From positions 2,130 to 66,129 of the forward strand of contig JBBQGH010000003.1 of the NCBI GenBank assembly GCA_038322845.1: a DNA stretch of 64,000 nucleotides. Direction: 5' to 3'. Numbering within the stretch: position 1 is the first letter of the stretch; each line of letters begins with the position of its first letter. Both the position numbers and the translations under genes were made by a program. Shown here piece after piece: positions 1 through 64,000 of this stretch. The notes beneath the pieces are model-generated. The model was not told the DNA's origin, searched no databases, and was given only the letters and a program-made list of their open reading frames with translations. The DNA comes from Gammaproteobacteria bacterium. GTDB lineage: Bacteria > Pseudomonadota > Gammaproteobacteria > Burkholderiales > Rhodocyclaceae.

Positions 1-707
1 CTGCCGAAAATTTCCAGATTGATTTGCGGAAAGGCCGAGAGTATCGGCGCAAGGATGTCGAACAACTGTGGAAACTGCTTGATCGGCGTGAGTCGCGAGA
101 CGATGCCCAGCGTGATGCCATCGCGCTTTGCATAGCGGCGCCGCGCCAGAAAGCGTCGATAGAGTGGCTGAAGGTAGCCGAGCAGGCGATCACGCAATTT
201 ACGCCGATCCCAGTCATAAACCGATTCGGCGACGATAGGCTGCGCGGTATCGGCGCGCGCAGCGTCGAGTTGCGCTACACCGTAGAGCGGCTCGACGTAG
301 GCCCCCGCAAAGGACGAGGCTCTCAGGCTGTCCAATACATAATTCGAGACGGCAAATACCAGGTCGTAGTATTCGAAACTCTTGGGGTCACGTCCGAACA
401 GTGGCATGTGCGCGATGCCGGAAAGAAAATGTGTGGGCCGTATCGTCAAACGCAGCGCTCGTGGCAATGTGCCATGGGTCAGCACCCAGCTTCGCTCGTT
501 CGGCAATGCCGCAAGTAAGGCTTGCGCCTCGACCGGCACAATGCGCGCACCGGCGAGGTCCATGTCCTGCCAAAATTTCGCCTTGGGCGAAACCAGTAAG
601 CTGACTGCGTAACCGAGCTCACGCAAGGCGCGAGTGAGAAACTGCGTGTACACCTCACCCCCACCGAAGTGCTCCTGAAAGTTGATCTGGTAGCAGTGTC
701 CGCGCAT
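1..707 (-). CDS. Glycosyltransferase (GT4-like), 3' end runs off the window start
   Basis: Translated by hand from ATG at 707: MRGHCYQINFQEHFGGGEVYTQFLTRAL...GIVSRLTPIKQFPQLF. The GGGE N-terminal motif and SRL..K motif are typical of GT-B/GT4 enzymes. The frame is open to position 3. Confidence 0.75.
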   Translation of the reverse strand, partial: MRGHCYQINFQEHFGGGEVYTQFLTRALRELGYAVSLLVSPKAKFWQDMDLAGARIVPVEAQALLAALPNERSWVLTHGTLPRALRLTIRPTHFLSGIAHMPLFGRDPKSFEYYDLVFAVSNYVLDSLRASSFAGAYVEPLYGVAQLDAARADTAQPIVAESVYDWDRRKLRDRLLGYLQPLYRRFLARRRYAKRDGITLGIVSRLTPIKQFPQLFDILAPILSAFPQINLEIFG

Positions 708-718
708 GCAGGCAGGCA

Positions 719-2017
719 CTAAACCGAAGCTGGAGCCGAATCAAGCGCAGAGGCCGTGGGCGCATGCATCCGACCGAGCAGTAGGCCTGCCGACGCCCAG
801 AACACCAGAGTCATCGGGTTTTCAAAAAAATCGTCCGTGAAGTTCTTGCCGAACAGCATCAGCACCAGCAGGAGACCTGCAAGTGCAACGCAACGCACTT
901 CCGCATCGCCGTCAGACCTGCGCTGCCAATACGCGCGTACCAACGTTGCAATCAGCCAGAAAAAAAGTGCCAGACCGACCATGCCTGTTTGCAACGCAAT
1001 ATCAATAACAAGGTTGTGGGCGTGCGTCAGCAAGGCCTCACCGACGCTGGCGATACGCGCCCGGCCTTCTGGCGTGTGCACTTGTTTGAGTTGCTTTTTG
1101 CCGTAGCCGTTTCCGCGCAGCGGCGACTCTGCCGCCTTATCGAGCCAATATCCCCAGGCCGTGAGACGAGGATCATCGACGAAACTTCTTTCGACCAGCA
1201 CCGTATCCGCTTCCACCGATGTACCGCTGCGCTCCTCCAGGGTATTGAGAAACAGCGCCCCTGCGATAGCTAAAAATACCATCAATGCGACTACGGAAAA
1301 AACTCGTTGGCGACTGGAATAATCGCGCCATGCCAGAACGACAGCGCCGCAAAATGCGATCATCATCACCAGCCAGAACATGCGATTCTTAGCCACGATG
1401 CCGACCGCCACGGCGGCAGCGACAAAGACCAGCACCCAGGCAAGTCTCGCCAACGATGGGCGGCCCAGCCAAACCAGACCTAGCGGCAGCAGAAAAGCCG
1501 CGTAGGTGCTGGCGACGCCGACGCCTGGGTAAAAGCGGAACAGACCTTGCCGCAACTCGTGCGTAACCTCTGCCCCCGGCGGCGCCATGAAGAACAACGC
1601 AACAGACAGCCCTGCAAGCAATAGCAACCCGACGGTCGCTGCCAACACCAGGCGTCGATAACGCGCTGGCGATTGGGCCAACAGCCACGCGCCATAGAAG
1701 ACGCCGGCACCCAGCACCCAATCACGGCCGGTCGCTTTTAAGGTGGCATACGGATCAATGGACCACATGGCCGAGAGCGCACACCAGCCTATCCACATCG
1801 CCATAGGCAAGAGCAACGGTAGCGCTCGCCACTGAAAGCGAGCTACGAACAATGTCGCCAGCATCACCACAATTGCCAGCACATCGCGCAATGCCCCAAC
1901 CTGTCCGAAAGGCACGACCAGATACAGCAGAATCAAGGCACCAAATAAAATACCCAATGGGATACCCAAGGTGGCCCCATCTGAGCGCGTGGCAACTCCT
2001 GGCAAGTTAGTGCGCAT
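719..2017 (-). CDS. O-antigen ligase / Wzy_C family membrane protein
   Basis: Multi-pass hydrophobic protein with a periplasmic loop RLTAW...GNGYG...THAHNLVIDIALQTGMVGL (H-N motif of WaaL-like ligases). Start set at ATG 2017, just after the asnB-like stop. Confidence 0.75.
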   Translation of the reverse strand: MRTNLPGVATRSDGATLGIPLGILFGALILLYLVVPFGQVGALRDVLAIVVMLATLFVARFQWRALPLLLPMAMWIGWCALSAMWSIDPYATLKATGRDWVLGAGVFYGAWLLAQSPARYRRLVLAATVGLLLLAGLSVALFFMAPPGAEVTHELRQGLFRFYPGVGVASTYAAFLLPLGLVWLGRPSLARLAWVLVFVAAAVAVGIVAKNRMFWLVMMIAFCGAVVLAWRDYSSRQRVFSVVALMVFLAIAGALFLNTLEERSGTSVEADTVLVERSFVDDPRLTAWGYWLDKAAESPLRGNGYGKKQLKQVHTPEGRARIASVGEALLTHAHNLVIDIALQTGMVGLALFFWLIATLVRAYWQRRSDGDAEVRCVALAGLLLVLMLFGKNFTDDFFENPMTLVFWASAGLLLGRMHAPTASALDSAPASV

Positions 2018-2022
2018 ATCCG

Positions 2023-3858
2023 CTATTCCGATATGCGGTTGCCATCGAGCCACATGAGCAGGACAACAAAGCTGTAGGCAAGGCGACGTGATGCACGACC
2101 TTGGCGTGCCGCATGCCAAAGCCGCGAAACAGCGGCCGCGTTCAGGAAGGGGGCGATCTGCACCGAGCGAGCGATGTAATCCTCGCAGACGACTCGCCAT
2201 TGGCCGTTGAAGTAATCTTGCAGCGGCACCGAGAAGCCGTGCTTGGGCCGGTTCCAGACGACTTCCGGCAAATACTTTTGTGCCAAACGGCGCAGTATCA
2301 TTTTGTCGCCCCCCTCGAAGTGCGCGCTTGCCGGCAGATCGAGTACTGCGTCCACCACGTCGTTGTCGAGAAAGGGCACTCTGACTTCCAATCCATGAAA
2401 CATACTCGCACGATCTGTTTTAACCAGGCAATTTTCACTCAGATAGGTCCACAAGTCGGCTCGCATCAGGCTGGCCGTATCCATCTGACCACCGAAGCCC
2501 GCAGCCAGATTCCGCCACAACTTCATCGTCTCCTCCGGTTGGCAGGCTTGCCAGGCGTGGTCGCTCAGATAGCGCTTCAAGCTCTTGCGCGACGCCTTCC
2601 ATGGGCCGGCCTCGACGCGACGATAGAGCATCATCTCCTTGCCGGACAAACTGCGGCGCAACAAAGCGCCCGGCAACAGGCCCAAATCAATCAGCCGACG
2701 CAAGGCGTTGCGCCACGCGCTGTCGGGATAATCGATTTCCTGCTCAAGAAAGCGGGCGTAGCCGCCGAACAATTCGTCGCCACCGTCACCGCTTAGCGCG
2801 ACCGTAACGTGGCTACGGGTCAGACGCGCCAATTCCGAGGTCATCACATAGGCCGGATCGGCCAATGGCTGGTCCAGTGCGCCGATGGTCGATACCAACG
2901 CGTCAGAACCTATGTCCGGCGCATCGATGATGTGATGGCGCGTGCCATATTGATCCGCCACAATCTTGGCGTAGGCCGTCTCGTCGAAGGCCGTCTGTTT
3001 GAAACGTACGCTAAAGGTCTCGATGGGATTAACGCCGGCGTGCGCCATGTAATGCACCATCAGGCTACTGTCTATGCCGCCGCTGAGGAAAGCGCCTAGC
3101 GGTACATCGGCGATCAATTGGCGTTTCATGCTGCGCTGGAGGACGTCGTCCATCTCCGCCAATATTTCCCGCGGATCCGGTTTGGCGCGTTTCGCCGCGG
3201 GAATCTCCCAGTAGCGCTCAATGGACAACGCGCCATCGTGGGCGTCGTAACGTAGATGAGATGCCGGCGGCAACTGACGCACATCGCGCAGCATACTGTG
3301 CGGCGCCAGCACGAACTGGCTGGCCAGATAGTCGCGCAGCGCTTCATAGTCGATGCGGCGCGGAAAACCGTCGAGATGGAAAAAAGGTTTCAGCGTTGAA
3401 GCGAGGGCCAAGCCATGAACCGTCGAATAAAACAAGGGCTTGATGCCCAGCCGGTCGCGCGCGGCGAAAACCTGTTGCGCCTGCGTGTCCCAGATGACGA
3501 AGGCGAACATGCCGTTCAAGCGCTGGACGACACTCTCACCCCATACACGATAGCCATGGAGGATGACTTCCGTATCCGATTGGGTGGTGAAGGCCACGCC
3601 TCGGCCGGCAAGCTCGGCATGCAATTCGCGGTAGTTGTAAATCTCACCATTGAAGACCACGGCATAGCGGCCATCCGCCGTCAGCATGGGCTGTTGGCCG
3701 CTGGCCAGATCGATGACGGAAAGACGGTGATGCGCAAGTAATGCGGCATTGTCGGACCAGGTGGTGCTGGCATCCGGTCCGCGGCTCTTGATGGAACCGA
3801 ACGCCGCTTGATAGCGGCTTTGCCACGGTGTGTTGATCAACGCCAGTAGGCCGCACAT
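2023..3858 (-). CDS. asnB: Asparagine synthase (glutamine-hydrolysing) family amidotransferase
   Basis: N-terminal MCG (Ntn Cys nucleophile), RGPD, HHRLSVID, FNGEIYNY, and SGGIDSS / SGDGGDELFGGY motifs. Confidence 0.9.
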   Translation of the reverse strand: MCGLLALINTPWQSRYQAAFGSIKSRGPDASTTWSDNAALLAHHRLSVIDLASGQQPMLTADGRYAVVFNGEIYNYRELHAELAGRGVAFTTQSDTEVILHGYRVWGESVVQRLNGMFAFVIWDTQAQQVFAARDRLGIKPLFYSTVHGLALASTLKPFFHLDGFPRRIDYEALRDYLASQFVLAPHSMLRDVRQLPPASHLRYDAHDGALSIERYWEIPAAKRAKPDPREILAEMDDVLQRSMKRQLIADVPLGAFLSGGIDSSLMVHYMAHAGVNPIETFSVRFKQTAFDETAYAKIVADQYGTRHHIIDAPDIGSDALVSTIGALDQPLADPAYVMTSELARLTRSHVTVALSGDGGDELFGGYARFLEQEIDYPDSAWRNALRRLIDLGLLPGALLRRSLSGKEMMLYRRVEAGPWKASRKSLKRYLSDHAWQACQPEETMKLWRNLAAGFGGQMDTASLMRADLWTYLSENCLVKTDRASMFHGLEVRVPFLDNDVVDAVLDLPASAHFEGGDKMILRRLAQKYLPEVVWNRPKHGFSVPLQDYFNGQWRVVCEDYIARSVQIAPFLNAAAVSRLWHAARQGRASRRLAYSFVVLLMWLDGNRISE

Positions 3859-3873
3859 AGTCCGCTCGCCCCG

Positions 3874-4974
3874 CTATGCCGGCTGCCGCCAACGCTGCGG
3901 CAAGGCCTCGTATTGATGCAACACGGTTTCTGCCGCGAACTTGGCGAAGGTCTGCTCGCTCAAATCGGGTTTGGTGTCGAGCGCTGCCTGCATCGCCCGC
4001 GCAAGCGCGGCGGGATCACCGCAAGGCACCAAGAAGCGCCGCAGCGCGCCTTCGAGAATCTCACGCGGGCCGGACGGGCAATCCGTGCTGACGACGGAGG
4101 TGCCGCAGATCAAGGATTCGATCAGCACGTTAGGCAGTCCCTCATGATCGGAACAAAGTACCAGCAAAGCGGCATGACGCATCCACGGGTAAGGATTCTG
4201 GCGAAATCCTGCCACAATAGTTCTCTCCTTGATGCCGGCAGCGGTCAGCATGTCATCCAGGGCCGCATTGGGATGGGTCAGCAACACCAGCTTGAAGGAA
4301 GGCGGCAGCGTCTTGAATGCCGCAAACAATAAATCATGTCGCTTCTGCCGAACAAAGCGGCCGACATGTAGAACATAGGCTTGCTGCGGAATCTTCGCGT
4401 CGTGCGCTTCGGCCAGGCGGCGTATGCCGGCCATATCGTAGAGATTGTAGATGCGCACAATGTTGGCGCGCGGTAGTTGCAGCTGCTCGCGTAAGTCCTC
4501 CGCCACACCTTCAGAAACGGCGATGAGGTTGCGACCCTCATAAAGCTCGCGATAGCGCGCCAGTCGGCGCGCCGCCTTGCGGGGATTCTGCTGCTGCAAG
4601 GCAGCGACCTCGGCCGAGAGCGTGTTGGCGATGCGATGCCACACACGTGGCAGCCTTGCCAGCGCTACGACTTCATCGGCGAAGGGCAAGGTTGCCACTG
4701 TCATGTCGAACGACGCATCGCGCTCAAGTCCGCGATACAGGCGCGCAAGCCGCCAGGCGGCGAGCCGCTTCCCCAAATATCCTTTCGACACGGATTTGCC
4801 TGGGCGCGACAAAGCATGCACCTGAAACGACCCATCGATGGGATGTTCGATCAAGTTCTCCAGCAGCAATAAGTGCACCTCGTGCCCGCGCGCGGACAAT
4901 GCGGAAGCGAGCTTGACCACCGCTTTCTCGGCGCCGCCGCCACGCAGATTGGTGGTGACAAAAGCGAGCTTCAC
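3874..4974 (-). CDS. Glycosyltransferase family 4
   Basis: GGGAEK N-terminus; EGLPNVLIESLICG (EX7E) motif. Confidence 0.88.
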   Translation of the reverse strand: MKLAFVTTNLRGGGAEKAVVKLASALSARGHEVHLLLLENLIEHPIDGSFQVHALSRPGKSVSKGYLGKRLAAWRLARLYRGLERDASFDMTVATLPFADEVVALARLPRVWHRIANTLSAEVAALQQQNPRKAARRLARYRELYEGRNLIAVSEGVAEDLREQLQLPRANIVRIYNLYDMAGIRRLAEAHDAKIPQQAYVLHVGRFVRQKRHDLLFAAFKTLPPSFKLVLLTHPNAALDDMLTAAGIKERTIVAGFRQNPYPWMRHAALLVLCSDHEGLPNVLIESLICGTSVVSTDCPSGPREILEGALRRFLVPCGDPAALARAMQAALDTKPDLSEQTFAKFAAETVLHQYEALPQRWRQPA

Positions 4975-6011
4975 GCGCTCGTGCTCTTCTTCTGTCCACC
5001 GGACGTCTGCCGCGGAGAATGCTCGGTCAACGCCAAGACGACTTTTCCCCAGACGCTATCGACGCTGATTTCCGCCATGGGGACTTCGGGCGAACAATCC
5101 TGCCCGGTGCGGGGATGATCGACAACATAAAGTGCTGGATGATCGAGTGGGCCTATCAAGCGACTGGGCGAAAAGCCGTGATACAGCCCGACCAGGGGAA
5201 CGTCGAGCGTGCTCATGAGATGAGTCGGACCGGTATCGACGCCGACGTAAAGATCGGTTTCGCTCATCAGAGCGACTGTTTGCCGCAACGATAGCTTGCC
5301 CGCATACAGCGTGGCGCTGCCGCCGAGGTGCGTCTTGAGCGCGGCGGTGCGCTCGCGTTCTTCGTTGCCGCCGAAGATGAGGAAGTGCGCCTGCGGCCAG
5401 CGGTGGCGGATACGCTCGCACAGGGCCATGAAATGCGCGATCGGCCAATCGCGATAGCCCTTAGTGGGAAAACTCGCTACTTGCAGGCCCACGCGTGGCG
5501 AGGCGCCGGCGGGCAGATCGCGCGCCAAAGTATCGGCGGCCCAGCTGCGTTCTTCTGCACTCACCGCGTACGCAAGACGCAATCCGGCCGGCGGGATATC
5601 CAGCGCGGCGGGCAGGCGAAGTAGCTGCAGCACCGAATGCTCGCTCTGGAAGGCGGCCGGCTCGACGACACGGAAGAGGCGCGCATTGAGTGCCGAGTCG
5701 GATTGCCGGAAAGCAACCACCTGCTTGGCTACCCGCAGTGCATAACTGATAAGCGGCTCGTCAAAGCCATAAACCAGCGCGGTGTCGTAGCGCTTGCCGC
5801 CTATCCAGCCTCGATAGCGCGCGCTGTTTTTGGTGATGCTACCCACCCGACGCACGAAGGATAGATTCAACAAAACCTCAGCGCGGTTGGGATGAGCCAG
5901 ACAATCGATGACGCAGCCCGGATGGGCGGTGGCTATAGCGCGGATGGCCGGTGTGGCCAATAGGGTATCGCCGATGCGCGATACGTTGATAACCAGGAAG
6001 CGCTCACCCAT
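4971..6011 (-). CDS. Glycosyltransferase family 9 (heptosyltransferase-like)
   Basis: RIGDTLLATP and VGVDTGPTHL motifs. Confidence 0.88.
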   Translation of the reverse strand: MGERFLVINVSRIGDTLLATPAIRAIATAHPGCVIDCLAHPNRAEVLLNLSFVRRVGSITKNSARYRGWIGGKRYDTALVYGFDEPLISYALRVAKQVVAFRQSDSALNARLFRVVEPAAFQSEHSVLQLLRLPAALDIPPAGLRLAYAVSAEERSWAADTLARDLPAGASPRVGLQVASFPTKGYRDWPIAHFMALCERIRHRWPQAHFLIFGGNEERERTAALKTHLGGSATLYAGKLSLRQTVALMSETDLYVGVDTGPTHLMSTLDVPLVGLYHGFSPSRLIGPLDHPALYVVDHPRTGQDCSPEVPMAEISVDSVWGKVVLALTEHSPRQTSGGQKKSTSA

Positions 6012-6732
6012 GGTTCTCACGACGGAAGATGTAGTTGCGGCCTTCCGTGTGGATCAGCCGGAAGCCGCATCCAGCAAGCCGGTCCGCCGCCGCTTTGGTT
6101 TCTTCGAGACTGTGATGCGTGACGCCATGATGGAACTCGATGAGCACCTGCCGGGCGAGACGGATATCGCCGCTGTCGCATAGCTGTGCCAACACTGCAT
6201 ACTCCGCGCCTTCGACATCGACTTTCAGAACGTCGCATTCCTGTCGCCCCGCGCGGGTAAGCGCCGCGCGCAAATCGACGGTTTCTACCGATAGAGATTC
6301 GCCACCCTCTACATATTCATGCGTACCCACCAGACTACCGGAGACGCCATCCGCGCCCTTTGGCAAATCCTGCTGCGCCCGCGGCAAATGAAACACCAAG
6401 GTTTCACCGGCTTTGCTCCAGAAGGCGCGCTCAAGTACTTCCATGCCGGCCAGTGGATGCGCGCGGCAGTAGGCCAGACTGCGCGGATTCGGCTCTATAC
6501 CCAGCACGCGAGCGCCGGGAAAACGCTGTAGGAAAGCCGCCGGAAAACTAATGTCTTCGCCCAACCCGGCATCGATGAGCAGCGGCTGCGCCCCGACCAG
6601 ACGAGTATCCACCCACCACCCGCCGTAACGCGTACCCAGGCGTGAGTAACCGCGCGGCAGCCACCATTCGCGCCAGCGGCGGCTCAGGCTGCGTTTGGTG
6701 CGCTCCCAATTCTTGCGCGGGCCGCCGATCAT
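6004..6732 (-). CDS. FkbM family methyltransferase
   Basis: DAGLGEDISF SAM-binding region, LKVDVEGAE and QVLIEFHH motifs. Confidence 0.82.
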   Translation of the reverse strand: MIGGPRKNWERTKRSLSRRWREWWLPRGYSRLGTRYGGWWVDTRLVGAQPLLIDAGLGEDISFPAAFLQRFPGARVLGIEPNPRSLAYCRAHPLAGMEVLERAFWSKAGETLVFHLPRAQQDLPKGADGVSGSLVGTHEYVEGGESLSVETVDLRAALTRAGRQECDVLKVDVEGAEYAVLAQLCDSGDIRLARQVLIEFHHGVTHHSLEETKAAADRLAGCGFRLIHTEGRNYIFRRENHG

Positions 6733-7826
6733 CGCCGGGCTGTCTCCGTCAGCTGCTTGAAAACGCGTTCCATGCGATCAAGCATGTCGTCTATGGAAAA
6801 CCGTGCCAAGGCTCGCGTACGTGCCGCGACACCGAGACGCTTGCCCAATGCATCGTCACGCATCAATCGCTCGATTGCAATGCCCAGCATCTTGACATCC
6901 TGCGGTGGTGCCACCAGCGCAGTATCGCCATCGCTAACCGCTTCAAGGATTGACCCGATCGGCGTGGTGACGATGGGCAATTCCATCAGCATGGCCTGAA
7001 GGATAGCTTGCGGCACACCCTCATTGGCATAGGACGGCAAACAGAAAATATCCAGGGCTTGCAGCCACACTTCGGCATTTTCCTGCTGGCCGACCATGCG
7101 CACGCGATGGACCAGCTTCAACTCGACGATCATCGCCTCGATGAATTCGCGACGCGGCCCGTCGCCGACTATGAGCAGTTCCCAGTCCGGCGCATCCAGG
7201 CTGGCGTAGGCTTCGAGCAAGTGATGATGGCCTTTCCAGCTGCGCAGTGTGGCGACGATGCCGATGTAGTGCTTGGACTCGTCCAGGCCCAGGCTGCGTC
7301 TGGCGGCGAGTTTGTCACCGGGCACGAAGCGGGCGGTATCGATGCCGGTGGGCACCGAGGTAATTTGCTGCGCCGGGTAGCCGTTGTCGCGTATGAGTTG
7401 CTCGCGCAGCTTCTCGCCGGTGGTGACGATATGGCGGGTAGCGCGGGTGTATAGCCAGCGCGTGGCGAGGTTGTTGGGAATGGGCGCCGAGATGTGGCGA
7501 GTGCGCACGATGGGCGGCGCGTGACTGCTGGTCGCGCAGGCCAGCGCAGACAGCCAGCTATCCGTGGAACTATGCGTGTTGATGACGTCCACCGGGTGTT
7601 GGCCCAGCCAGCGTCGCATGGACTGCACACCGCGCAGCGATTTGCGCGCGATGGGCAGGGCTTCAACTTTAAGACCACGTTTGGGCGCCTCCGCAAAAAT
7701 GCGCGCTTCCTCCGGACACAACAGGGTGACCTCATGCCCGCGCGCCACCATGCCGGCGGCCTCCGTGAGGATGCGAATTTCCTGGCCACCCCAGCCACAG
7801 GAGGCTTCGGTGTGCACGATATGCAT
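6729..7826 (-). CDS. Glycosyltransferase family 4
   Basis: GWGGQE N-terminus; WKGH and EGVPQAILQAM motifs. Confidence 0.88.
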   Translation of the reverse strand: MHIVHTEASCGWGGQEIRILTEAAGMVARGHEVTLLCPEEARIFAEAPKRGLKVEALPIARKSLRGVQSMRRWLGQHPVDVINTHSSTDSWLSALACATSSHAPPIVRTRHISAPIPNNLATRWLYTRATRHIVTTGEKLREQLIRDNGYPAQQITSVPTGIDTARFVPGDKLAARRSLGLDESKHYIGIVATLRSWKGHHHLLEAYASLDAPDWELLIVGDGPRREFIEAMIVELKLVHRVRMVGQQENAEVWLQALDIFCLPSYANEGVPQAILQAMLMELPIVTTPIGSILEAVSDGDTALVAPPQDVKMLGIAIERLMRDDALGKRLGVAARTRALARFSIDDMLDRMERVFKQLTETARR

Positions 7827-9577
7827 TAGGCGGCGTCCAGCACCAGAGCCGACTGATAGAGCCGAGCATAGATGCGGTTCAAAGCCAGCAGTTCGACGTG
7901 CGTGCCCATCTCGGCAATGACACCCTTATCGAGCACCACAATACGGTCGGCGTTTTCTATGGTCGACAAACGATGTGCGATGACCAAGGTCGTGCGGTTT
8001 TTCATCAACTCATCCAGCGCTGCCTGTACCTGGCGTTCAGATTCCGTATCCAGCGCCGAAGTGGCTTCATCAAGAATGAGGATGGGCGCATCCTTCAGCA
8101 GGGCGCGCGCAATGGCCAGGCGCTGGCGTTGCCCGCCGGAAAGCTTGACGCCGTTTTCGCCTATGGGTGTGTCGAAAGCCTTCGGCATGGCGAGTATGAA
8201 ATCGAGTGCATGTGCCGCCTTGGCCGCCGCCTCTATCCTTTCGCGACTCGCGCCGGCCATGCTCCCGTAGGCGATATTCGCTGCAACGCTGTCGTTGAAC
8301 AACACCACGTCCTGACTCACTAACGCCACGTTGGCGCGTAGGCTAAGCAGGCTCAGCGTTTCGATGTCATAGTCGTCGATCAATATGCGGCCCGAGGTCA
8401 CGCTGTAGAGGCGCGGCAACAGATTCGCCAGCGTCGTCTTGCCGCCGCCGGATTGGCCCACTAGCGCAATGCGCTCGCCGGGCTGAATGCGCAGCGAAAT
8501 ATCATGCAGCGCGTCGCGTTCCGCTTCGGGGTAGCGGTAGCTAATATGCTTCAACTCAATAGCGCCCTGCGCGCGGCCTAGCGTGATCTTGCCTTCGTCT
8601 CGCTCTGGCGTCTCATCCACCAACTCAAAGACACTCTCCGCAGCAGCAAGGCCGCGTTGCAGCGGCGCGTTGATATCGGTCAGCCGCTTAACCGGCGCCA
8701 GCAACATCAGCATGGCAGTGATGAAGGAAACGAAATCCCCCACGGTGGCGCGGCCTTCGGCCATTTGCTTCAAGGCGACAGAAATCACCACGGCCAGCGC
8801 GATGGCCACGACCACTTGGACGATGGGTCCCTGCCCCGCCGCCGCCACAGTCTGGCGCATGTTGTAACCGCGCTGCACGGCGTTGGCATGAGCGAAGCGG
8901 TTGCTCTCATAACGCTGCCCGCCGAAAATTTTCACCACCTTGTGCGCTTCGATACTTTCTTGCAGGACGCGCGTGATCTCGCCCATGGACCGCTGCGCGC
9001 CACGACTCATGGCGCGCAGTCGGCCGCCAAAAAGCTTCACGGCGCCGGCGATAGGCGGCACGATGGCGATGGCGACCAGCGTGAGTTGCCAATTCAAATA
9101 AAGCAGCCAGCCCAGCAGACCGACCACGGCAATGCTGTCGCGCACCGCCACGGTAATAACGCTCACCGCCGCGCCGGTGACGTTAGTAACATCGTAAGCC
9201 ACCTTGGACATCAGCGCGCCGGAGGATTGATTATCGAAATAGCGTGTCGGCAAGCTCACCATGCGTGCGAACATGGCGTTGCGCAGATCGGGGATCACCT
9301 TGTTGGCAACCCAGGCTAGGCAATAGTCGGCGAGAAAACCGAACATGCCCCGTAGCAGAAAAATCCCGACGATGGCGAGCGGATAGGTGATGTAATCGGC
9401 GTTGCCACTGCTGCCGTGACCGTCGAGCAGGGGCTTCATCAAAGCTGGTAGCAGTGGCTCCGTCGAGGCGGTTGCCGCCATGCCCAGCACGCCTAACAGA
9501 AACACCTTCCAATAAGGGCGCACGTATCCCAGCAATCGGAAATACAGAACGCGGCTGGAAAGTTGCTGTTTGGGCAT
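7826..9577 (-). CDS. msbA: Lipid A export ABC transporter permease/ATPase MsbA
   Basis: TM domain plus Walker A GQSGGGKT, LSGGQRQRLAIARALLK and DEATSALD. Confidence 0.92.
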   Translation of the reverse strand: MPKQQLSSRVLYFRLLGYVRPYWKVFLLGVLGMAATASTEPLLPALMKPLLDGHGSSGNADYITYPLAIVGIFLLRGMFGFLADYCLAWVANKVIPDLRNAMFARMVSLPTRYFDNQSSGALMSKVAYDVTNVTGAAVSVITVAVRDSIAVVGLLGWLLYLNWQLTLVAIAIVPPIAGAVKLFGGRLRAMSRGAQRSMGEITRVLQESIEAHKVVKIFGGQRYESNRFAHANAVQRGYNMRQTVAAAGQGPIVQVVVAIALAVVISVALKQMAEGRATVGDFVSFITAMLMLLAPVKRLTDINAPLQRGLAAAESVFELVDETPERDEGKITLGRAQGAIELKHISYRYPEAERDALHDISLRIQPGERIALVGQSGGGKTTLANLLPRLYSVTSGRILIDDYDIETLSLLSLRANVALVSQDVVLFNDSVAANIAYGSMAGASRERIEAAAKAAHALDFILAMPKAFDTPIGENGVKLSGGQRQRLAIARALLKDAPILILDEATSALDTESERQVQAALDELMKNRTTLVIAHRLSTIENADRIVVLDKGVIAEMGTHVELLALNRIYARLYQSALVLDAA

Positions 9578-9610
9578 GGATTGCCGGCGGGCGAAAATGC
9601 AAACGGCGAA

Positions 9611-10753
9611 TTATAACGGACGCGTGGTACTGGGCATGAGCGACTGGTAAAGCGCGACGAGCCGCGCCGCCATAGCATCGACGCCGAGATGCGCAACGCT
9701 GGCGCGCGAGGCGTCGCGCATCGCCCTGGCCACACCCGGCACGGCCAGGGCATCGAGACGATCCGCCAGCTGCGCGTTGTCGCGTGCTTCGCAGACGTAA
9801 CCGTTCTCGCCGGCGCGGATCAGCTCTGCCGCGCCGCAGGCGGTGGAGGTGATAACCGGCAGGCCGCAGGCCAGCGCTTCCAGCGCTGCATTGGGAAAAG
9901 GGTCGTAGAGCGTCGGCAACACAAAAGTATCGGCCGCGCCGTAAAAGGGCTGCACATCTTGCTGACCACCGAGGAAGCGCACGCGATTTTTCACGCCCAG
10001 CGCAGCGGCATCGCGCTCCATGCGTTTGCGCTGCTTATCGTGGCCGACGACAAGCAATTGCGCATCGCGCGCGCGCATCAACGCGAAAGCGCGCAACAAC
10101 TGTGGTACGCCCTTGCGCTCGAAGCCGGAGCCGACGAAGAGAAACAGCGGCGTGGCATCGGCAAAGCCTAGTTCGGCGCGGCTACGGCTGCGATGCTCCT
10201 CGCGCAAACGCGGATGAAATGCCGTCAGATCGACGCCGTTGTAGATGACATGCAACTTGGCCTCCGCCACGGCAAAGCGCCGCGCGATGTCGTCGCGCAC
10301 CATCTGCGAATTGCAGATCACGGCTTTCAGGCGCGCGTCGCGGAACATCGCCGCTTCGGTTCTCAGCACATAGCGATGCCACAGATTGATTCGCTCGAGC
10401 AGCCTCGCCAGCGGCCCCCGAAATTGCGCTCTCAATTCGAGCCAAGTTGCATGCACACCGTCACCCGCGCGATAGATATCGCAGCCGGGAATACGCTCGT
10501 GGCTTTGCAGCAAATCGAATTTGTCCTCAGCGATAACCGCCTGCACAGCGCGCGCGAAGCTGACATCGCGCCACAAGCGGCCCACATAAGCGGGATTGCA
10601 AATCAACACCGCCTGCTCGGCCGGGCCTTGCCAACTGCGCGTGACGAGCGTGGTCGCAACACCTTGCGTTGCCAGCGCGGCCAGCGCGCGTTCAACGAAG
10701 CGCTCCGCGCCACCGTAGGGGTTGTATTTCTGCCGAACCAGCGCAAGCTTCAT
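9611..10753 (-). CDS. waaG: LPS core glucosyltransferase (RfaG/WaaG-like GT4)
   Basis: MKLALVRQKYNPYGGAERF, GSGFERKG, YDPFPNAALEALACG. Confidence 0.8.
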   Translation of the reverse strand: MKLALVRQKYNPYGGAERFVERALAALATQGVATTLVTRSWQGPAEQAVLICNPAYVGRLWRDVSFARAVQAVIAEDKFDLLQSHERIPGCDIYRAGDGVHATWLELRAQFRGPLARLLERINLWHRYVLRTEAAMFRDARLKAVICNSQMVRDDIARRFAVAEAKLHVIYNGVDLTAFHPRLREEHRSRSRAELGFADATPLFLFVGSGFERKGVPQLLRAFALMRARDAQLLVVGHDKQRKRMERDAAALGVKNRVRFLGGQQDVQPFYGAADTFVLPTLYDPFPNAALEALACGLPVITSTACGAAELIRAGENGYVCEARDNAQLADRLDALAVPGVARAMRDASRASVAHLGVDAMAARLVALYQSLMPSTTRPL

Positions 10754-10760
10754 GCAGGGA

Positions 10761-11852
10761 TCAGCGCACCGCCGAGGCCAACAATTCGTCGCAGGCCGCC
10801 GCAACGCGCGCCACCGGCAGCGTGGTGAGACATTCCGAAATCTTGCCGCCGCCGCAGCCGTCAATGCCGCAAGGGCGGCAAGCATGCGCGTCGCTGGTGA
10901 CAACGCGATTGGGCACGCCCCACGGCGCCCATTCCAATTCACCGGAAGGGCCGAACAGCGCCACCACTGGCGTTCCGACGGCGGCGGCGATATGCATCGG
11001 CGCAGAATCCACACCGACGAAGAGCGCGGCGCGAGCCGACAAAGCGGCGAGTTCCTTAAGGCTGAGCTGACCGGACAGATCGACCACTGGCACCGGCGCC
11101 TTATGCAATATCGCAGCGACGAATTCCCGCTCACGGGCATCCGGCGCGCAGGTCACCACCACGCGCCGACCGGTGACCTGCCAGCGCTGCAACAACTCGG
11201 CATTTTTTTCCACCGTCCAACATTTGAACTGCCAGCGCGAGGCAGGATGGAAATGGATGAAACCGCCCGTGGCAAGCTGGTGATCGGCCAGCAGCGCCGC
11301 TATGCGGGCATCCGCCTCTGCGCCCGGCACCAGCACCAGCCGGCGTTCATCCGCATCCGGCTGCACACCGACGCGACGCAAGGCATCAAGATTGAGTTCG
11401 ACGGTATGGCGGCGTGCGTTGAGGGGATGGCTATAGAGATGCGTAAAACTACGGCGCCAGAAGCTCGGCTTGCCGCGCATGGCGCGCGCCACGCCATAGC
11501 GCGCGCCAAGAAGGCGCGTCAGCCAGGCACCGCGCGGATGTTCGGTGAGATGGATCACCAGATCGTAGTCGCGCGCGCGCAGGCGGCGAAACAGGCCAAA
11601 TTCCGCAGCTGCCTGAGCGAAGATGCCGCGCTTCTTCCAGTCACGATCGATGGTATGCACCTGCGCGATATCCGGATGCAGCGTCAGCATGGCGGCAGTG
11701 TCGGCATACACCAGCGCGTCGATCTCAATCTGCGGCGCATGCCGCTTCAATACGCTGATCACCGGCGAGGTCAGCAAGACATCGCCGTGATGTCGCAGCT
11801 TGATCACCAGCACGCGGCGCAAGTCGGCGAGGGGAATGGCGTCCGAGAGCAT
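10761..11852 (-). CDS. waaQ: LPS core heptosyltransferase RfaQ/WaaQ-like (GT9)
   Basis: LVIKLRHHGDVLLTSP, HPASRWQFKCW and GVDSAPMHIAAA motifs. Confidence 0.85.
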   Translation of the reverse strand: MLSDAIPLADLRRVLVIKLRHHGDVLLTSPVISVLKRHAPQIEIDALVYADTAAMLTLHPDIAQVHTIDRDWKKRGIFAQAAAEFGLFRRLRARDYDLVIHLTEHPRGAWLTRLLGARYGVARAMRGKPSFWRRSFTHLYSHPLNARRHTVELNLDALRRVGVQPDADERRLVLVPGAEADARIAALLADHQLATGGFIHFHPASRWQFKCWTVEKNAELLQRWQVTGRRVVVTCAPDAREREFVAAILHKAPVPVVDLSGQLSLKELAALSARAALFVGVDSAPMHIAAAVGTPVVALFGPSGELEWAPWGVPNRVVTSDAHACRPCGIDGCGGGKISECLTTLPVARVAAACDELLASAVR

Positions 11853-11933
11853 GGCGCGCACGATAGCAAACTTCTGCGCGAAAAAGAAATATCCGAGATA
11901 AGTTCCGCTACGTTGGCGCGGTAAAATTGCGAC

Positions 11934-12818
11934 ATGGCGACCCGACGCATCCATCACGCTCTTGCCATTTTTTTAGCTTTGCTGCTGCTGAATACGCAGC
12001 CAGTGTGTGCCGCTGCCATTAGCGTGCGCGACGACAGCGGGCACGAAGTACGAATGGCGCAGCCGGCGACGCGCATAGTCAGCCTCGCGCCCCATGCCAC
12101 CGAATTGCTCTTCGCCGCCGGCGCCGGCGCGCGCGTGGTGGCGGTGGCGGCTTGGAGCGACTTTCCGCCCGAGGCGGCGAAGCTGCCGCAAGTCGGCGAC
12201 GCGCACGCGCTGGACATCGAGCGCATCATCGCGCTGCGCCCCGATCTGGTGGTCGCCTGGAGCAGTGGCAACAGCGCCTCGCAAATTGCCCAACTCGAAG
12301 CGCGCGGCATCGCCGTTTTCCGCAGCGATCCACAGCGTGTGGAAGAGGTGGCGACCAATCTCGAAAGGCTGGGCGCGCTGGCCGGTACGGATACCACCGC
12401 AGTGCTGGCGGCGCGGCGTTTTCGCGAAGGCTTTGCCGAACTCGCGCGCAGCCATGCCGGACGCACACCCGTGAAACTCTTCTACGAAATCTGGGGCGAG
12501 CCGCTGATGACGTTCAACGACAAGCACATCGTCAGCGACGTGATGCGCCTGTGCGGCGCACGCAATGTCTTTGGCGATTCGCCGCTGCTTACGCCCACCG
12601 TACCAGTGGAAGCCGTCATCAACGCCGCGCCCGATCTCATCATCAGCGGCACCGGCGTGGAAGTGCTGGAAGCCTGGCGCGGCTGGCCACAAATTCCCGC
12701 CGTGAAAAACGCCAAGCTCTGCACTGTCGACCCCGCCCACATGCATCGCGCCGGCCCGCGCCTGCTCGAAGGCGCGCGGGAGTTGTGCAAATGCGTTGAT
12801 GCGGCGCGGGGAAAGTAA
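11934..12818 (+). CDS. btuF: Cobalamin-binding periplasmic protein (BtuF-like)
   Basis: Signal peptide; RIVSLAPHATELLFAAGAG and ERIIALRPDLV; adjacent to the B12 uptake genes. Confidence 0.85.
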   Translation: MATRRIHHALAIFLALLLLNTQPVCAAAISVRDDSGHEVRMAQPATRIVSLAPHATELLFAAGAGARVVAVAAWSDFPPEAAKLPQVGDAHALDIERIIALRPDLVVAWSSGNSASQIAQLEARGIAVFRSDPQRVEEVATNLERLGALAGTDTTAVLAARRFREGFAELARSHAGRTPVKLFYEIWGEPLMTFNDKHIVSDVMRLCGARNVFGDSPLLTPTVPVEAVINAAPDLIISGTGVEVLEAWRGWPQIPAVKNAKLCTVDPAHMHRAGPRLLEGARELCKCVDAARGK

Positions 12819-12944
12819 AAGACTCGAAAGCCATTACCAAAAATGTAATTCCATGTGAACGAACGTCCCACAGAGATGGTCATTGGGGCGTAGTCGTTTA
12901 GAATACTTCCGTCATTTCATCAATAACCCGCTGCGAGGAAACCC

Positions 12945-14441
12945 ATGCGTTTGGTCACCTTGTTTTTCGGCCTGCAGTTGGTTGCACTTGGGGCCAGTGC
13001 GAATTTCGACGCGGCGATGAAGCTCTACCAGAACAAGGACTACGAGCACGCATTCTTCGCATTCAATCGTATGGCAGAAATTGGCGACCATGCGTCGCAA
13101 TTCAATGTTGGAATCATGCATTTCCGCGGCGAAAGCGTACAGCGGGACTCGATCGTGGCCTATTCCTGGATGGCTTTGGCCAGCCAGAAGGGCGACGAAA
13201 ACTGGGCCAAGATGCGTGACAAGCTGTTTGCCTCTTTGTCCGAGGGGGAGAAAGCCAAGGCGGTATCGGTCAGGGAAACTCTATTTTCCAGACTGTCTGA
13301 TGCTGTTCTCGAGAAACAGATGGCTCCCGAGGTGATTTCCCGTGGCAGTGCCACTTCAGTGAAATTAAAGAAATCGGTCGCGCCGAAGTACCCACAAGGC
13401 GTACGCGATCGCGGCGAAGACGGTTGGGTGGATATTGCCTTTACGGTTGTTGCGGACGGCACAACAAGAAATCACTCGATTATCTCTGCCACTGACCTCG
13501 AATTCACAACTAGCGCATTGAAGTCCCTTAAGCAATGGCGGTTCGAACCCCGCGTTGTCCGCAACACAGCTGTGGCGCAGTATGGCGTAATTCATCGGGT
13601 GCTTTTTCGCATTGCGGACACCGAATATCGCCAGCAAAGCATCGAAAAGCTCGCTCAAGAGCTGCGCAACAAGGCAGAAAATGGAAACCCGGCCGAGTTG
13701 TACGAGTACGCATCGACCCTACAACGTTTGGCGAGTCTTAGTGGCGTTGATTTAACGAAATACAAAGTAGACCGCTGGTTCAATAGGGCGGCTGAAGCTG
13801 GCTATGGCCCGGCCCAATTCGCACTTGCGCAGGGGATGTTTTACGCCAGCGACCTGGCGTGCAAAGGTGAACCGGAAGTCGCATTGAAATGGCTCTTACG
13901 CGCCGCAAAAGGCGGGCAGACCGATGCACAGAATCTTCTCGCCTACGAATTACTGAGCGGCGTGCGGCTACGGCAAAATGTAACTGCCGCCATTAAGTTG
14001 CTGGAGCGCGCCTCTATGGGAAACAACTTGAGCGCACGTCTGCAGCTTGCTTGGATTTTTGCTACCACGCCTGACGACAATTTGCGGAACAGTAAAGCCG
14101 CCAAATACTACGTCGACATGGTTCCAGATAACTATCTCGATCACCTCACCTTGTTTGAGGTCAGGGCGGCAGTTGTCGCCGCCAACGACAATTTTTCGGA
14201 TGCTGTTCTCTGGCAGAACAAAGCGCTTGACGAAGCGAGCCGCTACGACCTGCCCAAAGATACTGTCAGCGACCGACTCAAAGCGTACCAAGCGCAGAAA
14301 TCTTGGACAGAGCCGGCAACGACACCCCCACCGATTGCTGACGAAAAACCTGCAAACTGTCTGCCGGTTGGCGCAAAGGGGCACTGCGCAACAAACTCCG
14401 AGGAATGTCGCGCCCTGGAGCAGGTCAATTCCGCGCAATGA
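12945..14441 (+). CDS. Secreted Sel1-repeat protein with a central TonB C-terminal-like domain
   Basis: Signal peptide; Sel1-like repeats (ASQFNVGIMHFRGESVQRDSIVAYSW; AQFALAQGMF; AQNLLAYELLSG); TonB_C-like segment PKYPQGVRDRGEDGWVDIAFTVVADG...LKQWRFEP. Confidence 0.7.
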   Translation: MRLVTLFFGLQLVALGASANFDAAMKLYQNKDYEHAFFAFNRMAEIGDHASQFNVGIMHFRGESVQRDSIVAYSWMALASQKGDENWAKMRDKLFASLSEGEKAKAVSVRETLFSRLSDAVLEKQMAPEVISRGSATSVKLKKSVAPKYPQGVRDRGEDGWVDIAFTVVADGTTRNHSIISATDLEFTTSALKSLKQWRFEPRVVRNTAVAQYGVIHRVLFRIADTEYRQQSIEKLAQELRNKAENGNPAELYEYASTLQRLASLSGVDLTKYKVDRWFNRAAEAGYGPAQFALAQGMFYASDLACKGEPEVALKWLLRAAKGGQTDAQNLLAYELLSGVRLRQNVTAAIKLLERASMGNNLSARLQLAWIFATTPDDNLRNSKAAKYYVDMVPDNYLDHLTLFEVRAAVVAANDNFSDAVLWQNKALDEASRYDLPKDTVSDRLKAYQAQKSWTEPATTPPPIADEKPANCLPVGAKGHCATNSEECRALEQVNSAQ

Positions 14442-14490
14442 AGGCTGGACTTGTGCGGATGGCGAAGGTTAAAGCTACTAAGGAGGTGTC

Positions 14491-15066
14491 ATGTTCCGAC
14501 CACTGCTAGTCTTTCTCCCGGTGTTTCTCTCCGCGTGCGCTTCACTGAGCATCTCACCGATTCTCGTTGCACCAACGACTACGGGGAGGCCAGACGCTGT
14601 CATAAGGATTGACGCGCGTCCTGGGGAGTATCGGAAATATGGCACAACATTTGACCAGTCTGGCAAGCTCCCAACCCCGGTGCGTTTCGAATTTACCTTC
14701 CTAAAGCTCCAGCCAGCGGCAAAGTGGGAGCCGAATCTTGCCTTGTGCTTCCTGGCCGACAAAAACGTCTCCACGACGTGTATCAGCTTCAGAATCAATC
14801 GAGCGACTCCCTCGCAGCTGGAATCACGGGTTTTCTACAACACCAACGCTGACTCACCGACCGAATCGAAGCCCCTACCAGTCGTGCTGTCGTCATCTGG
14901 CACAAACAGTGTCGATGTCACTTTTACCGAGCAACTGGTGATCTTTAAGCTAAACAACATGATTGTGCACCAACAACCAGTAGCGCACGCACCTAACGCC
15001 CTTTCCATGAGCTGTTCATCTGCGGTTTGCGAAATAGCCATCTATGATCCGCCTGATCGCCCTTAA
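14491..15066 (+). CDS. Hypothetical lipoprotein, beta-rich
   Basis: Strong SD AGGAGGTG before the ATG; lipobox LSAC at residues 13-16. Confidence 0.65.
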   Translation: MFRPLLVFLPVFLSACASLSISPILVAPTTTGRPDAVIRIDARPGEYRKYGTTFDQSGKLPTPVRFEFTFLKLQPAAKWEPNLALCFLADKNVSTTCISFRINRATPSQLESRVFYNTNADSPTESKPLPVVLSSSGTNSVDVTFTEQLVIFKLNNMIVHQQPVAHAPNALSMSCSSAVCEIAIYDPPDRP

Positions 15067-15092
15067 TATCCTCGGTTCCGAGGCCATGCGCT

Positions 15093-15285
15093 TCAAGCCG
15101 GCAAAAAGCACATCCCTTCCGGCGTGTCGTGCGCCAGCATGCGGTGGCAATAAAGGCGGCTTAGATTTTCTGCGGTGAGTAGCACTTCGCGCGTGCCGAA
15201 GCGGGCTTCGCCGTTGCCGTAGAGCAGCAGCACGTGGCTGCAATAACGCGCGGCGAGATTGGGTTCGTGCAGGGTCATCGCCGCG
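15093..15285 (-). pseudogene. Orphan duplicate of the 3' end of the B12 ABC ATPase gene
   Basis: 193-bp direct repeat of 15944-16136 (15 mismatches by hand alignment), including the stop codon; no N-terminal part present. Confidence 0.85.
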
Positions 15286-15388
15286 ATACGTCACGGGCTC
15301 GATATTCTCTGGCGGCGAAATCGAGCGGCAAGACCTGAACCCGTTGTGGTGCGTTACAATTCCGCTCGTTCACCCTCGGAGATCAATC

Positions 15389-15598
15389 ATGAATTTCACC
15401 ATCGAGTGCGAGGAAGAGGTTGATGGCCGCTGGCTTGCCGAAGTGCCGCAGCTTCCCGGTGTCCTGTGCTACGGGAAAACGGCCGATGAAGCGATGGCAA
15501 AAGCCGAAGTGCTTGCCCTTCGTGCTATGGCCGAGCGCCTTGAGCAAAGTGAATCCCGTCCTGTCGAAATCAAGATTTCTCTTCCCCTCGCCGCATGA
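15389..15598 (+). CDS. hicB: HicB-like antitoxin (short form)
   Basis: FTIECEEEVDGRWLAEVPQLPGVLCYGKTADEAMAKAE matches the HicB N-domain pattern; ATGA overlap with hicA. Confidence 0.85.
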   Translation: MNFTIECEEEVDGRWLAEVPQLPGVLCYGKTADEAMAKAEVLALRAMAERLEQSESRPVEIKISLPLAA

Positions 15599-15807
15599 GT
15601 CAATGGCCGTCAGTCAAGGCCAAACGACTACTTTCGGTTCTATTTGGCCTTGGTTGGAAACTGAAACGGCAATCGGGTTCGCATCGCACCCTGTCACGCG
15701 AAGGATGGCCGGACGTTGTCTTCGCTTTTCACGACAGCGAAGAAATTGGCCCACGCATGCTTGCCCGTATCGCAAAACACACATGCATTACGCCTAAAGA
15801 CCTGTAA
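15595..15807 (+). CDS. hicA: HicA family mRNA interferase toxin
   Basis: LGWKLKRQSGSHRTL (GSH catalytic motif) and FHDSEEIGPRMLARI. Confidence 0.87.
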   Translation: MSQWPSVKAKRLLSVLFGLGWKLKRQSGSHRTLSREGWPDVVFAFHDSEEIGPRMLARIAKHTCITPKDL

Positions 15808-15943
15808 TTCTGCTGGTACACAAAGCGCCGCCGAGGCCGTCGCTCGACTGGCCGCTGCGCCGCAAAGTGGCTCACGCCTCTCACGAAAAACCGATTGCGG
15901 TTAACGCGTTCTGCCTTTTGTTCCCTTTGTGCCGCCTCTTTCC

Positions 15944-16726
15944 TCAACTCGGCAAAAAGCACATCCCCTCCGCCGTCTCGTGCGCCAGCATACGGTGGCA
16001 ATAAAGGCGGCTTAGATTTTCTGCGGTGAGTAGCGCCTCGCGCGTCCCATAGCGGGCTTCGCCGTTGCCGTAGAGCAGCAGCACGTGGCTGCAATAGCGG
16101 GCGGCGAGATTGGGCTCGTGCAGGGTCATCACCGCGGTGCGATTGCGTTCGCGGCATTCTTGCGCGATGAGATCGAGCAGCAGGATTTGATGGTGTGGGT
16201 CGAGGTGGTTCACCGGCTCGTCGAGCAGATAGAGTTGCGGCGACTGCGCCAAGAGCGTCGCCAGCGCGAGGCGGCGACGCTCGCCGCCGGAGAGGGTGGC
16301 ACAATCGCGTTCTTCGAGCGTCGCCAGATCGACGCGCGCCAGGGCGTCGCGCGCGAGGGCCATGTCTGCGCGGCTTTCCCAACCCCAGCTTGATTGATAC
16401 GGGTGGCGGCCGGCCAGCGCGGCTTCCAGCACGGTGAGGGGGAAGGGGTCGTGCGTGTCTTGCGGCATGAGGCCGCGCACGCGGGCCAGCTCGCGGCCGC
16501 GCCAGTCTTCGAGCGGCTTGCCGTCGATAGTGAGATTGCCGCTGTCGGCCTGGCGAAGGCCCGCCAGCGTGAGCAACAGCGTGGTCTTGCCGATGCCGTT
16601 CATGCCGAGGATACCCAGGCAGGCACCGCGCGTGAGCGCCATGTCCAGCGCGGCGCAGACGGATTTTCCGCCTATGGCCACGGTGAGATTTTCGGTTTGC
16701 AGGATGGTGCTCACGGCCCTATTCAT
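15944..16726 (-). CDS. Cobalamin/iron ABC transporter ATP-binding protein (BtuD/FecE-like)
   Basis: Walker A GMNGIGKT, LSGGERRR and LLDEPVNHLD; ATGA overlap with the permease. Confidence 0.88.
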   Translation of the reverse strand: MNRAVSTILQTENLTVAIGGKSVCAALDMALTRGACLGILGMNGIGKTTLLLTLAGLRQADSGNLTIDGKPLEDWRGRELARVRGLMPQDTHDPFPLTVLEAALAGRHPYQSSWGWESRADMALARDALARVDLATLEERDCATLSGGERRRLALATLLAQSPQLYLLDEPVNHLDPHHQILLLDLIAQECRERNRTAVMTLHEPNLAARYCSHVLLLYGNGEARYGTREALLTAENLSRLYCHRMLAHETAEGMCFLPS

Positions 16727-17679
16727 CGCCGCGCCATGAGGTAGAGAAACAGCGGCACGCCCAGCGCCGCCGTGAGTGCGCCCACGGGCAATTGCGCCGG
16801 TGCGATGACGGTGCGCGCGGCGGTATCGGCCAGCGTGAGCAGCGCGCCGCCCATCAGCGCCGCGCCGGGCAGGAGCAGGCGCTGGTCGTTGCCCAGGGCC
16901 ATGCGCGCTATGTGTGGTGCGAGCAGGCCGACGAAGCCGATGGTGCCGGCGCTGGTGACAGCCACGGCCGCGCAGGCCGAGGCGGCGAAATACAGCAGCC
17001 GTCGCAACCGGGCGACCGGCACACCGAGGGCGCGCGCCGTCAGATCGCCTTGCGCGAGGATGTTGAGACTGCCGCCCCAAGGCAGACACAGCGCCAGCAT
17101 CGCCACCAAGGTCGCCAGCGCCAGCCACGGAAAGCCCGCCGTGCCCAGATCGCCCATGAGCCAGAACAGCATGCCGCGCAGCCGCGCATCGGGCGCCAGC
17201 ACGAGCAGTAGCGAGATCGCCGCGCCCCAGCCGGCCGCCACCACCACGCCGGTGAGTAAGAGGCGCGCATGGGTGAAACTGTAGTCCCCGCGCGCCAGAG
17301 TGAAGACGAGAAATACCGAGAACAAGGCGCCGCCCAGCGCTGCGCCGGAAACAATAAGACCGGCCGCGCCGAGCATGAGCGCACCCAGCGCCGCCACCGC
17401 CGCCCCGCCCGAGAGGCCCAGTACATAAGGGTCTGCGAGGGGATTGCGGAGGAGGATTTGCATCAGCGCACCAGAGAGCGCCAGCAGCGCGCCGACGGCA
17501 AAAGCGGACAGCGCGCGCGGCAGACGCAGCTCGAACAGGATGGTGCGCGTGGTGGGATCGCTATCGCGCAACAACGCCGACCAGTCGAGCGTGACGCTGC
17601 CGCACACCACGGCGAGCAGGACGCTCGCTAAAGCGATGAGGAGCAGGATCAGCAGACTGGTCAGCGCGCCGCGTTTCAT
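16723..17679 (-). CDS. Cobalamin/iron ABC transporter permease (FecCD/BtuC family)
   Basis: ELRLPRAL, LLRNPLADPYVLG and GTIGFVGLLAPH motifs. Confidence 0.9.
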   Translation of the reverse strand: MKRGALTSLLILLLIALASVLLAVVCGSVTLDWSALLRDSDPTTRTILFELRLPRALSAFAVGALLALSGALMQILLRNPLADPYVLGLSGGAAVAALGALMLGAAGLIVSGAALGGALFSVFLVFTLARGDYSFTHARLLLTGVVVAAGWGAAISLLLVLAPDARLRGMLFWLMGDLGTAGFPWLALATLVAMLALCLPWGGSLNILAQGDLTARALGVPVARLRRLLYFAASACAAVAVTSAGTIGFVGLLAPHIARMALGNDQRLLLPGAALMGGALLTLADTAARTVIAPAQLPVGALTAALGVPLFLYLMARR

Positions 17680-17725
17680 GTCGTGCTTATTGAGCCTTCC
17701 ATAAGTCGCGACACTTACCGCAAAT

Positions 17726-17775
17726 CCGTTCGCCCTGAGTTTGTCGAAGGGCTTCGACGGGCTCAGCCCGAACGG
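17726..17775. repeat. REP-like imperfect palindrome
   Basis: CCGTTCGCCCTGAGTTTGTCGAAG-GG-CTTCGACGGGCTCAGCCCGAACGG; the arms are inverted repeats. Confidence 0.75.
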
Positions 17776-17834
17776 TGTTCGTCATGAATTTCTGAAACAT
17801 CAATAACTCGGCACGGAGCGTGAAATACCTTGTG

Positions 17835-17956
17835 GCCGCGGATGACGCGGAGAAGCGCGGATGATGTTGAAGAAAGCCAGCGCAGGCTGCCCTTTGACGA
17901 TCTCACATTGCTGTGCAGGCCTCGGCCTTGGCATGTCATCCGTGTTCATCCGTGGC
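17835..17956. repeat. 9-nt-period inverted-array element, degenerate copy
   Basis: Left GCCGCGGATGACGCGGAGAAGCGCGGATG; right CATCCGTGTTCATCCGTGGC. Confidence 0.6.
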
Positions 17957-17964
17957 AAAAAATA

Positions 17965-20040
17965 TTATTTGAATCGATACTCCAACGTCATCATGGCATT
18001 GCGCTCTGGCAAGGGATAGGCATTGTAGCGGCCGGGGGTGAAGGCGCTCTTGACGGCGTAGTTGTAGTACTTGCGGTCGAAGAGGTTGTTCGCGGCGAGC
18101 GCAAGAGTGAAATCACCGACGTCATGGCTCAGCTTGAGATCCGTCACCGTGTAGGACGGGATCATGATGCCCAGGTCGTTGGCTTCGTCGTTATCCATGT
18201 ACTGGCGACCGACGTGGTTCACCGCGAGCGTCAAGCGGGTTTGCAGCTGCATGAGCCAGGAAGCACCGAGATTCAGCTTGTGGCGCGGCACCAGCGGCAC
18301 CGTCTTGCCTTCGATGACATTGTTGGACAGCGCGAAACCGCCGCCGACAAACTCGCCGCCGCGAAAGCGCGCCTGCGTGTAAGTGTAGGCGGCATTGAGC
18401 GTGAGGGCTTGGCTGGCCTGTGTCTTGGCTTCCAGTTCCAGCCCGCGACGCCGCGAGGGCGGCAGATTGGTGTTGCCCACGCCCGAGGTGAAGGGATCGA
18501 GATGAATCTCGTCCGTCATATCGGTGACGAAGAGACTGGCCTGAACCTGGGTCGCGCCCTGACGATAGTCGATGCCGATTTCGCGGGTGTTGGCAGTCTG
18601 CGCCTTCAAGAGCTGGAACTCGTTGCTGAACATGGCCGACTGTTCGTAGATTTCGTCCACATTGGCGAATCGAAAACTGCGCGCGAATTTGCCGATCAAG
18701 GCCCAGCTCGGTTGCCACTGGTAGCGCAGGCCCAGCTCAGCGGCATGCTGGTGTGCCGTCTGCGACGCGGTCGGCGCGCCAGAACCAAAAACGCCACCCG
18801 GTGCGGCGGGGTCATAACTGTCGGTCGCGCCGATGCTCTGGCGCTCGGCGCGGGCGCCGGCGAGGAGGCTCAGGCTATCGGTGATCTGCGAGATGTCCTG
18901 CGCATAGAAGCCGGTGTTGTATTGCGTGGCGTTGATGCGGGTGTATGGCTGGTTGCTGTGCGAGGGCTGATCGGAGATGCCGCGTTGATAGCGCCAGCGC
19001 TGCCAGTCCAGGCCTACCACCAGATTGCCTGGACCGCCGAACAGAGTGTGCGCAATGCGGGCGCGCGGAGCGAGGGCCAGCATGTCCATATCCGTCTGGG
19101 TGTAGAGCGGAAAGCCGCTGAAATCGTAATAGGAGGTTTGCGGCCGATTGCGGTAGGACAGGTCGACATTGATTTCGCCAAAGGCCATGTTGTGGCTGTA
19201 TTCGAGCGCAGCGCGATTGCCATCTCGCGTGGCGTAATCCAGCGGCATCGCCGTGCCGCGCCGGTCCGTTTCGAGCAGGTTGATGCCCAGGCCGTTGTCC
19301 ACCAGGCGCGGGCCGGGCAGACGCACATTCTGCCTGTCGGCGCCCAGGCGCAGCCCGAATTGGGCGTTATCCATCGGCCAGCTCAGCTTGGTTTCGACGT
19401 TTGACTGGCGGTTGCGGTTGTTGTCGCGATAGCCGTTGCTGTCGTAATAGCTGGACACCACCGAGATGCCGAAGCGATCCCAGAATTTGTTGGCGTAGAG
19501 CTGCCCCTGGTAAGTGTCGTAGCTGCCGGCCGCTACGGAAAGCTGCGCCACATCGCCGATACGCGCGGGGGAACGGGTGATGATATTCACCACGCCGTTC
19601 GTCGCGCCGCCGCCGAATAGCACCGCGCCGCTACCGCGCAGTACTTCGATGCGTTCGATGGCCAGCATAGGAACCGCCGACCATTGCACGCCCGCCAAAT
19701 CAATATCGCTGATGCGGCGGCCATCCAACAACACCAGGGTATTCGAGCCGCCGGTCGCGCCTGAACCGCGCAGATCGATGCTGGCGCTCGCGGCGTTGTT
19801 GCCGAAAAGATCATGCACGACGATGCCGGCTTTTTCCGACACCAAATCGGGCACTGTCCTGGCGGCGCTATTGCGGCTGTCGTCCTGAGTGATGATGCTG
19901 ACGTTGAGCGGCTTGTCACGAAAGGTATCGGTAAAACGTGTGCCGGTAATGATCGTTTCATTGGTCTCCGCCAGTGCGGCGGAAACCAAAAACGAGGACA
20001 GCAGCGCGGGCAGCGCAATGCGCCGGATGAATGGATGCAT
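17965..20040 (-). CDS. btuB: TonB-dependent cobalamin receptor (BtuB-like)
   Basis: Signal peptide, TonB-box-like ETIITG, plug motif IERIEVLRGSGAVLFG, C-terminal YRF; preceded by a B12 riboswitch. Confidence 0.85.
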   Translation of the reverse strand: MHPFIRRIALPALLSSFLVSAALAETNETIITGTRFTDTFRDKPLNVSIITQDDSRNSAARTVPDLVSEKAGIVVHDLFGNNAASASIDLRGSGATGGSNTLVLLDGRRISDIDLAGVQWSAVPMLAIERIEVLRGSGAVLFGGGATNGVVNIITRSPARIGDVAQLSVAAGSYDTYQGQLYANKFWDRFGISVVSSYYDSNGYRDNNRNRQSNVETKLSWPMDNAQFGLRLGADRQNVRLPGPRLVDNGLGINLLETDRRGTAMPLDYATRDGNRAALEYSHNMAFGEINVDLSYRNRPQTSYYDFSGFPLYTQTDMDMLALAPRARIAHTLFGGPGNLVVGLDWQRWRYQRGISDQPSHSNQPYTRINATQYNTGFYAQDISQITDSLSLLAGARAERQSIGATDSYDPAAPGGVFGSGAPTASQTAHQHAAELGLRYQWQPSWALIGKFARSFRFANVDEIYEQSAMFSNEFQLLKAQTANTREIGIDYRQGATQVQASLFVTDMTDEIHLDPFTSGVGNTNLPPSRRRGLELEAKTQASQALTLNAAYTYTQARFRGGEFVGGGFALSNNVIEGKTVPLVPRHKLNLGASWLMQLQTRLTLAVNHVGRQYMDNDEANDLGIMIPSYTVTDLKLSHDVGDFTLALAANNLFDRKYYNYAVKSAFTPGRYNAYPLPERNAMMTLEYRFK

Positions 20041-20193
20041 GTAAGACTCCCTTTAAGCCGGCGCGCGTCCCCGCTGCCGGACTATGGCAAAAAAACGGAA
20101 CGCAGCAGGGGAGTCGAGATCGGTGTGGGCGAGTGCTAACTAAAAGGCCCATAGCCGGTCGCCACACCCCCGTGGCGTTTCCGTACGTGTCTA

Positions 20194-20402
20194 TGCAGGC
20201 CGGTATCCGGGCTCGCGAGTTTTGGTACGTCGCCTTCCCATGATTGCTCACAGTGGCGAAGGGTCTGGAAACCCTAATGACGTACCCGCACTCGCTGACC
20301 GTTGCGGGGGCAGCTGAGGCTTTGCCGAGGGGGTTGATCCCTCGACGCACCTCATTCCCGTTTAACCCATCGGCTGGAAAGCCGGTTGGGCACCTTGCAC
20401 AG
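20194..20402 (-). promoter_or_regulatory. Cobalamin riboswitch
   Basis: Minus strand shows AGGTGC...TTAAACGGGAATGAGGTGC...CTGCCCCCGCAACGGT...GCCACTG...GGGAAGGC...AGCCCGGATACCGGCCT (B12 box) upstream of btuB. Confidence 0.92.
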
Positions 20403-20565
20403 GATGCCGTGCGGTGAGCTGCACGGCGGCCGGATTATAGCCTTCAAATCGCCGCTTGCGGGATGGCTCACTAAGCCGCGTGAGTACGCCCCCGCAATCA
20501 CAAACAACTTTCAAAGTAAGACGTTATTGCTTGACCTCAAAAGTCTTTTCGGCTAGTTTTCCGGG

Positions 20566-20760
20566 ATGGACAGCGAACTCTTCGCCCTCGAAGAAAGAAT
20601 TGAGCAATTCATTGCCTTGTGCCAGAACCTGCGCAGCGAGAATCAGGATCTGCGCACGCGTGTGGCCACCCTGGAAGGCGAGCGCATGCGCTTGACCCAC
20701 AAAATAGATGCCGCCTGCGGCCGGCTGGAAGGCCTCATGGAACGCCTGCCGGAACAATGA
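20566..20760 (+). CDS. Small coiled-coil protein, ZapB-like / TIGR02449-like
   Basis: MDSELFALEERIEQFIALCQNLRSEN heptad pattern; directly upstream of zapA. Confidence 0.75.
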   Translation: MDSELFALEERIEQFIALCQNLRSENQDLRTRVATLEGERMRLTHKIDAACGRLEGLMERLPEQ

Positions 20761-20764
20761 GCTG

Positions 20765-21082
20765 ATGAACGCCAAGGCAAAATCCCCGGATACGCTCGAC
20801 ATTGTCCTGATGGGTCGAGAATACCGCGTCGCCTGTGTCCCCGACGAGCGCGAAGCCCTCAAAACGGCGGTGGCCTACGTCGATGAACGCATGCGCGACT
20901 TGACCGAGAAAACCAAATCCACCGGCGAACGGCTGGCCGTCATGACCGCCCTGAATCTCGCTCACGAATTACTTTCGATCAAACTGCCAGGCGGGTTTGA
21001 CATGCAAGAGTTCCGGCGTAGAATCGGTTCCATGCAGTCGCGGCTTGATGAAGCCATGGCCAGCCAGGAACAGCTCTTCTAG
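20765..21082 (+). CDS. zapA: Cell division protein ZapA
   Basis: IVLMGREYRVAC...AVAYVDERM...AVMTALNLAHELL; zapA-ssrS synteny. Confidence 0.88.
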   Translation: MNAKAKSPDTLDIVLMGREYRVACVPDEREALKTAVAYVDERMRDLTEKTKSTGERLAVMTALNLAHELLSIKLPGGFDMQEFRRRIGSMQSRLDEAMASQEQLF

Positions 21083-21144
21083 CAGTACCGGACCAGCATC
21101 CCCGCTCCGTCGTCACTCCATCGTTTTTCCCCAGCCGCGCAGAA

Positions 21145-21322
21145 ATTCCCCTGCGGTGTTCGCCTAGGCCATATATTCCTTGAACCAATACGTTGGCATT
21201 GGCCGCGAACCACAGCGTCACTATTGTGAGCGTCCCTTGTTGGACGAACCTACGGTGACCGGAACGTGGCCACTCTGAACCTTAGGTTCAGGATGCCGGC
21301 CTAACGGCACAGGCGGGGGATC
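21145..21322 (+). ncRNA. ssrS: 6S RNA
   Basis: Terminal TCCCCTGC / GCGGGGGA pairing, CCTTGAACC and CTGAACCTTAGGTTCAGGATGCC motifs; canonical position after zapA. Confidence 0.9.
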
Positions 21323-21329
21323 TACAAAA

Positions 21330-21365
21330 GAAAAACGCGGCCATCGCAAGATGCCGCGTTTTTCT
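21330..21365. terminator. Bidirectional intrinsic terminator
   Basis: AAAAACGCGGC-CATCGCAAGAT-GCCGCGTTTTT between convergent ssrS and the cyclase gene. Confidence 0.8.
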
Positions 21366-21408
21366 TTATAGCCCGAGGAATCGAGCGGCAGACGGGAAGG
21401 CTGAATGC

Positions 21409-22302
21409 TTAGCCGACGTTGAACTCCACGACTTCCTTGCTGCCGTCGGCGTGGGCGTGGCCGAAGCTGATAAGGCCGTGCCCACGCAGGATGACTTCTT
21501 CACGTTTGAGAGAGAACTCGGCCTCGCCATCGAACTTCACGTAAGTGCCGTTGGTGCTTTGGTCTATCAAGACAAACTTGTCGCGGCGACGTTCAATTTT
21601 GGCGTGGCTGCGCGAGGCGCGCTTGTCGGCAACAACGATGTCACTGGCCGGGTCGCGGCCCAACGCGAGCAGGCTGTTACGCGTATCCAAAACCCAGTCG
21701 AGGCTATTGTGATGCACCGTCATGCGCACCGTCGGTGCCTGCGGCGGCACAATACCGGCAGATTTCATGGTCAGTTCATCGGATTCCTGCCAGAGCACCT
21801 CGACGACGTGAATGTCGTCGGCCTTACCCTTCACCGAAAGGGCGTCGATGGCGCGGGTGGATAGGCGTAGCAACTCTGGCAACGCTTCTAGGGTGTCGGC
21901 ATTGGTGATGATCTGGCCAGCCTTGGCAAATCCGGACATGCGCGCCGCCGTATTCACCGTATCGCCGAAGACGTCGTTGTTGTCCTCTATGGCGGGGCCG
22001 AAGTGAAAGCCTATGCGTATGGCCAGTTTGACCCCCCGTAGTGGCGGCAAGTCGTCAATGCGCAACTGCATTTCACAGGCGGCCTGAAAGCCGGCTTCGG
22101 CGCTGTCGAAGGCAGCCATCACCTCATCGCCGATGGTCTTGACGACTCGACCGTGATACTGCTCGGTGGTGCGCGACATGCGGTTAATACAACGCTCGAC
22201 AGCGCGCAACGCCTCCTTGTCGCCCAGCTTTTCATAAAGCTGGGTGCTGCCGGCAACATCGGCGAACAACACACAGAGATTGCGTTCGGTCTTTTTTTTC
22301 AT
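21409..22302 (-). CDS. Class III adenylate/guanylate cyclase with C-terminal FHA domain
   Basis: LFADVAGST, KTIGDEVM and DVFGDTVNTAAR motifs; FHA core GRD...SRSHA...DQSTNGT. Confidence 0.87.
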   Translation of the reverse strand: MKKKTERNLCVLFADVAGSTQLYEKLGDKEALRAVERCINRMSRTTEQYHGRVVKTIGDEVMAAFDSAEAGFQAACEMQLRIDDLPPLRGVKLAIRIGFHFGPAIEDNNDVFGDTVNTAARMSGFAKAGQIITNADTLEALPELLRLSTRAIDALSVKGKADDIHVVEVLWQESDELTMKSAGIVPPQAPTVRMTVHHNSLDWVLDTRNSLLALGRDPASDIVVADKRASRSHAKIERRRDKFVLIDQSTNGTYVKFDGEAEFSLKREEVILRGHGLISFGHAHADGSKEVVEFNVG

Positions 22303-22425
22303 TGCTTATGCCGATCCAGACAGGGGGTTACGGTGATGGAGTCGCGGTTGAGGCGGTTGAGGACTTGCATCTTGTTTGCATTTGCGCGGTGAGCCGGGCA
22401 CTCCAATCTTCTGGCGCAGATCATA

Positions 22426-23346
22426 TCAAACCGCATCACTGGCGCGAAGCGGAATCACGGAGGGATCGTCATAATCGTCCGGATCGAAGGCCCGATCACC
22501 TTGTGGATCAGCTTGACCACTGGAGCGCAGGTTCACGAAATCATACAGCGCTGGGTCGGCCAGATGCGAGGGTGCCACATTGCCTAAAGCGGCAAAGACT
22601 TTCTCGACACGGCCGGGAAAGCGCTTGTCCCAATCGTGCAGCATAGCCTTCATCTCCTTGCGCTTTAAATTCTCCTGCGAGCCACACAGATTGCAAGGAA
22701 TGATGGGGAAATGACGCAATTCCGCCCAAGTCGCCAGGTCGCGCTCGCGGCAATAAGCCAGGGGGCGGATGACAATATGGCGCCCATCGTCCGACACCAG
22801 CTTGGGCGGCATGGCCTTCAGCTTGCCGCCGTAGAACAGATTGAGGAACAGTGTCTCCAGAATATCGTCGCGGTGATGCCCCAGCGCGATCTTGGTCGCA
22901 CCCAACTCGCCGGCGACGCGATAGAGCACGCCGCGGCGCAGGCGCGAGCACAGCGCGCAGGTGGTTTTGCCCTCAGGCACCACGCGTTTGACGATGGAAT
23001 AGGTGTCCTGTTCCTCGATGCGGTAATCCACACCTAAGCTGGTGAGGTATTCCGGCAGCACGTGCTCGGGAAAGCCAGGCTGTTTCTGATCCAGATTGAC
23101 CGCCACGATGTCGAAATGGATGGGCGCGATCTCGCGCATTTGCAGCAGGATGTCGAGCAGGGCGTAGCTGTCCTTGCCACCGGAGAGGCAAACCATCACC
23201 TTGTCGCCGTTTTCGATCATGTTGAAATCGGCGATAGCCTGACCAACATTGCGACGCAGGCGCTTGGACAATTTGTTGGCCTCGAAGCGCTGGCGCTCGT
23301 CCAACTCATGGCCCAATACGCCCAGTATGTTTTGCATTAGGGTCAT
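22426..23346 (-). CDS. ttcA: tRNA 2-thiocytidine(32) synthetase TtcA
   Basis: SGGKDS PP-loop, [10 protein letters not shown] and CNLCGSQ motifs. Confidence 0.93.
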
Positions 23347-23350
23347 GGTT

Positions 23351-24097
23351 TCACAAGGCTATGCTACGACCGCCGTCTACCGCAATAATTTGCCCGGTGA
23401 CGTATGGCGCGTCAGCCAGAAGAAAGCGGACGGCACGGGCAACGTCGGCGGGTTCGCCACCTCGCCGCAGTGGCGTGCGCGTTAGAATTTTCGCCTGCGC
23501 CGCGTTATCGAAGGTGCCGTCCTCCGGCCAGAGTATCGGTCCGGGCGCGACGCCATTCACCCGCACGTCCGGCGCCAGGTCGAGGGCCAGGGCGCGTGTC
23601 AGTCCGACCAACCCCGCCTTGGCGGTACAGTACAGCGCGTAGTGATGCAGCGGCAACTCCGCGTGGATGTCAGTGATATTCACGATCGCGCCCCGCGCCA
23701 CGGCCAGATGCGCCGCCGCCGCCTGCGCCAGCATCAGCGGCGCTTTGAGGTTGGTGCCGATGAGATCGTTCCATTCCGTCTCGCCGATGCGGCCTATGGG
23801 CGTGGCATAGAAGCTGGAGGCGTTATTCACCAGCGCGTCGAGGCGGCCGAAATGCCCCACCACATCTGCCACCAGCTTAGGCAACTGCGCCGTGTCCAGT
23901 AGATCCGCCTGAAAGGCCCGTGCAGAGCCGGCACGCGCGGCATTGCACTCCGCCACCAGCGCCTGGGCTTCTGTCGCGGCACCGCGATAGTGCAAGGCTA
24001 GCGTGGCGCCCGCCGCATGCAAGGAGCGTGCGATGGCGGCGCCGATGCGTTTAGCCGCACCGGTGATTAGCACCACTTTGCCTGTCAGGTCGCTCAT
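23351..24097 (-). CDS. Pteridine reductase (SDR family)
   Basis: [23 protein letters not shown] and YCTAK motifs. Confidence 0.85.
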
Positions 24098-24155
24098 CGC
24101 ATATCCGCAACATCAGCCGCCAAGAGAATTGCGGATTCTAGCGGATTCGGCCACC

Positions 24156-25337
24156 ATGCGGCCTCCTCAAAAGTCCGCTTTCAACCTCGTGACCCTGCCC
24201 ACGCCCGACCCTGTCGCCCTCGAATACAGTCAGCGTCTGGGGCGGCACATTGCGCAGACCCTCAAGAATTCCGGCGGCTGGATTTCCTTTGCGCGCTACA
24301 TGGAACTCGCGCTCTATGCGCCAGGCTTGGGCTATTACAGCGGCGGCGCAACCAAATTCGGCCGCGCAGGCGACTTCATCACCGCGCCGGAAATCTCACC
24401 CCTGTTCGGCCAAACCCTAGCGGCGCAGGTGGCGGAAATCATGGCGGGCAGCGCTGCCCAAGTGCTGGAAGTGGGTGCTGGCAGCGGCGCGCTGGCGGCC
24501 GACCTACTTTTGGCGCTGGAACACGTAGGCCAGTTACCCGCACGCTACGACATCCTTGAGCTCTCGGGGGAACTGCGTGAGCGGCAGCGGCAAACCCTGC
24601 TGGCCCGCACGCCGACCTTATTCGCGCGCGTGAGTTGGCTCGATGCCTTGCCGGCCGCCTACAGCGGCGCCATCATCGCTAACGAATTGCTCGATGCCCT
24701 GCCGACCCATGTCGTCGTCTGGCGCGAGGATGGAATATTTGAGCGTGGCGTGGCGCTGAGTGCCGACGGCCACTTCGTCTGGCAGGACCGTCCAGCCGCC
24801 GACGCGCTCCTGAAAGCGGCGGCCGCACTACCGGTGGTCGCGCCCTATGTAAGCGAGATTAACCTCGCCGCCCGCGCCTGGTCGGCTGAGTGGGGGCGTA
24901 TTCTCGCCACCGGCGCGCTGCTCTTGGTTGATTATGGCTACCCGCAGCAGGAGTACTACCATCCACAGCGCGACCGCGGCAGCCTGTTGTGCCACTACCG
25001 CCACCATGCTCACGAAGATCCGTTTTGGCTGCCGGGGCTGAACGACCTCACTGCGCACGTCGATTTCACGGCGGTGATCACGGCCGCACACGAGACCGGA
25101 CTCGACCTCTACGGCTACACCAGCCAGGCGAAGTTCCTATTCAATTGCGGCATCACCGAACTGCTGGCCCAATATCCGGCGGAGGACGCCGCGCGCTACC
25201 TACCACTGTCCGCCGGTGCACAAAAGCTCATCAGTCCACAGGAGATGGGCGAGCGCTTCAAGGTGATGGCGATAGGGCGCGGCTTGCAAGAGCCGCTGCT
25301 AGGCTTTCGCCGGGGCGACCGCAGCGCCACCTTGTGA
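24156..25337 (+). CDS. SAM-dependent methyltransferase, MidA/NDUFAF7 family
   Basis: YMELALYAPGLGYY, GDFITAPEISPLFG, EVGAGSG and DLTAHVDF motifs. Confidence 0.87.
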   Translation: MRPPQKSAFNLVTLPTPDPVALEYSQRLGRHIAQTLKNSGGWISFARYMELALYAPGLGYYSGGATKFGRAGDFITAPEISPLFGQTLAAQVAEIMAGSAAQVLEVGAGSGALAADLLLALEHVGQLPARYDILELSGELRERQRQTLLARTPTLFARVSWLDALPAAYSGAIIANELLDALPTHVVVWREDGIFERGVALSADGHFVWQDRPAADALLKAAAALPVVAPYVSEINLAARAWSAEWGRILATGALLLVDYGYPQQEYYHPQRDRGSLLCHYRHHAHEDPFWLPGLNDLTAHVDFTAVITAAHETGLDLYGYTSQAKFLFNCGITELLAQYPAEDAARYLPLSAGAQKLISPQEMGERFKVMAIGRGLQEPLLGFRRGDRSATL

Positions 25338-25411
25338 CGGAAGAAGTAGGTTTGTACCCGATGCAATATACCGGGCGCTAAAGCCCGGCCTTTGCGTTAG
25401 CGGACAGCGAA

Positions 25412-26560
25412 TCAGCGAATCAGCGTCTTACCCTTGGCGACCACGGTGATTTCAACAAGATGGAAGCCGTTGTGGTTGTTCGGCGCAAAGGACAGCGGGA
25501 GACGACCGAATTCAACATCATTCATGGATTCGATGCTGCTAATGAGCTTGTCGCGTGTGAGCGGCTTGCCGACGCGGCGAGCGCCTTCGACGAACAATTT
25601 GGCGGCCAAATAGCCCTCCATCGAGCCGTAGGAAAACTTCTCAAAGCCTGAATCCTGCATGGCTTTTTGATAGTCACGAATCAGCGGAATCACGCTGCTG
25701 AAAGGGGTCGGCATTACCTGGGGAATGAGTATGCCGCGTGCATCGTCGCCGAACTCATCCATCAGGCTATTTGAACCTATGGTCGAGAAAACCGCGAAGG
25801 GCAACCAGGTGCCGCGGTCGCGCACTTTTGAGATGAAGGCGTTACACGTGACGAGATCGCAACCCAGCACTACCGCGTCCGCGCCCGACTTTAGGATGGC
25901 GTCCGCCGCCCAAGTAATGCTCTGCGGCGTGCGATCGGCCGTGGCCACCGCGACCAGTTTTTCATTCGTGGCGGCGAGCGCTTTTTCTATCGCCAGCTTG
26001 GTTTCCTGACCAAAAGCATCGTTCTGATAAAACATCGCGATTTTAGAAGAGCCGCTGGCCTTGAGGTTGCTGATGATCGGGCCGGCTTCTTCGCTGTAAC
26101 TGGCGCGCACGTTGAACACGTAACGGTTGGGCGGGTTGCGCAGCGCTTCCGTGCCCGTATAGGCGCCGATGAAAGGCACTTTGGCGGCGGTGAAGACGGG
26201 GATCGCGGCTTTGCTGGTGGCGGTGCCCACGTAGCCCAGCAGCGCAAAAACTTTTTCCTGCTTGATGAGCTTGCGCGTATTGTCTTCCGCTTTGCCCGGA
26301 TCAAAATTGTCCTCGAGGGCGACCAGCTTGAGCTTGCGCCCATGGACGCCGCCTTCGTTATTCACCGAGTTGAACAAGGCTTCGATGCCTTGTTTCATCT
26401 CCAGGCCCAGGCCCGCTTCTGGACCGGAGAAGGCAGCGGACTGTCCGACGAGAATACTGCTGTCGGTGACACCAGCTTCGGCAAACGCGCTGGTTGCCCA
26501 GCCCCCCTGCAACATCAGCGCCAACGCAGCGCCGTAGAGCCCTTGCTTGAATTTTTTCAT
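25412..26560 (-). CDS. ABC transporter substrate-binding protein (type I PBP, Leu/Ile/Val-like family)
   Basis: Signal peptide; GVTDSSILVGQSAAFSG and GGVHGRKLKLVALED. Confidence 0.85.
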   Translation of the reverse strand: MKKFKQGLYGAALALMLQGGWATSAFAEAGVTDSSILVGQSAAFSGPEAGLGLEMKQGIEALFNSVNNEGGVHGRKLKLVALEDNFDPGKAEDNTRKLIKQEKVFALLGYVGTATSKAAIPVFTAAKVPFIGAYTGTEALRNPPNRYVFNVRASYSEEAGPIISNLKASGSSKIAMFYQNDAFGQETKLAIEKALAATNEKLVAVATADRTPQSITWAADAILKSGADAVVLGCDLVTCNAFISKVRDRGTWLPFAVFSTIGSNSLMDEFGDDARGILIPQVMPTPFSSVIPLIRDYQKAMQDSGFEKFSYGSMEGYLAAKLFVEGARRVGKPLTRDKLISSIESMNDVEFGRLPLSFAPNNHNGFHLVEITVVAKGKTLIR

Positions 26561-26573
26561 GACAGCCCCCTGG

Positions 26574-26629
26574 GTTGAGCTTACTTCGTTGAGCTTAGTT
26601 GGTCGAAGCTTACCAGTCGAAGCTTACGC
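26574..26629. repeat. Four tandem 14-bp imperfect repeats
   Basis: GTTGAGCTTACTTC GTTGAGCTTAGTTG GTCGAAGCTTACCA GTCGAAGCTTACGC. Confidence 0.7.
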
Positions 26630-27052
26630 TTGCAGCCCCCGCAAACAGGCGCGGATGTTTTCCGGGATCGTCGTCGGTTTGCCTTTGGCGCGATCCACAA
26701 AAACGCGCACGAAATGGCCTTGCGCGGCAGGTTTATCCTCGTCTGCCTTGAACAGGCCAACATCATAGCGCACCGAAGAGTTTCCCAAGTGCGCAACGCG
26801 CAGGCCGGCATCCAATGTTTCCGGAAATCCAACCGAACGATGATAGCGGCAAGTCGACTCCACGCAATAGGCCACGACTGGGCCGTCGCTTCCGAGTTCG
26901 CCTACGCGTATGAGGAAATCGTTGATGACGGTGTCAAAGTAGGCGTAATACACCGCGTTGTTCACGTGGCCGTAAGCGTCGTTATCCATCCAACGCGTCG
27001 GGATGGCCAGAAAATGTCGGTAGCCGGCGCGTGTTTCTTGCAGAGTGGCCAT
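26624..27052 (-). CDS. Acyl-CoA thioesterase (4HBT/hotdog family)
   Basis: RWMDNDAYGHVNNAVY motif. Confidence 0.88.
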   Translation of the reverse strand: MATLQETRAGYRHFLAIPTRWMDNDAYGHVNNAVYYAYFDTVINDFLIRVGELGSDGPVVAYCVESTCRYHRSVGFPETLDAGLRVAHLGNSSVRYDVGLFKADEDKPAAQGHFVRVFVDRAKGKPTTIPENIRACLRGLQA

Positions 27053-27261
27053 GGGCTATAAGTTATTCTCTCGAGCAAGGGAGGCTTGTGAGTAGCACTT
27101 GAGCGCGATCTTAGGTGCGCGTCGGTGCGCGGCGCTTCATGACATCGGAGTTTATCTTACAACGGGGCTGAAGGCGAAAATCTTACGTCTCCCGTCGAAA
27201 TGGGTAAATGATCCGTAAGCGGCGCCGGTCTAGCCCGACCGGCGCGACAGACGATGGAGCG

Positions 27262-27468
27262 CTATTCTTGGCTGAGATAAATAGCGCGCATGAAGGCTTC
27301 GGCGTCCTGCGTCGCCTCCGGCTTCGCTGCCTTGACAGGAATCGCTTCCTGTAATATCAAGCCAAGTTCAAGCTGCGGTGTCCAGTTGGCCAGCAGCACT
27401 TCTTCGCTGTATTCGTCTGCCGGTTCCATTCTTTTTTTCCCCGTATCCATATCCGTCATTATCAGCAT
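27262..27468 (-). CDS. Small hypothetical protein
   Basis: 68-aa ORF with GGAGG SD; no recognised motif. Confidence 0.5.
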   Translation of the reverse strand: MLIMTDMDTGKKRMEPADEYSEEVLLANWTPQLELGLILQEAIPVKAAKPEATQDAEAFMRAIYLSQE

Positions 27469-27668
27469 GATGACCTCCGTAATAGGTCGTGCATTTCGCC
27501 ATCAACGTCTTGAGCACGCCGACGTCAACAAGACTAACGACTGAAAGGGAAAAAGGTTGAACAACTACGTCACACTTTATCGTGAAATGATGAATGGCAA
27601 GGCCAGGCAGCCCAGCGGGGAGAAAACGGAATGAGCGATAGGAAAGGAGTGGGCGCGACGCGGGCAGG

Positions 27669-28487
27669 TTACTCGTATTCGCGCCAGCCCTGAGGCGTCC
27701 ACAAAAACAGCTTGCGACTGATCGGCCAGCCTTGGTGCGCTTCGATGGTAGCAACCGTTTCGCGCATTTGGCTGATTTTTTCTGGCTCCAGTGTCGACGT
27801 AAACACCACCACATCACGTGTCGGCATGCCCAGAACCAGGGTATCGCCCAGCCGCAGGGTCAGTTCCGACCAGCGCCAATGCAGCAGCACGCGGCTTGCT
27901 GCATAGTCGTCGCTAACGTCGATGACGTTCAGCCAGGGCAGCTTGCCTACGGGCTTGATCGTGATCTCCTCCTCGCGGGCAGCGAGATTCGCGAGCGCAC
28001 GCTGATGCAAGCGATCCGGGTCCATGCCCCAGGTTTTCATCGCACCCCATGAGACGAGCTGTGTCCCCTCACTGAACTCCATTGCGTATATGACTTGCAC
28101 ATCGCCGACGAAATCGCGCACCACCAGCGCGTTCTCCGCCATCCATAGACTCGGCCGGTCGGCGCTGCGGCTCATCGGCGCAAGCTGCACCGCCAATTTG
28201 CGCCGAGCATTATCGAGATACGACTTGCCGATCAATATCGGCCGCAGTGCGGCGAGCTCTTCTTCGAGGGTATGGGTGGGAGTGGAGGGTTGGGCGGGGG
28301 TTTGGGTAGGGGTTTGGTTAGGAATAGGCGCGAAGCGCGACTGCTCAGCGTTGGCGGGCCGATCGGATTGCGCCCCCGCCACGCTAGACATGACTGTTAA
28401 TACTGCGAGCACGCACCAGCAACGTAGTAAAGCGATAGGGGAAACGGCAGAGTGAGCTAGCGTCATAGTGACGGTGGTGACGCGCAT
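27669..28487 (-). CDS. Hypothetical exported protein (DUF1444-like C-terminal region)
   Basis: Signal-like N-terminus, Pro/Thr/Gln linker, then WGMDPDRLHQRALANL and GDDY/DDYAASRVLL-type segments. Family call is tentative. Confidence 0.5.
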   Translation of the reverse strand: MRVTTVTMTLAHSAVSPIALLRCWCVLAVLTVMSSVAGAQSDRPANAEQSRFAPIPNQTPTQTPAQPSTPTHTLEEELAALRPILIGKSYLDNARRKLAVQLAPMSRSADRPSLWMAENALVVRDFVGDVQVIYAMEFSEGTQLVSWGAMKTWGMDPDRLHQRALANLAAREEEITIKPVGKLPWLNVIDVSDDYAASRVLLHWRWSELTLRLGDTLVLGMPTRDVVVFTSTLEPEKISQMRETVATIEAHQGWPISRKLFLWTPQGWREYE

Positions 28488-28547
28488 CTTGCAGGTATCG
28501 AAGCCGGGTGGCGAAAAACCGAGAACGGATACGCCGCACCGGATAAC

Positions 28548-28624
28548 TGGCGCGCCCGAGACGATTCGAACGTCCGACCCCTGCCTTCGGAGGGCAGTAC
28601 TCTATCCAGCTGAGCTACGGGCGC
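28548..28624 (-). tRNA. tRNA-Arg(CCG)
   Basis: GCGCCCGTAGCTCAGCTGGATAGAGTACTGCCCTCCGAAGGCAGGGGTCGGACGTTCGAATCGTCTCGGGCGCGCCA; anticodon CCG; encoded CCA end. Confidence 0.97.
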
Positions 28625-28729
28625 GAGGTGGTGCAGCATAGCTTTTTTCCCGCTTATCGTCCATTCAGCGAGCGCTGCCGTACCTGAAAGTTGGTCTATA
28701 ATCCGCGCTTTTCCGCGAGAGGAATCAAC

Positions 28730-29215
28730 ATGGCCGAGCACCACGACGACGACGGCGGACTCATCCGCACGCCCAAACAATTGATCATTGCCGGCGTCCT
28801 CGGCCTGGGCGTGCCACTTGCCATAGCGTTGCTGGTCGCTCAACTCGTGACCACCAGCCAAACCAGCACAGACGCGCCGCCCGAAATGGTCGCAAAACGC
28901 ATCCAGCCCGTCGCAAAATTGGAAATGGCCGGTGCCGGTGCCAGCGCGGTGAAGCCGCCGGAAGAAACCTACAAGACGGTATGTTCGGCCTGCCATGATG
29001 CCGGGGTTGCGGGCGCGCCCAAACTAGGTGACAAGACTGCGTGGGCAAGTCGCATCAGCGTGGGCCTACCCAAGCTTGTGCAATCGGCCATCAAAGGCAA
29101 GAACGCCATGCCGCCCAAGGGCGGTACCAGCCTGTCCGACGAAGAATTTACCCGCGTAGTGATTTATATCGCCAACAAGTCTGGCGCCAACTTCAAGGAT
29201 CCGGGCGCGAAGTGA
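28730..29215 (+). CDS. Membrane-anchored cytochrome c5
   Basis: CSACH heme motif, GAPKLGDKTAWASR and NAMPPKGG. Confidence 0.9.
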   Translation: MAEHHDDDGGLIRTPKQLIIAGVLGLGVPLAIALLVAQLVTTSQTSTDAPPEMVAKRIQPVAKLEMAGAGASAVKPPEETYKTVCSACHDAGVAGAPKLGDKTAWASRISVGLPKLVQSAIKGKNAMPPKGGTSLSDEEFTRVVIYIANKSGANFKDPGAK

Positions 29216-29236
29216 GCAACTGGCGCAAGCTAGACG

Positions 29237-29274
29237 AAAAACAAAACGGGGCGGCAGCGCCCCGTTTTGTTTTG
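29237..29274. terminator. Bidirectional intrinsic terminator
   Basis: AAAACAAAACGGGGCG-GCAG-CGCCCCGTTTTGTTTT between convergent cyt c5 and rep. Confidence 0.8.
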
Positions 29275-29293
29275 GCGGTTGAAGAAAAAATTT

Positions 29294-29446
29294 TGACGCG
29301 GATTTCGCAGATGAACGCCGATTCTCTTGATTTGTCGTTCTCGCGTAAGCGGGGACCCCGCGGCGTTCGCCACAATCTACAGCTCGCCGGACCTGGCTCG
29401 GCGAAAAACCAAAAGAAATCCGCGTTCATCTGCGAAATTCGCGTCA
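29294..29446. repeat. 9-nt-period inverted-array element with 30-bp terminal inverted repeats
   Basis: TGACGCGGATTTCGCAGATGAACGCCGATT ... AATCCGCGTTCATCTGCGAAATTCGCGTCA (28/30 complementary). Confidence 0.8.
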
Positions 29447-29451
29447 GATTT

Positions 29452-31440
29452 TTAGATTTGTTCCTTATTCAACATCGCACGCATCTGCGCTAGGCGCGCG
29501 GTGCCGGTAGCATGATCCGCCGGCTGGTCCTGGCCACGGCCGGATATCTTGAGATCGTCGCCCATCTCAGCAATAAAACGGCTAGGTTCGCATGCGCGCC
29601 ACTCCTTGCCACTCTTGCGCTTTTCGCAATAGCTGATGTGCAGGCTGCGCTCGGCGCGGGTGATCCCCACGTACATTAAGCGACGCTCCTCCTCGATGCC
29701 GCCGGCCTCAACCGATTCGCGATGCGGCAGCAAGCCCTCTTCCATGCCGACCAAAAATACGTGCTTGAACTCCAGACCCTTCGCGGCATGCAGGGTCGCC
29801 AGTTGTACTTGGTCTGCGCTCTCATCGGATTTGTCGAGCAGCGAAATCAGTGCGACGGTTTGCGTGAGCTCTGCCAGCTTCTTGTCGTCGTCTTCCCCCT
29901 TCTTCGAGAGCCATTCGATGAAATCACGCACGTTGGCCCATTTGGTTTCCGCTTCGCGCAGGTCGAAGCTGTCGAACAACCAGGCTTCATAGCGGATGGC
30001 GTTTAGCAAGTCATCTAGCACCTGGCGCGCCGGCTCGCGCTGGGCGCGCCATTCCAGCTTGTTAATAAACACGCCAAATTCAAGCAAGGCTTCGAGCTGC
30101 TTCGGATTGACATGACTCGCCGCGCCGGCTTCGAAGGCGGCGGCAAAAAGAGAGAGATGGCGCGTGCCAGCGTAGCGGCCAAGCGCTTCCAGTGTCGTGC
30201 TGCCGACACCACGACGCGGCGTCGTGACGGCGCGGATGAAAGCCGGATCGTCATCCGCATTGGCAATCAGGCGCAAGTACGCAATGAGGTCCTTGATTTC
30301 CGCCTTCTCGAAAAACGACTGGCCGCCGGACAGCGCGTAGGCAATTTTCTGATTGCGCAATTGCTGCTCGAAGCCGCGCGCCTGATGGTTGCCACGATAG
30401 AGAATGGCGTAGTCACCCCATTTGCCGCGATGCTCGAAGTGGTGCGCGACGAGCTTCATCACCACCTGCTCCGCTTCCTGCTCATTGTCGCGCGCCGCCG
30501 TTACCTGGATCAGATCTCCCTGGCCGTGCTCGGACCACAGCCGCTTCTCGAAAAGCTTGGTGTTGTTGCCGATGAGCGCGTTGGCGGCCTTGAGGATGCG
30601 CGTCGTAGAACGGTAGTTCTGCTCCAGCTTGATGACTTTAAGCTGAGGATAATCCGTTTGCAGCGTGCGCAGATTTTCCACATCTGCGCCGCGCCAGGCG
30701 TAGATGGCCTGGTCGTCGTCGCCCACGGCCGTGAAAGCGGCGCGCGGGCCGGCCAGTTGCCGCAGCAACTGATACTGCGTGCGGTTGGTGTCCTGATACT
30801 CATCGACCAGCAGATAACGCAGCCGGCCCTGCCAGCGCGTCAGCGCTTCGCCGTCTTGCTCGAAGAGGCGCACCGGCAAGCGCAACAAGTCGTCGAAATC
30901 CACTGCCTGATAAGCGCGCAAAGCCTGATCGTAGCCCGTATAGAGGCGTGCGGCGGCGTGTTCCAGTTCGTCTTGAGCCAGCGAGAGAGCAGCTTCCGGC
31001 TCAACAAGTGCGCTCTTCCAGCCGGAGATGCGCCACTGCAAAAGTTTCACGCGGCCTTTGTCGGCGTCCTTGGCGAGATCGGCAATGATGCCCGCACTGT
31101 CCGCAGCATCAAAAATGGAGAACTGCGGCTTCAAACCCAGCAGCTTGGCTTCCAGCCGCAGGATACGCATGCCCAGCGAATGGAAGGTCGAAACGTTGAG
31201 CGACGAGAGCGACTTGCCGGGCAGGAGCTTGCTGGCGCGATCGCGCATTTCCTTCGCCGCCTTGTTGGTGAAGGTGATGGCGGCGATGTGCGCGGGATTA
31301 AAGCCGCACTGCTCGATGAGATAAGCGACCTTCTGCGTAATGACACGCGTCTTCCCCGAGCCGGCACCGGCCAGCACCAGCAAAGGACCATCGAGATATT
31401 TGACTGCTTCGCGCTGCGGGGGATTCAGTGTGGCTAACAT
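29452..31440 (-). CDS. rep: ATP-dependent DNA helicase Rep (UvrD family)
   Basis: LAGAGSGKTRVIT, LVDEYQDTN, GDDDQAIY and EEERRLMYVGITRA motifs. Confidence 0.9.
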   Translation of the reverse strand: MLATLNPPQREAVKYLDGPLLVLAGAGSGKTRVITQKVAYLIEQCGFNPAHIAAITFTNKAAKEMRDRASKLLPGKSLSSLNVSTFHSLGMRILRLEAKLLGLKPQFSIFDAADSAGIIADLAKDADKGRVKLLQWRISGWKSALVEPEAALSLAQDELEHAAARLYTGYDQALRAYQAVDFDDLLRLPVRLFEQDGEALTRWQGRLRYLLVDEYQDTNRTQYQLLRQLAGPRAAFTAVGDDDQAIYAWRGADVENLRTLQTDYPQLKVIKLEQNYRSTTRILKAANALIGNNTKLFEKRLWSEHGQGDLIQVTAARDNEQEAEQVVMKLVAHHFEHRGKWGDYAILYRGNHQARGFEQQLRNQKIAYALSGGQSFFEKAEIKDLIAYLRLIANADDDPAFIRAVTTPRRGVGSTTLEALGRYAGTRHLSLFAAAFEAGAASHVNPKQLEALLEFGVFINKLEWRAQREPARQVLDDLLNAIRYEAWLFDSFDLREAETKWANVRDFIEWLSKKGEDDDKKLAELTQTVALISLLDKSDESADQVQLATLHAAKGLEFKHVFLVGMEEGLLPHRESVEAGGIEEERRLMYVGITRAERSLHISYCEKRKSGKEWRACEPSRFIAEMGDDLKISGRGQDQPADHATGTARLAQMRAMLNKEQI

Positions 31441-31474
31441 TCGATGCTACGAAAAATGCTTGACCGCGTATGGG

Positions 31475-31633
31475 CACAAATACACGCAAATACACGCGGA
31501 TGAACGCGGATTAAAAGCGCTGGCGAATTTCAGTGGTTATTAATTTCGGTGATTACGTCGGGGCTGGAACGGCCTATCAAACAACATCGCCTTTATCTAA
31601 GTTCATCCGCGCTTATCTGCGTCAATCTGCGGC
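31475..31633. repeat. 9-nt-period inverted-array element between divergent rep and tlpA
   Basis: Left CACAAATACACGCAAATACACGCGGATGAACGCGGATT; right TTCATCCGCGCTTATCTGCGTCAATCTGCGGC. Confidence 0.7.
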
Positions 31634-31669
31634 AAGGTTTTTACTACAAAACGCCAGACACCCGTCGAG

Positions 31670-32257
31670 ATGACAAGCAGCAGCAAAAAACCCACAATAG
31701 GACGCATGGAAGCCCTACCGGGAACACCCGCGGAAACACCCGCAGTCGGCCGTTCGAAAGCCCGCACCGCTGCTATCATTTTGGCGATCGCTGCCGCGCT
31801 AGTCGCGACGGGGATTTTTATTCTCTCACAGAAGCCCGCCGCGCCAGAAGCCAGCTTCGTCACCCTGAGCGGTGAAGCCATACACACCAAAGATTTGCGC
31901 GGTAAAGTCGTGCTGGTGAATTTCTGGGCCACCAGTTGCACCGTCTGCATGCACGAGATGCCGCGCCTGATTGAGACCCACAAAAAATTCGCGCCCCGCG
32001 GCTTTGAGACCATTGCCGTCGCCATGAGCTACGACCCGCCCAACTACGTGCTCGACTACAGCAAACGTCACGCCTTACCGTTCCGCGTGGCACTCGATCA
32101 AATGGGCGAACTGGCGCGACGCTTCGGCGACGTACGGGTCACACCCACCACCTTCCTCATCGACAAGCAGGGCCGCATCGCGCGGCAGTTTCGTGGCGAG
32201 CCGGACTTCACCCAGCTCGATGGCATGATCGATGCACTCCTCAAGGAGCCAACATGA
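31670..32257 (+). CDS. TlpA-like disulfide reductase
   Basis: GKVVLVNFWATSCTVC (CxxC) and TPTTFLIDKQG. Confidence 0.88.
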   Translation: MTSSSKKPTIGRMEALPGTPAETPAVGRSKARTAAIILAIAAALVATGIFILSQKPAAPEASFVTLSGEAIHTKDLRGKVVLVNFWATSCTVCMHEMPRLIETHKKFAPRGFETIAVAMSYDPPNYVLDYSKRHALPFRVALDQMGELARRFGDVRVTPTTFLIDKQGRIARQFRGEPDFTQLDGMIDALLKEPT

Positions 32258-32787
32258 GCGGATTGAGCTTTAAGCAATATTTCATCTATCAGGCCGACTA
32301 TCAGCACTGGGCCCACCAGGTTCTCTTCGAATGCCTGGACCGTCTCGACCCTACGGCTCTGATGGAGCCGCAGGGGCTCTACTTCAACACCATCCACCAC
32401 ACCGTCGATCACATCGTGGTCGTGGCGGAACTTTGGCGGCTGAGGCTGCAAGGCGAACATCCCCTACCCGACATGATGCGCATCCACCATCCCGATTGGC
32501 GCGAACTCAAAAAAGCCTTGCAAGTCGAGATGCACGAACTGCAACATTGGCTGGAACTCCAGCCTGACAGCTACTTCGATTCCGAAGTGAGTTACCGCAG
32601 CATGGACGGCAAAGAAAGACGCAACTGGGTGCGCGACATCCTCACCCACATGATGACCCACATGGCCCACCACCGCGGCCAGGTCTCAGGCGCCGCGACA
32701 CAACTAGGCGCGCCGGCGGCGGAGATGGACTACATCTACTACAAGCGCTCGGTGGATAGTGCGTTGGAGCAGACGAGGAAGGGATAG
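32254..32787 (+). CDS. DinB family protein
   Basis: FNTIHHTVDHI and HMMTHMAHHRGQ His motifs. Confidence 0.85.
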   Translation: MSGLSFKQYFIYQADYQHWAHQVLFECLDRLDPTALMEPQGLYFNTIHHTVDHIVVVAELWRLRLQGEHPLPDMMRIHHPDWRELKKALQVEMHELQHWLELQPDSYFDSEVSYRSMDGKERRNWVRDILTHMMTHMAHHRGQVSGAATQLGAPAAEMDYIYYKRSVDSALEQTRKG

Positions 32788-32815
32788 TGCAAAAAGGCCC
32801 GCGTACAAAGCAATC

Positions 32816-33082
32816 TCAGTGACTTTGCAACTTCTCTTTCAACCACACCTTGATCAACGACTGGTACGGCACGTCGCGCGAGTTTGCGGCAGCCTTGATC
32901 GAATCGAGCAAGTGTTGTGGTAATCGCAATGAAATAGTCTTGGTGGTCGGCTTGAGATTGGGCAGCACAACCCGCTGACCCTTACTCCAATCGACATACT
33001 CCGACGAGTCGTGCTTCTCCCAGAATGCCCGCTCTTCGGCTTCGCTGCGAAACTTGGGTATCGCTTTAAGTCTCTTGTTCAT
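32816..33082 (-). CDS. brnA: BrnA-like antitoxin (ribbon-helix-helix/CopG-like)
   Basis: IPKFRSEAEERAFW...TISLRLP...VPYQSLIK; overlaps brnT. Confidence 0.8.
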   Translation of the reverse strand: MNKRLKAIPKFRSEAEERAFWEKHDSSEYVDWSKGQRVVLPNLKPTTKTISLRLPQHLLDSIKAAANSRDVPYQSLIKVWLKEKLQSH

Positions 33083-33365
33083 AAATCCTCCGCTCCTTGC
33101 GATGCATGTCACGCGCCGAGATCACGCGTATTGACTCACCAGCACGGCGCAAAGTGAAAGTGATGTGCAACAGCCGGTCTTCATCGGTCCTGCCCAAGGC
33201 GTGGTAACGAGGCTCGCGCTGGCTATATTCAATGTCGGCCAACAATAACAGCGGCGCATTAAAAAACACTTGCTCCGCTTCCGCTTGGGACACGCCGTGC
33301 GACTCGTTCTTGCTGGCGTTGCCGTCGTCCCAATCGAACCCGGTGATCTTCCCCAGATCAATCAT
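33066..33365 (-). CDS. brnT: BrnT family toxin
   Basis: FDWDDGNASKNESHGVSQAEAEQVF...RVISARDM motif. Confidence 0.87.
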   Translation of the reverse strand: MIDLGKITGFDWDDGNASKNESHGVSQAEAEQVFFNAPLLLLADIEYSQREPRYHALGRTDEDRLLHITFTLRRAGESIRVISARDMHRKERRIYEQET

Positions 33366-33368
33366 TTT

Positions 33369-33401
33369 TGTATATTATAACCATATACACATTAACGCAA
33401 G
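33369..33401 (-). promoter_or_regulatory. Sigma70-like promoter with palindromic operator for brnTA
   Basis: TATAAT at 33379-33374 (minus) lies inside the inverted repeat TGTATAT-N7-ATATACA; TTGCG-like -35 near 33400. Confidence 0.6.
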
Positions 33402-33556
33402 CCATTGCTAGGAGTGGCGCTTCAGCGCAGTTATATCAGTCACGCTAGAGGTCTAACTGCCGGAGAAATATCGGCACCATACCCTCTGCCTGAATATCTC
33501 AGTAGATTGGGTTCTGGAAATGAAGAGCCCCTTCCACAACAAATGTGCTAAAGATT

Positions 33557-34516
33557 TCATTTTCCAACCCCCGCGCCACGCGCCTGCTGATCGGCGTGGT
33601 AGCTAGACCTCACCATGGGGCCGCAGGCGGCATGGGAAAACCCCAGGGCTTGGGCTTCGCCTTCGAACATTTTGAAGATATCGGGATGGGGGTAGCGCAG
33701 CACTGGCAGATGGTGTCCTGAGGGGGCGAGGTACTGGCCCAGAGTGAGCATTTCTACGGCGTGGGCGCGCAGGTCACGCATCACCTCGAGAATTTCCTCG
33801 TCGGTTTCGCCCAGGCCCAGCATGAGGCCGGACTTGGTGGGCACGTTGGTGTTGCGCGCCTTGAACTCCTGCAGGAGTTTGAGTGAGTGAGCGTAGTCGG
33901 CGCCGGGGCGTGCCTGTTTGTAGAGGCGCGGCACGGTTTCGAGGTTGTGGTTGAAGACATCTGGCGGCGTGCTGCCAAGGATATCGAGCGCTACTTCCAT
34001 GCGGCCGCGAAAGTCCGGCACCAGCACCTCGATCTGCGTGGTGGGCGAAGCGGCGCGCACGGCGCGGATGCAGTCGGCAAAGTGCTGGGCGCCGCCATCA
34101 CGCAGATCGTCTCTGTCTACGCTGGTGATCACGACGTATTTGAGTTTCATCGCGGCGATGGTGCGCGCTAGATTTTCTGGCTCATTGCTGTCCGGCGGCA
34201 AAGGGCGGCCGTGGCCCACGTCGCAAAAGGGGCAACGGCGCGTGCAGAGGTCGCCGAGGATCATAAAGGTGGCAGTGCCGTTGCCGAAGCACTCACCGAT
34301 GTTGGGGCAGGAGGCTTCTTCGCACACGGTGTGCAGCCCGGCTTCGCGCAGGATGCGCTTCACTTCGCCGTAGCGCGAGAGATCGTTGCCGGCTTTGACG
34401 CGTATCCAGTCAGGCTTTTTCAAGCGCTCGACTGCCACGATCTTGATGGTGGTTTTGCCGTAGGCACGCGCGGTCTTCGCTTCGCCTTTTTGCTTGATCG
34501 GATTTTCAGTATTCAT
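33557..34516 (-). CDS. lipA: Lipoyl synthase
   Basis: [20 protein letters not shown] and RSSYHA motifs. Confidence 0.95.
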
Positions 34517-35174
34517 TTTCCAGATTCCGCGCCAGATGCGCCGCGAGTACTTCTCCCGCCGTGCGAGTATCGAGATCAACGCCGAGATCGCGTAACTGAG
34601 TGACGCGCATACCGGCATAGCCACAGGGATTGATCGCCGTAAACGGCGCCAGTTCCATATCCACATTGAGCGCGATGCCGTGGTAGCAGCAGCCGCCCTT
34701 CACGCGTAAACCCAGCGCAGCGATTTTGGCGCCGGCCACATACACGCCGGGCGCACCGCTCAGGCGCTCGCCGTGCAAGCCGTAGTCAGCAAGCGTAGCG
34801 ATGGCGGCCTGCTCAATGTAGCGCACCAGTTCGCGCACCTTGAGCCCACGCCGTGTTAGGTTGAGCAGCAGATAGACCACCGCCTGTCCGGGGCCGTGAT
34901 AGGTAATCTGCCCGCCTCGATCCGTTTTCACAACGGGAATATCCGTCGCGCGCAGCAGATGCTCGGTTTTGCCGGCGAGACCCAGTGTATAGATCGGCGG
35001 GTGTTCGACCAGCCACAATTCGTCCGGCGTGTTGCTATCGCGGGTCGCAGAAAACGCCTGCATGGCGCGCCAGGTTGGTTCGTAGTCGACTAAGCCTGAA
35101 CGGCGGACGAGCAGCGCAGGAAGCTGTTGCGCACACGATGATTCGCTTAGCAGGGCTTGCCCTTCGCTCCTCAT
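34506..35174 (-). CDS. lipB: Lipoyl(octanoyl) transferase
   Basis: [22 protein letters not shown] and INPCG motifs. Confidence 0.93.
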
Positions 35175-35446
35175 AGCACAACAGAAACCAGCGGATGGCT
35201 CGACAACTCTCGGTACAGCGCATCAAGCTGCTCACGCGAGCGCGCCGTGATGGTGCACGTCAGTCCGATGTAATTGCCTTTGGTGCTAGGCCGCATAACG
35301 ATGCTGGCGGCATCGAAATCTGGCGCGTGGCGCAGCACGACTTCGAGTACTGCCTGAGCGAATCCGTCTTTCGAGCGGCCCATTACCTTGATGGGAAACT
35401 CAGAAGGAAATTCCAGCAGGGACTTTTCGTCAGCCATGACTCGCAC
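35171..35446 (-). CDS. ybeD: YbeD/DUF493 family protein
   Basis: LLEFPSEFPIKVMG...HPLVSVVL; synteny with lipB. Confidence 0.87.
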   Translation of the reverse strand: MRVMADEKSLLEFPSEFPIKVMGRSKDGFAQAVLEVVLRHAPDFDAASIVMRPSTKGNYIGLTCTITARSREQLDALYRELSSHPLVSVVL

Positions 35447-36322
35447 TCACTTGGCGACCAGCATGCCACGCATTACGGTGGCCTTGAATTCCTGATACCA
35501 GCGGAACATCTCAGCGTACATCGGCCCGGGTTTGCCACGATGCGCGGCGTGGCCGACCGCCTCGCCGTCTAGTAGCGTGATGGGCAGCACTTCCTTGGTG
35601 GAGGAGGTGAGCCAGACTTCGTCAGCGTTGCGCAGATCGTTCTCGGTGACATCGCGCACATCGACGCGCAAACCGTGTTGTTGGGCCAATTCCAGCACCA
35701 CATCGTAGGTAATGCCGGGCAGCATCAAATGGTTTTTGAGGGGTGCAACCAGCACACCGTCTTTCACGATAAAAATATTCGAGGCGGCCCCCTCAGTCAT
35801 GCAGCCATCACGCAGCAAGAGTGTTTCGACGCAGCCGGCATCCACCGCGAGCTGTCTCAGCAGGCAGTTGGCGAGCAGCGAGGTGGCCTTGAGATCGCAG
35901 CGCAGCCAGCGGTTATCCGCCGCGGTGACGGCAGCAACGCCGGTTTCGCGCAAGCTGGCGGGCGGCGTCGGCAACGCTTCCGACATAATGAATACGGTGG
36001 GCGCTAGGTTGGCCGGAAAGGCGTGATTGCGCTTGGTGTCTGCGCCCCGCGTAATTTGCAGGTAGACCGATTGGTCTTGCGGCGCATTGCGCGCGATGAT
36101 TTCCTCGATCAGCCACGCCCACTCGGCCTCACTGTGCGGATTGGTCAAGCGTATGCCATCAAGGCTGTGCTGCAAACGGCGCAGATGCTCGCTCAGACGA
36201 AAAGGCCGGCGCGAGTAAACGGGGATCACTTCGTACACGCCGTCACCGAAGAGAAAGCCGCGGTCCATGACCGAAACCTTGGCATCGGCAATGGGCATGA
36301 ATTCGCCCTTAAGATAAATCAC
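35447..36322 (-). CDS. dat: D-amino acid aminotransferase (class IV)
   Basis: DRGFLFGDGVYE, DLKATSLL, EGAASN and LPGIT motifs. Confidence 0.87.
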   Translation of the reverse strand: MIYLKGEFMPIADAKVSVMDRGFLFGDGVYEVIPVYSRRPFRLSEHLRRLQHSLDGIRLTNPHSEAEWAWLIEEIIARNAPQDQSVYLQITRGADTKRNHAFPANLAPTVFIMSEALPTPPASLRETGVAAVTAADNRWLRCDLKATSLLANCLLRQLAVDAGCVETLLLRDGCMTEGAASNIFIVKDGVLVAPLKNHLMLPGITYDVVLELAQQHGLRVDVRDVTENDLRNADEVWLTSSTKEVLPITLLDGEAVGHAAHRGKPGPMYAEMFRWYQEFKATVMRGMLVAK

Positions 36323-36362
36323 GGTAAATCACACTAGAGTATTTCAGCGAAATTTCTGCGCG

Positions 36363-37487
36363 TTAGTTGAACCACAATCTCATCGTGTCCCATGCGCGAC
36401 CGAAGATGCCGGCGACCGGCACTGCTTCCAGCGCCACCACCGAATAGTCGCCATACGGCTTGTCGTCCAGCGTCAGCTTGAGCGTGCCGACAACCTGGCC
36501 TGCTTGCACAGGTGCAAGCAGAGGCTGACGGCTTTCGAGCGAGGCCTTGACCTTGCCCACCATACCCTTAGGCAGAGAGAGGGTGAAGTCTTCGAGGAAG
36601 CCCGCCTTAACCAGATTCTGCGCGCCTTTCCAGACCCTCAATTGCGACACCGCTTGATTTTTTTCATAGAGCCGCACGGCATCGAAGAATTGAAAACCGA
36701 AGTTAAGTAGCTTCTGCGACTCCTGCGCGCGCAGAGTGTCAGAAGCGGTGCCCATCATCACCGTGAGCAAACGACGCGTACCCCGCTTCGCGGATGCAAT
36801 GAGACAGAAGCCGGCGTTTTCGGTGTGGCCGGTCTTCATGCCATCGACCGTAGCGTCCTGCCACAGCAGGCGATTGCGATTGGGTTGGGAGATGCGGTTG
36901 TAGGTGTATTCCTTGAGCGAATAGAGCGGGTAGTACTCAGGAAAGTCGCGGATCAGCGCAGCGGCCATCGTGGCGAGATCACGCGCGGTGGAATAGTGCT
37001 GCGGATCGGACAATCCGGTGGAACTCACGAAATGCGTGTTTTTGAGGCCCAGGCGCTGCGCTTCACGGTTCATCAACTGGACGAAATTGTCTTCGCTGCC
37101 GGCCACCGCCTCCGCCAGTGCGACGCAGGCGTCGTTGCCGGATTGCACAATAACGCCGTGCATCAGCTCGTCGACGGTGACGGGCTTGTTAGGCTCGATG
37201 AACATGCGCGAGCCTTGAGTCTTCCAGGCGCGCTCGGAAACCGCCACCGTCTGGTTGAGCTGCAAGGATTTTTGCTTTAACGCAGCGAACACCAGGTAAG
37301 CCGTCATGAGCTTGGTGAGCGAAGCGGGCTCGACACGCTCATCCGGCATGTAACTCGCCAACGGCTGGCCCGTGGCGTAATCCATCAACAGCCAGGATTT
37401 CGCGGCAAGCGTGGGTGCCTGCGGCTGCAACTGCGCATGCGCAAACGCGGCGAGGAATAATGAGAGGAGGAACGCGAGTGTTCTCAT
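36363..37487 (-). CDS. dacC: D-alanyl-D-alanine carboxypeptidase (PBP5/6)
   Basis: SLTK (SxxK), SGN and KTG motifs. Confidence 0.9.
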   Translation of the reverse strand: MRTLAFLLSLFLAAFAHAQLQPQAPTLAAKSWLLMDYATGQPLASYMPDERVEPASLTKLMTAYLVFAALKQKSLQLNQTVAVSERAWKTQGSRMFIEPNKPVTVDELMHGVIVQSGNDACVALAEAVAGSEDNFVQLMNREAQRLGLKNTHFVSSTGLSDPQHYSTARDLATMAAALIRDFPEYYPLYSLKEYTYNRISQPNRNRLLWQDATVDGMKTGHTENAGFCLIASAKRGTRRLLTVMMGTASDTLRAQESQKLLNFGFQFFDAVRLYEKNQAVSQLRVWKGAQNLVKAGFLEDFTLSLPKGMVGKVKASLESRQPLLAPVQAGQVVGTLKLTLDDKPYGDYSVVALEAVPVAGIFGRAWDTMRLWFN

Positions 37488-37559
37488 GGGGAAGTGTTAC
37501 CGCTATTGCGAGTTCGAAAGAAATTATACCGTCGGGACCGAGCTAGGCTTCTAGAAGGT

Positions 37560-37639
37560 ACTATGGTCTGTTCATAATTATTCTTACGGCGCGAAAAATA
37601 ACTATGAACAGACCCTAGTGCTATGAACAGACCCTAGTG
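37560..37639. mobile_element. Miniature inverted-repeat element / IS-end remnant
   Basis: 17-bp inverted repeats (37560-37576 and 37603-37619, 16/17 match) plus a tandem duplicate of the right end, CTATGAACAGACCCTAGTG x2. Confidence 0.55.
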
Positions 37640-37675
37640 TAGTGCTGCATCCTTGATAGAACATTTTTAAAAACA

Positions 37676-37754
37676 TGTATCATTCCCGCGCAGGCGGGAA
37701 TCCAGCGACGTGCCACCCCGAAGACACTGGAGCCCCACCTTCGCGGGGACGACA
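37676..37754. repeat. Inverted REP pair (REPIN-like, CGTC-type hairpins)
   Basis: TCATTCCCGCGCAGGCGGGAATCCAG ... CTGGAGCCCCACCTTCGCGGGGACGAC. Confidence 0.75.
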
Positions 37755-37795
37755 AAACCTGAGTTTATAAGCAGCACTTTGCATGCAACACCACA

Positions 37796-38851
37796 TCAGC
37801 GCTGAACCACAAAGGGCTTGAAGTCCAGCGTATCGCGTATCTTGTTGGCGACCCGCTTGGCTTCTTGCGCATCCGCGAAAGGCCCGAGCTGGACGCGATA
37901 CGTGCCGCCCTTGGGCTGTATCTGCAAGGTGCCGGAAAGCCCGGAAACCTGCTCCGCGACGCGAGCGCGGAAACTCTCGGCGTTGTCCTGACTAGCAAAA
38001 GCGCCCAGTTGCAGGAAGATGCCGCGCAGCTCGGCCACCGTAGGCACCGGTGGTTCGGGCGTAGGCGCGTCAGACTTGGCGTCGATCTGCGCGGCGGCCA
38101 TGGTGAGCTCGGCGAGCGGATCGGCCGCCAGCAGCGGATTACTGCGGGCGCCGGCGAGCAGCGTATCACCCGGCTGCACCACTTCGACTTCCACCATCGC
38201 GCTGCCGTTGCCCACATAGCCGAGCTTATAGGCGGCTGTGTAGGACAGATCGATTAGGCGGCCAGAGTGAAAAGGTCCGCGATCATTGACGCGCACGATG
38301 ACGGATTTTCCATTGGCGATGTTGGTGACGCGCACGTAGCAGGGTATAGGCAGCGTGGTATGCGCCGCTGTCATGCCGTACATGTCATAGATTTCGCCGT
38401 TGGAGGTCTTCTGGCCGTGGAATTTTCGCCCATACCAACTGCCGATGCCGCTCGCCTTGTAGGGCTTCAACTCCTTCATCGGCACGTAATCGCGGCCCAG
38501 CACCGAGTAGGGCTTGGTCGTGGCGCGGTTCAAGGGCTCGACCCGCGGCTCGGCGTCGGGGATGGCGTCGATATTTTCCGGCGCGTTGTCACCCGGACCG
38601 TCATCCATGTAATAGCCACCGCCTTTTTTGAGCGTGTAGAGCGGCTTGGATAACGCCACTTTCGGCGCAGGCGCTTTCACCACCGGTTCAGGCGCAGAAG
38701 GCCGTGGCAGGGGCGAGCTACAGGAGGCCAGCAAGAACAAGGCAAAAGCAGCCGCGGATTGCACGGATAAACGCGGATGATCCAAAAAAATTCCGCGTTT
38801 ATCTGCGCAATCCGTGCAATCCGCGGCAAAGACTTTTTTGATTTTGTTCAC
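37796..38851 (-). CDS. rlpA: Septal ring lytic transglycosylase RlpA (DPBB + SPOR)
   Basis: GIGSWYGRKFHG, TAAHTTLP, VRVNDRGPF and SPOR LQLGAF motifs; GTG start overlaps the rodA stop; lipobox LASC at residues 41-44. Confidence 0.9.
   Translation of the reverse strand: MNKIKKVFAADCTDCADKRGIFLDHPRLSVQSAAAFALFLLASCSSPLPRPSAPEPVVKAPAPKVALSKPLYTLKKGGGYYMDDGPGDNAPENIDAIPDAEPRVEPLNRATTKPYSVLGRDYVPMKELKPYKASGIGSWYGRKFHGQKTSNGEIYDMYGMTAAHTTLPIPCYVRVTNIANGKSVIVRVNDRGPFHSGRLIDLSYTAAYKLGYVGNGSAMVEVEVVQPGDTLLAGARSNPLLAADPLAELTMAAAQIDAKSDAPTPEPPVPTVAELRGIFLQLGAFASQDNAESFRARVAEQVSGLSGTLQIQPKGGTYRVQLGPFADAQEAKRVANKIRDTLDFKPFVVQR
38751..38827. repeat. 9-nt-period palindromic element inside the rlpA 5' coding region
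   Basis: Perfect 18-bp terminal inverted repeats GCCGCGGATTGCACGGAT / ATCCGTGCAATCCGCGGC, with inner AAACGCGGA / TCCGCGTTT. Confidence 0.85.
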
Positions 38852-39933
38852 TTTTGAACAAGCATCCGATGCTTGTGGATGCTCATGAGAATACCGATGC
38901 CCAGAAACAGCGTCACCAGCGCAGTGCCGCCATAGCTAACGAGCGGGAGCGGCACGCCCACTACCGGCAGGATGCCGCTCACCATGCCCATATTCACGAA
39001 CGCGTAGGTGAAGAAGATCAGCGTGATGCTGCCGGCAAGTAGGCGCGAGAATAGGGTCGGCGCGTTGCCGGCGATCATGAGGCCGCGTGCGATGAGCAAC
39101 GCATAGAGCACCAGCAGCACGACGATGCCGAGAAGACCGAATTCTTCGGAGAGTACGGCGAAAATAAAATCGGTATGGCGTTCCGGGAGGAACTCCAAAT
39201 GCGTCTGCGTGCCATGCCCCCAGCCCTTGCCCAGCAGCCCACCCGAGCCAACAGCGATGGTGGACTGAATGATGTGAAAGCCTTTGCCGAGCGGATCTTG
39301 CTCAGGATCGAGCAGGGTGAGTATGCGACTGCGCTGATAGTCGCGCAGCACCGACCACAACAGCGGCAAACTCGCCAGCCCCCCCACGGCCATGGCAATA
39401 AGCACTTTCCAACTGATGCCGGCGAGAAAAATGACATAGAAGCCGACAGCGAGTACGAGTATGGCGGTGCCCAAGTCGGGCTGGCGCGCGATCAACGCCA
39501 CCGGCGCAACGAGCATGAGGGCGGCAAAGGCGAATTCCTTCCAGCGCAGCATGGCCTCGTGCTTCTGGAAATACCACGCAAGCATGAGCGGCATGGCGAT
39601 CTTCATGATCTCCGAAGGTTGAATGCGCATGAAGCCCAGATTGAGCCAACGTCGCGCACCTTTGGACACATCACCGAACAAGGCCACGGCGATGAGCAAG
39701 AGAAAGCCGCCGACATAAAGCGGCAGCGCCAAGTGCATCAGGCGCTGCGGTGGAATCTGGGCGGCAATACGCAGGACCACCAGCGCGACACCGAGGTTGA
39801 GCAACTGGCTCACCAAGCGCTCACTAGAAGCACTGGCGAGCACGAGCATGGCATAGCCCAGCAGCAAACAGACGATGGCCATCAGCGGCGGATCAATGGG
39901 AGCGACGAGGCGGCGCCAAAGATTCCTAATCAC
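38848..39933 (-). CDS. rodA: Rod shape-determining protein RodA
   Basis: GARRWLNLG, IQPSEIMK, QPDLGTA, PERHTDFIF and LPLVSYGG (SEDS motifs). Confidence 0.93.
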   Translation of the reverse strand: MIRNLWRRLVAPIDPPLMAIVCLLLGYAMLVLASASSERLVSQLLNLGVALVVLRIAAQIPPQRLMHLALPLYVGGFLLLIAVALFGDVSKGARRWLNLGFMRIQPSEIMKIAMPLMLAWYFQKHEAMLRWKEFAFAALMLVAPVALIARQPDLGTAILVLAVGFYVIFLAGISWKVLIAMAVGGLASLPLLWSVLRDYQRSRILTLLDPEQDPLGKGFHIIQSTIAVGSGGLLGKGWGHGTQTHLEFLPERHTDFIFAVLSEEFGLLGIVVLLVLYALLIARGLMIAGNAPTLFSRLLAGSITLIFFTYAFVNMGMVSGILPVVGVPLPLVSYGGTALVTLFLGIGILMSIHKHRMLVQK

Positions 39934-41824
39934 CGCTATCCTCTTCCGCCGAGGCGTCCACGGCTGGTTCTTTGGGTAGCTTGCCGAGGAGGTAGTAGTC
40001 CAACACCTGTCGGGCGATGGGCGCGGCGGACTGGGCACCGAAGCCGCCGTTTTCAACCAGCACGGCCAGCGCAATTTTAGGATTGTCCACCGGTGCAAAC
40101 GCGATGAAGAGCGCGTGATCGCGCAAACGCTCCTTCACCTTGCCTTCGGTATATTTCTCGCCCTTCAGGCTGTACACCTGCGCCGTGCCGGTCTTGCCGG
40201 CCGAGACGTATTCCGCACCGGCAAAAGCGCGTGCGCCCGTGCCTTCCTTGTTCACGCCGACCATGGCTTGCTTGATGATATCGATATTGGCTTGTTTGAG
40301 CGGTATGGTGCGCAAAGGTTGCGGCTCGATGATGCGCTTTTCGCCGGTACGTATGTTCTGGATGTGGCTCACCACATGCGGGCGATACATAACGCCGTTA
40401 TTGGCCAGCGCTGCCATCGCCTGGGCGAGCTGGATGGGCGTGTACGCATTGTAGCCCTGACCGATGCCGATAGAGATGGTCTCACCGGCATACCATTTCT
40501 GCTGCTCCGGCCGCTTGTAGTGCGTACGCTTCCATTCCTGAGACGGCAAAACGCCACGCGATTCTCCTTCTATGTCGATGCCAGTGGCCTGACCAAAGCC
40601 GAACGGACGCATAAAGGCAGCAATGTTGTCGATGCCCAAATCGTTGGAGAGCATGTAGTAGTAGGTATCGCAGGACTGCACGATGGACTTATACATATCC
40701 ACGCTGCCATGGCCGCCCTTCTTGTCGTCGCGGAATTGGTGATTGCCGAAATTGTAATAACCCGGATCGAAAATAACCTGGCTCGGCGTGCGCTTGCCCA
40801 GCTCCAGCGCCGCCAGCGCCATGTAAGGCTTGAAGGTCGAGCCGGGCGGATAGGTGCCGTTAAGTGCGCGGTTCAACATCGGTTTGTCTTCGGACGTGTT
40901 GAGCGCGTCCCAGTCTTGTGGATTGATGCCGTCGACAAACAGGTTCGGGTCGTAACCCGGCATGGAAACCAGCGCCAGCACGCCGCCATTGCTGGGGTCG
41001 ATGGCGACCAGCGCGCCGCGCCGGTCGCCGAAGGCTTTCTCTACGACCTGTTGCAACTTGATATCCAAAGTGAGCATCAGGTTGTCGCCTGGTACCGGAG
41101 CGGTGCGTGCCAGCACCCGCACCGCGCGCCCGCCGGAATCAACCTCGACCTGCTCGAAGCCGGTCTGGCCATGCAGATCGAATTCGTATTTCTGCTCCAG
41201 ACCCGTCTTGCCGAAGTGCTCGGTGCCGCGATAGTTGTCTTCGGCGTTATGGTTCTCGATGGCATCGAGATCACGATCATTCACGCGACCGATATAGCCG
41301 AGGGCGTGCGACGCCAGCTCGCCGTAAGGATACTGACGAAACAGGCGCGCCTTAATCTCGACGCCGGGAAAACGATAGCGCTGCGCGATGAAGCGCGCGA
41401 CTTCTTCGTCGGTGAGGCGCGTGCGTATGGGTAGAGATTCGAAATTCTTGCTTTCTTCGAGTAATTTTTTGAAACGTTTGCGGTCCTTGATCTGGATGTC
41501 GATGACTTTCGCCAACTCGTTGATGACCGTCTCCAGATCACCCGCCTTGTCGGGCATGATCTCCAACGTATAGGCGGAGTAGTTGCGTGCCAGCACCATG
41601 CCGTTGCGGTCGACAATGAGGCCGCGATTGGGTACTACAGGCACCAGCGAAATACGGTTTTCCTCGGCGCGCGTCTGGTAATACTCGTGCTGGATTACCT
41701 GCAACCAGAAAAAGCGTGCGAACAAAAGCGCGAAGGCGAAAAGCACAAAGCCACCCGCCACCGCCAGCCGGCGCTGGAACTGACGTATCTCATGTTCAGG
41801 ATTGAGAAATTCAGTGGGATGCAT
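39926..41824 (-). CDS. mrdA: Penicillin-binding protein 2
   Basis: PPGSTFKP (SxxK), SCDTYYY and KTGTAQ motifs. Confidence 0.93.
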   Translation of the reverse strand: MHPTEFLNPEHEIRQFQRRLAVAGGFVLFAFALLFARFFWLQVIQHEYYQTRAEENRISLVPVVPNRGLIVDRNGMVLARNYSAYTLEIMPDKAGDLETVINELAKVIDIQIKDRKRFKKLLEESKNFESLPIRTRLTDEEVARFIAQRYRFPGVEIKARLFRQYPYGELASHALGYIGRVNDRDLDAIENHNAEDNYRGTEHFGKTGLEQKYEFDLHGQTGFEQVEVDSGGRAVRVLARTAPVPGDNLMLTLDIKLQQVVEKAFGDRRGALVAIDPSNGGVLALVSMPGYDPNLFVDGINPQDWDALNTSEDKPMLNRALNGTYPPGSTFKPYMALAALELGKRTPSQVIFDPGYYNFGNHQFRDDKKGGHGSVDMYKSIVQSCDTYYYMLSNDLGIDNIAAFMRPFGFGQATGIDIEGESRGVLPSQEWKRTHYKRPEQQKWYAGETISIGIGQGYNAYTPIQLAQAMAALANNGVMYRPHVVSHIQNIRTGEKRIIEPQPLRTIPLKQANIDIIKQAMVGVNKEGTGARAFAGAEYVSAGKTGTAQVYSLKGEKYTEGKVKERLRDHALFIAFAPVDNPKIALAVLVENGGFGAQSAAPIARQVLDYYLLGKLPKEPAVDASAEEDSGD

Positions 41825-41835
41825 GGTTCAATTTT

Positions 41836-41908
41836 GTTGCGGGTTTCGGGTTTCGGGTTTCGGGTTGTAGGTTCGATAACCCAAAACCCGCAACCCCAAA
41901 TTCGCAAC
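41836..41908. repeat. Inverted heptamer arrays
   Basis: (GTTTCGG)n-like left arm and (AACCCGC/AACCCAA)n right arm between mreD and mrdA. Confidence 0.75.
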
Positions 41909-41912
41909 TGGG

Positions 41913-42440
41913 TTAAATCGGTCTGTTCTCATCCTTCTCGACCGGCTGGTATTGCGGCAGCAGGAGCAGAAAGGTGAGGGGATACCACAGCAGGGTGGCT
42001 GTGAAGCAACCGAGGAAATAGCCAAAACCGGGAAAGTCCGCGCCGGCAATCATGCGCGTGACCACCATGACCAGTTGCGTGGCGAGCAGCAGCGGCAGGA
42101 TCTGCAGCGCCTGCTGCGCCAGCGGGAACCACAATATGCGTCGCGACAAACCGCCAGCAGCGAACACCAGCAACACATAAGCCAGGGCGTGCTGGCCCAT
42201 CACGCCGGCGGCGGCAACGTCCATCAATACACCTAACGCGAAAGCCGCGCTCATGCCTATGCGATGCGGTTCGCGCACGCTCCAGAAGGCCAGTCCCAGC
42301 GCCACCCAGTCAGGAAAACCAATGGCATGGCCGTAAGGAATTAAATTGAAGAAGAACGCCACGATCAGCGTAAACCAGATGAACCAGCGCTTGACTGGCA
42401 GCAAGATGCGGCGCGAGCTGTAATTTGGCTGTATCGACAT
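41913..42440 (-). CDS. mreD: Rod shape-determining protein MreD
   Basis: PDWVALGLAFW...GVLMDV...GQHALAY. Confidence 0.9.
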   Translation of the reverse strand: MSIQPNYSSRRILLPVKRWFIWFTLIVAFFFNLIPYGHAIGFPDWVALGLAFWSVREPHRIGMSAAFALGVLMDVAAAGVMGQHALAYVLLVFAAGGLSRRILWFPLAQQALQILPLLLATQLVMVVTRMIAGADFPGFGYFLGCFTATLLWYPLTFLLLLPQYQPVEKDENRPI

Positions 42441-42449
42441 CGACGTCCC

Positions 42450-43367
42450 TTATTCCTTTTTCTTGCCGCGCCGGGTCTTCAGCGGCTTGTCCGTCGTCGC
42501 GGATTGCCGCTCATCCGCACCGGGGGCAAGCGGCGCGCGCGAGCCGAGGATCAAGACCTGGTCATGCCTTTCCACGCCGGCCGCCGGCTCGCAGAGAATG
42601 CGTGCAAAGGTGTAGGCGGCGTCGCGGTCGATGTGCGTGACCTTCGCTACCGGCAGGCCGGCCTGGTACACGCCATCCAGCCCCGAGGTAACGACCAGAT
42701 CGCCCGGCAATACATCGGCGTTGGCGGCAAGGAAGCGCAATTCCAGTTGCCCGCCGCCGGCGCCGAACAATACGGCGCGCAGGCCGTTGCGCACGACTTG
42801 TACAGGCACTGCCTGGTTCTTGTCGGTGATCAGCGTGGCTTCGCTTTGCAGCGGATAGGCGCGCGTCACCTGGCCTATCAGTCCTGTTTCATCCACCACG
42901 GCTTGGCCCGCAACGATACCTTGCTGCGTACCCTTGTCGACAATGATGCGACGCGTGAAGGGATCATTCGCCGCATAAAGAATTTCTGCCAGAACGGCCG
43001 GCACGGGCTGGCGCTCTTTCATTTCGAGCAGCTGGCGGAGTCGCTGGTTTTCCAGCTCAAGATGCTGCTGACGTAGTAGCCAGTTGGCGGCCTCCAGTTC
43101 CTTGCGCTTGAGGTGGGTGTTGTCGTTCTGCAGGCTGGAGAGGCTGCTGAAATAGCCGCCTAAGTGATCCATCAGCTCGGCGGGAGCATAGGCAACGCGC
43201 TGTATGGGGTAGATGGCGATGGCGACACCCTGCCTCACGCGCTCCAGGTAGTGGAAGCGTAGATCCAGTACCAACAACGAGAGGGAGAGGATGACAAAAA
43301 AAGCTAAGCGCGCCAGCGGCGCGGGGCCGCGCTTAAAGAAGGGGGGCGCCTGACTAACTACGGGCAC
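42450..43367 (-). CDS. mreC: Rod shape-determining protein MreC
   Basis: ENQRLRQLL, IVDKGTQQG and TSGLDGVYQAG motifs. Confidence 0.9.
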   Translation of the reverse strand: MPVVSQAPPFFKRGPAPLARLAFFVILSLSLLVLDLRFHYLERVRQGVAIAIYPIQRVAYAPAELMDHLGGYFSSLSSLQNDNTHLKRKELEAANWLLRQQHLELENQRLRQLLEMKERQPVPAVLAEILYAANDPFTRRIIVDKGTQQGIVAGQAVVDETGLIGQVTRAYPLQSEATLITDKNQAVPVQVVRNGLRAVLFGAGGGQLELRFLAANADVLPGDLVVTSGLDGVYQAGLPVAKVTHIDRDAAYTFARILCEPAAGVERHDQVLILGSRAPLAPGADERQSATTDKPLKTRRGKKKE

Positions 43368-43384
43368 CGAGTCACGCTCGACTA

Positions 43385-43460
43385 ACGGTTTGGAGGTTTA
43401 GTGGTCGCGCGCCGTCGCTTTTCAACGCGAAACTCGCAACCCGAAACACGAAACTAGCCA
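43385..43460. repeat. Heptamer array (degenerate inverted pair)
   Basis: AACGCGA AACTCGC AACCCGA AACACGA AACTAGC at 43424-43458, with a degenerate GGTTTGG/GGTTTAG arm upstream. Confidence 0.6.
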
Positions 43461-43461
43461 C

Positions 43462-44538
<1,077 letters not shown>

Positions 44539-44611
44539 CTATGATACTCTAATGCGCTATGCAATTTTAGCCGTCTCGCCTGACAAAACCTGACAAAAGC
44601 CCGGAAAAGCC

Positions 44612-44899
44612 ATGTCGCTGGATCACGACCAAATACGACGCATCGCCCATCTTGCCCGCATCGAACTTGCGCCCGCCGAGGTCGAAGAAACCCGCCTACG
44701 CCTGAACGGTATCTTTGCGCTCATCGAAGAAATGCAGGCGGTCGACACGCTTGGCGTCGAACCGATGGCCCATGCACAAGATCTGGCCCAGCGCCTGCGC
44801 GACGACCGTGTCACCGAGACGGATCACCACGCGGAGTTTCAGAAAATCGCACCCGAAGTCGACGCGGGTCTTTACCTGGTGCCCAAAGTGATCGAATAA
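44612..44899 (+). CDS. gatC: Glu/Asp-tRNA amidotransferase subunit C
   Basis: IAHLARIEL...LYLVPKVIE. Confidence 0.93.
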   Translation: MSLDHDQIRRIAHLARIELAPAEVEETRLRLNGIFALIEEMQAVDTLGVEPMAHAQDLAQRLRDDRVTETDHHAEFQKIAPEVDAGLYLVPKVIE

Positions 44900-44967
44900 G
44901 ACACCGCGGATAACTAAACTAAACGCGAAGCATTGCTCTATCCGCGCTCATCTGCCTACTCCGCGTC
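44900..44967. repeat. Degenerate 9-nt-period element at the gatC-gatA junction
   Basis: CCGCGGATAACTAAACTAAACGCG ... ATCCGCGCTCATCTGCCTACTCCGCGTC. Confidence 0.55.
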
Positions 44968-44980
44968 AAAACTTCGACCC

Positions 44981-46444
44981 ATGATCAACGCCAGCCTCAA
45001 AGAACTCGCCGTCGCGCTCGCCCAAAAGAAGCTCTCCAGCGTCGAGCTGACGGAGTTGTACTTGGCACGCATTACGCGGCTCAATCCGGCGCTCAACGCC
45101 TTCATCACCACCGATCACGAAAAGACGCTGGCGCAAGCCCGCGCCGCGGATGCACGCCTGGCCGCAGGCCACGCCGGCCCGCTCACCGGCATACCCATCG
45201 CGCACAAAGACATTTTCTGCACCCAGGGTTGGCTCACCACCTGCGGCTCGAAGATGCTCTCAAATTTTGTAAGCCCCTATGACGCTACAGTGATCGAGCG
45301 CCTCAATGCCGCTGGCATGGTTACCTTGGGCAAGACCAATATGGATGAGTTCGCCATGGGTTCGTCGAATGAAACTTCCTTCTACGGCCCGGTGAAGAAC
45401 CCGTGGAATCCAAGCCTGGTGCCCGGCGGCTCTTCCGGCGGCGCGGCGGCGGCCATCGCGGCGCGGCTAGCGCCCGCCGCCACCGGCACGGACACCGGCG
45501 GCTCCATTCGCCAGCCGGCGGCGCTGTGCGGACTGAGCGGACTCAAGCCCACCTACGGTGTGGTGTCGCGCTACGGCATGATCGCCTTCGCTTCCTCACT
45601 GGACCAAGCCGGCCCAATGGCCAAGAGCGCGGAAGACTGCGCGCTCCTGCTCAACGCCATGGCCGGTTTCGACGAGTGCGATTCCACCAGCCTCGACCGG
45701 CCGGCCGAAGACTACGCCCGCGATCTCGCCAAACCACTCGCCGGTTTGAAGATCGGCCTACCGAAAGAATTTTTCGCCGAGGGGCTGTCGGCGGATGTCG
45801 CGCAGGCAGTGGAAGCGGCCATCGCCGAATACCGCAAGCTGGGCGCCACCACAGTAGAAATCTCGCTGCCGAACATGAAGCTTTCCGTCGCGGCGTACTA
45901 CGTTATTGCCCCGGCTGAAGCCTCCAGCAATTTGTCGCGCTTCGACGGCGTACGCTATGGTTACCGCGCCCCGCAATACGGCGACCTCGCCGACATGTAT
46001 GCCAAGAGCCGTGCCCAGGGCTTCGGCGCCGAGGTGAAGCGACGTATTTTAATCGGCACGTACGTGCTCTCGCACGGCTATTACGACGCCTACTACCTGC
46101 AAGCCCAGCGCATCCGTCGCCTGATCGCGCAGGACTTCGCCACAGCTTTCAGCCAATGCGATCTAATTCTCGGTCCGACCGCGCCGACCACCGCTTTCAA
46201 ACTCGGCGAAAAATCCGCCGACCCGGTGCAGATGTACCTCTCCGACATTTACACCATCGCCGTCAACCTCGCCGGCTTGCCGGGGATGTCCATTCCATGC
46301 GGCTTTTCAGGTGGTGAAGCAAGTGAGCTACCAGTGGGCCTGCAACTCATCGGCAACTACTTTGACGAAGCGCGCATGCTCAACGCCGCGCATCAGTATC
46401 AGTTGGCCACCAACTGGCACACCCAAATGCCGGAGGACATCTGA
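44981..46444 (+). CDS. gatA: Glu-tRNA(Gln) amidotransferase subunit A
   Basis: [20 protein letters not shown] and [11 protein letters not shown] amidase signature. Confidence 0.95.
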
Positions 46445-46446
46445 TC

Positions 46447-47898
46447 ATGACCTGGGAAATTGTCATCGGGCTCGAAACCCACGCGCAGCTCAATACGCAA
46501 TCGAAAATTTTCTCCGGCGCGGCTACGGCCTTCGGCGCAGTGCCAAACGCGCAAGCCTGCGCCGTGGATATCGCGTTGCCCGGCGTGCTGCCGGTGCTAA
46601 ATCACGGCGCCGTGGAGCGCGCAATCCGCTTAGGTTTGGCGGTGGGTGCCAGCATCGCTCGGCGCTCCGTCTTCGCGCGCAAGAATTATTTCTACCCGGA
46701 TTTACCCAAGGGTTACCAGATCAGCCAGTACGAGCTGCCCGTGGTCGTAGGCGGAAGCCTCGCGATTCAAGTCCCTGCGACAAGCTCAGGGCAGGCTCAG
46801 CAAAAAATCGTGCGCCTGACGCGTGCCCATCTGGAGGAAGACGCTGGCAAATCGCTGCATGAAGATTTTCACGGCAAGAGCGGCATAGACCTCAACCGCG
46901 CCGGCACGCCGCTACTGGAAATTGTCACCGAGCCGGATATGAGTTCGGCCGAAGAAGCAGTAGCTTACGCCAAAGCGCTGCACGCGCTGGTACGTTGGAT
47001 AGACATCTGCGACGGCAACATGCAGGAAGGCTCTTTCCGCTGCGACGCCAACGTCTCGGTGCGCCGCCCTGGCGACCCGCTGGGTACGCGCCGCGAAATT
47101 AAAAATCTCAACTCCTTCCGCTTCATGCAACAGGCCATCGAGTATGAGGTGAAGTGGCAAATCGAAACGCTGGAAAACGGTGGTCGGGTTGAGCAGGCGA
47201 CGGTGCTCTTCGACCCTGCCACCGGCGAGACGCGCGCCATGCGCTCCAAGGAAGACGCGCACGATTACCGCTACTTCCCCGATCCCGATTTATTGCCGCT
47301 GGAGATTTCCGAGGCGTGGATCGCTAAGGTGCACGCCACGTTGCCTGAGTTACCGCAGCAAATGCGCGAGCGCTTCGAACGCGAACACGGTCTTTCCACG
47401 TACGACGCTGCGGGTCTAACCGCTACGCGCGAGACAGCGGCCTATTACGAGCAAACGCTAGCGATACTGGGTACGGATGCCAAGGTGTGCGCCAATTGGG
47501 TCATGGGCGAACTTGCCGCGCGCTTGAATCGTGAAGACAAGGACATCTCGGCTGCACCGCTGACGCCTGCACAACTGGCGGGCCTGCTAAAGCGCATAGT
47601 CGATGGCACCATTTCGAGCAAGATCGCCAAAGAAGTCTTCGAAGCGCTATGGGCTGGCGAATCACGCGACGCCGACGCGGTGATTGAGGCGCGCGGATTG
47701 CAGCAAATTTCAGACGTGGGCGCCATCGAGAAAATCGTCGATGAAGTGCTCGCAGCCAATCCGAAATCGGTAGAGGAGTTCCACGCCGGCAAGGAAAAAG
47801 CCTTTAACGCCTTAGTGGGGCAGGCCATGAAGGCCACCAAAGGCAAGGCCAATCCGCAGCAAGTGAATGACCTGCTGCGACGCAAGCTCACGCCCTAA
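46447..47898 (+). CDS. gatB: Glu/Asp-tRNA amidotransferase subunit B
   Basis: [34 protein letters not shown] and YRYFPDPDL motifs. Confidence 0.95.
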
Positions 47899-47901
47899 GC
47901 T

Positions 47902-48570
47902 TTAGCGCGGCCGCCGATCGGCGGCCGACGGCTCGGCCGCAACCGTTGCAGGCTTCTTGCCACCCTTAAGCTCGCGGTAGCGCGCCAATTCGTCGTCGTA
48001 CTTAGCCTTGACTGCGGCTATGTCTTTTTGCTTAGTGTCTATGGTGGACTGGAAGGTTTTTCGCTCATCCTCGTTCTCGCGCATGGCGTTTCTCAGCTGA
48101 AACGGCAACGTTTTTTTCTTGTAGAACTCGGCCTCTTCGTTGAGCTTCACCTGCTTTTTCGCCACGTCGTCCAGCTTGACTTTCGAATCCTCGATAGCTT
48201 TTTGTAACTCGCTCACGGCGCGATTGCGCATGTAGTCGATGTCTTGCTCGGTCGCGTAGGTGGCTAACAAAGCCCGGTTCTTGTGGTCTTGTTCGAGCTT
48301 TCTCTGCGCTTCTTCCTTGGCCTGCTTGGCCTCTTCTTCCTTTTTAGCGAGCTGTTCGGCTGTTAGAGGGGCGTCGACGCGTTTGACCGTGATGCCACGC
48401 TCGTTGATTTCCCGGTAAGCCTTGCCATAGCAGGCCGGTGGAAGGACATCGGAACAAACCTGTTTGCCCTTATCATCGGCGCAACAGAAAGTTGACCCTG
48501 CTTGCGCTGCAGTGGCGAACAGACTGGAAAAAACAAAAACGGTAAAGGCTGAGCCTAGCCTTGGTTTCAT
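47902..48570 (-). CDS. Exported hypothetical protein with coiled-coil C-terminus
   Basis: Signal peptide, [13 protein letters not shown] Cys motif, charged helical region. Confidence 0.7.
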
Positions 48571-49208
48571 GGTGTAGTCCCATATTGTTGTCTATAGCGG
48601 GTGACCTCTTGCAACTTCTGCGCCAGCTCGGCGCGACCAGCAAGATAAGCGAGCAGATCATCCAGCGTGGCGACCGCAATGACCGGTAAACCATAGATGT
48701 CGCGCACTTCTTGTACCGCCGATAGGTGCCCCTGGCCGCGCTCCATGCGGTCGAGCGCAATCACCACACCGCAAGGCTGAGCACCGGCGGCGCGGATCAG
48801 CCCGACGGACTCACGCACCGAGGTGCCCGCGGAGATCACATCATCAATGATCAGCACCCGTCCCGCCAAGGGCGCACCGACCAGCGTCCCGCCTTCGCCG
48901 TGATCCTTGGCTTCCTTGCGGTTGAAGGCGAAGGGCAAATTGTGCCCTTTTTGAGCAAGCGCGATGGCCGTACCGGCGGCGAGCGGTATGCCCTTGTAAG
49001 CCGGGCCAAACAGCATGTCGAAAGCCAGGCCCGACGCGATTATGGCTTCGGCATAGAAGTTGGTGAGGCGATGTAACGAGTGGCCGTCGTTGAACAAGCC
49101 GGCGTTGAAAAAATAGGGGCTCAGCCGTCCCGCCTTGGTGGTGAATTCGCCGAAACCCAAAACGCCCTGCTCTACCGCAAACTCGATAAACTTGCCGCTC
49201 AAACTCAT
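48567..49208 (-). CDS. pyrE: Orotate phosphoribosyltransferase
   Basis: [32 protein letters not shown] and [11 protein letters not shown] motifs. Confidence 0.95.
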
Positions 49209-49252
49209 CTTGCACTCACTTTGAACAGTCATTTTTAAAATTCGGATTTACG

Positions 49253-50035
49253 ATGCGTATCATAACCTTGAACCTTAATGGCATACGCTCGGCAGAGCGC
49301 AAAGGCTTTTTTCCCTGGCTGGCCAAGCAGGAAGCCGACATCGTCTGCCTGCAAGAACTCAAAGCGCAAGAGGCGGACATGACGCCCGAGATGCTGACGC
49401 CGCCGGGCTACCAGGGCTATTTCCACTACGCAGAGAAGAAGGGCTATAGCGGCGTGGGGCTTTACACGCGACGCACGCCGAAGCGTGTTGTCGTAGGGCT
49501 AGGCGTGCCGGAGATCGATGCCGAGGGCCGCTATCTGGAATTGGTCTACGACAACTTCTAGGTCATCTCGCTCTATCTGCCCTCCGGCTCCAGCGGCGAT
49601 CACCGCCAAGCAGCGAAGTTCGTTTTCCTGGAGCATTTCTTCACGCATCTGAAAAAGCTGCGTAACGCAGGCCGCGAGATCGTGATGTGCGGCGACTGGA
49701 ACATCGCACACCGCGAGATTGATTTGAAAAACTGGAAGAGCAACCAGAAGAACTCCGGCTTTCTGCCCGAGGAACGCGCCTGGTTAACCCGCGCCTTCGA
49801 CGAGTTAGGTTGGGTCGACGTCTATCGGCAAGTGCATCCCGAGACTATGGGCGACGCCTACACCTGGTGGTCGAATCGCGGGCAGGCCTGGGCGAAAAAT
49901 GTCGGCTGGCGCATCGATTATCATATCGCCACTCCTGAACTGGCCGAAAAGGCGCGCCAAGCGGCCATCTACAAGGAGGAGCGTTTCTCCGATCACGCGC
50001 CCTTGACGGTCGATTACGACTACACCATCGTTTGA
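49253..50035 (+). pseudogene. xth: Exodeoxyribonuclease III interrupted by an in-frame TAG
   Basis: One frame from NLNGIRS / LQELKA / GYSGV to GDWNIAH / GWRIDY / SDHAP, with a single TAG at 49559-49561. Confidence 0.8.
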
Positions 50036-50110
50036 TTTCGCTAATTGCGTTTCGCCGTGAAAATCGGTAGCCTTCATTCATAAATATCGTTATCAACCTG
50101 GAGAGCCGTC

Positions 50111-50422
50111 ATGGATCAAGTAAGTCCGATCACCAAAGGAAAACTCGTCGCCGATTTCAAAGTAGTGGTCGCCGACGCCGAAGAATTGTTGCGCGCCACC
50201 GCGGGCCAGGCCGGCGACAAGCTCGGCGACCTGCGCGCCAAGTTGCAAGATCATCTCAACAACGCCAAGAACAGCCTGGCTGACGCGCAAGCCGCTGTGG
50301 TGGAAAAAACCAAAGCCGTCGCCAGTGCCACGGACGACTATGTGCATGACTACCCTTGGCGTTCCATAGGCATAGCCGCCAGCATCGGCCTGGTCATCGG
50401 TCTCTTGATCGGCCGTCGTTAA
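50111..50422 (+). CDS. DUF883 / ElaB-YqjD family protein
   Basis: DDYVHDYPWRSIGIAASIGLVIGLLIGRR C-terminus. Confidence 0.88.
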   Translation: MDQVSPITKGKLVADFKVVVADAEELLRATAGQAGDKLGDLRAKLQDHLNNAKNSLADAQAAVVEKTKAVASATDDYVHDYPWRSIGIAASIGLVIGLLIGRR

Positions 50423-50432
50423 GTCGCCCATC

Positions 50433-50822
50433 ATGGGTGTGAGCAGCGAAGCCGGCGCAGCCGGACTGCTGGCGCGAGTGCGAGGTGTGGGTGCCACGGC
50501 GTTTGCCATCCTCAAGACGCGCCTTGAACTGTTAGTCACCGAAGTCGAAGAAGAAAAACTTCGGCTAGCCAGCATGCTGGCTTATGCCGCCGCGGCGTTT
50601 TTCTTCCTAGGCTTCGGCGCGATTTTCCTCGCTCTATTCGTTACCGTGTTGCTGTGGGATAGCCAACGTTTGCTGGCCTTGGGCATATTCACTGCGGTCT
50701 TTCTGACCGTCGGCGCGGTAGCCACGTTCGCGGTTGTCCGTTTGGCGCGGCGAGGGTCACAACTCTTTGCCGCCAGCATGGCTGAATTGGCGGAAGACTG
50801 CGAAGCTTTGCGCAACGATTAG
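50433..50822 (+). CDS. YqjE / phage-holin-family membrane protein
   Basis: TRLELLVTEVEEEK motif plus two TM helices; synteny with yqjD. Confidence 0.8.
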   Translation: MGVSSEAGAAGLLARVRGVGATAFAILKTRLELLVTEVEEEKLRLASMLAYAAAAFFFLGFGAIFLALFVTVLLWDSQRLLALGIFTAVFLTVGAVATFAVVRLARRGSQLFAASMAELAEDCEALRND

Positions 50823-50836
50823 TCGATACTCGCCCT

Positions 50837-51136
50837 ATGAACCAGCGCCTAGTAGAACTCGCTCTGAAGAAACAGCGCTTGCAAATTCAAGCGGCCACAC
50901 AACGCTTGCAGATGGCGCAGCAGTTGGAGGTTTTCGCCCCTGCATTCAGCGCTATGCAAGGCCTGCAGCGTATTGGTGCATGGGTGCGCGGCCACAGCCC
51001 CTTGCTCGTCGTCGCCGGTGTCGTCTTGCTTGTAGCGCGGCCCAAGGCGACGTTCCGCTGGGTACGTCGTGGCTTTGTGGCTTGGCAGTTGCTGCGTCGG
51101 ACGCGCGGTGCCTTGCAGGCCATGATTCCCCTGTAA
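50837..51136 (+). CDS. YqjK-like protein
   Basis: LALKKQRLQIQAATQR and HSPLL..VLLVARP; synteny. Confidence 0.75.
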   Translation: MNQRLVELALKKQRLQIQAATQRLQMAQQLEVFAPAFSAMQGLQRIGAWVRGHSPLLVVAGVVLLVARPKATFRWVRRGFVAWQLLRRTRGALQAMIPL

Positions 51137-51141
51137 GGCTC

Positions 51142-51489
51142 ATGCCACAGAATTATTATTCTCGCCCTGCCAGTCCTTTGCGTGGTCTGATCAAGGCGCA
51201 GCAACACCAGCGCGCACGCATGGTCTCGGAAATTCTCAAGATAGATGGCTTAATGCCGCTGCTCATGAAGCAGCGTAATGGCTGTCGCCGGAGCAGCGCC
51301 GAGCGACGTGAATTGCGTGAGGAGTTGCGCGCGCTACCGCTGCATTCGCCTTACCTCTCCCCTTATCGCTTTACGGGGTCTTTGCCCGGCTCAGTGATGT
51401 TGCTACCATTTCTGGCCTGGTGGCTAGATCGTCGGCGCACCCGACGCAATGATGAACCCGTGCGCAACACAAAAGAAACGCAGCGCTGA
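51142..51489 (+). CDS. Hypothetical protein
   Basis: GLMPLLMKQRNG...LPFLAWWLDRRR; follows the yqjK-like gene. Confidence 0.55.
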   Translation: MPQNYYSRPASPLRGLIKAQQHQRARMVSEILKIDGLMPLLMKQRNGCRRSSAERRELREELRALPLHSPYLSPYRFTGSLPGSVMLLPFLAWWLDRRRTRRNDEPVRNTKETQR

Positions 51490-51500
51490 AATCTCCGATT

Positions 51501-52790
51501 TTACCGTCCGAGGCCCAAGGCGGAGGATTCTTCACCCGTCCGCCAGGGTGCTACTCTAAATAGCAACAGCATGCCCGGCACCGCCAGCAGGGCGCAGAGC
51601 AGAAAGAAATTTGTCCAGCCCATTTGTTCCACGATCCAGCCTGTGGTGGCGTTGCCGAAGGTGCGCGGCACAGCGGCGAGACTGGTGAACAAAGCGAACT
51701 GGGTAGCCGTGTAGAGCGGATGCGTGGTGCGGGCGATGTAGGCGACAAAAGCGGCCGTACCCAGGCCCACCCCCAGCGCTTCAACGCCGATCACCAGCGC
51801 CAGTTGCAGCAGATGCTCGGGTTCCACCAGGGCGCGCGGCCCCAGCCAGGCCAGCCAGGCGAAACCAAAGATGGCCAACAATTGCACGGCGCCGAACAAC
51901 CACAGCGCGCGATTAATGCCCAGCCGCACCATCCACAAGCCGCCCAGCAAGCCACCAATCACGCTGGGCCACAAGCCAGCGTTCTTCGCCACCAGGCCGA
52001 TTTCCGATTTAGAAAAACCCATGTCGAGATAGAAGGGCGTGGCGAGTGCCGTGCACATCGAATCACCCAGCTTGTAAAAAAAAATGAAGGCCAGCACCAA
52101 GAGGGCGCTGCGCCAGCCGCTACGCGTGAGGAATTCGCGGAAAGGTTCGACGACCGCGGCGCGCAAGGTGCGCGGTGTCTCCGCCGCCAGCGTCGGCTCG
52201 CGCACCGAGAGCGTGAGTATCATGCCGGGCAGCATGAACAGTGCCGTGATGGCGAAGACCTGCAGCCACGGCAGATGGTCGGCCAGAATCAAGGAAAGCG
52301 AGCCGGGCACCAAACCCGCCACCTTGTAGGCGTTCACGTGCACGGCATTGCCCAGGCCCAGTTCTTCGTCTCGCAACAACTCGCGGCGGTAGGCGTCCAG
52401 CACGATGTCCTGCGTGGCGCTCAAGAAGGCCAGGAGTACGGTGAGCCAGATAATCCAATCTAGTTGATCGCGCGGCGAAAGCGCACCTAGCGCGGCAATG
52501 GCGGCGAACAAGCCCAACTGCGTCGCCAGCATCCAGCCACGTCGACGCCCCAGCAGTGGCAGCGCATAGCGGTCCAGCAAGGGTGACCAGAGAAATTTCC
52601 AGGTGTAGGGAAACTGAATCAGCGCGAACAAGCCGATGGCCTTCAAGCCTATGCCCTCGCTGCGCAGCCAGGCCGGCAACAAATTGAGCAGAAGGTACAG
52701 CGGCAAGCCAGACGAAAAGCCCGTGAACACGCAAATCAGCATGCGCCGATTGAGCAGGGCGGCGATCGGCGAGGGCTTGTCGTTGGGCAT
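51501..52790 (-). CDS. ampG: Muropeptide MFS permease AmpG
   Basis: GFSSGLPL, PYTWKFLWSPLLDR, SATQDIVLDAYR and ATQFALFTSL motifs. Confidence 0.92.
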   Translation of the reverse strand: MPNDKPSPIAALLNRRMLICVFTGFSSGLPLYLLLNLLPAWLRSEGIGLKAIGLFALIQFPYTWKFLWSPLLDRYALPLLGRRRGWMLATQLGLFAAIAALGALSPRDQLDWIIWLTVLLAFLSATQDIVLDAYRRELLRDEELGLGNAVHVNAYKVAGLVPGSLSLILADHLPWLQVFAITALFMLPGMILTLSVREPTLAAETPRTLRAAVVEPFREFLTRSGWRSALLVLAFIFFYKLGDSMCTALATPFYLDMGFSKSEIGLVAKNAGLWPSVIGGLLGGLWMVRLGINRALWLFGAVQLLAIFGFAWLAWLGPRALVEPEHLLQLALVIGVEALGVGLGTAAFVAYIARTTHPLYTATQFALFTSLAAVPRTFGNATTGWIVEQMGWTNFFLLCALLAVPGMLLLFRVAPWRTGEESSALGLGR

Positions 52791-52807
52791 GGGAAATTAA
52801 AAGCAAA

Positions 52808-52911
52808 GCAGCCGCGGATTTCGCCCCGCAGGAAGTCCCCTTGAGGGGCGCGGATGACACGGATTTTCTTCTTTGGATTTATCCGCGTTCATCCGCGAAA
52901 TCCGCGGCTGC
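52808..52911. repeat. 9-nt-period palindromic element carrying a nested insertion
   Basis: Perfect 17-bp inverted repeats GCAGCCGCGGATTTCGC / GCGAAATCCGCGGCTGC; left arm interrupted by CCCGCAGGAAGTCCCCTTGAGGGG. Confidence 0.8.
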
Positions 52912-52919
52912 ACTTTCAT

Positions 52920-53537
52920 TCAACCCGCCCGCCGGAAGCGAAACACGGCGAGACTACCGCGCAAATTGGGCAACCAGCGCACTTCCTCACCTTCATGCAG
53001 CACCTGACGAGCGATGATTTCGATGCCACGCTGGCGACAGAAGTTTTGAAAATCAACAATAGTGCACAGGTGAATGTTGGGCGTGTTGTACCACTCGTAG
53101 GGCAGACGCTCCGAGACCGGCATATGGCCTTCGATGCCGACCTGCCAACGATGGCGCCAATAGCCGAAGTTGGGAAAAGTGACGATGGCCTCGCGACCGA
53201 CGCGCAGCATTTCGTCGATGATTTCTTCGGTATGCCGCATCGCTTGCAAGGTTTGCGAGAGGATGACGCAATCGAATGCGCCATTCTCGAAGCCGGCGAG
53301 GCCAGCTTCGAGATTGCTTTGGATTATATTCACACCGGCCTTGACGCAAGCCAGCACATTCCCGTCACTAATCTCCACGCCATAGCCATGGACGTCGCGC
53401 GCCTGGGCGAGGTGGCGCAGCAGCGCGCCGTCGCCGCAGCCGAGATCGAGCACAGTCGCGCGCGGTGCCACCCAGCCGGCGATGACATCGAAATCCGCAC
53501 GGCCGGATTGTGCGGCGAGGATAGCCTGGCTATTCAT
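52920..53537 (-). CDS. metW: Methionine biosynthesis protein MetW
   Basis: [23 protein letters not shown] and [11 protein letters not shown] motifs. Confidence 0.92.
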
Positions 53538-54670
53538 GCCACGCCCTCCGCGATGTTTTCAAAGTAAGCCCGCAGCAGACCGTGGTAGCGCGGATCGTCG
53601 AGCAAAAAAGCGTCGTGCCCATGCGGCGCGTCGATTTCCGCGTAAGAGACATCGCGTTTATCGTCGAGCAAGGCTTGCACGATCTCGCGCGAACGCGCCG
53701 GCGAAAAGCGCCAGTCTGACGTGAACGAGACCACGAGAAAATGCGCCTTTACACCGGCCAGTGCGGCAGAGAGACTGCCACCATATTCCAAGGCCGGATC
53801 GAAATAATCCAGCGTACGAGTGATGAGCAGGTAGGTATTGGCGTCGAAATAATTCGAGAATTTATCGCCTTGATGGCGCAGGTAGGATTCGATTTCGAAA
53901 TCCACGCCGAAGTGAAAGCCGATGCTGCCCGTACGCAGGCCGCGACCAAATTTCTCCATCATGGCGTCGTCGGATAGATAGGTGATATGGCCGATCATAC
54001 GGGCCAGCCGCAGGCCACCGCGCGGCACTACGCCGTGGGCGTAAAAATCGCCGCCGTGAAAATCTGGATCGGTGGTGATAGCCTGGCGCGCCACCTCGTT
54101 GAAGGCGATATTCTGGGCTGACAGCTTGGGAGCAGCGGCGATGACAATGGCGTTACGTACGCGCTCCGGAAAACTGATGGCCCACTGCATAGCTTGCATG
54201 GCGCCGAGACTGCCGCCCATGACGGCGGCGAACTGACGTATGCCGAGACGATCCGCCAAGCGTGCCTGCGCCGCCACCCAGTCTTCCACCGTCAACACCG
54301 GAAAGTGCGAGCCGTAGGGCTGGCCGGTCTTGGGATCGATGCTCGCGGGTCCGGTGGAACCGAAGCAACCTCCGAGATTATTCACGCCGATGACAAAAAA
54401 GCGACGGGTGTCCACCGGCTTGCCCGGCCCGATCATGTTGTCCCACCAGCCGATATTCTCGGCATCGCCGGCATACCAGCCGGCGACGTGATGCGAGGCG
54501 TTGAGCGCGTGGCAGACCAGCACGGCGTTAGAGTGTTCGGCGTTAAGCGTGCCGTAGGTTTCGTAGGCGAGATCGTAGGCATCGAGCACCGCGCCACTGC
54601 GGAAATGCAAGGGCTCCTCGAAATGCATGCGCTGCGCCGCCACGGCGCCGACGGAATTTCCCTCGGCCAT
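53534..54670 (-). CDS. metX: Homoserine O-acyltransferase MetX
   Basis: [16 protein letters not shown] nucleophile elbow, HGHDAFLL. Confidence 0.93.
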
Positions 54671-54700
54671 GTGTTCCTCTATGTTTTCTTCTCAATACCA

Positions 54701-54736
54701 AAAACAAAAACCCGGTCAGCTAAGCTGGACCGGGTT
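54701..54736 (-). terminator. Intrinsic terminator in the metX leader
   Basis: Minus strand AACCCGGTCCAGC-TTA-GCTGACCGGGTT followed by TTTGTTTT. Confidence 0.8.
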
Positions 54737-54742
54737 GCGAGT

Positions 54743-54857
54743 CCGCGCTTAGCCGTATTTATAAGGAAGGGTTCGAACATCACGAACTTCCTTAAGGAAG
54801 CGTTCAAACCTCATGAACTTCCTTTAGCGCCCGCAAGCTGACGGTGAAATCGGCGCT
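54743..54857 (-). promoter_or_regulatory. SAM-II-like riboswitch with an internal 62-nt insertion
   Basis: Minus strand AGCGCC-GATTTCA-CCGTCAGC-TTGC-GGGCGCT-[insert]-ATAAATACG-GCTAA-GCGCGG upstream of metX. P1 pairing and the GAUUU, UUGC, AUAAA and GCUAA SAM-II hallmarks are present. Confidence 0.75.
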
Positions 54858-54924
54858 GTCTGTAGAAATTACCTTGATGCAGACAAAATGTAAAGCCCTC
54901 ACCCCGCCGCGCGCAACGCAACGC

Positions 54925-56649
54925 TCAGGCCGCATTGAGCTTGTCGAGCTGCGTGCGCAGTTTGATCGGATCGTCCGTATTAAGCATGCGCTGCACCTTG
55001 CGTTTTAGCTCCTTGAAGTCGCTGCGCAGCACCTGCTGTTTGACTTCGAGTATTTGCGCCGGATGCATGGAAAACTGACGCAATCCCATGCCTAACATTA
55101 GCCGGGTCAGGCTAGCGTCGCCGGCCATTTCGCCGCACACCGCGACGGGCAAACCGGCGCGGGTGCCGGCCTGAATGGTGTGCGCAATAAGGCGCAACAC
55201 AGCCGGGTGTAGCGGGTCATAAAGATGCGCCACCGCTTCGTCGGTGCGGTCAATCGCCAGCGTGTATTGGATAAGGTCATTGGTGCCGATGGAGAGAAAA
55301 TCCAGCTTGTCGAGAAACACGCCCAACGCCAGGGCGGCGGCCGGGATTTCGATCATGCCGCCGACTTCTATGGCTTCGTTAAAGGGCTGGCCTTGGCCAC
55401 GCAAGGCTTCCTTGGCGAGCTGGATCAGCGATAGCGTCTGACGGATTTCCTGCGCATACGAGAGCATGGGAATGAGCATGCGCACATGGCCGTAGTGCGA
55501 GGCGCGCAGGATGGCGCGCAACTGCGCAAGAAACATTTGCGGCTCGGACAAGCAGTAGCGGATGGCGCGCAGGCCCAGCGCCGGATTGGCTTCGCTGCGC
55601 TGGCCGCGCAGGCCCTTATCGCCACCCACATCTAGCGTGCGGATGGTAACCGGCTTGCCCTCCATGGCCTCGGTCACACTGCGATATGCATGAAATTGCT
55701 CTTCTTCGTCCGGCATGTCGGCGCGGTTGAGGAAGAGGAACTCGGTGCGGAATAGGCCAATGCCAGCAGCATTGACTTCCCTGACGTGCGGCATATCCTG
55801 CGGCAATTCGATATTGGCTTGCAGGCTGATGTCTTCACCGTCAAGTGTGGTGGCGCGGGATTTTTTCAGGCGCTTGAGCTTGGAGCGTTCCAGATCCAGC
55901 TCGGTGCGGCGCAGGCGATACTCTTCGAGCACGCGCGGATCCGGATCGACGATCAGCACGCCGCGCCCGCCATCAACGATGAGCATGTCGTTTTCGCGGA
56001 TCAGCGCGCGCGCGTGATGCAAACCAACCACCGCTGGAATGGCGAGACTGCGCGCAACGATGGCGGTATGCGACGTGGCGCCGCCGAAATCGGTGACGAA
56101 GCCGCCGATTTTGAGCTGCTTGAACTGGATAGTGTCGGCCGGCGACAAATCGTGCGCCACGATGATGAGATGTTCTTCGCGTCCGCGGCGCGGCGGTAAC
56201 TGGCCAGGGTGGCCCAGCAAGACCTTCAACACACGCTCGACTACTTGCACTATGTCGGCCTTGCGCTCGCGCAGATACACATCTTCGATCTGGTCGAACT
56301 GATGCACTACCTGCTCCATTTGTTGCACCAGTGCCCACTCAGCGTTGCAGCGCCGCTCGCGGATGAGGGCGCGCGTGGCGTCAGTCAGCATCGGGTCGGC
56401 CAGGATCATTTGATGCACATCGATGAAGGCGGTTATCTCGGCTGGCGTACCCACACTGCTGCCGGCAAGCAATTGATCCAGTTCTTCACCGACTACAACC
56501 AGCGCCGCATCCAGACGGGCGATTTCCTCTTCAACCGCTTTTACAGGCAGCAAAAGGTGGGACACTTCCAGTGTGGCGTGCGACACCAGATGGGCATGGC
56601 CGATGGCGATGCCATGAGAGACCGCCAGGCCGTGGATGGTGAAGCTCAT
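54925..56649 (-). CDS. ptsI: PEP-protein phosphotransferase (PTS enzyme I)
   Basis: GGATSHTAIVARS, GIGLFRTEF and SIGTNDLIQY motifs. Confidence 0.93.
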   Translation of the reverse strand: MSFTIHGLAVSHGIAIGHAHLVSHATLEVSHLLLPVKAVEEEIARLDAALVVVGEELDQLLAGSSVGTPAEITAFIDVHQMILADPMLTDATRALIRERRCNAEWALVQQMEQVVHQFDQIEDVYLRERKADIVQVVERVLKVLLGHPGQLPPRRGREEHLIIVAHDLSPADTIQFKQLKIGGFVTDFGGATSHTAIVARSLAIPAVVGLHHARALIRENDMLIVDGGRGVLIVDPDPRVLEEYRLRRTELDLERSKLKRLKKSRATTLDGEDISLQANIELPQDMPHVREVNAAGIGLFRTEFLFLNRADMPDEEEQFHAYRSVTEAMEGKPVTIRTLDVGGDKGLRGQRSEANPALGLRAIRYCLSEPQMFLAQLRAILRASHYGHVRMLIPMLSYAQEIRQTLSLIQLAKEALRGQGQPFNEAIEVGGMIEIPAAALALGVFLDKLDFLSIGTNDLIQYTLAIDRTDEAVAHLYDPLHPAVLRLIAHTIQAGTRAGLPVAVCGEMAGDASLTRLMLGMGLRQFSMHPAQILEVKQQVLRSDFKELKRKVQRMLNTDDPIKLRTQLDKLNAA

Positions 56650-56653
56650 GGCT

Positions 56654-56923
56654 TCACTCGCCCTCGCCAAATTTGTCGGCGATGAGAGCAATGATGGCGG
56701 CGAGCGCCGCATCAGCATCGGGGCCTTCAGTCTCCACGACGATAGTGGCGCCTTTGCCAGCGGCCAGCATCATTACACCCATAATGCTTTTGGCATTGAC
56801 GCGGCGGCCGTTGCGCTCTAACCATACTTCACACACGAAAGGCGTGGCCGTCTGTGTGAGTTTGGCCGAAGCGCGCGCATGCAGCCCCAGGCGATTGACG
56901 ATTTCGACTTCCTTCTTAGGCAT
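56654..56923 (-). CDS. ptsH: Phosphocarrier protein HPr
   Basis: GLHARAS and NAKSIMG motifs. Confidence 0.93.
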   Translation of the reverse strand: MPKKEVEIVNRLGLHARASAKLTQTATPFVCEVWLERNGRRVNAKSIMGVMMLAAGKGATIVVETEGPDADAALAAIIALIADKFGEGE

Positions 56924-57314
56924 GCCGCTCCCCTTTGATCTGCAGCACGCCATCGTGTCCGCCGGATACCGCTTTGCTGATCAAAGTTTCCATATCCTTA
57001 TCACGGTAGGTTAGCGCACGTAATAGCATGGGCAGATTGGCGCCCGTCACGGCCTCGACATGACCGTACTGCAATAATTTCTGCGCAATGTTGCTCGGCG
57101 TAGCGCCGAAAACATCGGTGAGCACGAGTACGCCACTGCCGCTGTCCACCATTTTCAGCATGTCTCGCGCCAGGGGCAGCGCATCCAGGGGATCGTCCTG
57201 GGCGGAAACGCCCAACTGCACGAGTTGCAGTGGACGTTTGTTGAGTACATGGCAGGCACACTGGATGAGCGATTCACCAAGGCTGCCATGTGTGATGAGA
57301 AAAATGCCGATCAT
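56916..57314 (-). CDS. PTS EIIA component, mannose/fructose type
   Basis: LITHG, LTDVFGATPSN and GANLPML motifs. Confidence 0.88.
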   Translation of the reverse strand: MIGIFLITHGSLGESLIQCACHVLNKRPLQLVQLGVSAQDDPLDALPLARDMLKMVDSGSGVLVLTDVFGATPSNIAQKLLQYGHVEAVTGANLPMLLRALTYRDKDMETLISKAVSGGHDGVLQIKGERHA

Positions 57315-57377
57315 AGGTGTGCCTGGATAGTCAGAAGATTGTAACCGAAGGCCGCGAAGACTCGAGGGGGCCGGTCT

Positions 57378-58337
57378 CTATGCTGCCCCGTGCTTAGTTA
57401 GACAGGCTTTTTCCAGCGCATCAATGAACATGCCAGCAACATTGAAGCCGGTTTGTTCAGTGATTTCGACAAAGCAGGTCGGGCTGGTGACATTGATTTC
57501 GGTGAGGCAGTCGCCAATGACATCTATGCCGGTGAGCAGTATGCCGCGACGCTGGAGTATCGGCGCGAGGTGTTCGGCGATTTCGCGGTCGCGTGTGGAG
57601 AGCGGTTGCGCCACGCCAGTGCCACCGGCGGCGAGATTGCCGCGCGTCTCACCCGCCTTGGGGATGCGCGCCAAAGCGTAAGGCACGACTTCGCCGCCTA
57701 TGAGCAGGATGCGTTTGTCGCCTTGGGCGATTTCCGGCAAATAGTGCTGGGCCATGATGGTGCGTGTGCCGTGATGCGTGAGCATCTCGGTGATGACGTT
57801 GCGATTGGGGTCATTGCGATGCACGCGGAAAATCTGGCTGCCACCCATGCCGTCTATGGGTTTCAGCACCGCATCTTGCATATGGTCGATAAAAGCCTGG
57901 ATCGCCTCGGGTTCGCGCGCCACCAATGTGGGTGTAGTGAATTGCGGAAACTCCAGAATTGAGAGCTTCTCGGAGTGGTCTCGTACGCTGCGAGGATCGT
58001 TGAAGACGCGCGCCCCGCCTGCCTTCGCACGCTCCAGCAACCAGGTGGCAGCAATATATTCGATATCGAAGGGGGGGTCCTGACGCATCAGCACCGCGTC
58101 GAAAGCGCTTAATAATTGTTCGGAGGTAGCGCCTACCTCAAACCAATCATGATGGTCGTCGCTGAGCATCAAGGGTGCCGCCTGCGCCCGCACCGCGCCG
58201 TCACGCCACATGAGCGCAGGCCGCATCACAGCATGCACCTCGTAGCCACGCCGTTGCGCCTCGCGCATCATGGCGACGCTCGAATCTTTGTAAGCCTTGA
58301 GGTGCTCGAGCGGATCGAGAATGAAGCAGAGCTTCAC
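57378..58337 (-). CDS. gshB: Glutathione synthetase
   Basis: KDSSVAMMREAQRRG, MRQDPP, KPIDGMGG and EINVTSPT motifs. Confidence 0.93.
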   Translation of the reverse strand: MKLCFILDPLEHLKAYKDSSVAMMREAQRRGYEVHAVMRPALMWRDGAVRAQAAPLMLSDDHHDWFEVGATSEQLLSAFDAVLMRQDPPFDIEYIAATWLLERAKAGGARVFNDPRSVRDHSEKLSILEFPQFTTPTLVAREPEAIQAFIDHMQDAVLKPIDGMGGSQIFRVHRNDPNRNVITEMLTHHGTRTIMAQHYLPEIAQGDKRILLIGGEVVPYALARIPKAGETRGNLAAGGTGVAQPLSTRDREIAEHLAPILQRRGILLTGIDVIGDCLTEINVTSPTCFVEITEQTGFNVAGMFIDALEKACLTKHGAA

Positions 58338-59623
58338 GCGACACTCTCAGCCGGTTGGGAAACTTCAAGTTCAACCGCCGCCGCGAGCATGGCTAGCCGG
58401 GCGACAACCCCGTAGGCGAAGAAACGATTCGGCGGCGCATCGGGCTCACAGTGCGGATCGGGCAAGGAACAACTAGTCTCGAAAGCCAGCGGCTCGAAAC
58501 GCATGCCCGGCGCGTTGAGATTCTCGTCGCGACCGCGCTCGGTGTTGACGCGGTAAAAGCCACCGACCACATAGCGATCGATCATGTACACCACCGGCTC
58601 GGCGACATTGCCGTCTATAGTTTCGAAGGTGTGCACACCTTCCTGAATGATGACCTCGGTGACCTGCAAGCCTTCCTTACCCACCGCCATCTTGTTGCGC
58701 TGTTTGCGATTGAGTCCGGTGACTTCGGCGGCGTCATACACCGTCATGATGCCCATGCCGTAGGTGCCGGCGTCGGCCTTGACGATCACGAAGGGCTTCT
58801 CCTTCACGCCGTATTGCTGGTACTTGGCGCGTATGCGCGTCAGCACCGCATCTACATTCGCGGCCAGGCATTCTTCGCCCTGACGCTCCTGGAAATTGAT
58901 CTCGCCGCACATGGCGAAATCGGGGTTGATGAGCCAGGGATCGAGGCCCAGGGTCTGAGCGAATTCGCCGGCGACGCGATCATAGGCGGCGAAGTGCTGC
59001 GATTTGCGCCGCGTCATCCAACCGGCATGCAGCGGCGGAAGAACGAACTGCTCGTTCAGGTTCTTGAGTATCTCGGGTACGCCAGCGGAGAGATCGTTGT
59101 TGAGCAGAATGGCGCAGGGATCGAAACCGTCCAAACCCAGACGGCCGTTGTTGCGCTTCATCGGTTCCAGCAACAATTGTTGGCCATCGGCCAGTGCTAT
59201 GGGAGTCGGCTCCGTGATATCGGGAATCAGCGTGCCTATGCGCACATTAAGGCCCGCGTGACGCAGGATGGTAGCAAGCTGAGCGACGTTTTGCAGATAG
59301 AACAAATTACGCGTATGGTTTTCCGGCACCAGCAGCAGATTCTTGGCGTCGGGACAGATCTTCTCAATAGCGGCCATGGCCGCCTGCACGCACAGCGGCA
59401 GAAATGCCGGATTCAAATTATTGAAGCCGCCAGGAAAGAGATTGGTATCGACGGGCGCCAGCTTGAAGCCGGCGTTGCGCAAGTCCACCGACGTATAGAA
59501 CGGCGGTGTGTGATCCTGCCATTGCGCGCGGAACCATTGTTCGATGTCCGTGCGCGCGCCCAGAAATTTCTGTTCCAGATCGAGCAGCGGACCAGTCAGT
59601 GCAGTAGTGAGATGAGGGACCAT
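58334..59623 (-). CDS. gshA: Glutamate-cysteine ligase (betaproteobacterial GshA type)
   Basis: SVDLRNAGFKLAPVDTNLFPGGFNNL and KADAGTYGMG; adjacent to gshB. Confidence 0.9.
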   Translation of the reverse strand: MVPHLTTALTGPLLDLEQKFLGARTDIEQWFRAQWQDHTPPFYTSVDLRNAGFKLAPVDTNLFPGGFNNLNPAFLPLCVQAAMAAIEKICPDAKNLLLVPENHTRNLFYLQNVAQLATILRHAGLNVRIGTLIPDITEPTPIALADGQQLLLEPMKRNNGRLGLDGFDPCAILLNNDLSAGVPEILKNLNEQFVLPPLHAGWMTRRKSQHFAAYDRVAGEFAQTLGLDPWLINPDFAMCGEINFQERQGEECLAANVDAVLTRIRAKYQQYGVKEKPFVIVKADAGTYGMGIMTVYDAAEVTGLNRKQRNKMAVGKEGLQVTEVIIQEGVHTFETIDGNVAEPVVYMIDRYVVGGFYRVNTERGRDENLNAPGMRFEPLAFETSCSLPDPHCEPDAPPNRFFAYGVVARLAMLAAAVELEVSQPAESVA

Positions 59624-59663
59624 GATGTCGCGTTCGAATTCGTAGAAGGTTACAGCAAAGGCA

Positions 59664-60818
59664 TTACCGCCGCGCGTAGGGCGCGAAGGTTTCCGGCAGT
59701 AGGGTGGTTTCCAGGCTACGCTGGGCGAAAAGATAACGGCCGTCGCAAATGAAACCCAGCTCCTGCCAATCCACGTCATTGAGCAAACGGCACAGCGTGA
59801 CCACATCAGCTTGTGGATCGTGAGGGAAAAGCGCCAGGACAGCGCCGTCGTAGTCGTGGCAATCATGCAGAAAAAATGGCTGTGGGCGGCGCGTTTTGCC
59901 ATTCACGTAGATGCGTGGCGCCGTGGAAACGTGATGGCGGCGCCCCCATTGCCACCAGTTTGATTCGTCGAACTTCGCCACGCGCCGCCCCAACAGCCGC
60001 TCTTTGAACTGCTCCAGGTAAGAAAGTTTGGAATCGAAAATCATGCGGCGCAGCTCGCCCGTGGTGGCGGTGCGCGAGCAGACGAAATCCACCTTACCTA
60101 ATTCCGCGTTAGTAAAAATATCGTCGGCGCCAGAAACGGCGCCCACCTTGACATAGAAAACACGAGAAAGTGGCACGCTGTAGATGCCGCGCGTCAGCAT
60201 GAGCTGGCCGCCCGCCAAGCGCATGCGCCGACCATCGGTGGTGCGCCGCGTGAAATTGCCTTTTTCAAAGCGCCAGATGCAGCAGTTCGGCAGGGCGCCT
60301 TCGAAAATTCGGGCGTCGCCCAGCTCGATGAAATCGGTGATGCTGCCCTGATCGTGCAACCAGACATTGAGACGCGCAGAGCCGGTAGCTTTGAGAAAAT
60401 CGCGGGGGGTGATGAAAACCAGCTCGCCGCCCGGCTGCAAATGGCGCACGCACTTCTCGATGAAATGCAGGTAGAGATTGGCGTGGCCGTCGAGCAAGCC
60501 GCTGCCGAGATGGCGCCGCGTTTCCGGCAGAATGTCGCGCGCCTTCACATAGGGCGGATTGCCGATAATAGTGTCGAACTTGTGGCTTTCCGGGTAGGCG
60601 AAGAAGTCCAAAGTGAGGGCGCCAGTCGGCGCGAAAGCGCTGTCCAACTCAATGGCAGTGCAGCCGGACAGATGCCGAGTAAAGGCGCCATCGCCGCAGG
60701 CCGGCTCCAGCACTGAGCCTCGATTGCGTCGCAGCGCCAACATGGCGTCGACCACCGCCGGCGGCGTGAATACCTGGCCACGCCGCGCCACGTCGAGTTC
60801 GGCTGTAAGAGTCGGCAT
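59664..60818 (-). CDS. Orphan N6-adenine DNA methyltransferase (gamma-type motif order)
   Basis: GQVFTP (motif X), LEPACGDG (motif I) and GNPPY (motif IV); no adjacent endonuclease gene. Confidence 0.82.
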   Translation of the reverse strand: MPTLTAELDVARRGQVFTPPAVVDAMLALRRNRGSVLEPACGDGAFTRHLSGCTAIELDSAFAPTGALTLDFFAYPESHKFDTIIGNPPYVKARDILPETRRHLGSGLLDGHANLYLHFIEKCVRHLQPGGELVFITPRDFLKATGSARLNVWLHDQGSITDFIELGDARIFEGALPNCCIWRFEKGNFTRRTTDGRRMRLAGGQLMLTRGIYSVPLSRVFYVKVGAVSGADDIFTNAELGKVDFVCSRTATTGELRRMIFDSKLSYLEQFKERLLGRRVAKFDESNWWQWGRRHHVSTAPRIYVNGKTRRPQPFFLHDCHDYDGAVLALFPHDPQADVVTLCRLLNDVDWQELGFICDGRYLFAQRSLETTLLPETFAPYARR

Positions 60819-60916
60819 AGTAGAATGGAGGGCTTATCGCTGGACAGCGCGGGTGGCTAAGTTGCAACCTCAGTGACACCCTCCGCGGCAGCGTTCACCT
60901 CGGGATCGGACTTGCA

Positions 60917-62527
60917 GTGCTTACCACCTCAAATATTACCATGCAGTTCGGGGCCAAGCCCCTGTTCGAGAACATCTCCGTCAAGTTCGGCGAGGGTAAT
61001 CGTTACGGCTTGATCGGCGCCAACGGCTGCGGCAAAACCACCTTCATGAAGATACTCGCGGGCGTGCTGGAGCCCTCTGGAGGCAACGTTGCGCTGGATC
61101 GGCATGAGCGCATGGCCTGGTTGCGGCAGGACCAGTTCGGCTTTGAGGACATCCGCGTACTCGATGTCGTGCTAATGGGCCACGAGCAGATGTGGGCCTG
61201 CATGCAAGAGAAGGACGCCATCTACGCCAATCCCGAGGCCACCGAAGAAGACTACCTCCATGCTGCGGAGCTGGAAGCCAAGTTCGCCGAGTACGACGGG
61301 TACACGGCCGAGTCACGCGCCGGCGAATTACTGCATGGCGCCGGCATTCCCACCGAACAGCACAGCGGCCCGATGAGCGCCGTCGCCCCCGGCTGGAAGC
61401 TGCGCGTGCTGCTGGCGCAGGCGCTGTTTTCCAACCCCGACATTCTGCTGCTGGACGAGCCGACCAACAACCTCGACATCAACACCATCCGCTGGTTAGA
61501 GCAGGTGCTGAACGAGCGTGGCAGCACCATGATCATCATTTCGCACGACCGCCACTTTCTTAACCAGGTGTGCACGCACATGGCCGACCTGGACTACGGG
61601 CGGCTGACGCTTTACCCGGGCAACTACGATGACTACATGGAGGCCTCGACGCAGGCCCGCCAGCAGCAGCTGAAAGACAATACCAAGGCCAAGGAGCGCG
61701 TCGCAGAATTGCAGGATTTCGTGCGCCGCTTTTCTGCCAACAAATCCAAGGCACGCCAGGCCACCAGCCGTGCCAAGCAGATCGAGAAGATCAAGGTGGA
61801 GGACATCAAGCCCTCGTCACGGCAATATCCGTGGATACGCTTCGACGTGGACGAGAAAGAAAAGCTGCATCGCCATGCCGTTGAAATCGACGGGCTGACT
61901 CACGGTTATGACAAAAATCTCTTCGAACGTTTCAGCGCCACCATTGAAGCCGGCGAGAAGGTCGCTATTATCGGCGAGAACGGCGTGGGTAAAACCACGC
62001 TACTGCGTTGTCTTGCGGGGGCGGAATTGGGCGGACTCGCGCCCAAGGCCGGCAAAATCAAATGGGCGGAAAAGGCGCGTGCGGGCTATTTCGCGCAGGA
62101 TCACGCCAGCGATTTCGCGAAGGGGGAGCCGCTTACCGACTGGATGCGGCAGTGGACGCGCGGCGACGACGACGAGCAAGTGGTGCGCGCCACACTGGGT
62201 CGTCTGCTGTTCTCCGGCGACGAAGTCGGCAAGTCGGTGCAGGTGATCTCGGGGGGAGAGCAAGGCCGCATGCTCTTCGGTAAGTTGATCCTGCAAAAGC
62301 CCAATGCCTTGTTAATGGACGAGCCGACCAATCACCTCGACATGGAATCCATCGAGTCGCTTAACACCGCCCTGGAAATATACACCGGCACGCTGATCTT
62401 CGTCTCGCATGACCGGGAATTTGTCTCCTCACTCGCCAACCGCATCATCGAAATCAGACCGGATCGCATCATTGACTATCAAGGCGGCTACGAGGACTAT
62501 CTGGTGAGCCAGGGCATCGAGTATTGA
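60917..62527 (+). CDS. ABC-F family ATPase (YbiT-like)
   Basis: Two NBDs ([16 protein letters not shown]), no TM domain, [11 protein letters not shown]. Confidence 0.9.
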
Positions 62528-62781
62528 GGTTCGTGACATAAGTCACAGCGAGGTCATACTCCCTTTTACGCGTGCTGCTGATTCTTGTCTAAAACTGGCG
62601 AAAAGCGGCAAGCCGTAATACGTCCCTGGATAGACTTGCAAGGCATTTCAATGACTTAAAAATAGACGTCGGTCCGGCACGACAGTTGCTAAATGTAGCT
62701 TGTCGAGGATACGGTTTGTGCGAGATAGTTCAACGCACCGAACCGCGAATCCAGCCCCAACAGAGATCGAATACGGAGATC

Positions 62782-63039
62782 ATGATGAAAAACAAGAAGG
62801 AAAAAACCGGCTTGTCCAAAGCGCAAACCCTCACCCTCGTTTGGCTCTTGATATCTGCCGCACTCGCCCACCCGCTCTACTCCTTTCTCTTCACCATCGG
62901 ATTCAACCAGGTGCTCGCCGGCGTGACGGTATTCATCGGCATTTGCCTTTTGTATGACATCCCCTACCGTGCTCGCGTCCAGGCGGAATTCGAACTCGCC
63001 ACCAGCCGGGCGGACCATTGGCGGAATCGTAGCTGCTAA
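62782..63039 (+). CDS. Small hypothetical membrane protein
   Basis: GGAG SD; basic N-terminus followed by two hydrophobic helices. Confidence 0.5.
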   Translation: MMKNKKEKTGLSKAQTLTLVWLLISAALAHPLYSFLFTIGFNQVLAGVTVFIGICLLYDIPYRARVQAEFELATSRADHWRNRSC

Positions 63040-63127
63040 AGGAGTTGGCAGCGCCGAAGCTTGTGGCTGCCAGTGGTATCTTTATCTGACGCGGGGCATT
63101 TTCCTAGAACGAGAAGCGCGCTCCGCG

Positions 63128-63829
63128 CTAATTCGTAATTCCGTTACTGCGACGCTCGGCTGCTTTTTCTTCCGCGCGGCGTTTGTCTTTCTCGGCGCGT
63201 TGGCGCGCTTTATCTTCAGCGTTTTTGCGTTTCTGTTCGCGCGCGGCGGCAGCGTCAGCGCGGTGCTTGGCTTCGGTGACGGCATGCTTTTGGCCTTCGG
63301 TGGCGCGCTTTCCCCGCGCGCTGGCCTCTTCGGCACGACGCTTAGCGCGCTGTGCGGATTCTTCGCGGCCGCGCGCGGCCTTGGCAGCTTCATCCGCGGC
63401 GCGCTGGGGCGCTTCGGCCAGCTCTTGGGCTTCTCGGGTCACCTGTTGGCGGCGGCGGATGTCCCGCTCGATTTGCCGTGACTCACTATCCAATTTGCGC
63501 GCCTCGATCATGGCCTGGGTATGAGCTTCCTTGGCTTGCTCCAGACAGGCCGAAACCAGAAACCGTTGCCAGCAACTGGTCTCCGATTCCTTGAGCTTGG
63601 CCGCGGCGTCGGCCTTCTGCTTGTCAGCGCTTCCTTTCAGCGCGCGCACCTTGTTGGTGAGTTGCTGCTCTTCTTCGGGCGTGATTTGCGCGGCGGGTGG
63701 ATGAATCTCGCTCGCTACGCCGGGCACGGCAGGCACGCTAGCGTCGTCCACCGCATAAGCGGCAGTAGCGACAAACAACAGCGAGGCGACGTAAAAGGAA
63801 AAGGAAAAGGAAACGAAAAAGCGTGACAT
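63128..63829 (-). CDS. Exported coiled-coil hypothetical protein
   Basis: Signal peptide; CWQRFLVSACLEQAK Cys pair; long E/K/A/R-rich helix. Confidence 0.7.
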   Translation of the reverse strand: MSRFFVSFSFSFYVASLLFVATAAYAVDDASVPAVPGVASEIHPPAAQITPEEEQQLTNKVRALKGSADKQKADAAAKLKESETSCWQRFLVSACLEQAKEAHTQAMIEARKLDSESRQIERDIRRRQQVTREAQELAEAPQRAADEAAKAARGREESAQRAKRRAEEASARGKRATEGQKHAVTEAKHRADAAAAREQKRKNAEDKARQRAEKDKRRAEEKAAERRSNGITN

Positions 63830-63907
63830 GGCAGGTGATCTGTTTGGCTCTTGCGTACAATAACGCGTTTCCCCACGTGCCGGTTGAACCGGCATCTTGA
63901 AAATTCC

Positions 63908-64000
63908 GTGATTCTTTTACGCAATCTCACCCTCGCCCGGGCCGGTCGCCCGTTGCTCGAAGGGGTCAATCTCAGTCTACATGCGGGGCAAAAAGTTGGC
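63908..64000 (+). CDS. ABC-F ATPase (YheS-like), 5' end only
   Basis: GTG start, MILLRNLTLARAGRPLLEGVNLSLHAGQKVG, runs off the window end. Confidence 0.65.
   Translation, partial: MILLRNLTLARAGRPLLEGVNLSLHAGQKVG

What the first reader, a model, noticed from the sequence alone, without database searches (positions are those of the whole stretch)
17835..52911. Dispersed family of 9-nt-period inverted-array elements with no transposase in the window
Seen: six loci (17835-17956, 29294-29446, 31475-31633, 38751-38827, 44900-44967, 52808-52911). Each has a left arm of roughly 9-nt units like CGCGGATGA(A) and an inverted right arm like (T)TCATCCGCG, around unrelated cores of about 10-90 bp. That is about one per 10 kb, at core-gene junctions. 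Arms within a copy usually match each other better than they match other copies. Inference: an active or recently active non-autonomous element whose arms co-evolve as hairpins and whose core is variable cargo. I recall similar ATCCGTGTTCATCCGTG-type arrays flanking GxxExxY and four-helix-bundle genes in other bacteria, but cannot verify that here. The mobilising enzyme is unknown and is the best candidate for an undescribed system.
Basis: partly seen in the sequence, partly recalled or inferred. Interest (0 to 1): 0.68.

Follow-up and report, generated by a model that had tools for sequence, protein, structure and literature searches.

The report
Orphan word-array hairpin insertion elements
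The six loci are old, gene-less copies of a small palindromic insertion element whose arms are three evenly spaced CGCGGAT "words"; the same arms occur in many bacterial phyla, where they frame an uncharacterised small nuclease gene (GxxExxY) that this genome lacks.

Summary
All six loci have the described anatomy: paired words occur 7 times in the window against 0.03 expected. They belong to a family of about 32 paired elements plus about 12 lone or decayed arms in this 2.6-Mb draft genome.

They are insertions. Relatives have empty sites at the same gene junctions. A sister species carries six 97-100% identical 165-bp copies flanked by 5-bp target duplications, one checked against an empty site.

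The same word array occurs in at least 119 places across at least 8 phyla. Arms with the same layout frame one clade of GxxExxY (PF13366, PD-(D/E)XK) genes. On a tree of 111 proteins, the arm word follows the protein phylogeny down to a single base.

The window's genome has no GxxExxY gene, and no genome of its genus has the matching subclade. Copies here are diverged, and one is shared with a species at about 82% nucleotide identity. They are therefore orphan relics, not a demonstrably active family.

The mobilising enzyme is still unproven; the GxxExxY nuclease is the best candidate. REP/RAYT membership is rejected. In print I found the kind only as unexplained "predicted regulator sites" in Geobacter metallireducens (2009).

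The parts
17822..17972 (.). Element 1. Left words at 17837-17843, 17846-17852 (decayed) and 17856-17862. Core of about 75 nt. Right words ATCCGTG at 17938-17944 and 17948-17954. The outer A/T-rich segment overlaps the stop codon (17965-17967) of the TonB-dependent receptor gene. The fecCD-type permease gene lies on the other side.
   Evidence: DNA fold z = -2.1
29281..29460 (.). Element 2. Left words at 29297-29303, 29306-29312 and 29316-29322 (decayed). Right words at 29418-29424, 29428-29434 and 29438-29444 (decayed). The 95-nt core holds a decayed NTS/SRM-like repeat. It sits at a convergent junction between a cytochrome c gene and a Rep/UvrD helicase gene, and its outer segment overlaps the helicase stop codon (29452-29454).
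   Evidence: fold z = -1.7
31475..31645 (.). Element 3. Left words at 31495-31501 and 31505-31511, preceded by decayed units. Right words at 31605-31611, 31615-31621 and 31625-31631. It lies in the divergent region between the helicase start (31440) and a redoxin gene start (31670).
   Evidence: fold z = -2.3
38740..38845 (.). Element 4, the best preserved. Left words at 38753-38759, 38762-38768 and 38772-38778. Core of 18-22 nt. Right words at 38800-38806, 38809-38815 and 38819-38825. It lies between the rodA stop (38848) and rlpA. It is absent from the orthologous junction of the nearest relative, G016.
   Evidence: fold z = -6.8
44900..44971 (.). Element 5, decayed. It fills the gatC stop (44897-44899) to gatA start (44972) junction. 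Words at 44905-44911 and 44940-44946, plus decayed units. A diverged copy sits at the same site in G016. The site is empty in about 11 other species of the genus.
   Evidence: fold z = -1.4
52800..52920 (.). Element 6. Left words at 52813-52819, 52849-52855 and 52858-52864, with a roughly 27-nt mini-hairpin (52822-52848) inserted between words 1 and 2. Right words at 52881-52887, 52891-52897 and 52900-52906. It lies between the metW stop (52920) and the start of an MFS transporter gene (52790).
   Evidence: fold z = -7.0

Best explanation
The six loci are gene-less, mostly decayed copies of a small foldback insertion element (MITE-like).

Each end is a terminal inverted repeat of about 42 nt. 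It has an outer A-run/T-run segment of 13-18 nt, followed by three CGCGGAT heptamers spaced 9 and 10 nt apart. That spacing is about one helical turn, so the words lie on one face of the duplex.

Shown:
- The elements are insertions at tight gene junctions.
- In a sister species the element inserted at AT-rich pentamers that often include a stop codon, and duplicated 5 bp.
- Arms with the same word class and layout frame one clade of GxxExxY (PF13366, PD-(D/E)XK-fold) genes across phyla.
- The heptamer sequence follows the phylogeny of that protein.

Inferred:
- The clade-II GxxExxY protein reads the phased words and supplies the cutting step that spreads gene-bearing and gene-less copies. This would resemble RAYT with REP, or Ssn with NTS repeats.
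- This genome lacks that gene, so its copies are immobile orphans kept at junctions because they are harmless there. Any present role, such as a transcript-end hairpin, is secondary.
For: - Enrichment and family size.
- Empty or otherwise occupied orthologous sites: gatC|gatA in 26 genomes; rodA|rlpA in G016.
- Recent burst in G001: six copies of 165 bp at 97-100% identity. They are flanked by the direct repeats TTGAA, TTTAT and TTAAA (exact) and ATTAT/ATGAT (near). An internally deleted copy is flanked by TTAAA.
- The empty site of the C34 copy in G017, G015, G008, G002 and G011 holds a single pentamer that overlaps a stop codon.
- Exact pattern CGCGGAT-N3-CGCGGAT-N5-35-ATCCGCG-N3-ATCCGCG: at least 119 stretches in Acidobacteriota, Chloroflexota, Planctomycetota, Verrucomicrobiota, Gemmatimonadota, Omnitrophota and Proteobacteria.
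- The outer 13-15 nt are conserved and complementary within a copy.
- 9 of 9 fetched loci (6 proteins) of 68-96% identical homologues of the G001 GxxExxY protein carry CCGCAGAT-TA-CGCAGAT-NNN-CGCAGAT arms.
- 38 of 40 hairpin-bearing genomes have GxxExxY genes. At least 24 of them have one framed by C[AG]C[AG]GAT arms.
- Tree of 111 proteins: a deep split with SH-aLRT support 100. All 37 GAT-type words fall in clade II and none among the 45 rows of clade I. GGAT and AGAT subclades are resolved.
- G001 is the only genome of the genus with a clade-II gene, and the only one with a recent burst.
Against: - No GxxExxY gene in the window's genome, which is 90% complete.
- No GGAT-subclade gene in any of 28 genus genomes, although five carry CGCGGAT hairpins.
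- G001's gene has CGCAGAT arms, while its burst elements use CGCGGAT.
- Only 1 of 119 cross-phylum 8-kb loci has a GxxExxY gene near the hairpin.
- No target duplication is detectable in 113 cross-phylum copies: 8 against 9.9 expected. None could be resolved in the window's copies.
- Linked arms and gene would co-diverge even without any functional link.
- No biochemical data exist for PF13366.
- A lone nuclease cannot by itself explain strand joining.
Confidence: 0.6

Rival explanations
1. These are ordinary MITEs moved in trans by a conventional (DDE-type) transposase that has not been found. The GxxExxY genes are passengers that landed in the hairpin loops, and they co-diverge with the arms only because they are linked.
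For: - A 5-bp target duplication at AT-rich sites is typical of DDE transposition.
- The burst in G001 uses CGCGGAT words, although that genome's only clade-II gene has CGCAGAT arms.
- Hairpins persist in four genus genomes without any clade-II gene.
- Loops demonstrably accept other DNA, namely nested NTS/SRM-like repeats.
Against: - No larger element with the same ends exists in G001; a search with the 165-bp copy finds only short elements.
- None was found in G000.
- All six words of a cassette stay alike while differing between protein clades down to one base. That needs a constraint which changes together with the enclosed protein.
- 60-95% of hairpin-bearing genomes from other phyla encode the family.
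Confidence: 0.2
2. These are functional cis-elements rather than mobile DNA. They could be arrays of binding sites for a host DNA-binding protein, as annotated in Geobacter metallireducens as 'predicted global regulator binding sites'. Or they could be RNA hairpins acting as terminators, RNase III sites or transcript stabilisers at gene ends.
For: - 5 of 6 window copies abut a stop codon.
- The 9-10 nt phasing puts the words on one face of the helix.
- A-runs and T-runs flank the stem on both strands.
- Two copies fold very strongly.
- The 2009 annotation of paired tandem repeats as regulator sites (PMC2700814).
Against: - Presence or absence at orthologous junctions between species, and unrelated palindromes at the same junction.
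- Target duplications and identical multi-copy bursts.
- Copies inside operons (gatC|gatA, rodA|rlpA), where a terminator would be harmful.
- One copy lies in a divergent promoter region.
- Four of six copies are decayed, with weak folds.
- No Rfam family matches.
Confidence: 0.12
3. These are REP/BIME elements spread by a REP-associated tyrosine transposase (RAYT).
For: They are intergenic, palindromic, dispersed and gene-less. The genome has two PF01797 (Y1 transposase) genes, and one lies about 200 nt from a copy.
Against: - The Y1 gene on contig C49 is an IS200-type TnpA with its own hairpin.
- The RAYT-like gene on contig C4 is framed by a different repeat (GGCCAGGCTCGAATT).
- Neither is framed by CGCGGAT arms.
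- PF01797 presence does not follow the hairpins in the genus.
- 5-bp target duplications are not made by HUH/Y1 enzymes (established knowledge of IS200/IS605).
- There is no GTAG-type head.
Confidence: 0.03

Closest known systems
REP/BIME (REPIN) elements with RAYT transposases
   Same: Short intergenic palindromes in tens to hundreds of copies. Gene-less copies far outnumber the single enzyme gene, which is itself framed by the repeats. Orphan repeats occur in genomes that have lost the gene.
   Different: The arms here are three phased heptamers plus an A/T-rich outer segment, not a single 20-40 nt palindrome with a GTAG head. The partner gene is a PD-(D/E)XK-fold GxxExxY protein, not an HUH/Y1 enzyme. 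Insertion makes a 5-bp duplication.
Ssn (GIY-YIG) single-strand nucleases and their NTS/SRM hairpin repeats (Chenal et al. 2025, PMC11893778)
   Same: A small nuclease gene is framed by the hairpin repeat it recognises. Repeats are dispersed in the genome and across phyla, and there is a strong genome-level association between repeat and gene (searches compared with 61, 92).
   Different: The nuclease fold and the repeat are different. Here the repeat is built from tandem words, and insertion with target duplication is seen. No biochemistry exists. NTS/SRM-like repeats are separately present in this genome, some nested inside the CGCGGAT elements.
Bacterial MITEs (for example Correia elements of Neisseria)
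   Same: Size of 70-240 bp, terminal inverted repeats, a target-site duplication (in G001), no ORF, foldback potential, and location at gene junctions.
   Different: No transposase-bearing parent with the same ends is known. The inverted repeats are internally repetitive (three phased words). The only gene-bearing relatives carry a 125-aa nuclease.
'Predicted global regulator binding sites', classes 1-3, of Geobacter metallireducens (Aklujkar et al. 2009, PMC2700814)
   Same: Paired sites on opposite strands, each made of 3-5 tandem repeats of 7-9 nt, with a variable distance between them and tens of copies. Class 2 (TCTCCGTS) is the reverse complement of the CACGGAG word, which frames clade-I GxxExxY genes here.
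   Different: A different word. The authors read them as regulator sites and reported neither a link to GxxExxY genes nor insertion behaviour.
ORF-bearing intervening sequences of 23S rRNA (S23p four-helix-bundle gene; Coxiella, PMC4990558)
   Same: A small gene sits between inverted arms. In this genome the single four-helix-bundle gene is framed by inverted arrays of a 7-nt word, GGTTTCG, and gene-less arrays of that word also occur.
   Different: A different gene family, word and period (7 nt, not 9-10). It is not the family of the six loci.

Membership tests
REP/RAYT (REPIN) | A RAYT (PF01797) gene framed by the same repeats in the genome or in close relatives | tested here: not met
   Two PF01797 genes are present in G000. 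One is IS200-type and the other is framed by an unrelated repeat. There is no correlation with the hairpins in the genus.
REP/RAYT (REPIN) | A single imperfect palindrome with a conserved GTAG-type head, and insertion without target duplication | tested here: not met
   The arms are three phased heptamers. 5-bp duplications occur in G001.
MITE | Terminal inverted repeats, small size, no ORF, many copies | tested here: met
MITE | Target-site duplication and empty sites | tested here: inconclusive
   Met for the 165-bp subfamily of sister genome G001. Empty sites are shown for window loci 4 and 5. No duplication could be resolved in the window's copies, and none was detected in 113 cross-phylum copies.
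MITE | An autonomous parent with the same ends that encodes a transposase | tested here: not met
   No such element in G001 or G000. The gene-bearing relatives carry only a GxxExxY nuclease gene.
Word-array-armed GxxExxY cassettes (no formal description found in the searched library) | Inverted arrays of two or more phased heptamer words with the layout outer segment - word - 2 nt - word - 3 nt - word | tested here: met
   compared.
Word-array-armed GxxExxY cassettes (no formal description found in the searched library) | A PF13366/TIGR04256 gene between the arms | tested here: not met
   No match in the window's genome. The cores are 6-179 nt and hold no ORF. The loci are gene-less derivatives.
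Word-array-armed GxxExxY cassettes (no formal description found in the searched library) | The word is shared with the arms of a specific protein clade | tested here: met
   C[AG]CGGAT words frame the GGAT subclade of clade II, 22 of 27 rows.
Ssn / NTS-SRM repeats | Match to the NTS/SRM consensus CGTCATTCCCGCGMAVGCGGGAATCYRG | tested here: not met
   The CGCGGAT arms do not match. Separate NTS-like repeats (39 copies) exist in the genome, and some lie inside element cores.
Geobacter metallireducens class 2 'regulator sites' | Three tandem repeats of TCTCCGTS(Y), paired on opposite strands | tested here: not met
   Same architecture, different word.

The most novel reading that the evidence does not exclude
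Clade-II GxxExxY (PF13366) proteins would be sequence-specific readers and cutters of phased heptamer arrays. Together with those arrays they would form an undescribed class of minimal mobile element, about 450 bp with the gene and 70-170 bp without. It would insert at AT-rich pentamers overlapping stop codons with a 5-bp duplication. It would be found from Proteobacteria to Acidobacteriota and Chloroflexota, and would leave orphan arrays like those in this window. This would be a third nuclease-plus-repeat partnership, beside RAYT-REP and Ssn-NTS.
Probability: 0.3. Interest if true: 0.85.

Novelty: new variant of a known kind. Interest (0 to 1): 0.62.

Why it matters
Small intergenic palindromes are common and mostly unexplained. 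Only two families have a proven enzyme partner: REP with RAYT, and NTS/SRM with Ssn.

This analysis ties an unexplained repeat architecture to one uncharacterised nuclease family. The architecture was noted in 2009 in Geobacter and appears in many phyla. The nuclease family has no solved structure by sequence search and almost no literature. The link holds with single-base resolution between the repeat word and the protein clade. Real insertion events are also shown.

If the protein does read the words, it would be a compact, naturally diversified set of sequence-specific DNA binders or cutters with known cognate sites. It would also explain many short "tandem repeats at gene ends" in genome annotations.

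For this particular genome the practical message is modest. The six loci are harmless relics that should be annotated as repeat elements, not as coding sequence or regulators.

Tried and rejected
- **Four-helix-bundle link:** the genome's only TIGR02436 gene is framed by inverted GGTTTCG arrays at a 7-nt period, not by CGCGGAT. It is a parallel family, not this one.
- **REP/RAYT:** rejected.
- **Known RNA families:** Rfam finds only a cobalamin riboswitch and 6S RNA in the window, and nothing on the six loci.
- **Terminator and promoter scans:** uninformative. They pick up only fragments of the arms.
- **Target duplications in the window's copies:** the ends are too decayed to place. In 113 cross-phylum copies flanking 5-mers match no more often than in permuted pairs, 8 against 9.9. 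The duplication evidence therefore rests on the G001 subfamily alone.
- **ORF-bearing versions or larger composites in G000:** none found. Lone arms are decayed partners or duplicate contigs.
- **GxxExxY gene next to cross-phylum hairpins:** only 1 of 119 loci. The association holds at genome level, not at locus level.
- **Solved structures and literature for PF13366:** no PDB match by sequence. Only catalogue or incidental mentions.
- **DnaA-box resemblance:** TTATCCGCG resembles the DnaA box TTATCCACA. I considered this and set it aside, because sister word classes such as CACAGAG and CACCAAG have no such resemblance. It was not tested.


Full report
**1. The observation**

I read all six loci. 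Each has a left array of CGCGGAT-like heptamers and an inverted right array of ATCCGCG-like heptamers around a core.

- Two heptamers at 10-nt spacing (YRCRGAT-N3-YRCRGAT) occur 7 times in the window against 0.03 expected from dinucleotide-preserving shuffles. All 7 lie in the named loci.
- The single heptamer occurs 41 times against 23.7 expected.
- In the whole draft genome (2.63 Mb, 84 contigs, 58.8% G+C) the same architecture recurs, always in the same polarity: words on the top strand at the left, complements at the right.
- The arm consensus is AAAAnnnTTTGC-CGCGGAT-TN-CGCGGAT-GAA-CGCGGAT. A second subtype starts TTTGA-CGCGGAT and is spaced 10+10 nt.
- A profile built from the arms finds 32 paired elements and about 12 lone or decayed arms. 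A few are counted twice because the assembly holds near-duplicate contigs.

The density of one per 10 kb is local to the window.

**2. Context in the window**

Pfam assignments of the neighbouring genes and the gatC ORF place the elements at tight junctions of every kind.

| Locus | Junction |
|---|---|
| 1 | Behind the stop of a TonB-dependent receptor gene |
| 2 | Convergent junction of a cytochrome c gene and a Rep/UvrD helicase gene |
| 3 | Divergent region between that helicase gene and a redoxin gene |
| 4 | rodA stop to rlpA |
| 5 | Exactly fills the gatC stop to gatA start |
| 6 | metW stop to an MFS transporter gene |

- Five of the six abut a stop codon within about 10 nt. In loci 1 and 2 the outer A/T-rich segment overlaps the stop codon.
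- Folded as single strands, loci 4 and 6 are very stable hairpins (z = -6.8 and -7.0). The other four are weak (z = -1.4 to -2.3), which fits decay.
- No Rfam family matches any of them.

**3. They are insertions**

I collected the gatC|gatA junction from 26 genomes of the genus.

- In about 11 genomes the genes overlap or are 5-29 nt apart, so the site is empty.
- Only the window's genome and its nearest relative G016 carry a CGCGGAT-type element there, and both copies are decayed. G016 has 86% GatC identity and about 82% nucleotide identity over 16 kb of synteny.
- Other lineages carry other small palindromes at the same junction:
  - a hairpin of GTGAGCG words at a 7-nt period (G014, G020);
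  - a CTCACTC-word hairpin (G015);
  - a REP-like pair, GTCGGGCTTCAGCCCGAC (G001, G006, G007, G017, G018, G021).
- The rodA|rlpA element (locus 4) is absent from G016.

Empty sites therefore exist, the junctions have been hit repeatedly, and at least one window copy predates a species split.

**4. Recent mobility in a sister species**

The strict pattern occurs in only 5 of the 25 same-genus genomes among the 41 searched. G001 holds six copies of one 165-bp element at 97-100% identity, on six different contigs.

- Their ends are CCTRGAAAAAGCACTTGC-[three words] and [three words]-GCTGAAATGAGTTTTTCAGA.
- The five copies with both flanks show these flanking repeats: TTGAA, TTTAT and TTAAA exact, ATTAT/ATGAT near, and one copy with a diverged right end (L202) and no duplication.
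- An internally deleted copy is flanked by TTAAA on both sides.
- For the copy on contig C34, the joined flanks find the orthologous site in G017 (85% identity), G015, G008, G002 and G011. That site holds no element and a single pentamer (TTAGA in G017). The pentamer overlaps the stop codon of a 499-aa ORF.

This is a true 5-bp target-site duplication at an AT-rich target. It also offers a simple reason why copies sit right at stop codons in a G+C-rich genome.

The limits of this evidence:
- I could not place the ends of the window's own copies well enough to see duplications.
- In 113 copies from other phyla, flanking 5-mers match no more often than in permuted pairs.
- In the window's genome no two copies share a unique core.
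- Three copies do share a derived mini-hairpin between words 1 and 2. That shows a variant arm was propagated at some time.

**5. The same words across phyla**

- The hits come from Acidobacteriota, Chloroflexota, Planctomycetota, Verrucomicrobiota, Gemmatimonadota, Omnitrophota, Xanthomonadales, Burkholderiales/Rhodocyclales and a Rhizobium genome.
- By my own arithmetic, fewer than 0.001 matches are expected by chance for 28 fixed bases.
- One hit is a contig of G015, titled Rhodocyclales bacterium, which names the neighbourhood of the window's genus.
- In these copies the 13-15 nt outside the outer word have the same A-run/T-run/GC-or-GA consensus. They are complementary within a copy well above permuted pairs (z = 13.5 for positions 1-3, 7.0 for positions 4-15, none beyond 15).

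The element is therefore about 42 nt per arm.

**6. The gene-bearing relatives**

Earlier notes of this scan pointed to GxxExxY and four-helix-bundle genes, and I tested both.

*Four-helix-bundle genes.* The window's genome has one four-helix-bundle gene (TIGR02436). It is framed by inverted arrays of GGTTTCG at a 7-nt period, so it belongs to a different family.

*GxxExxY genes in the genus.*
- The window's genome has no GxxExxY gene (TIGR04256/PF13366).
- In the genus, 14 of 28 genomes have GxxExxY genes, each framed by inverted word arrays such as CACAGAG, CACGGAG, CACCAAG or CACGGCG.
- Many of these sit at the same trpE|trpG junction.
- One gene, in G001, has CCGCAGAT-TA-CGCAGAT arms with the 9+10 layout of the window's elements.

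*Homologues of the G001 protein.* All nine fetched loci (six proteins) of 68-96% identical homologues carry the same CGCAGAT arms. These come from Sulfuricella, Accumulibacter, Sideroxyarcus, a bin labelled Anaerolineae, and others. Several sit between type III mod and res genes, and one between sdhA and sdhB.

*Genomes from other phyla.*
- 38 of 40 genomes reached through their CGCGGAT hairpins have GxxExxY genes, 1-11 each.
- I examined about 90 of these genes.
- At least 24 of the 40 genomes have one framed by C[AG]C[AG]GAT arms.

*Tree of 111 proteins.*
- There is a deep split with SH-aLRT support 100.
- Clade I has 45 rows: 37 words ending in AG and no GAT-type word.
- Clade II has 66 rows and holds all 37 GAT-type words.
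- Inside clade II, a subclade of 27 rows has 22 C[AG]CGGAT words. Another subclade of 11 rows has only C[AG]CAGAT words and includes the G001 gene.
- The label needs 9 changes on the tree against about 31 in shuffles.

The heptamer thus follows the protein to a single base, across phyla and across insertion sites. Linked DNA would co-diverge anyway. However, all six words of a cassette stay alike while differing between clades, and that needs a constraint that changes with the enclosed protein.

**7. What speaks against the nuclease as the mover**

- The window's word (CGCGGAT) belongs to the GGAT subclade, and no genome of the genus has such a gene.
- G000, G015, G016 and G021 hold hairpins without any clade-II gene.
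- The G001 burst uses CGCGGAT although its gene has CGCAGAT arms.
- Only 1 of 119 hairpin loci has a GxxExxY gene nearby.
- Against that, G001 is the only genus genome with a clade-II gene and the only one with a burst. This is suggestive, but it is a single case.
- A conventional transposase acting in trans remains a serious rival. I found none with these ends, but the assemblies are only 83-90% complete.

**8. Other families considered**

- REP/RAYT is rejected. The two Y1-transposase genes of the genome are an IS200 and a RAYT-like gene framed by an unrelated repeat, and HUH enzymes make no duplications.
- The Ssn/NTS system (PMC11893778) is the best analogy for how such a pair may work.
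- NTS-like repeats are present in this genome in their own right (39 copies). They account for the long cores of several CGCGGAT elements, including a decayed one in locus 2.
- In print, the architecture itself appears only as unexplained "predicted global regulator binding sites" of Geobacter metallireducens (PMC2700814).
- GxxExxY/PF13366 has almost no literature and no solved structure by sequence search.

**9. Verdict**

The loci are orphan, mostly decayed, gene-less members of a widespread family of word-array-armed insertion elements. The gene-bearing form of that family carries a clade-II GxxExxY nuclease.

- Shown: insertion behaviour, including a 5-bp duplication in a sister genome, and covariation between word and protein.
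- Inferred: the enzymology, and any present function.

Noticed in passing
It has four GGGTTTC units at a 7-nt period, a short core and a decayed inverted arm. It sits between two minus-strand genes. The same word frames the genome's only four-helix-bundle (TIGR02436) gene at C12:44245-44565, and about 12-15 gene-less arrays of it are dispersed in the genome.
   Followed up: partly
window 37683-37712; genome-wide: A repeat matches the published Neisseria NTS / Ssn-related motif (GTCATTCCCGCGCAGGCGGGAATCCAGCG). About 39 copies occur in the draft genome. Several are nested in the cores of CGCGGAT elements (contigs C10, C20, C32, C38, C41, C51, and a decayed one in window 29323-29417). I did not search for a GIY-YIG ssnA gene.
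   Followed up: partly
gatC|gatA junction, loci L155-L180: In 26 genomes of one genus this operon-internal junction is either empty or filled by at least four unrelated small palindromic elements. It is a repeatedly hit insertion site.
   Followed up: yes
trpE|trpG junction, loci L018-L022, L026-L029, L031, L033: A GxxExxY cassette with CACAGAG arms is fixed between trpE and trpG in at least 11 species of the genus. It comes in two protein types with 8-nt and 10-nt word spacing. In G001 the gene is broken. This points to old, vertically inherited cassettes.
   Followed up: partly
loci L183-L190 (Sulfuricella, Accumulibacter and others) and G001:C24: The CGCAGAT-armed GxxExxY cassette sits between the mod and res genes of type III restriction-modification operons in several families. 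It is sometimes followed by a zeta-toxin/AAA_33-like gene.
   Followed up: no
window 52822-52848; C38:~6680; C51:~8085: A roughly 27-nt G+C-rich mini-hairpin (GCCCCGMAGGAAGTCCSCTKGVSGGGGC) is inserted between words 1 and 2 of one arm in three copies. A comparable mini-hairpin (GGGTCCCTTCGGGA) sits between words in copies from other phyla (L063, L076, L276).
   Followed up: partly
window 20182-20412 and 21145-21323: Rfam finds a cobalamin riboswitch upstream of the TonB-dependent receptor gene next to element 1, and a 6S RNA gene.
   Followed up: no
G000 contigs C41/C51, C28/C70, C42/C48: Near-duplicate stretches on different contigs, which may be strain variants or contamination (4% by the table). 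They slightly inflate repeat counts.
   Followed up: no
window 37796-38851: The long rlpA ORF called from a GTG runs through element 4. The true start may lie downstream of the element. Not examined.
   Followed up: no

Follow-up and report, generated by a model that had tools for sequence, protein, structure and literature searches.

A dispersed palindromic repeat lies in frame in the lipoprotein signal peptide of RlpA and is probably translated as a disposable extension

We analyzed a 64,000-nucleotide stretch of a metagenome-assembled genome (hereafter, the window), in which the rlpA gene starts at the stop codon of rodA and carries, in frame and within the segment encoding its lipoprotein signal peptide, a hairpin-forming element of a dispersed repeat family built on the motif CGCGGAT. 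To judge from sequence comparison, the element is probably translated from the GTG that overlaps the rodA stop, as a disposable extension of the signal peptide. We consider this the best reading because the long leaders of related rlpA genes, which contain other repeats, almost always keep the reading frame, without stops.

Results

The rodA-rlpA junction and the encoded protein

The window protein is a genuine RlpA, a septal lytic transglycosylase lipoprotein, given that its mature part contains the DPBB_1 (lytic transglycosylase) domain and the C-terminal SPOR domain (Pfam matches at 6e-26 and 4.8e-16, respectively). The gene belongs to a minus-strand array with the order PBP2 (39926-41824), rodA, rlpA and a DacC-type carboxypeptidase gene (36363-37487), which places it downstream of mrdA-rodA, as expected of an rlpA. 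The GTG start of rodA itself overlaps the PBP2 stop, and the tail of RodA, ...SIHKHRMLVQK followed by the stop, is kept across the clade examined below. The coordinates of all features discussed here are collected in Table 1.

Read from the overlap GTG, RlpA begins VNKIKKVF-AADCTDCADKRGIFLDHPRLSVQSAA-AFALFLLAS-C; residue 44 is the lipobox Cys, and Ser comes directly after it. The leader shows the organization of a type II signal peptide, namely a positive n-region with six K/R versus four D/E, R27 beside the h-region AAAFALFLLA, and then L-A-S-C44, in agreement with the lipobox pattern [LVI][ASTVI][GAS]C. Its length is atypical, at 44 residues versus the usual ~15-25 and versus 14-20 in repeat-free relatives. 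Cys44 and the relatives' lipobox Cys are homologous, and the residues that follow it, CSSPLPRPSAPEP, align with CSSQLPRVPAPEP and CGSQPPRLPAPEP of the nearest relatives; the reading frame is fully open throughout the 307 residues of the mature protein. The public gene call for this rlpA begins at V57 and, therefore, is without a signal peptide.

Anatomy of the palindrome

The initial annotation had described a palindrome inserted in frame in the RlpA signal peptide, and re-reading the sequence confirmed its coordinates, its perfect ends and the position of Cys44. The 18-mer GCCGCGGATTGCACGGAT occurs without mismatch at both ends of the core, at 38751-38768 on the plus strand and at 38810-38827 on the minus strand; with up to 3 mismatches allowed, it has 4 matches in the window versus 0.18 expected, a count reached in 0 of 100 shuffles. 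On the mRNA, that is, the minus strand, the core consists of a 5' arm of four 9-nt units (38827-38792), a 14-nt A/T loop (38791-38778) and a 3' arm of three units (38777-38751). The folding energy is -48.3 kcal/mol for the 77-nt core by itself and -56.4 kcal/mol (z = -6.5) for a 126-nt RNA around the palindrome. Three hallmarks of in-frame intragenic palindromic repeats are present, namely membership in a multi-copy family, a stable hairpin, and an in-frame, stop-free position in a genuine ORF. When the rodA-rlpA leaders of the window locus and of six relatives' loci were searched against Rfam, nothing matched at E <= 1.

The size of the element had to be revised: the 77-bp palindrome stands, but 77 bp is probably not its full extent. 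Because family copies keep an A-run and a T-run outside the 9-mer arrays, the rlpA element probably spans about 38744-38838, that is, ~95 bp, and in the folds the two runs pair as an outer stem. The wider element would then probably also encode K5-K6-V-F, with the A-run AAAAAAGTCTTTGC giving K5-K6, and A-A-F, encoded by the T-run. An assembly artefact was ruled out because an independent Logan assembly of run SRR19962014 contains, at locus L215, an identical rodA end, element and rlpA 5' end.

Table 1. Features of the rodA-rlpA junction and other family copies in the window
Feature	Position	Strand	Basis and remarks
rlpA CDS	37796..38851	-	ORF list and Pfam; 351 aa counted from GTG
rlpA start GTG	38849..38851	-	GTGA overlap with rodA TGA
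rodA CDS	38848..39933	-	ORF list; stop TGA 38848-38850
h-region and lipobox AAFALFLLAS-C	38720..38752	-	Cys44 codon 38720-38722
Core palindrome, 77 bp, codons 9-34	38751..38827		Direct reading, motif search, fold
Probable full element with A-run/T-run flanks AAAAGTCTTTGC ... GCTGCTTTT (mRNA strand)	38744..38838		Family flanks, folds
Extra degenerate 9-mer unit TGCGCAGAT (C15-A16-D17)	38801..38809	-	Fold: no partner in the 3' arm, giving a 9-nt bulge
TTG (L23), candidate alternative start	38783..38785	-	Direct reading; in hairpin loop; 22-residue signal peptide MDHPRLSVQSAAAFALFLLASC
GTG (V30), alternative start of the initial annotation	38762..38764	-	Inside 3' stem arm
Second window copy	52813..52906		Intergenic; nested small hairpin in 5' arm
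Third window copy	17837..17954		Intergenic
Fourth window copy	31495..31611		Intergenic, degenerate

The CGCGGAT repeat family

The window genome (G000), a 2.63-Mb metagenome-assembled genome in 84 contigs with 58.8% G+C, contains 34 clusters of at least three CGCGGAT/ATCCGCG cores, about 30 of which are real elements. The consensus arm, GC-CGCGGAT-T(T/G)-CGCGGAT-GAA-CGCGGAT, comprises three units with a period of 9-10 nt; two such arms are opposed across a variable centre of 13-120 nt, in which other small repeats are sometimes found, and single arms occur as well. Outside the arrays runs a conserved flank, aaaa..cTTTTGC, immediately followed by the first CGCGGAT (consensus of 46 array ends), and in the relative G001, five near-identical copies are conserved for 18-20 nt past the arrays. 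The AAAGCAGCCGCGGATT end is common to the rlpA copy and the copy near 52805-52820, as initially noticed.

According to crude codon-usage gene calls, all real copies in the window genome except the one in rlpA are intergenic, and nearly all adjoin the 3' end of a gene, the array being separated from the stop codon by 2-60 nt. With 23 nt separating it from the rodA stop, the rlpA copy keeps to this usual location of the family shortly after a stop codon; what makes it intragenic is solely that rlpA starts where rodA stops.

The family is abundant (at least 10 arrays) in 4 of the 28 genus genomes (G000, G015, G016 and G001); three more have one or two isolated matches, and about 200 further genomes of the order lack the family except for one short tandem match in one genome. 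No CGCGGAT element was found in relatives' rlpA among the 28 genus genomes, including the other genomes that carry the family. This restricted distribution, together with the lack of a copy in relatives' rlpA, identifies the rlpA copy as a lineage-specific insertion. We treat the CGCGGAT repeats as a non-autonomous, unclassified REP/MITE-like family.

Leaders of related rlpA genes and conservation of the reading frame

None of the RlpA matches in 41 genomes align to query residues 1-26. In 143 genomic and metagenomic loci, we mapped the position of the rodA stop and that of the lipobox Cys. Sixty of these loci (51 unique leaders) constitute the clade set: their RodA tail reads ...MLVQK before the stop, and taxonomy labels assign the clade to Sterolibacteriaceae/Rhodocyclaceae. 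Orthologues without repeats were checked for a long N-terminus of their own, and theirs proved to be short: all 22 repeat-free leaders keep the frame of the overlap position, the same ATGA/GTGA overlap provides the start in 21 of them, and they encode lipoprotein signal peptides of 14-20 residues, e.g. MKSLLPILALLVAAC, VIARLAAIAMVLVLAAC and MKRIFFLALWPLFLAAC. By this comparison, the overlap start is the ancestral rlpA start in the clade.

In many relatives, a different, composite GC-rich repeat of ~150 nt, which reads PHPPTPAPGQGS...SLRERAVSPWGG, directly follows the overlap start. This repeat is multi-copy in the relatives' genomes, with one diverged copy in the window genome, and extra modules nested within it produce leaders of 191-377 nt. 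At locus L114 (genome G044), the junction contains an analogous palindrome made of CGCCGAG 8-mer arrays, which are dispersed in that genome (18 arrays). A TTGCCGC array at the junction in genome G008 was considered as a further dispersed family and dismissed, being confined to one locus.

Among the unique leaders of at least 100 nt, 20 of 23 keep the frame of the overlap start. These 20 come in 15 lengths, among them 110, 128, 191, 194, 197, 200, 233, 236, 242, 248, 263, 293, 365 and 377 nt, and these phylogenetically non-independent sequences contain 0 stops in 1,533 frame-0 codons versus 18 (rodA stop excluded) and 10 in the other two frames. In the alignment, 1-nt and 2-nt indels are offset elsewhere within the leader, and leaders such as L013 lack any canonical start downstream of the overlap ATG and ahead of the h-region. 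Two of the three off-frame long leaders (L012 and L021) have a separate SD-GTG start from which the array palindrome is still read through, so that the sole true exception is L011 (genome G003), where the repeat is out of frame with the overlap start, 2 nt short. These comparisons provide strong evidence that the repeats at the rodA-rlpA junction of the relatives are translated as part of pre-RlpA. Some hairpin repeat is present at the junction in most genus genomes, and several lineages have none; on the sequences compared, this is a spot that repeatedly collects repeats and almost always keeps them readable.

History of the window leader

In the RlpA tree, the window protein is the sister of the metagenome sequence L031, which has two tandem copies of the ~150-nt repeat, and the next relative out, G016, has one copy. 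Read against this tree, the window leader is a product of turnover, in which the ~150-nt repeat was lost or replaced and the 9-mer element gained, not of a simple insertion into a pristine signal peptide. The initial annotation had expected a clean gap of ~75-78 bp upon alignment with relatives. None is seen, the two nearest relatives carrying the different, larger repeat, and because the history of the leader is one of replacement, no clean 78-bp gap is demonstrable. No empty-site allele was found in the 28 genus genomes, JGI metagenome contigs, GTDB genome contigs or a collection of 5.8 billion proteins; the best JGI metagenome match to the locus, with 80% identity, has a different repeat, and the protein collection returned only the window's own cluster, at 100%. 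We also discarded MNKIKKVF+AFALFLLASC, the peptide left by a clean 78-bp excision, as the ancestral sequence: it is not to be taken literally because the flanks of the element itself overlap K5-F8 and A35-F36, and the nearest relatives carry another repeat.

Discussion

Read-through as a disposable leader

In the scenario that we favor, a family copy would have lodged just behind the rodA stop, a site that lies in the coding region of the RlpA n-region because the rlpA GTG overlaps this stop, and the net insertion would have left the reading frame open. Ribosomes finishing rodA would re-initiate at the GTGA overlap, melt the hairpin and read through it, yielding a prolipoprotein with a 44-residue signal peptide that combines a long net-positive n-region, R27, AAAFALFLLA and the lipobox LAS-C. 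In established lipoprotein biogenesis, Sec, Lgt and LspA process the prolipoprotein, and the leader is disposed of. Here, these components would be expected to act normally, with the extension degraded along with the signal peptide, so that mature RlpA would be unchanged and the insertion would be a tolerated, essentially neutral passenger. For the window genome itself, translation from the GTG, passage through the lipoprotein pathway and neutrality are what we infer from the sequence. The earlier proposal of a dispersed in-frame palindrome, tolerated because the signal peptide is cleaved off, gains support from the short repeat-free orthologues, from the absence of the element in relatives' rlpA, and from the other repeats that are in frame and stop-free.

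Some points count against read-through. For the window genome taken alone, an element that is in frame and open is expected by chance at roughly one in four. As a type II signal peptide, the leader, with its 44 residues and an n-region that includes four acidic ones, is far outside the usual 15-25, and a hairpin of -48 to -56 kcal/mol, beginning 24 nt past the start codon, could impede translation.

It is unlikely that translation of rlpA instead starts inside the element, which would thereby donate both the start codon and the n-region. The likeliest such start is the TTG of L23, an in-frame codon within the 14-nt loop; downstream of it come an n-region containing R and the intact h-region and lipobox. 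More generally, for many REPs annotated at ORF N-termini, it has been argued that the true start lies beyond the repeat (Di Nocera et al. 2013, PMC3733652). However, this TTG has no convincing Shine-Dalgarno sequence, and the upstream GCGGA is sequestered in the stem; re-initiation at the GTGA overlap would in any case set ribosomes in this very frame, so that the long form should still arise; and the relatives with other repeats have no internal start and conserve the frame from the overlap start. The GTG of V30, which the initial annotation had offered as an alternative start, is less likely still because it lies within the 3' stem arm and its product, MQSAAAFALFLLASC, is left without a charged n-region, making L23 the better alternative of the two, though a weak one.

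RlpA is dispensable in model bacteria, and one could imagine that the insertion crippled its export or expression, leaving a recently disabled, non-essential gene in decay. The unusually long and acidic leader and the strong hairpin would fit such a course, but we regard it as very improbable, given the open 307-residue mature part, the good scores of both domains, a mature N-terminus that can still be aligned with those of relatives, and an undamaged h-region and lipobox. In addition, far longer leaders, of up to 126 residues, keep their frame across the clade, which argues for leaders of this sort being functional. Quite unlikely, too, although compatible with read-through, is exaptation of the hairpin at the RNA level, be it as an attenuator or partial terminator, as a stabilizer of the mrdA-rodA 3' end, or as a brake on rodA-rlpA coupling that sets the RodA:RlpA ratio. 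The A-run, GC-rich stem and T-run of the family resemble bidirectional intrinsic terminators, copies sit right behind stop codons, and the junction holds one hairpin repeat or another in most genus genomes; on the other hand, several lineages have no repeat there, and the occupants are unrelated families of different structure. The coding strand does contain a weak terminator-like match to a sub-hairpin, with the tail CTGCTTTTGC, but its U-tract is interrupted and the 3 matches found are no better than the 1.8 expected in shuffled sequence.

We are likewise doubtful that the rodA-rlpA overlap of the Sterolibacteriaceae clade is a landing pad maintained by selection rather than just a tolerant spot. 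Its occupants include at least three unrelated hairpin families, namely the CGCGGAT 9-mer arrays, the CGCCGAG 8-mer arrays and the ~150-nt composite repeat, all of which would be read through to give lipoprotein signal peptides of 44 to 126 residues. If such a landing pad existed, function would account for its lasting occupancy: the hairpin might throttle termination-reinitiation coupling and thereby set the RodA:RlpA ratio or, alternatively, the repeat arms and flanks might supply the n-region (Lys) and the h-region (Phe/Leu/Ala), so that signal peptides are rebuilt from repeats.

Implications

In-frame palindromic repeats are textbook knowledge for Rickettsia. Outside that genus, repeats at the N-termini of ORFs are usually dismissed as mis-annotated starts, and the rodA-rlpA locus offers unusually clean comparative evidence for read-through, with its 15 in-frame lengths and 0 stops in 1,533 codons. 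A suggested reason is that, in ATGA/GTGA-coupled genes, the niche behind the stop codon falls on the n-region of a signal peptide that is cleaved off, a segment whose sequence hardly matters. There are practical consequences as well, in that gene callers truncate such genes, as with the window rlpA called from V57, and signal-peptide predictors will miss leaders of 44-126 residues. Natural long leaders of this kind provide direct material on the tolerance of the Sec and lipoprotein pathways for long n-regions.

Comparison with known systems

The extended signal peptide region (ESPR) of autotransporters is a conserved extension motif with a proposed function, and the signal peptides that contain it are cleaved by signal peptidase I. 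Like the ESPR, the rlpA extension would be a long N-terminal addition in front of a normal n-h-c signal peptide using Sec; unlike it, this addition derives from repeats, varies, and stands ahead of a lipobox (signal peptidase II).

Rickettsia palindromic elements (RPEs) are in-frame hairpin repeats in real protein genes (PMC10969869, PMC3733652), and the rlpA element resembles them in being dispersed, hairpin-forming, located in frame in a genuine gene and, to judge from its sequence, read as extra peptide. RPEs measure about 100-150 bp, code for a conserved peptide and, in some families, have roughly half of their copies within ORFs at many positions, whereas in the CGCGGAT family, 1 of about 30 copies is intragenic, this one lies in a cleaved signal peptide, and the arms are 9-10-mer arrays. 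Sequence relatedness to RPEs is not expected.

With MITEs that form terminator-like hairpins, such as SPRITE, Correia and ERIC (reviewed in PMC10969869), the CGCGGAT family shares the size range (70-300 bp in MITEs, 65-160 bp here), terminal inverted repeats (arms of 18-26 bp), the potential to form RNA hairpins, and the occasional in-frame fusion to an ORF, and differs in its highly variable centre, which sometimes contains other small repeats. As to the further MITE hallmarks of a target-site duplication and an empty site, no empty-site allele came to light among the relatives, metagenome contigs and proteins examined, and the A-run/T-run mini-palindromes that flank the arrays appear to belong to the element. 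Arrays flanking a transposase gene, as in a parent insertion sequence with the same ends, were sought around Y1 transposase genes, with the outcome given below. The literature searched contained no paper connecting MITEs or REPs with signal peptides.

Parallels in genomic placement are offered by the intragenic REPs and REP dimers, tagged GTAG or CGTC (Di Nocera, De Gregorio and Rocco 2013, PMC3733652). Like the CGCGGAT family, which is mostly intergenic near ORF 3' ends, REPs are short and palindromic, occur mostly as inverted pairs between unidirectional or convergent genes near ORF 3' ends, and have an intragenic minority; intragenic REPs are often located at the N-terminus of an ORF (PMC3733652), as is the rlpA copy. 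For N-terminal REPs, a downstream start is mostly assumed (PMC3733652), whereas the comparative data for rlpA argue for read-through. The CGCGGAT arms, in contrast to REPs, have no GTAG/CGTC head, and a single arm is a direct array of three units, not a palindrome. We rejected membership among REP/RAYT elements because this tag, with the 20-40 bp palindrome unit, is missing and Y1 transposase genes are not flanked by arrays. PF01797 (Y1) matches were present in 6 of 6 genomes searched, with flanks free of arrays and a single exception at G000:C49:3-356, where the gene beside a family copy encodes an IS200-type TnpA with an IS200-like TnpA motif.

Possible exchange and reading frame of RlpA leaders

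The mature RlpA proteins of loci L010 (genome G002) and L013 (G018) are nearly identical, with branch lengths of 0.037 and 0.017 in the RlpA tree, and yet their leaders, the segments between the rodA junction and the lipobox Cys, are entirely unlike, hydrophobic region included: the first is a 67-nt heptamer type and the second a 194-nt type built on the composite repeat. Given this pairing of near-identical mature proteins with unlike leaders, and because the 67-nt leader type is scattered over the RlpA tree, these observations suggest recombination that exchanges entire leader cassettes.

Only one repeat-bearing leader, the 192-nt leader of L011 in the complete genome G003, departs from the reading frame set by the ATGA start, and it carries two 1-nt deletions, located in C and G runs. 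Sequencing error, frameshifting and loss of export are all candidate explanations of this state, and an in-frame TTG within the repeat could serve as a start.

Automatic gene callers are misled by the repeat in rlpA. At locus L215, whose rlpA 5' end is identical to that in the window, the public call (protein cluster P0001, 295 aa) begins at V57, downstream of the lipobox, and the deposited protein therefore lacks a signal peptide.

Repeat families in the relatives and in the window's genome

In four relatives (L005 in G015, L010 in G002, L017 in G017 and L018 in G006), the rodA-rlpA junction contains a tandem array of GTGAGGN heptamers, each unit comprising a GTG and an AGG(A) Shine-Dalgarno-like motif before it, and rlpA starts at one array GTG, 13 nt past the rodA stop. 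Such arrays form a dispersed inverted-pair repeat family, with 73 matches in G015 and 16 in G017. Palindromes with arms consisting of direct arrays of 7-9-nt units are an architecture common to several dispersed families across the genus (G000, the window's own genome; G015; G017; G044/L114), with a unit that varies by genome (CGCGGAT, GTGAGGN or CGCCGAG).

Some copies of the 9-mer family are repeats inside repeats, holding a small GCCCCGCAGGAAGTCCCCTTGAGGGGC-like hairpin nested between units 1 and 2 of one arm. An IS200-type Y1 transposase gene and another copy are separated by about 200 nt, consistent with the targeting of hairpin repeats by IS200/IS605 elements. The composite repeat that fills the rlpA leader of relatives persists in G000 as one diverged copy. 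Additional repeats crowd the spacer between rlpA and dacC.

Repeat copies and associated features in the window and elsewhere in its genome (G000)
Feature	Location	Strand	Remarks
9-mer-family copy	window 52813-52906		nested GCCCCGCAGGAAGTCCCCTTGAGGGGC-like hairpin
9-mer-family copy	G000:C51:8059-8111		nested GCCCCGCAGGAAGTCCCCTTGAGGGGC-like hairpin
9-mer-family copy	G000:C38:~6660-6700		nested GCCCCGCAGGAAGTCCCCTTGAGGGGC-like hairpin
9-mer-family copy	G000:C49:560-615		near transposase gene
IS200-type Y1 transposase gene	G000:C49:3-356	minus	contig end; CCCCGGGCAAAGCCGGGG hairpin upstream
Diverged composite-repeat copy	G000:C28:20795-20944		~150 nt, 69% identity
rlpA-dacC spacer	window 37488-37795	minus	308 nt, dense with other repeats
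GTCCCCGCGAAGGTGGGGC hairpin	within window 37488-37795	minus	
ATTCCCGCCTGCGCGGGAAT palindrome	within window 37488-37795	minus	Neisseria dRS3-like
CACTAGGGTCTGTTCATAG	within window 37488-37795	minus	two tandem copies; inverted partner TATGAACAGACC ~50 nt downstream

Follow-up and report, generated by a model that had tools for sequence, protein, structure and literature searches.

The SAM-II riboswitch (RF00521, SAM_alpha) is the metA motif of Corbino et al. 2005 (PMC1273637), and the account of the class in PMC2258182 has it mostly terminator-linked among the alpha- and beta-Proteobacteria. Adenines of linker L3 are described as docking in the minor groove of helix P1 (PMC12434664). A SAM-II variant with enlarged loops, SAM-II long loops (RF01726), was reported from Bacteroidetes and marine sequences (Weinberg et al. 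2010, PMC2864571). For beta-Proteobacteria, Leyn et al. 2014 (PMC4239095) described a 'metXZ' element, a pseudoknot-forming leader with a terminator that precedes metXW and metZ; six conserved regions are given for it, and the description there does not call it SAM-II. From the sequence, we infer that the metXZ element is SAM-II.

The window (the whole stretch of DNA analysed, 64,000 nt) holds a leader of this kind before metX, within the 254 nt that separate metX (53534-54670) from the gene for a PEP-utilising enzyme (54925-56718). The leader lies on the minus strand and carries an insert flanked by GGGCGCU, which contains the 3′ strand of P1, and by AUAAAUAC, the A-rich tail of L3. Its features and the two operon genes are listed below in the direction of transcription.

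54852..54857, minus strand: 5′ strand of P1 of the SAM-II aptamer, AGCGCC; pairs with 54826-54831 in the predicted folds and is part of a 32-nt core identical in L015, the closest relative
54832..54851, minus strand: P1 loop, with L1 (GAUUU...) plus CAGCUUGC, the 5′ strand of pseudoknot P2 (approx. 54833-54840); aligns with the Rfam SAM_alpha consensus via the second SAM-II of the genome
54826..54831, minus strand: 3′ strand of P1, GGCGCU; from the predicted folds and the alignment of relatives
54794..54824, minus strand: hairpin unit 1, 31 nt, in linker L3; from sequence, pattern match and folding
54763..54793, minus strand: hairpin unit 2, 31 nt; from sequence and pattern match, predicted to form one 62-nt long hairpin together with unit 1
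54755..54762, minus strand: kept A-rich L3 tail, AUAAAUAC, holding all five invariant L3 positions
54746..54754, minus strand: 3′ strand of P2, GGCUAAGCG, also the predicted 5′ strand of an antiterminator; pairs with 54718-54725 (GCUUAGCU) in the minimum-energy fold
54700..54735, minus strand: intrinsic terminator with stem ACCCGGUC/GACCGGGU, a loop holding GCUUAGCU and then a U tract; from the predicted folds, inside a 61-nt block identical in the closest relative
53534..54670, minus strand: metX, homoserine O-succinyltransferase, 378 aa, the putatively regulated gene; NCBIfam NF047916 667 bits (cut-off 560) and Pfam Abhydrolase_1
52920..53537, minus strand: metW, second gene of the operon; Pfam MetW E 4.6e-69 and TIGR02081 268 bits

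A promoter scan found no sigma-70-like promoter within 54650-54960, and a candidate picked out by eye (TTTACA-17-TAATTT at 54894-54866) was dropped because it fell below the criteria of that scan. The genome has a second SAM-II, on contig C26 (SAM_alpha 36.7 bits, cut-off 36), which lies before metZ, the O-succinylhomoserine sulfhydrylase gene.

The flanks of the insert hold the parts expected of a SAM-II aptamer and its expression platform. P1 (AGCGCC/GGCGCU) has a mean pair probability of 0.78 in the predicted folds. GAUUU and CAGCUUGCGGGCGC are invariant in 27 relatives, as are all five L3 positions, which are contiguous in AUAAAUAC, 3′ of the insert; the docking L3 adenines of PMC12434664 would map onto this tail. 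By inspection, GCUU of the P1 loop is complementary to AAGC, and GC to GC, as a P2 pseudoknot would need. Neither P2 strand varies among the relatives, so that the stem shows no covariation, and the folding programs give no pseudoknots. The 3′ strand of P2 reads GGCUAAG here, one A fewer than the genus consensus GGCUAAAG, a loss common to the closest relative. Downstream, an antiterminator of 8 bp is predicted between GGCUAAGC and GCUUAGCU, which would exclude the terminator, and P1 and both forms are predicted in this leader and in its insert-free closest relative. Their predicted equilibrium weights (antiterminator/terminator), which ignore the pseudoknot and kinetics, are 0.47/0.50 here against 0.86/0.13 in that relative, so an effect of the insert on the switch is possible. 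A simple terminator scan did not list the terminator at 54700-54735; it did flag the weak 5-bp inner stem of unit 2 with its U-rich tail as terminator-like, a match that we judged weak. This arrangement suggests the logic of an off-switch: with SAM bound, the pseudoknot would keep GGCUAAG paired to the P1 loop, allowing the terminator to form, while without SAM, GGCUAAG would pair with GCUUAGCU inside the terminator and block it.

A degenerate pattern written for both units matches the window twice, and 100 shuffled versions not at all. The units differ at 4 of 31 positions. Positions 11 (A/G) and 19 (U/C) pair with each other, as A-U in unit 1 but G-C in unit 2; the other two differences fall in the loop (position 15) and in a 2-nt bulge (position 24). 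When four random substitutions were placed in unit 1, all 11 pairs were kept in 3.4% of mutants, and pairs kept together with a both-sided change were seen in 1.1%. Each unit has perfect inverted arms of 7 bp (AAGGAAG/CUUCCUU) at 17-bp spacing, giving two direct copies in the transcribed leader. Folded singly, the units reach -9.6 (z -2.4) and -9.3 (z -2.7) kcal/mol. The lowest predicted energy of the 62-nt insert is that of a single long hairpin (-22.7 kcal/mol, z -3.75, versus -18.9 for the sum of two hairpins), and structures free of cross-unit pairs make up approximately 1.4% of its predicted ensemble. Versions made by script with two identical units fold more weakly than the native insert (-20.1 and -20.8 versus -22.7 kcal/mol), so the differences between the copies add approximately 2 kcal/mol to the long hairpin. 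Only 0.08 base pairs are expected between the insert and the rest of the leader in the predicted ensemble. In the long form, positions 8-14 of unit 1 and 9-15 of unit 2 are predicted to be free of pairs, while in the twin fold positions 8-11 pair. During transcription unit 1 would fold first; the long form is a prediction for equilibrium.

A preliminary description of this locus, made from the sequence alone, had placed two adjoining units of exactly 31 nt between P1 and the A-rich tail of a SAM-II riboswitch. The coordinates and the pattern search bear this out, and the identity of the host RNA is borne out by the leaders of relatives, the matches to each half of the leader and the second SAM-II of the genome (below). 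The insert was also rightly described as a self-contained structure with a kept stem, given its scarcity of outside pairs and the compensatory A-U/G-C change. The term twin hairpins needs qualifying: each unit can fold alone, but the pair is predicted to join into a single long hairpin.

Relatives in the genus lack the insert. In all 26 metX leaders examined from the same genus (25 genomes plus one more; the 27th genus genome is 81% complete and gave no match), P1 and GGCUAA are separated by a plain linker of 10 nt. When the leader (186 nt) was compared by BLAST with 60 relatives, its positions 1-53 and 116-176 matched adjoining stretches, and exactly the 62 nt in the middle were missing. Relative to L015, whose MetX is 91% identical, one linker nucleotide is replaced by 62, a net gain of 61. 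The sequence on either side is identical at 93 of 93 nt, made up of a 32-nt block running from P1 to P1 and a 61-nt block from AAAUAC through the U tract of the terminator. By comparison, 57 of the 184 fourfold sites of metX differ between the two (31%), and at that rate the chance of seeing no change in 93 nt is approximately 1e-15. The spacer 3′ of the terminator could not be aligned with that of L015 by eye. Four differences in 31 positions between the units show that the duplication is not brand new, and after it the flanks appear to have stayed intact. This conservation argues against a dead aptamer, as far as a sequence comparison can.

Recognition by Rfam was considered against its curated cut-offs (36 bits for RF00521, 44 for RF01726 and 70 for RF02424). 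No SAM_alpha or SAM-II long loops match was found in the leader (54600-54960), either with the gathering threshold or with E relaxed to 10; the sole Rfam match there, to mir-454, was taken as chance. Likewise, the leader is not among the matches of a genome-wide SAM_alpha search in which 150 of 496 candidates were scored, and the best scores for RF01726 in the genome, 15.4 and 15.0 bits, lie elsewhere. The insert-free metX leaders of relatives reach the RF00521 cut-off at 10 of 20 loci. R1, our own covariance model built from the leaders of 27 relatives, matches the leader in two pieces: 54804-54866 at 39.8 bits (P1 with L1 and the P2 5′ strand) and 54700-54800 at 44.9 bits (the L3 tail, the 3′ strand of P2 and the terminator). 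Since R1 matches both halves, the failure of SAM_alpha is attributable to the 62-nt interruption. The aligned sequence of the second SAM-II of the genome also matches the flanks of the insert nearly base for base. With Rfam silent, membership of SAM-II rests on similarity to relatives and not on a curated model. That silence carries little weight, because SAM_alpha and SAM-II long loops also missed all 20 of the single-hairpin leaders tested (E up to 1), which are introduced below.

Further copies of the unit were sought at several scales. In its own genome, a pattern search returned the two units and one unrelated match with 1 mismatch, and blastn-short with the units found nothing longer than 18 nt. 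No copy was found in the 27 other genomes of the genus, in 400 other genomes of the order (up to 3 mismatches) or, with the exact degenerate pattern, in species-representative genomes. Two metagenome matches (L044 and L045) were set aside as the same unrelated coding sequence, without the outer arms. A palindromic element inside rlpA in the window was rejected as a relative of the unit, being unrelated in sequence by eye and having no blastn-short match. To judge from these searches, the unit is unique in sequence and specific to this lineage. Its second copy is a tandem duplicate.

Contigs from sequencing runs show that the doubled insert is real and no assembly artefact, as contigs from two studies bridge all of it. 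A 158-nt contig from run X1, which may be the source sample, covers 54700-54857 with no differences. Run X2, from another study, gave a contig of 497 nt over 54600-54950; its 6 substitutions and 2 indels lie outside 54700-54857 without exception. In run X3, a contig of 344 nt spans 54612-54857; of its 16 substitutions the 14 listed, and likewise both of its indels, are at or below 54699. The listed differences between strains affect the spacer and the first part of the coding region, with none inside 54700-54857. Diverged strains therefore have the doubled insert too, and conserve it far better than the adjoining spacer. Run X4, from a third study, gave contigs that are short and of low depth. 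One, of 82 nt, covers 54772-54853 including the junction between the units; another, of 177 nt, joins 54760 to 54811 through 17 other letters and hints at a shorter, single-hairpin-like relative form.

Single hairpins at the same site turned out to be widespread. Species genomes were scanned for the aptamer core with GGCUAA at a distance of 18-48 nt downstream, which returned at least 120 loci; because the search was confined to a single P1/P2 sequence and a single range of lengths, every count is a lower bound. Among the 120 matches listed, 108 are SAM-II-like with an expanded L3, having GAUUU upstream and no earlier P2 strand. The other 12 were discarded, 6 for lack of GAUUU within 45 nt and 6 as canonical leaders matched via a later GGCUAA. 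Under strict rules (one hairpin, an A-rich tail and GGCUAAAG), 78 of the 108 listed qualify, and the remaining 30 mostly fail the tail rule only. The 108 listed leaders have 107 distinct hairpin bodies, with folding z-scores of median -3.06 (below -1 in 99 and below -2 in 78). Immediately after the hairpin, 35 of these 108 have the 8 nt ACAAAUAC, and 27 have AUAAAUAC, the tail found here, which is the second commonest. In the 78 strict cases listed, L3 measures 21-47 nt (median 34). Among the single-hairpin variants the hairpin starts 0-3 nt after P1. By record title, the taxa include Undibacterium, Herbaspirillum, Collimonas, Methyloversatilis, Casimicrobiaceae and Legionella, among others. 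Given this distribution, a helix at this position is a common optional feature of SAM-II in these groups, and only its doubling is rare. The present leader shares with these variants a self-contained helix after P1, A[C/U]AAAUAC and GGCUAA, and departs from them in having a repeat in place of one hairpin.

None of the 108 listed leaders is doubled, and neither two hairpins nor an internal tandem repeat occurred in any of the 78 strict cases (among the matches listed, with linkers of 18-48 nt); a periodic signal in L127 proved to be the two arms of one short hairpin. For longer linkers (49-79 nt), the scan covered 401 genomes of the order and gave a match in 2. One is the present genome, and the other was a false match with a real linker of 32 nt. 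The preliminary description was thus right to call a duplicated module unusual, and the double hairpin is not the family consensus. Its statement that canonical SAM-II has only a few nucleotides at this point holds within the genus (10 nt in 26 of 26) but not for the class, as single hairpins are widespread in Burkholderiales and Legionella-like genomes. Similarly, its suggestion of a tolerated mobile hairpin stands as regards tolerance, since the insert looks tolerated, but not mobility, no other copy having appeared in the genome, genus, order, species or metagenome searches.

Taking these results together, the leader is probably a working SAM-II off-switch carrying a tolerated, insulated and tandemly duplicated linker hairpin, the doubling being neutral or nearly so. 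A quasi-palindrome of approximately 31 nt would have entered the start of L3 right after P1 and later been duplicated in tandem, for the net gain of 61 nt. The site would be a permissive one, an optional single hairpin being found there in many beta-proteobacterial and Legionella-like SAM-II. Because the insert pairs only with itself, its ends would meet and the A-rich tail of L3 would still be able to run along P1; in the twin and the long fold alike the ends are brought together, as a harmless insertion in a linker requires. At equilibrium, the pair would act as one long hairpin, restoring the usual single-hairpin architecture. The lack of strain differences in the insert, the compensatory pair and the gain of approximately 2 kcal/mol could, however, be signs of selection and not of neutrality. 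The same observations, with many differences in the neighbouring spacer of those strains, support an explanation that we consider unlikely, in which the hairpin is a selected RNA add-on that stacks on the 6-bp P1, pauses the polymerase or binds a protein, tuning the SAM threshold of metXW, and in which a hairpin lost by the genus was regained and enlarged. Also in its favour, the 108 listed leaders with a hairpin at the site have kept foldability across 107 different sequences, and the tail AUAAAUAC is typical of hairpin-bearing leaders. Against it, all 26 genus leaders do without the hairpin, which marks it as dispensable, and survivorship alone would account for insertions being seen at the permissive site only. 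As a folding-delay or pause timer, a role put forward in the preliminary description, the hairpin is weak on logic: the extra 62 nt precede the 3′ strand of P2, so the interval from completion of the aptamer to the terminator is no longer, and a delay before the pseudoknot strand adds nothing to the decision window. A more elaborate scenario, which we regard as rather unlikely, makes the hairpin a functional third helix of beta-proteobacterial SAM-II (for example, by stacking on P1), lost in the genus, regained de novo at the same nucleotide and doubled, with the four differences selected for fusion into one helix. Were that so, the leader would amount to a natural experiment in gain of structure that bears on how riboswitches are tuned. 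A regulatory function of the doubled hairpin, though possible, lacks support.

Alternatively, the insertion might have broken the aptamer, leaving a constitutive attenuator or a decaying relic, with metXW regulated in some other way. The silent Rfam models, the A missing from the 3′ strand of P2 and the separation of the first L3 positions from the rest by 62 nt would all fit, but the flanks are unchanged at 93 of 93 positions against 31% change at neutral sites, although the units have had time to diverge at 4 of 31 since the duplication; the same A is missing from the insert-free closest relative, and Rfam misses natural single-hairpin leaders just as completely (20 of 20 tested). We therefore think a broken aptamer very unlikely. 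Less probable still is a role in the DNA itself, in which the tandem palindromes of 31 bp would serve as a pair of operators for a dimeric regulator that blocks or modulates metXW transcription. The perfect 7-bp arms, their 17-bp spacing and the two direct copies have the look of such sites, but a regulator would have to make do with a single site, the pattern occurring nowhere else in the genome. The change in the inner stem is compensatory in the RNA sense, and unrelated hairpins at the same RNA position in other taxa point to RNA structure and not to a DNA word. Finally, we give hardly any credence to a small mobile palindromic repeat (REP- or MITE-like) that landed twice, or to the doubling as an assembly artefact. 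Tandem palindromic units are typical of REP/MITE-like repeats, and the window does have another hairpin-forming repeat, inside rlpA; yet that element is unrelated in sequence, no copy beyond the two units was found in the genome or in the 27 genus, 400 order or species genomes searched, and the metagenome matches are unrelated. An artefact is contradicted by contigs from two studies that span the whole doubled insert.

The leader resembles SAM-II RF00521 in its 6-bp P1 enclosing GAUUU...CAGCUUGC, its A-rich linker and downstream GGCUAA(A)G strand for a putative pseudoknot, its position before methionine biosynthesis genes and the intrinsic terminator after P2. It differs in having a linker of 71 nt against approximately 10, no match to a curated model and one A fewer in the 3′ strand of P2. 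Like the metXZ element, such leaders occur in this genome once before metXW and once before metZ; the doubled hairpin has no counterpart in the element as it is described in PMC4239095. Enlarged loops are a feature comparable to SAM-II long loops, whose model nevertheless gives no match on this leader. RF02424 (Bp2_287) is reportedly a Burkholderia 'sRNA' predicted by SIPHT. Its printed consensus holds the reverse complement of a SAM-II core with a linker hairpin, and it matches 5 of 20 single-hairpin leaders, all below 70 bits and on the opposite strand in the four with a strand listed (L145 being the fifth). It has no match on the present leader, and its annotation is of a gene on the opposite strand. 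On sequence grounds, the metXZ element and RF02424 seem to be this RNA under different names. In a limited search of open-access text we found no description of a doubled hairpin in SAM-II, and published full alignments may already show the single optional hairpin.

The riboswitch and its gene are ordinary; what the locus adds is that a pseudoknot aptamer of the 52-nt class appears to tolerate 62 extra nucleotides in its linker, between flanks that are strongly constrained. There is also a blind spot in annotation, as SAM_alpha misses both the doubled leader and every one of the 20 single-hairpin leaders tested. More generally, the locus illustrates a possible origin of optional riboswitch helices, in which a quasi-palindrome inserts at a permissive site and is then duplicated in tandem. 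The closest likeness is to the single-hairpin L3 variants, which also have a helix after P1 followed by A[C/U]AAAUAC and GGCUAA, are free in sequence with foldability kept and are missed by SAM_alpha. Unlike them, the present leader has two tandem copies, 62 nt in all, and sits in a genus otherwise without any. Relatives with no hairpin, variants with one and this leader with two thus make up a natural series for the effect of a linker helix on the folding and switching of SAM-II.

The genome carries a second SAM-II riboswitch besides the one before metX, an uninterrupted copy with a terminator, together with a weaker match on another contig:

G000:C26:3323-3395 (locus L004, 1501-1573), minus strand: second SAM-II, SAM_alpha 36.7 bits
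G000:C10:21089-21160 (locus L005), minus strand: SAM_alpha-like match, weak at 21.9 bits and short of the cut-off

The gene downstream of the C26 copy is metZ, encoding O-succinylhomoserine sulfhydrylase (NF006003, 697 bits). With one SAM-II before metX and another before metZ, both steps from homoserine to homocysteine would thus be governed by SAM-II in this genome. The L005 match has a degenerate GAAUG where GAUUU is expected and may represent a third copy that has decayed or diverged.

In the metX leader, the 3' strand of the pseudoknot P2 (window 54746-54754) reads GGCUAAG, a form common to this genome and its closest relative (metX locus L015) and one A shorter than the GGCUAAAG present at this position in 25 of 27 aligned relatives. 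The predicted antiterminator partner of the GGCUAAG strand, GCUUAGCU, forms a perfect 8 bp pairing, again in both this genome and L015. Within the second of the tandem 31-nt hairpin units, a consensus terminator scan flags window 54771-54787 on the minus strand, where the inner stem (5 pairs) is followed by CCUUCCUUAU, with 5 T in the tail. We doubt that termination occurs here, because the U-rich run is paired once the full hairpin forms.

Other structured elements were found in the window and in the relative:

Window 20182-20412, minus strand: cobalamin riboswitch, 91.8 bits
Window 21145-21323, plus strand: 6S RNA, 68.9 bits
L015 31-104, plus strand: match to a group II intron (RF00029), 56.6 bits

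In the relative, approximately 190 nt separate the intron match from the metX riboswitch that follows it, and the match has no counterpart in the intergenic gap upstream of metX in the window. The palindromic rlpA element (window 38751-38827) was considered as possible kin of the 31-nt unit and rejected, its sequence being unrelated by eye.

With E up to 1, the Rfam models SAM_alpha and SAM-II long loops matched none of 20 leaders that resemble SAM-II and have a hairpin in the linker; these were drawn from the scan of species genomes for a SAM-II core with a lengthened linker (loci L046-L165). This common variant seems to escape the curated SAM-II model. Besides the linker hairpin, the SAM-II-like leaders of L065, L066, L076, L083, L110, L058, L080 and L109, which are Herbaspirillum and Collimonas records, seem to have a further self-complementary stretch in L1, between GAUUUGA and CAGCUUG. 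In a Legionellaceae record, a TwoAYGGAY RNA (L047 11-154, plus strand; 51.7 bits, above the cut-off) lies directly upstream of the SAM-II-like leader.

One further Rfam family, RF02424 (Bp2_287, a predicted Burkholderia sRNA), matched SAM-II leaders at 23-41 bits, all below its cut-off of 70:

L004 1477-1598, plus strand: RF02424 match
L145, L114, L098, L052 and L123, loci from the scan: RF02424 matches

In L004, L114, L098, L052 and L123, the RF02424 match and the riboswitch lie on opposite strands. Because the SAM-II core is present in the RF02424 consensus as its reverse complement, the annotation of this family may have the strand wrong and the RNA may itself be a riboswitch.
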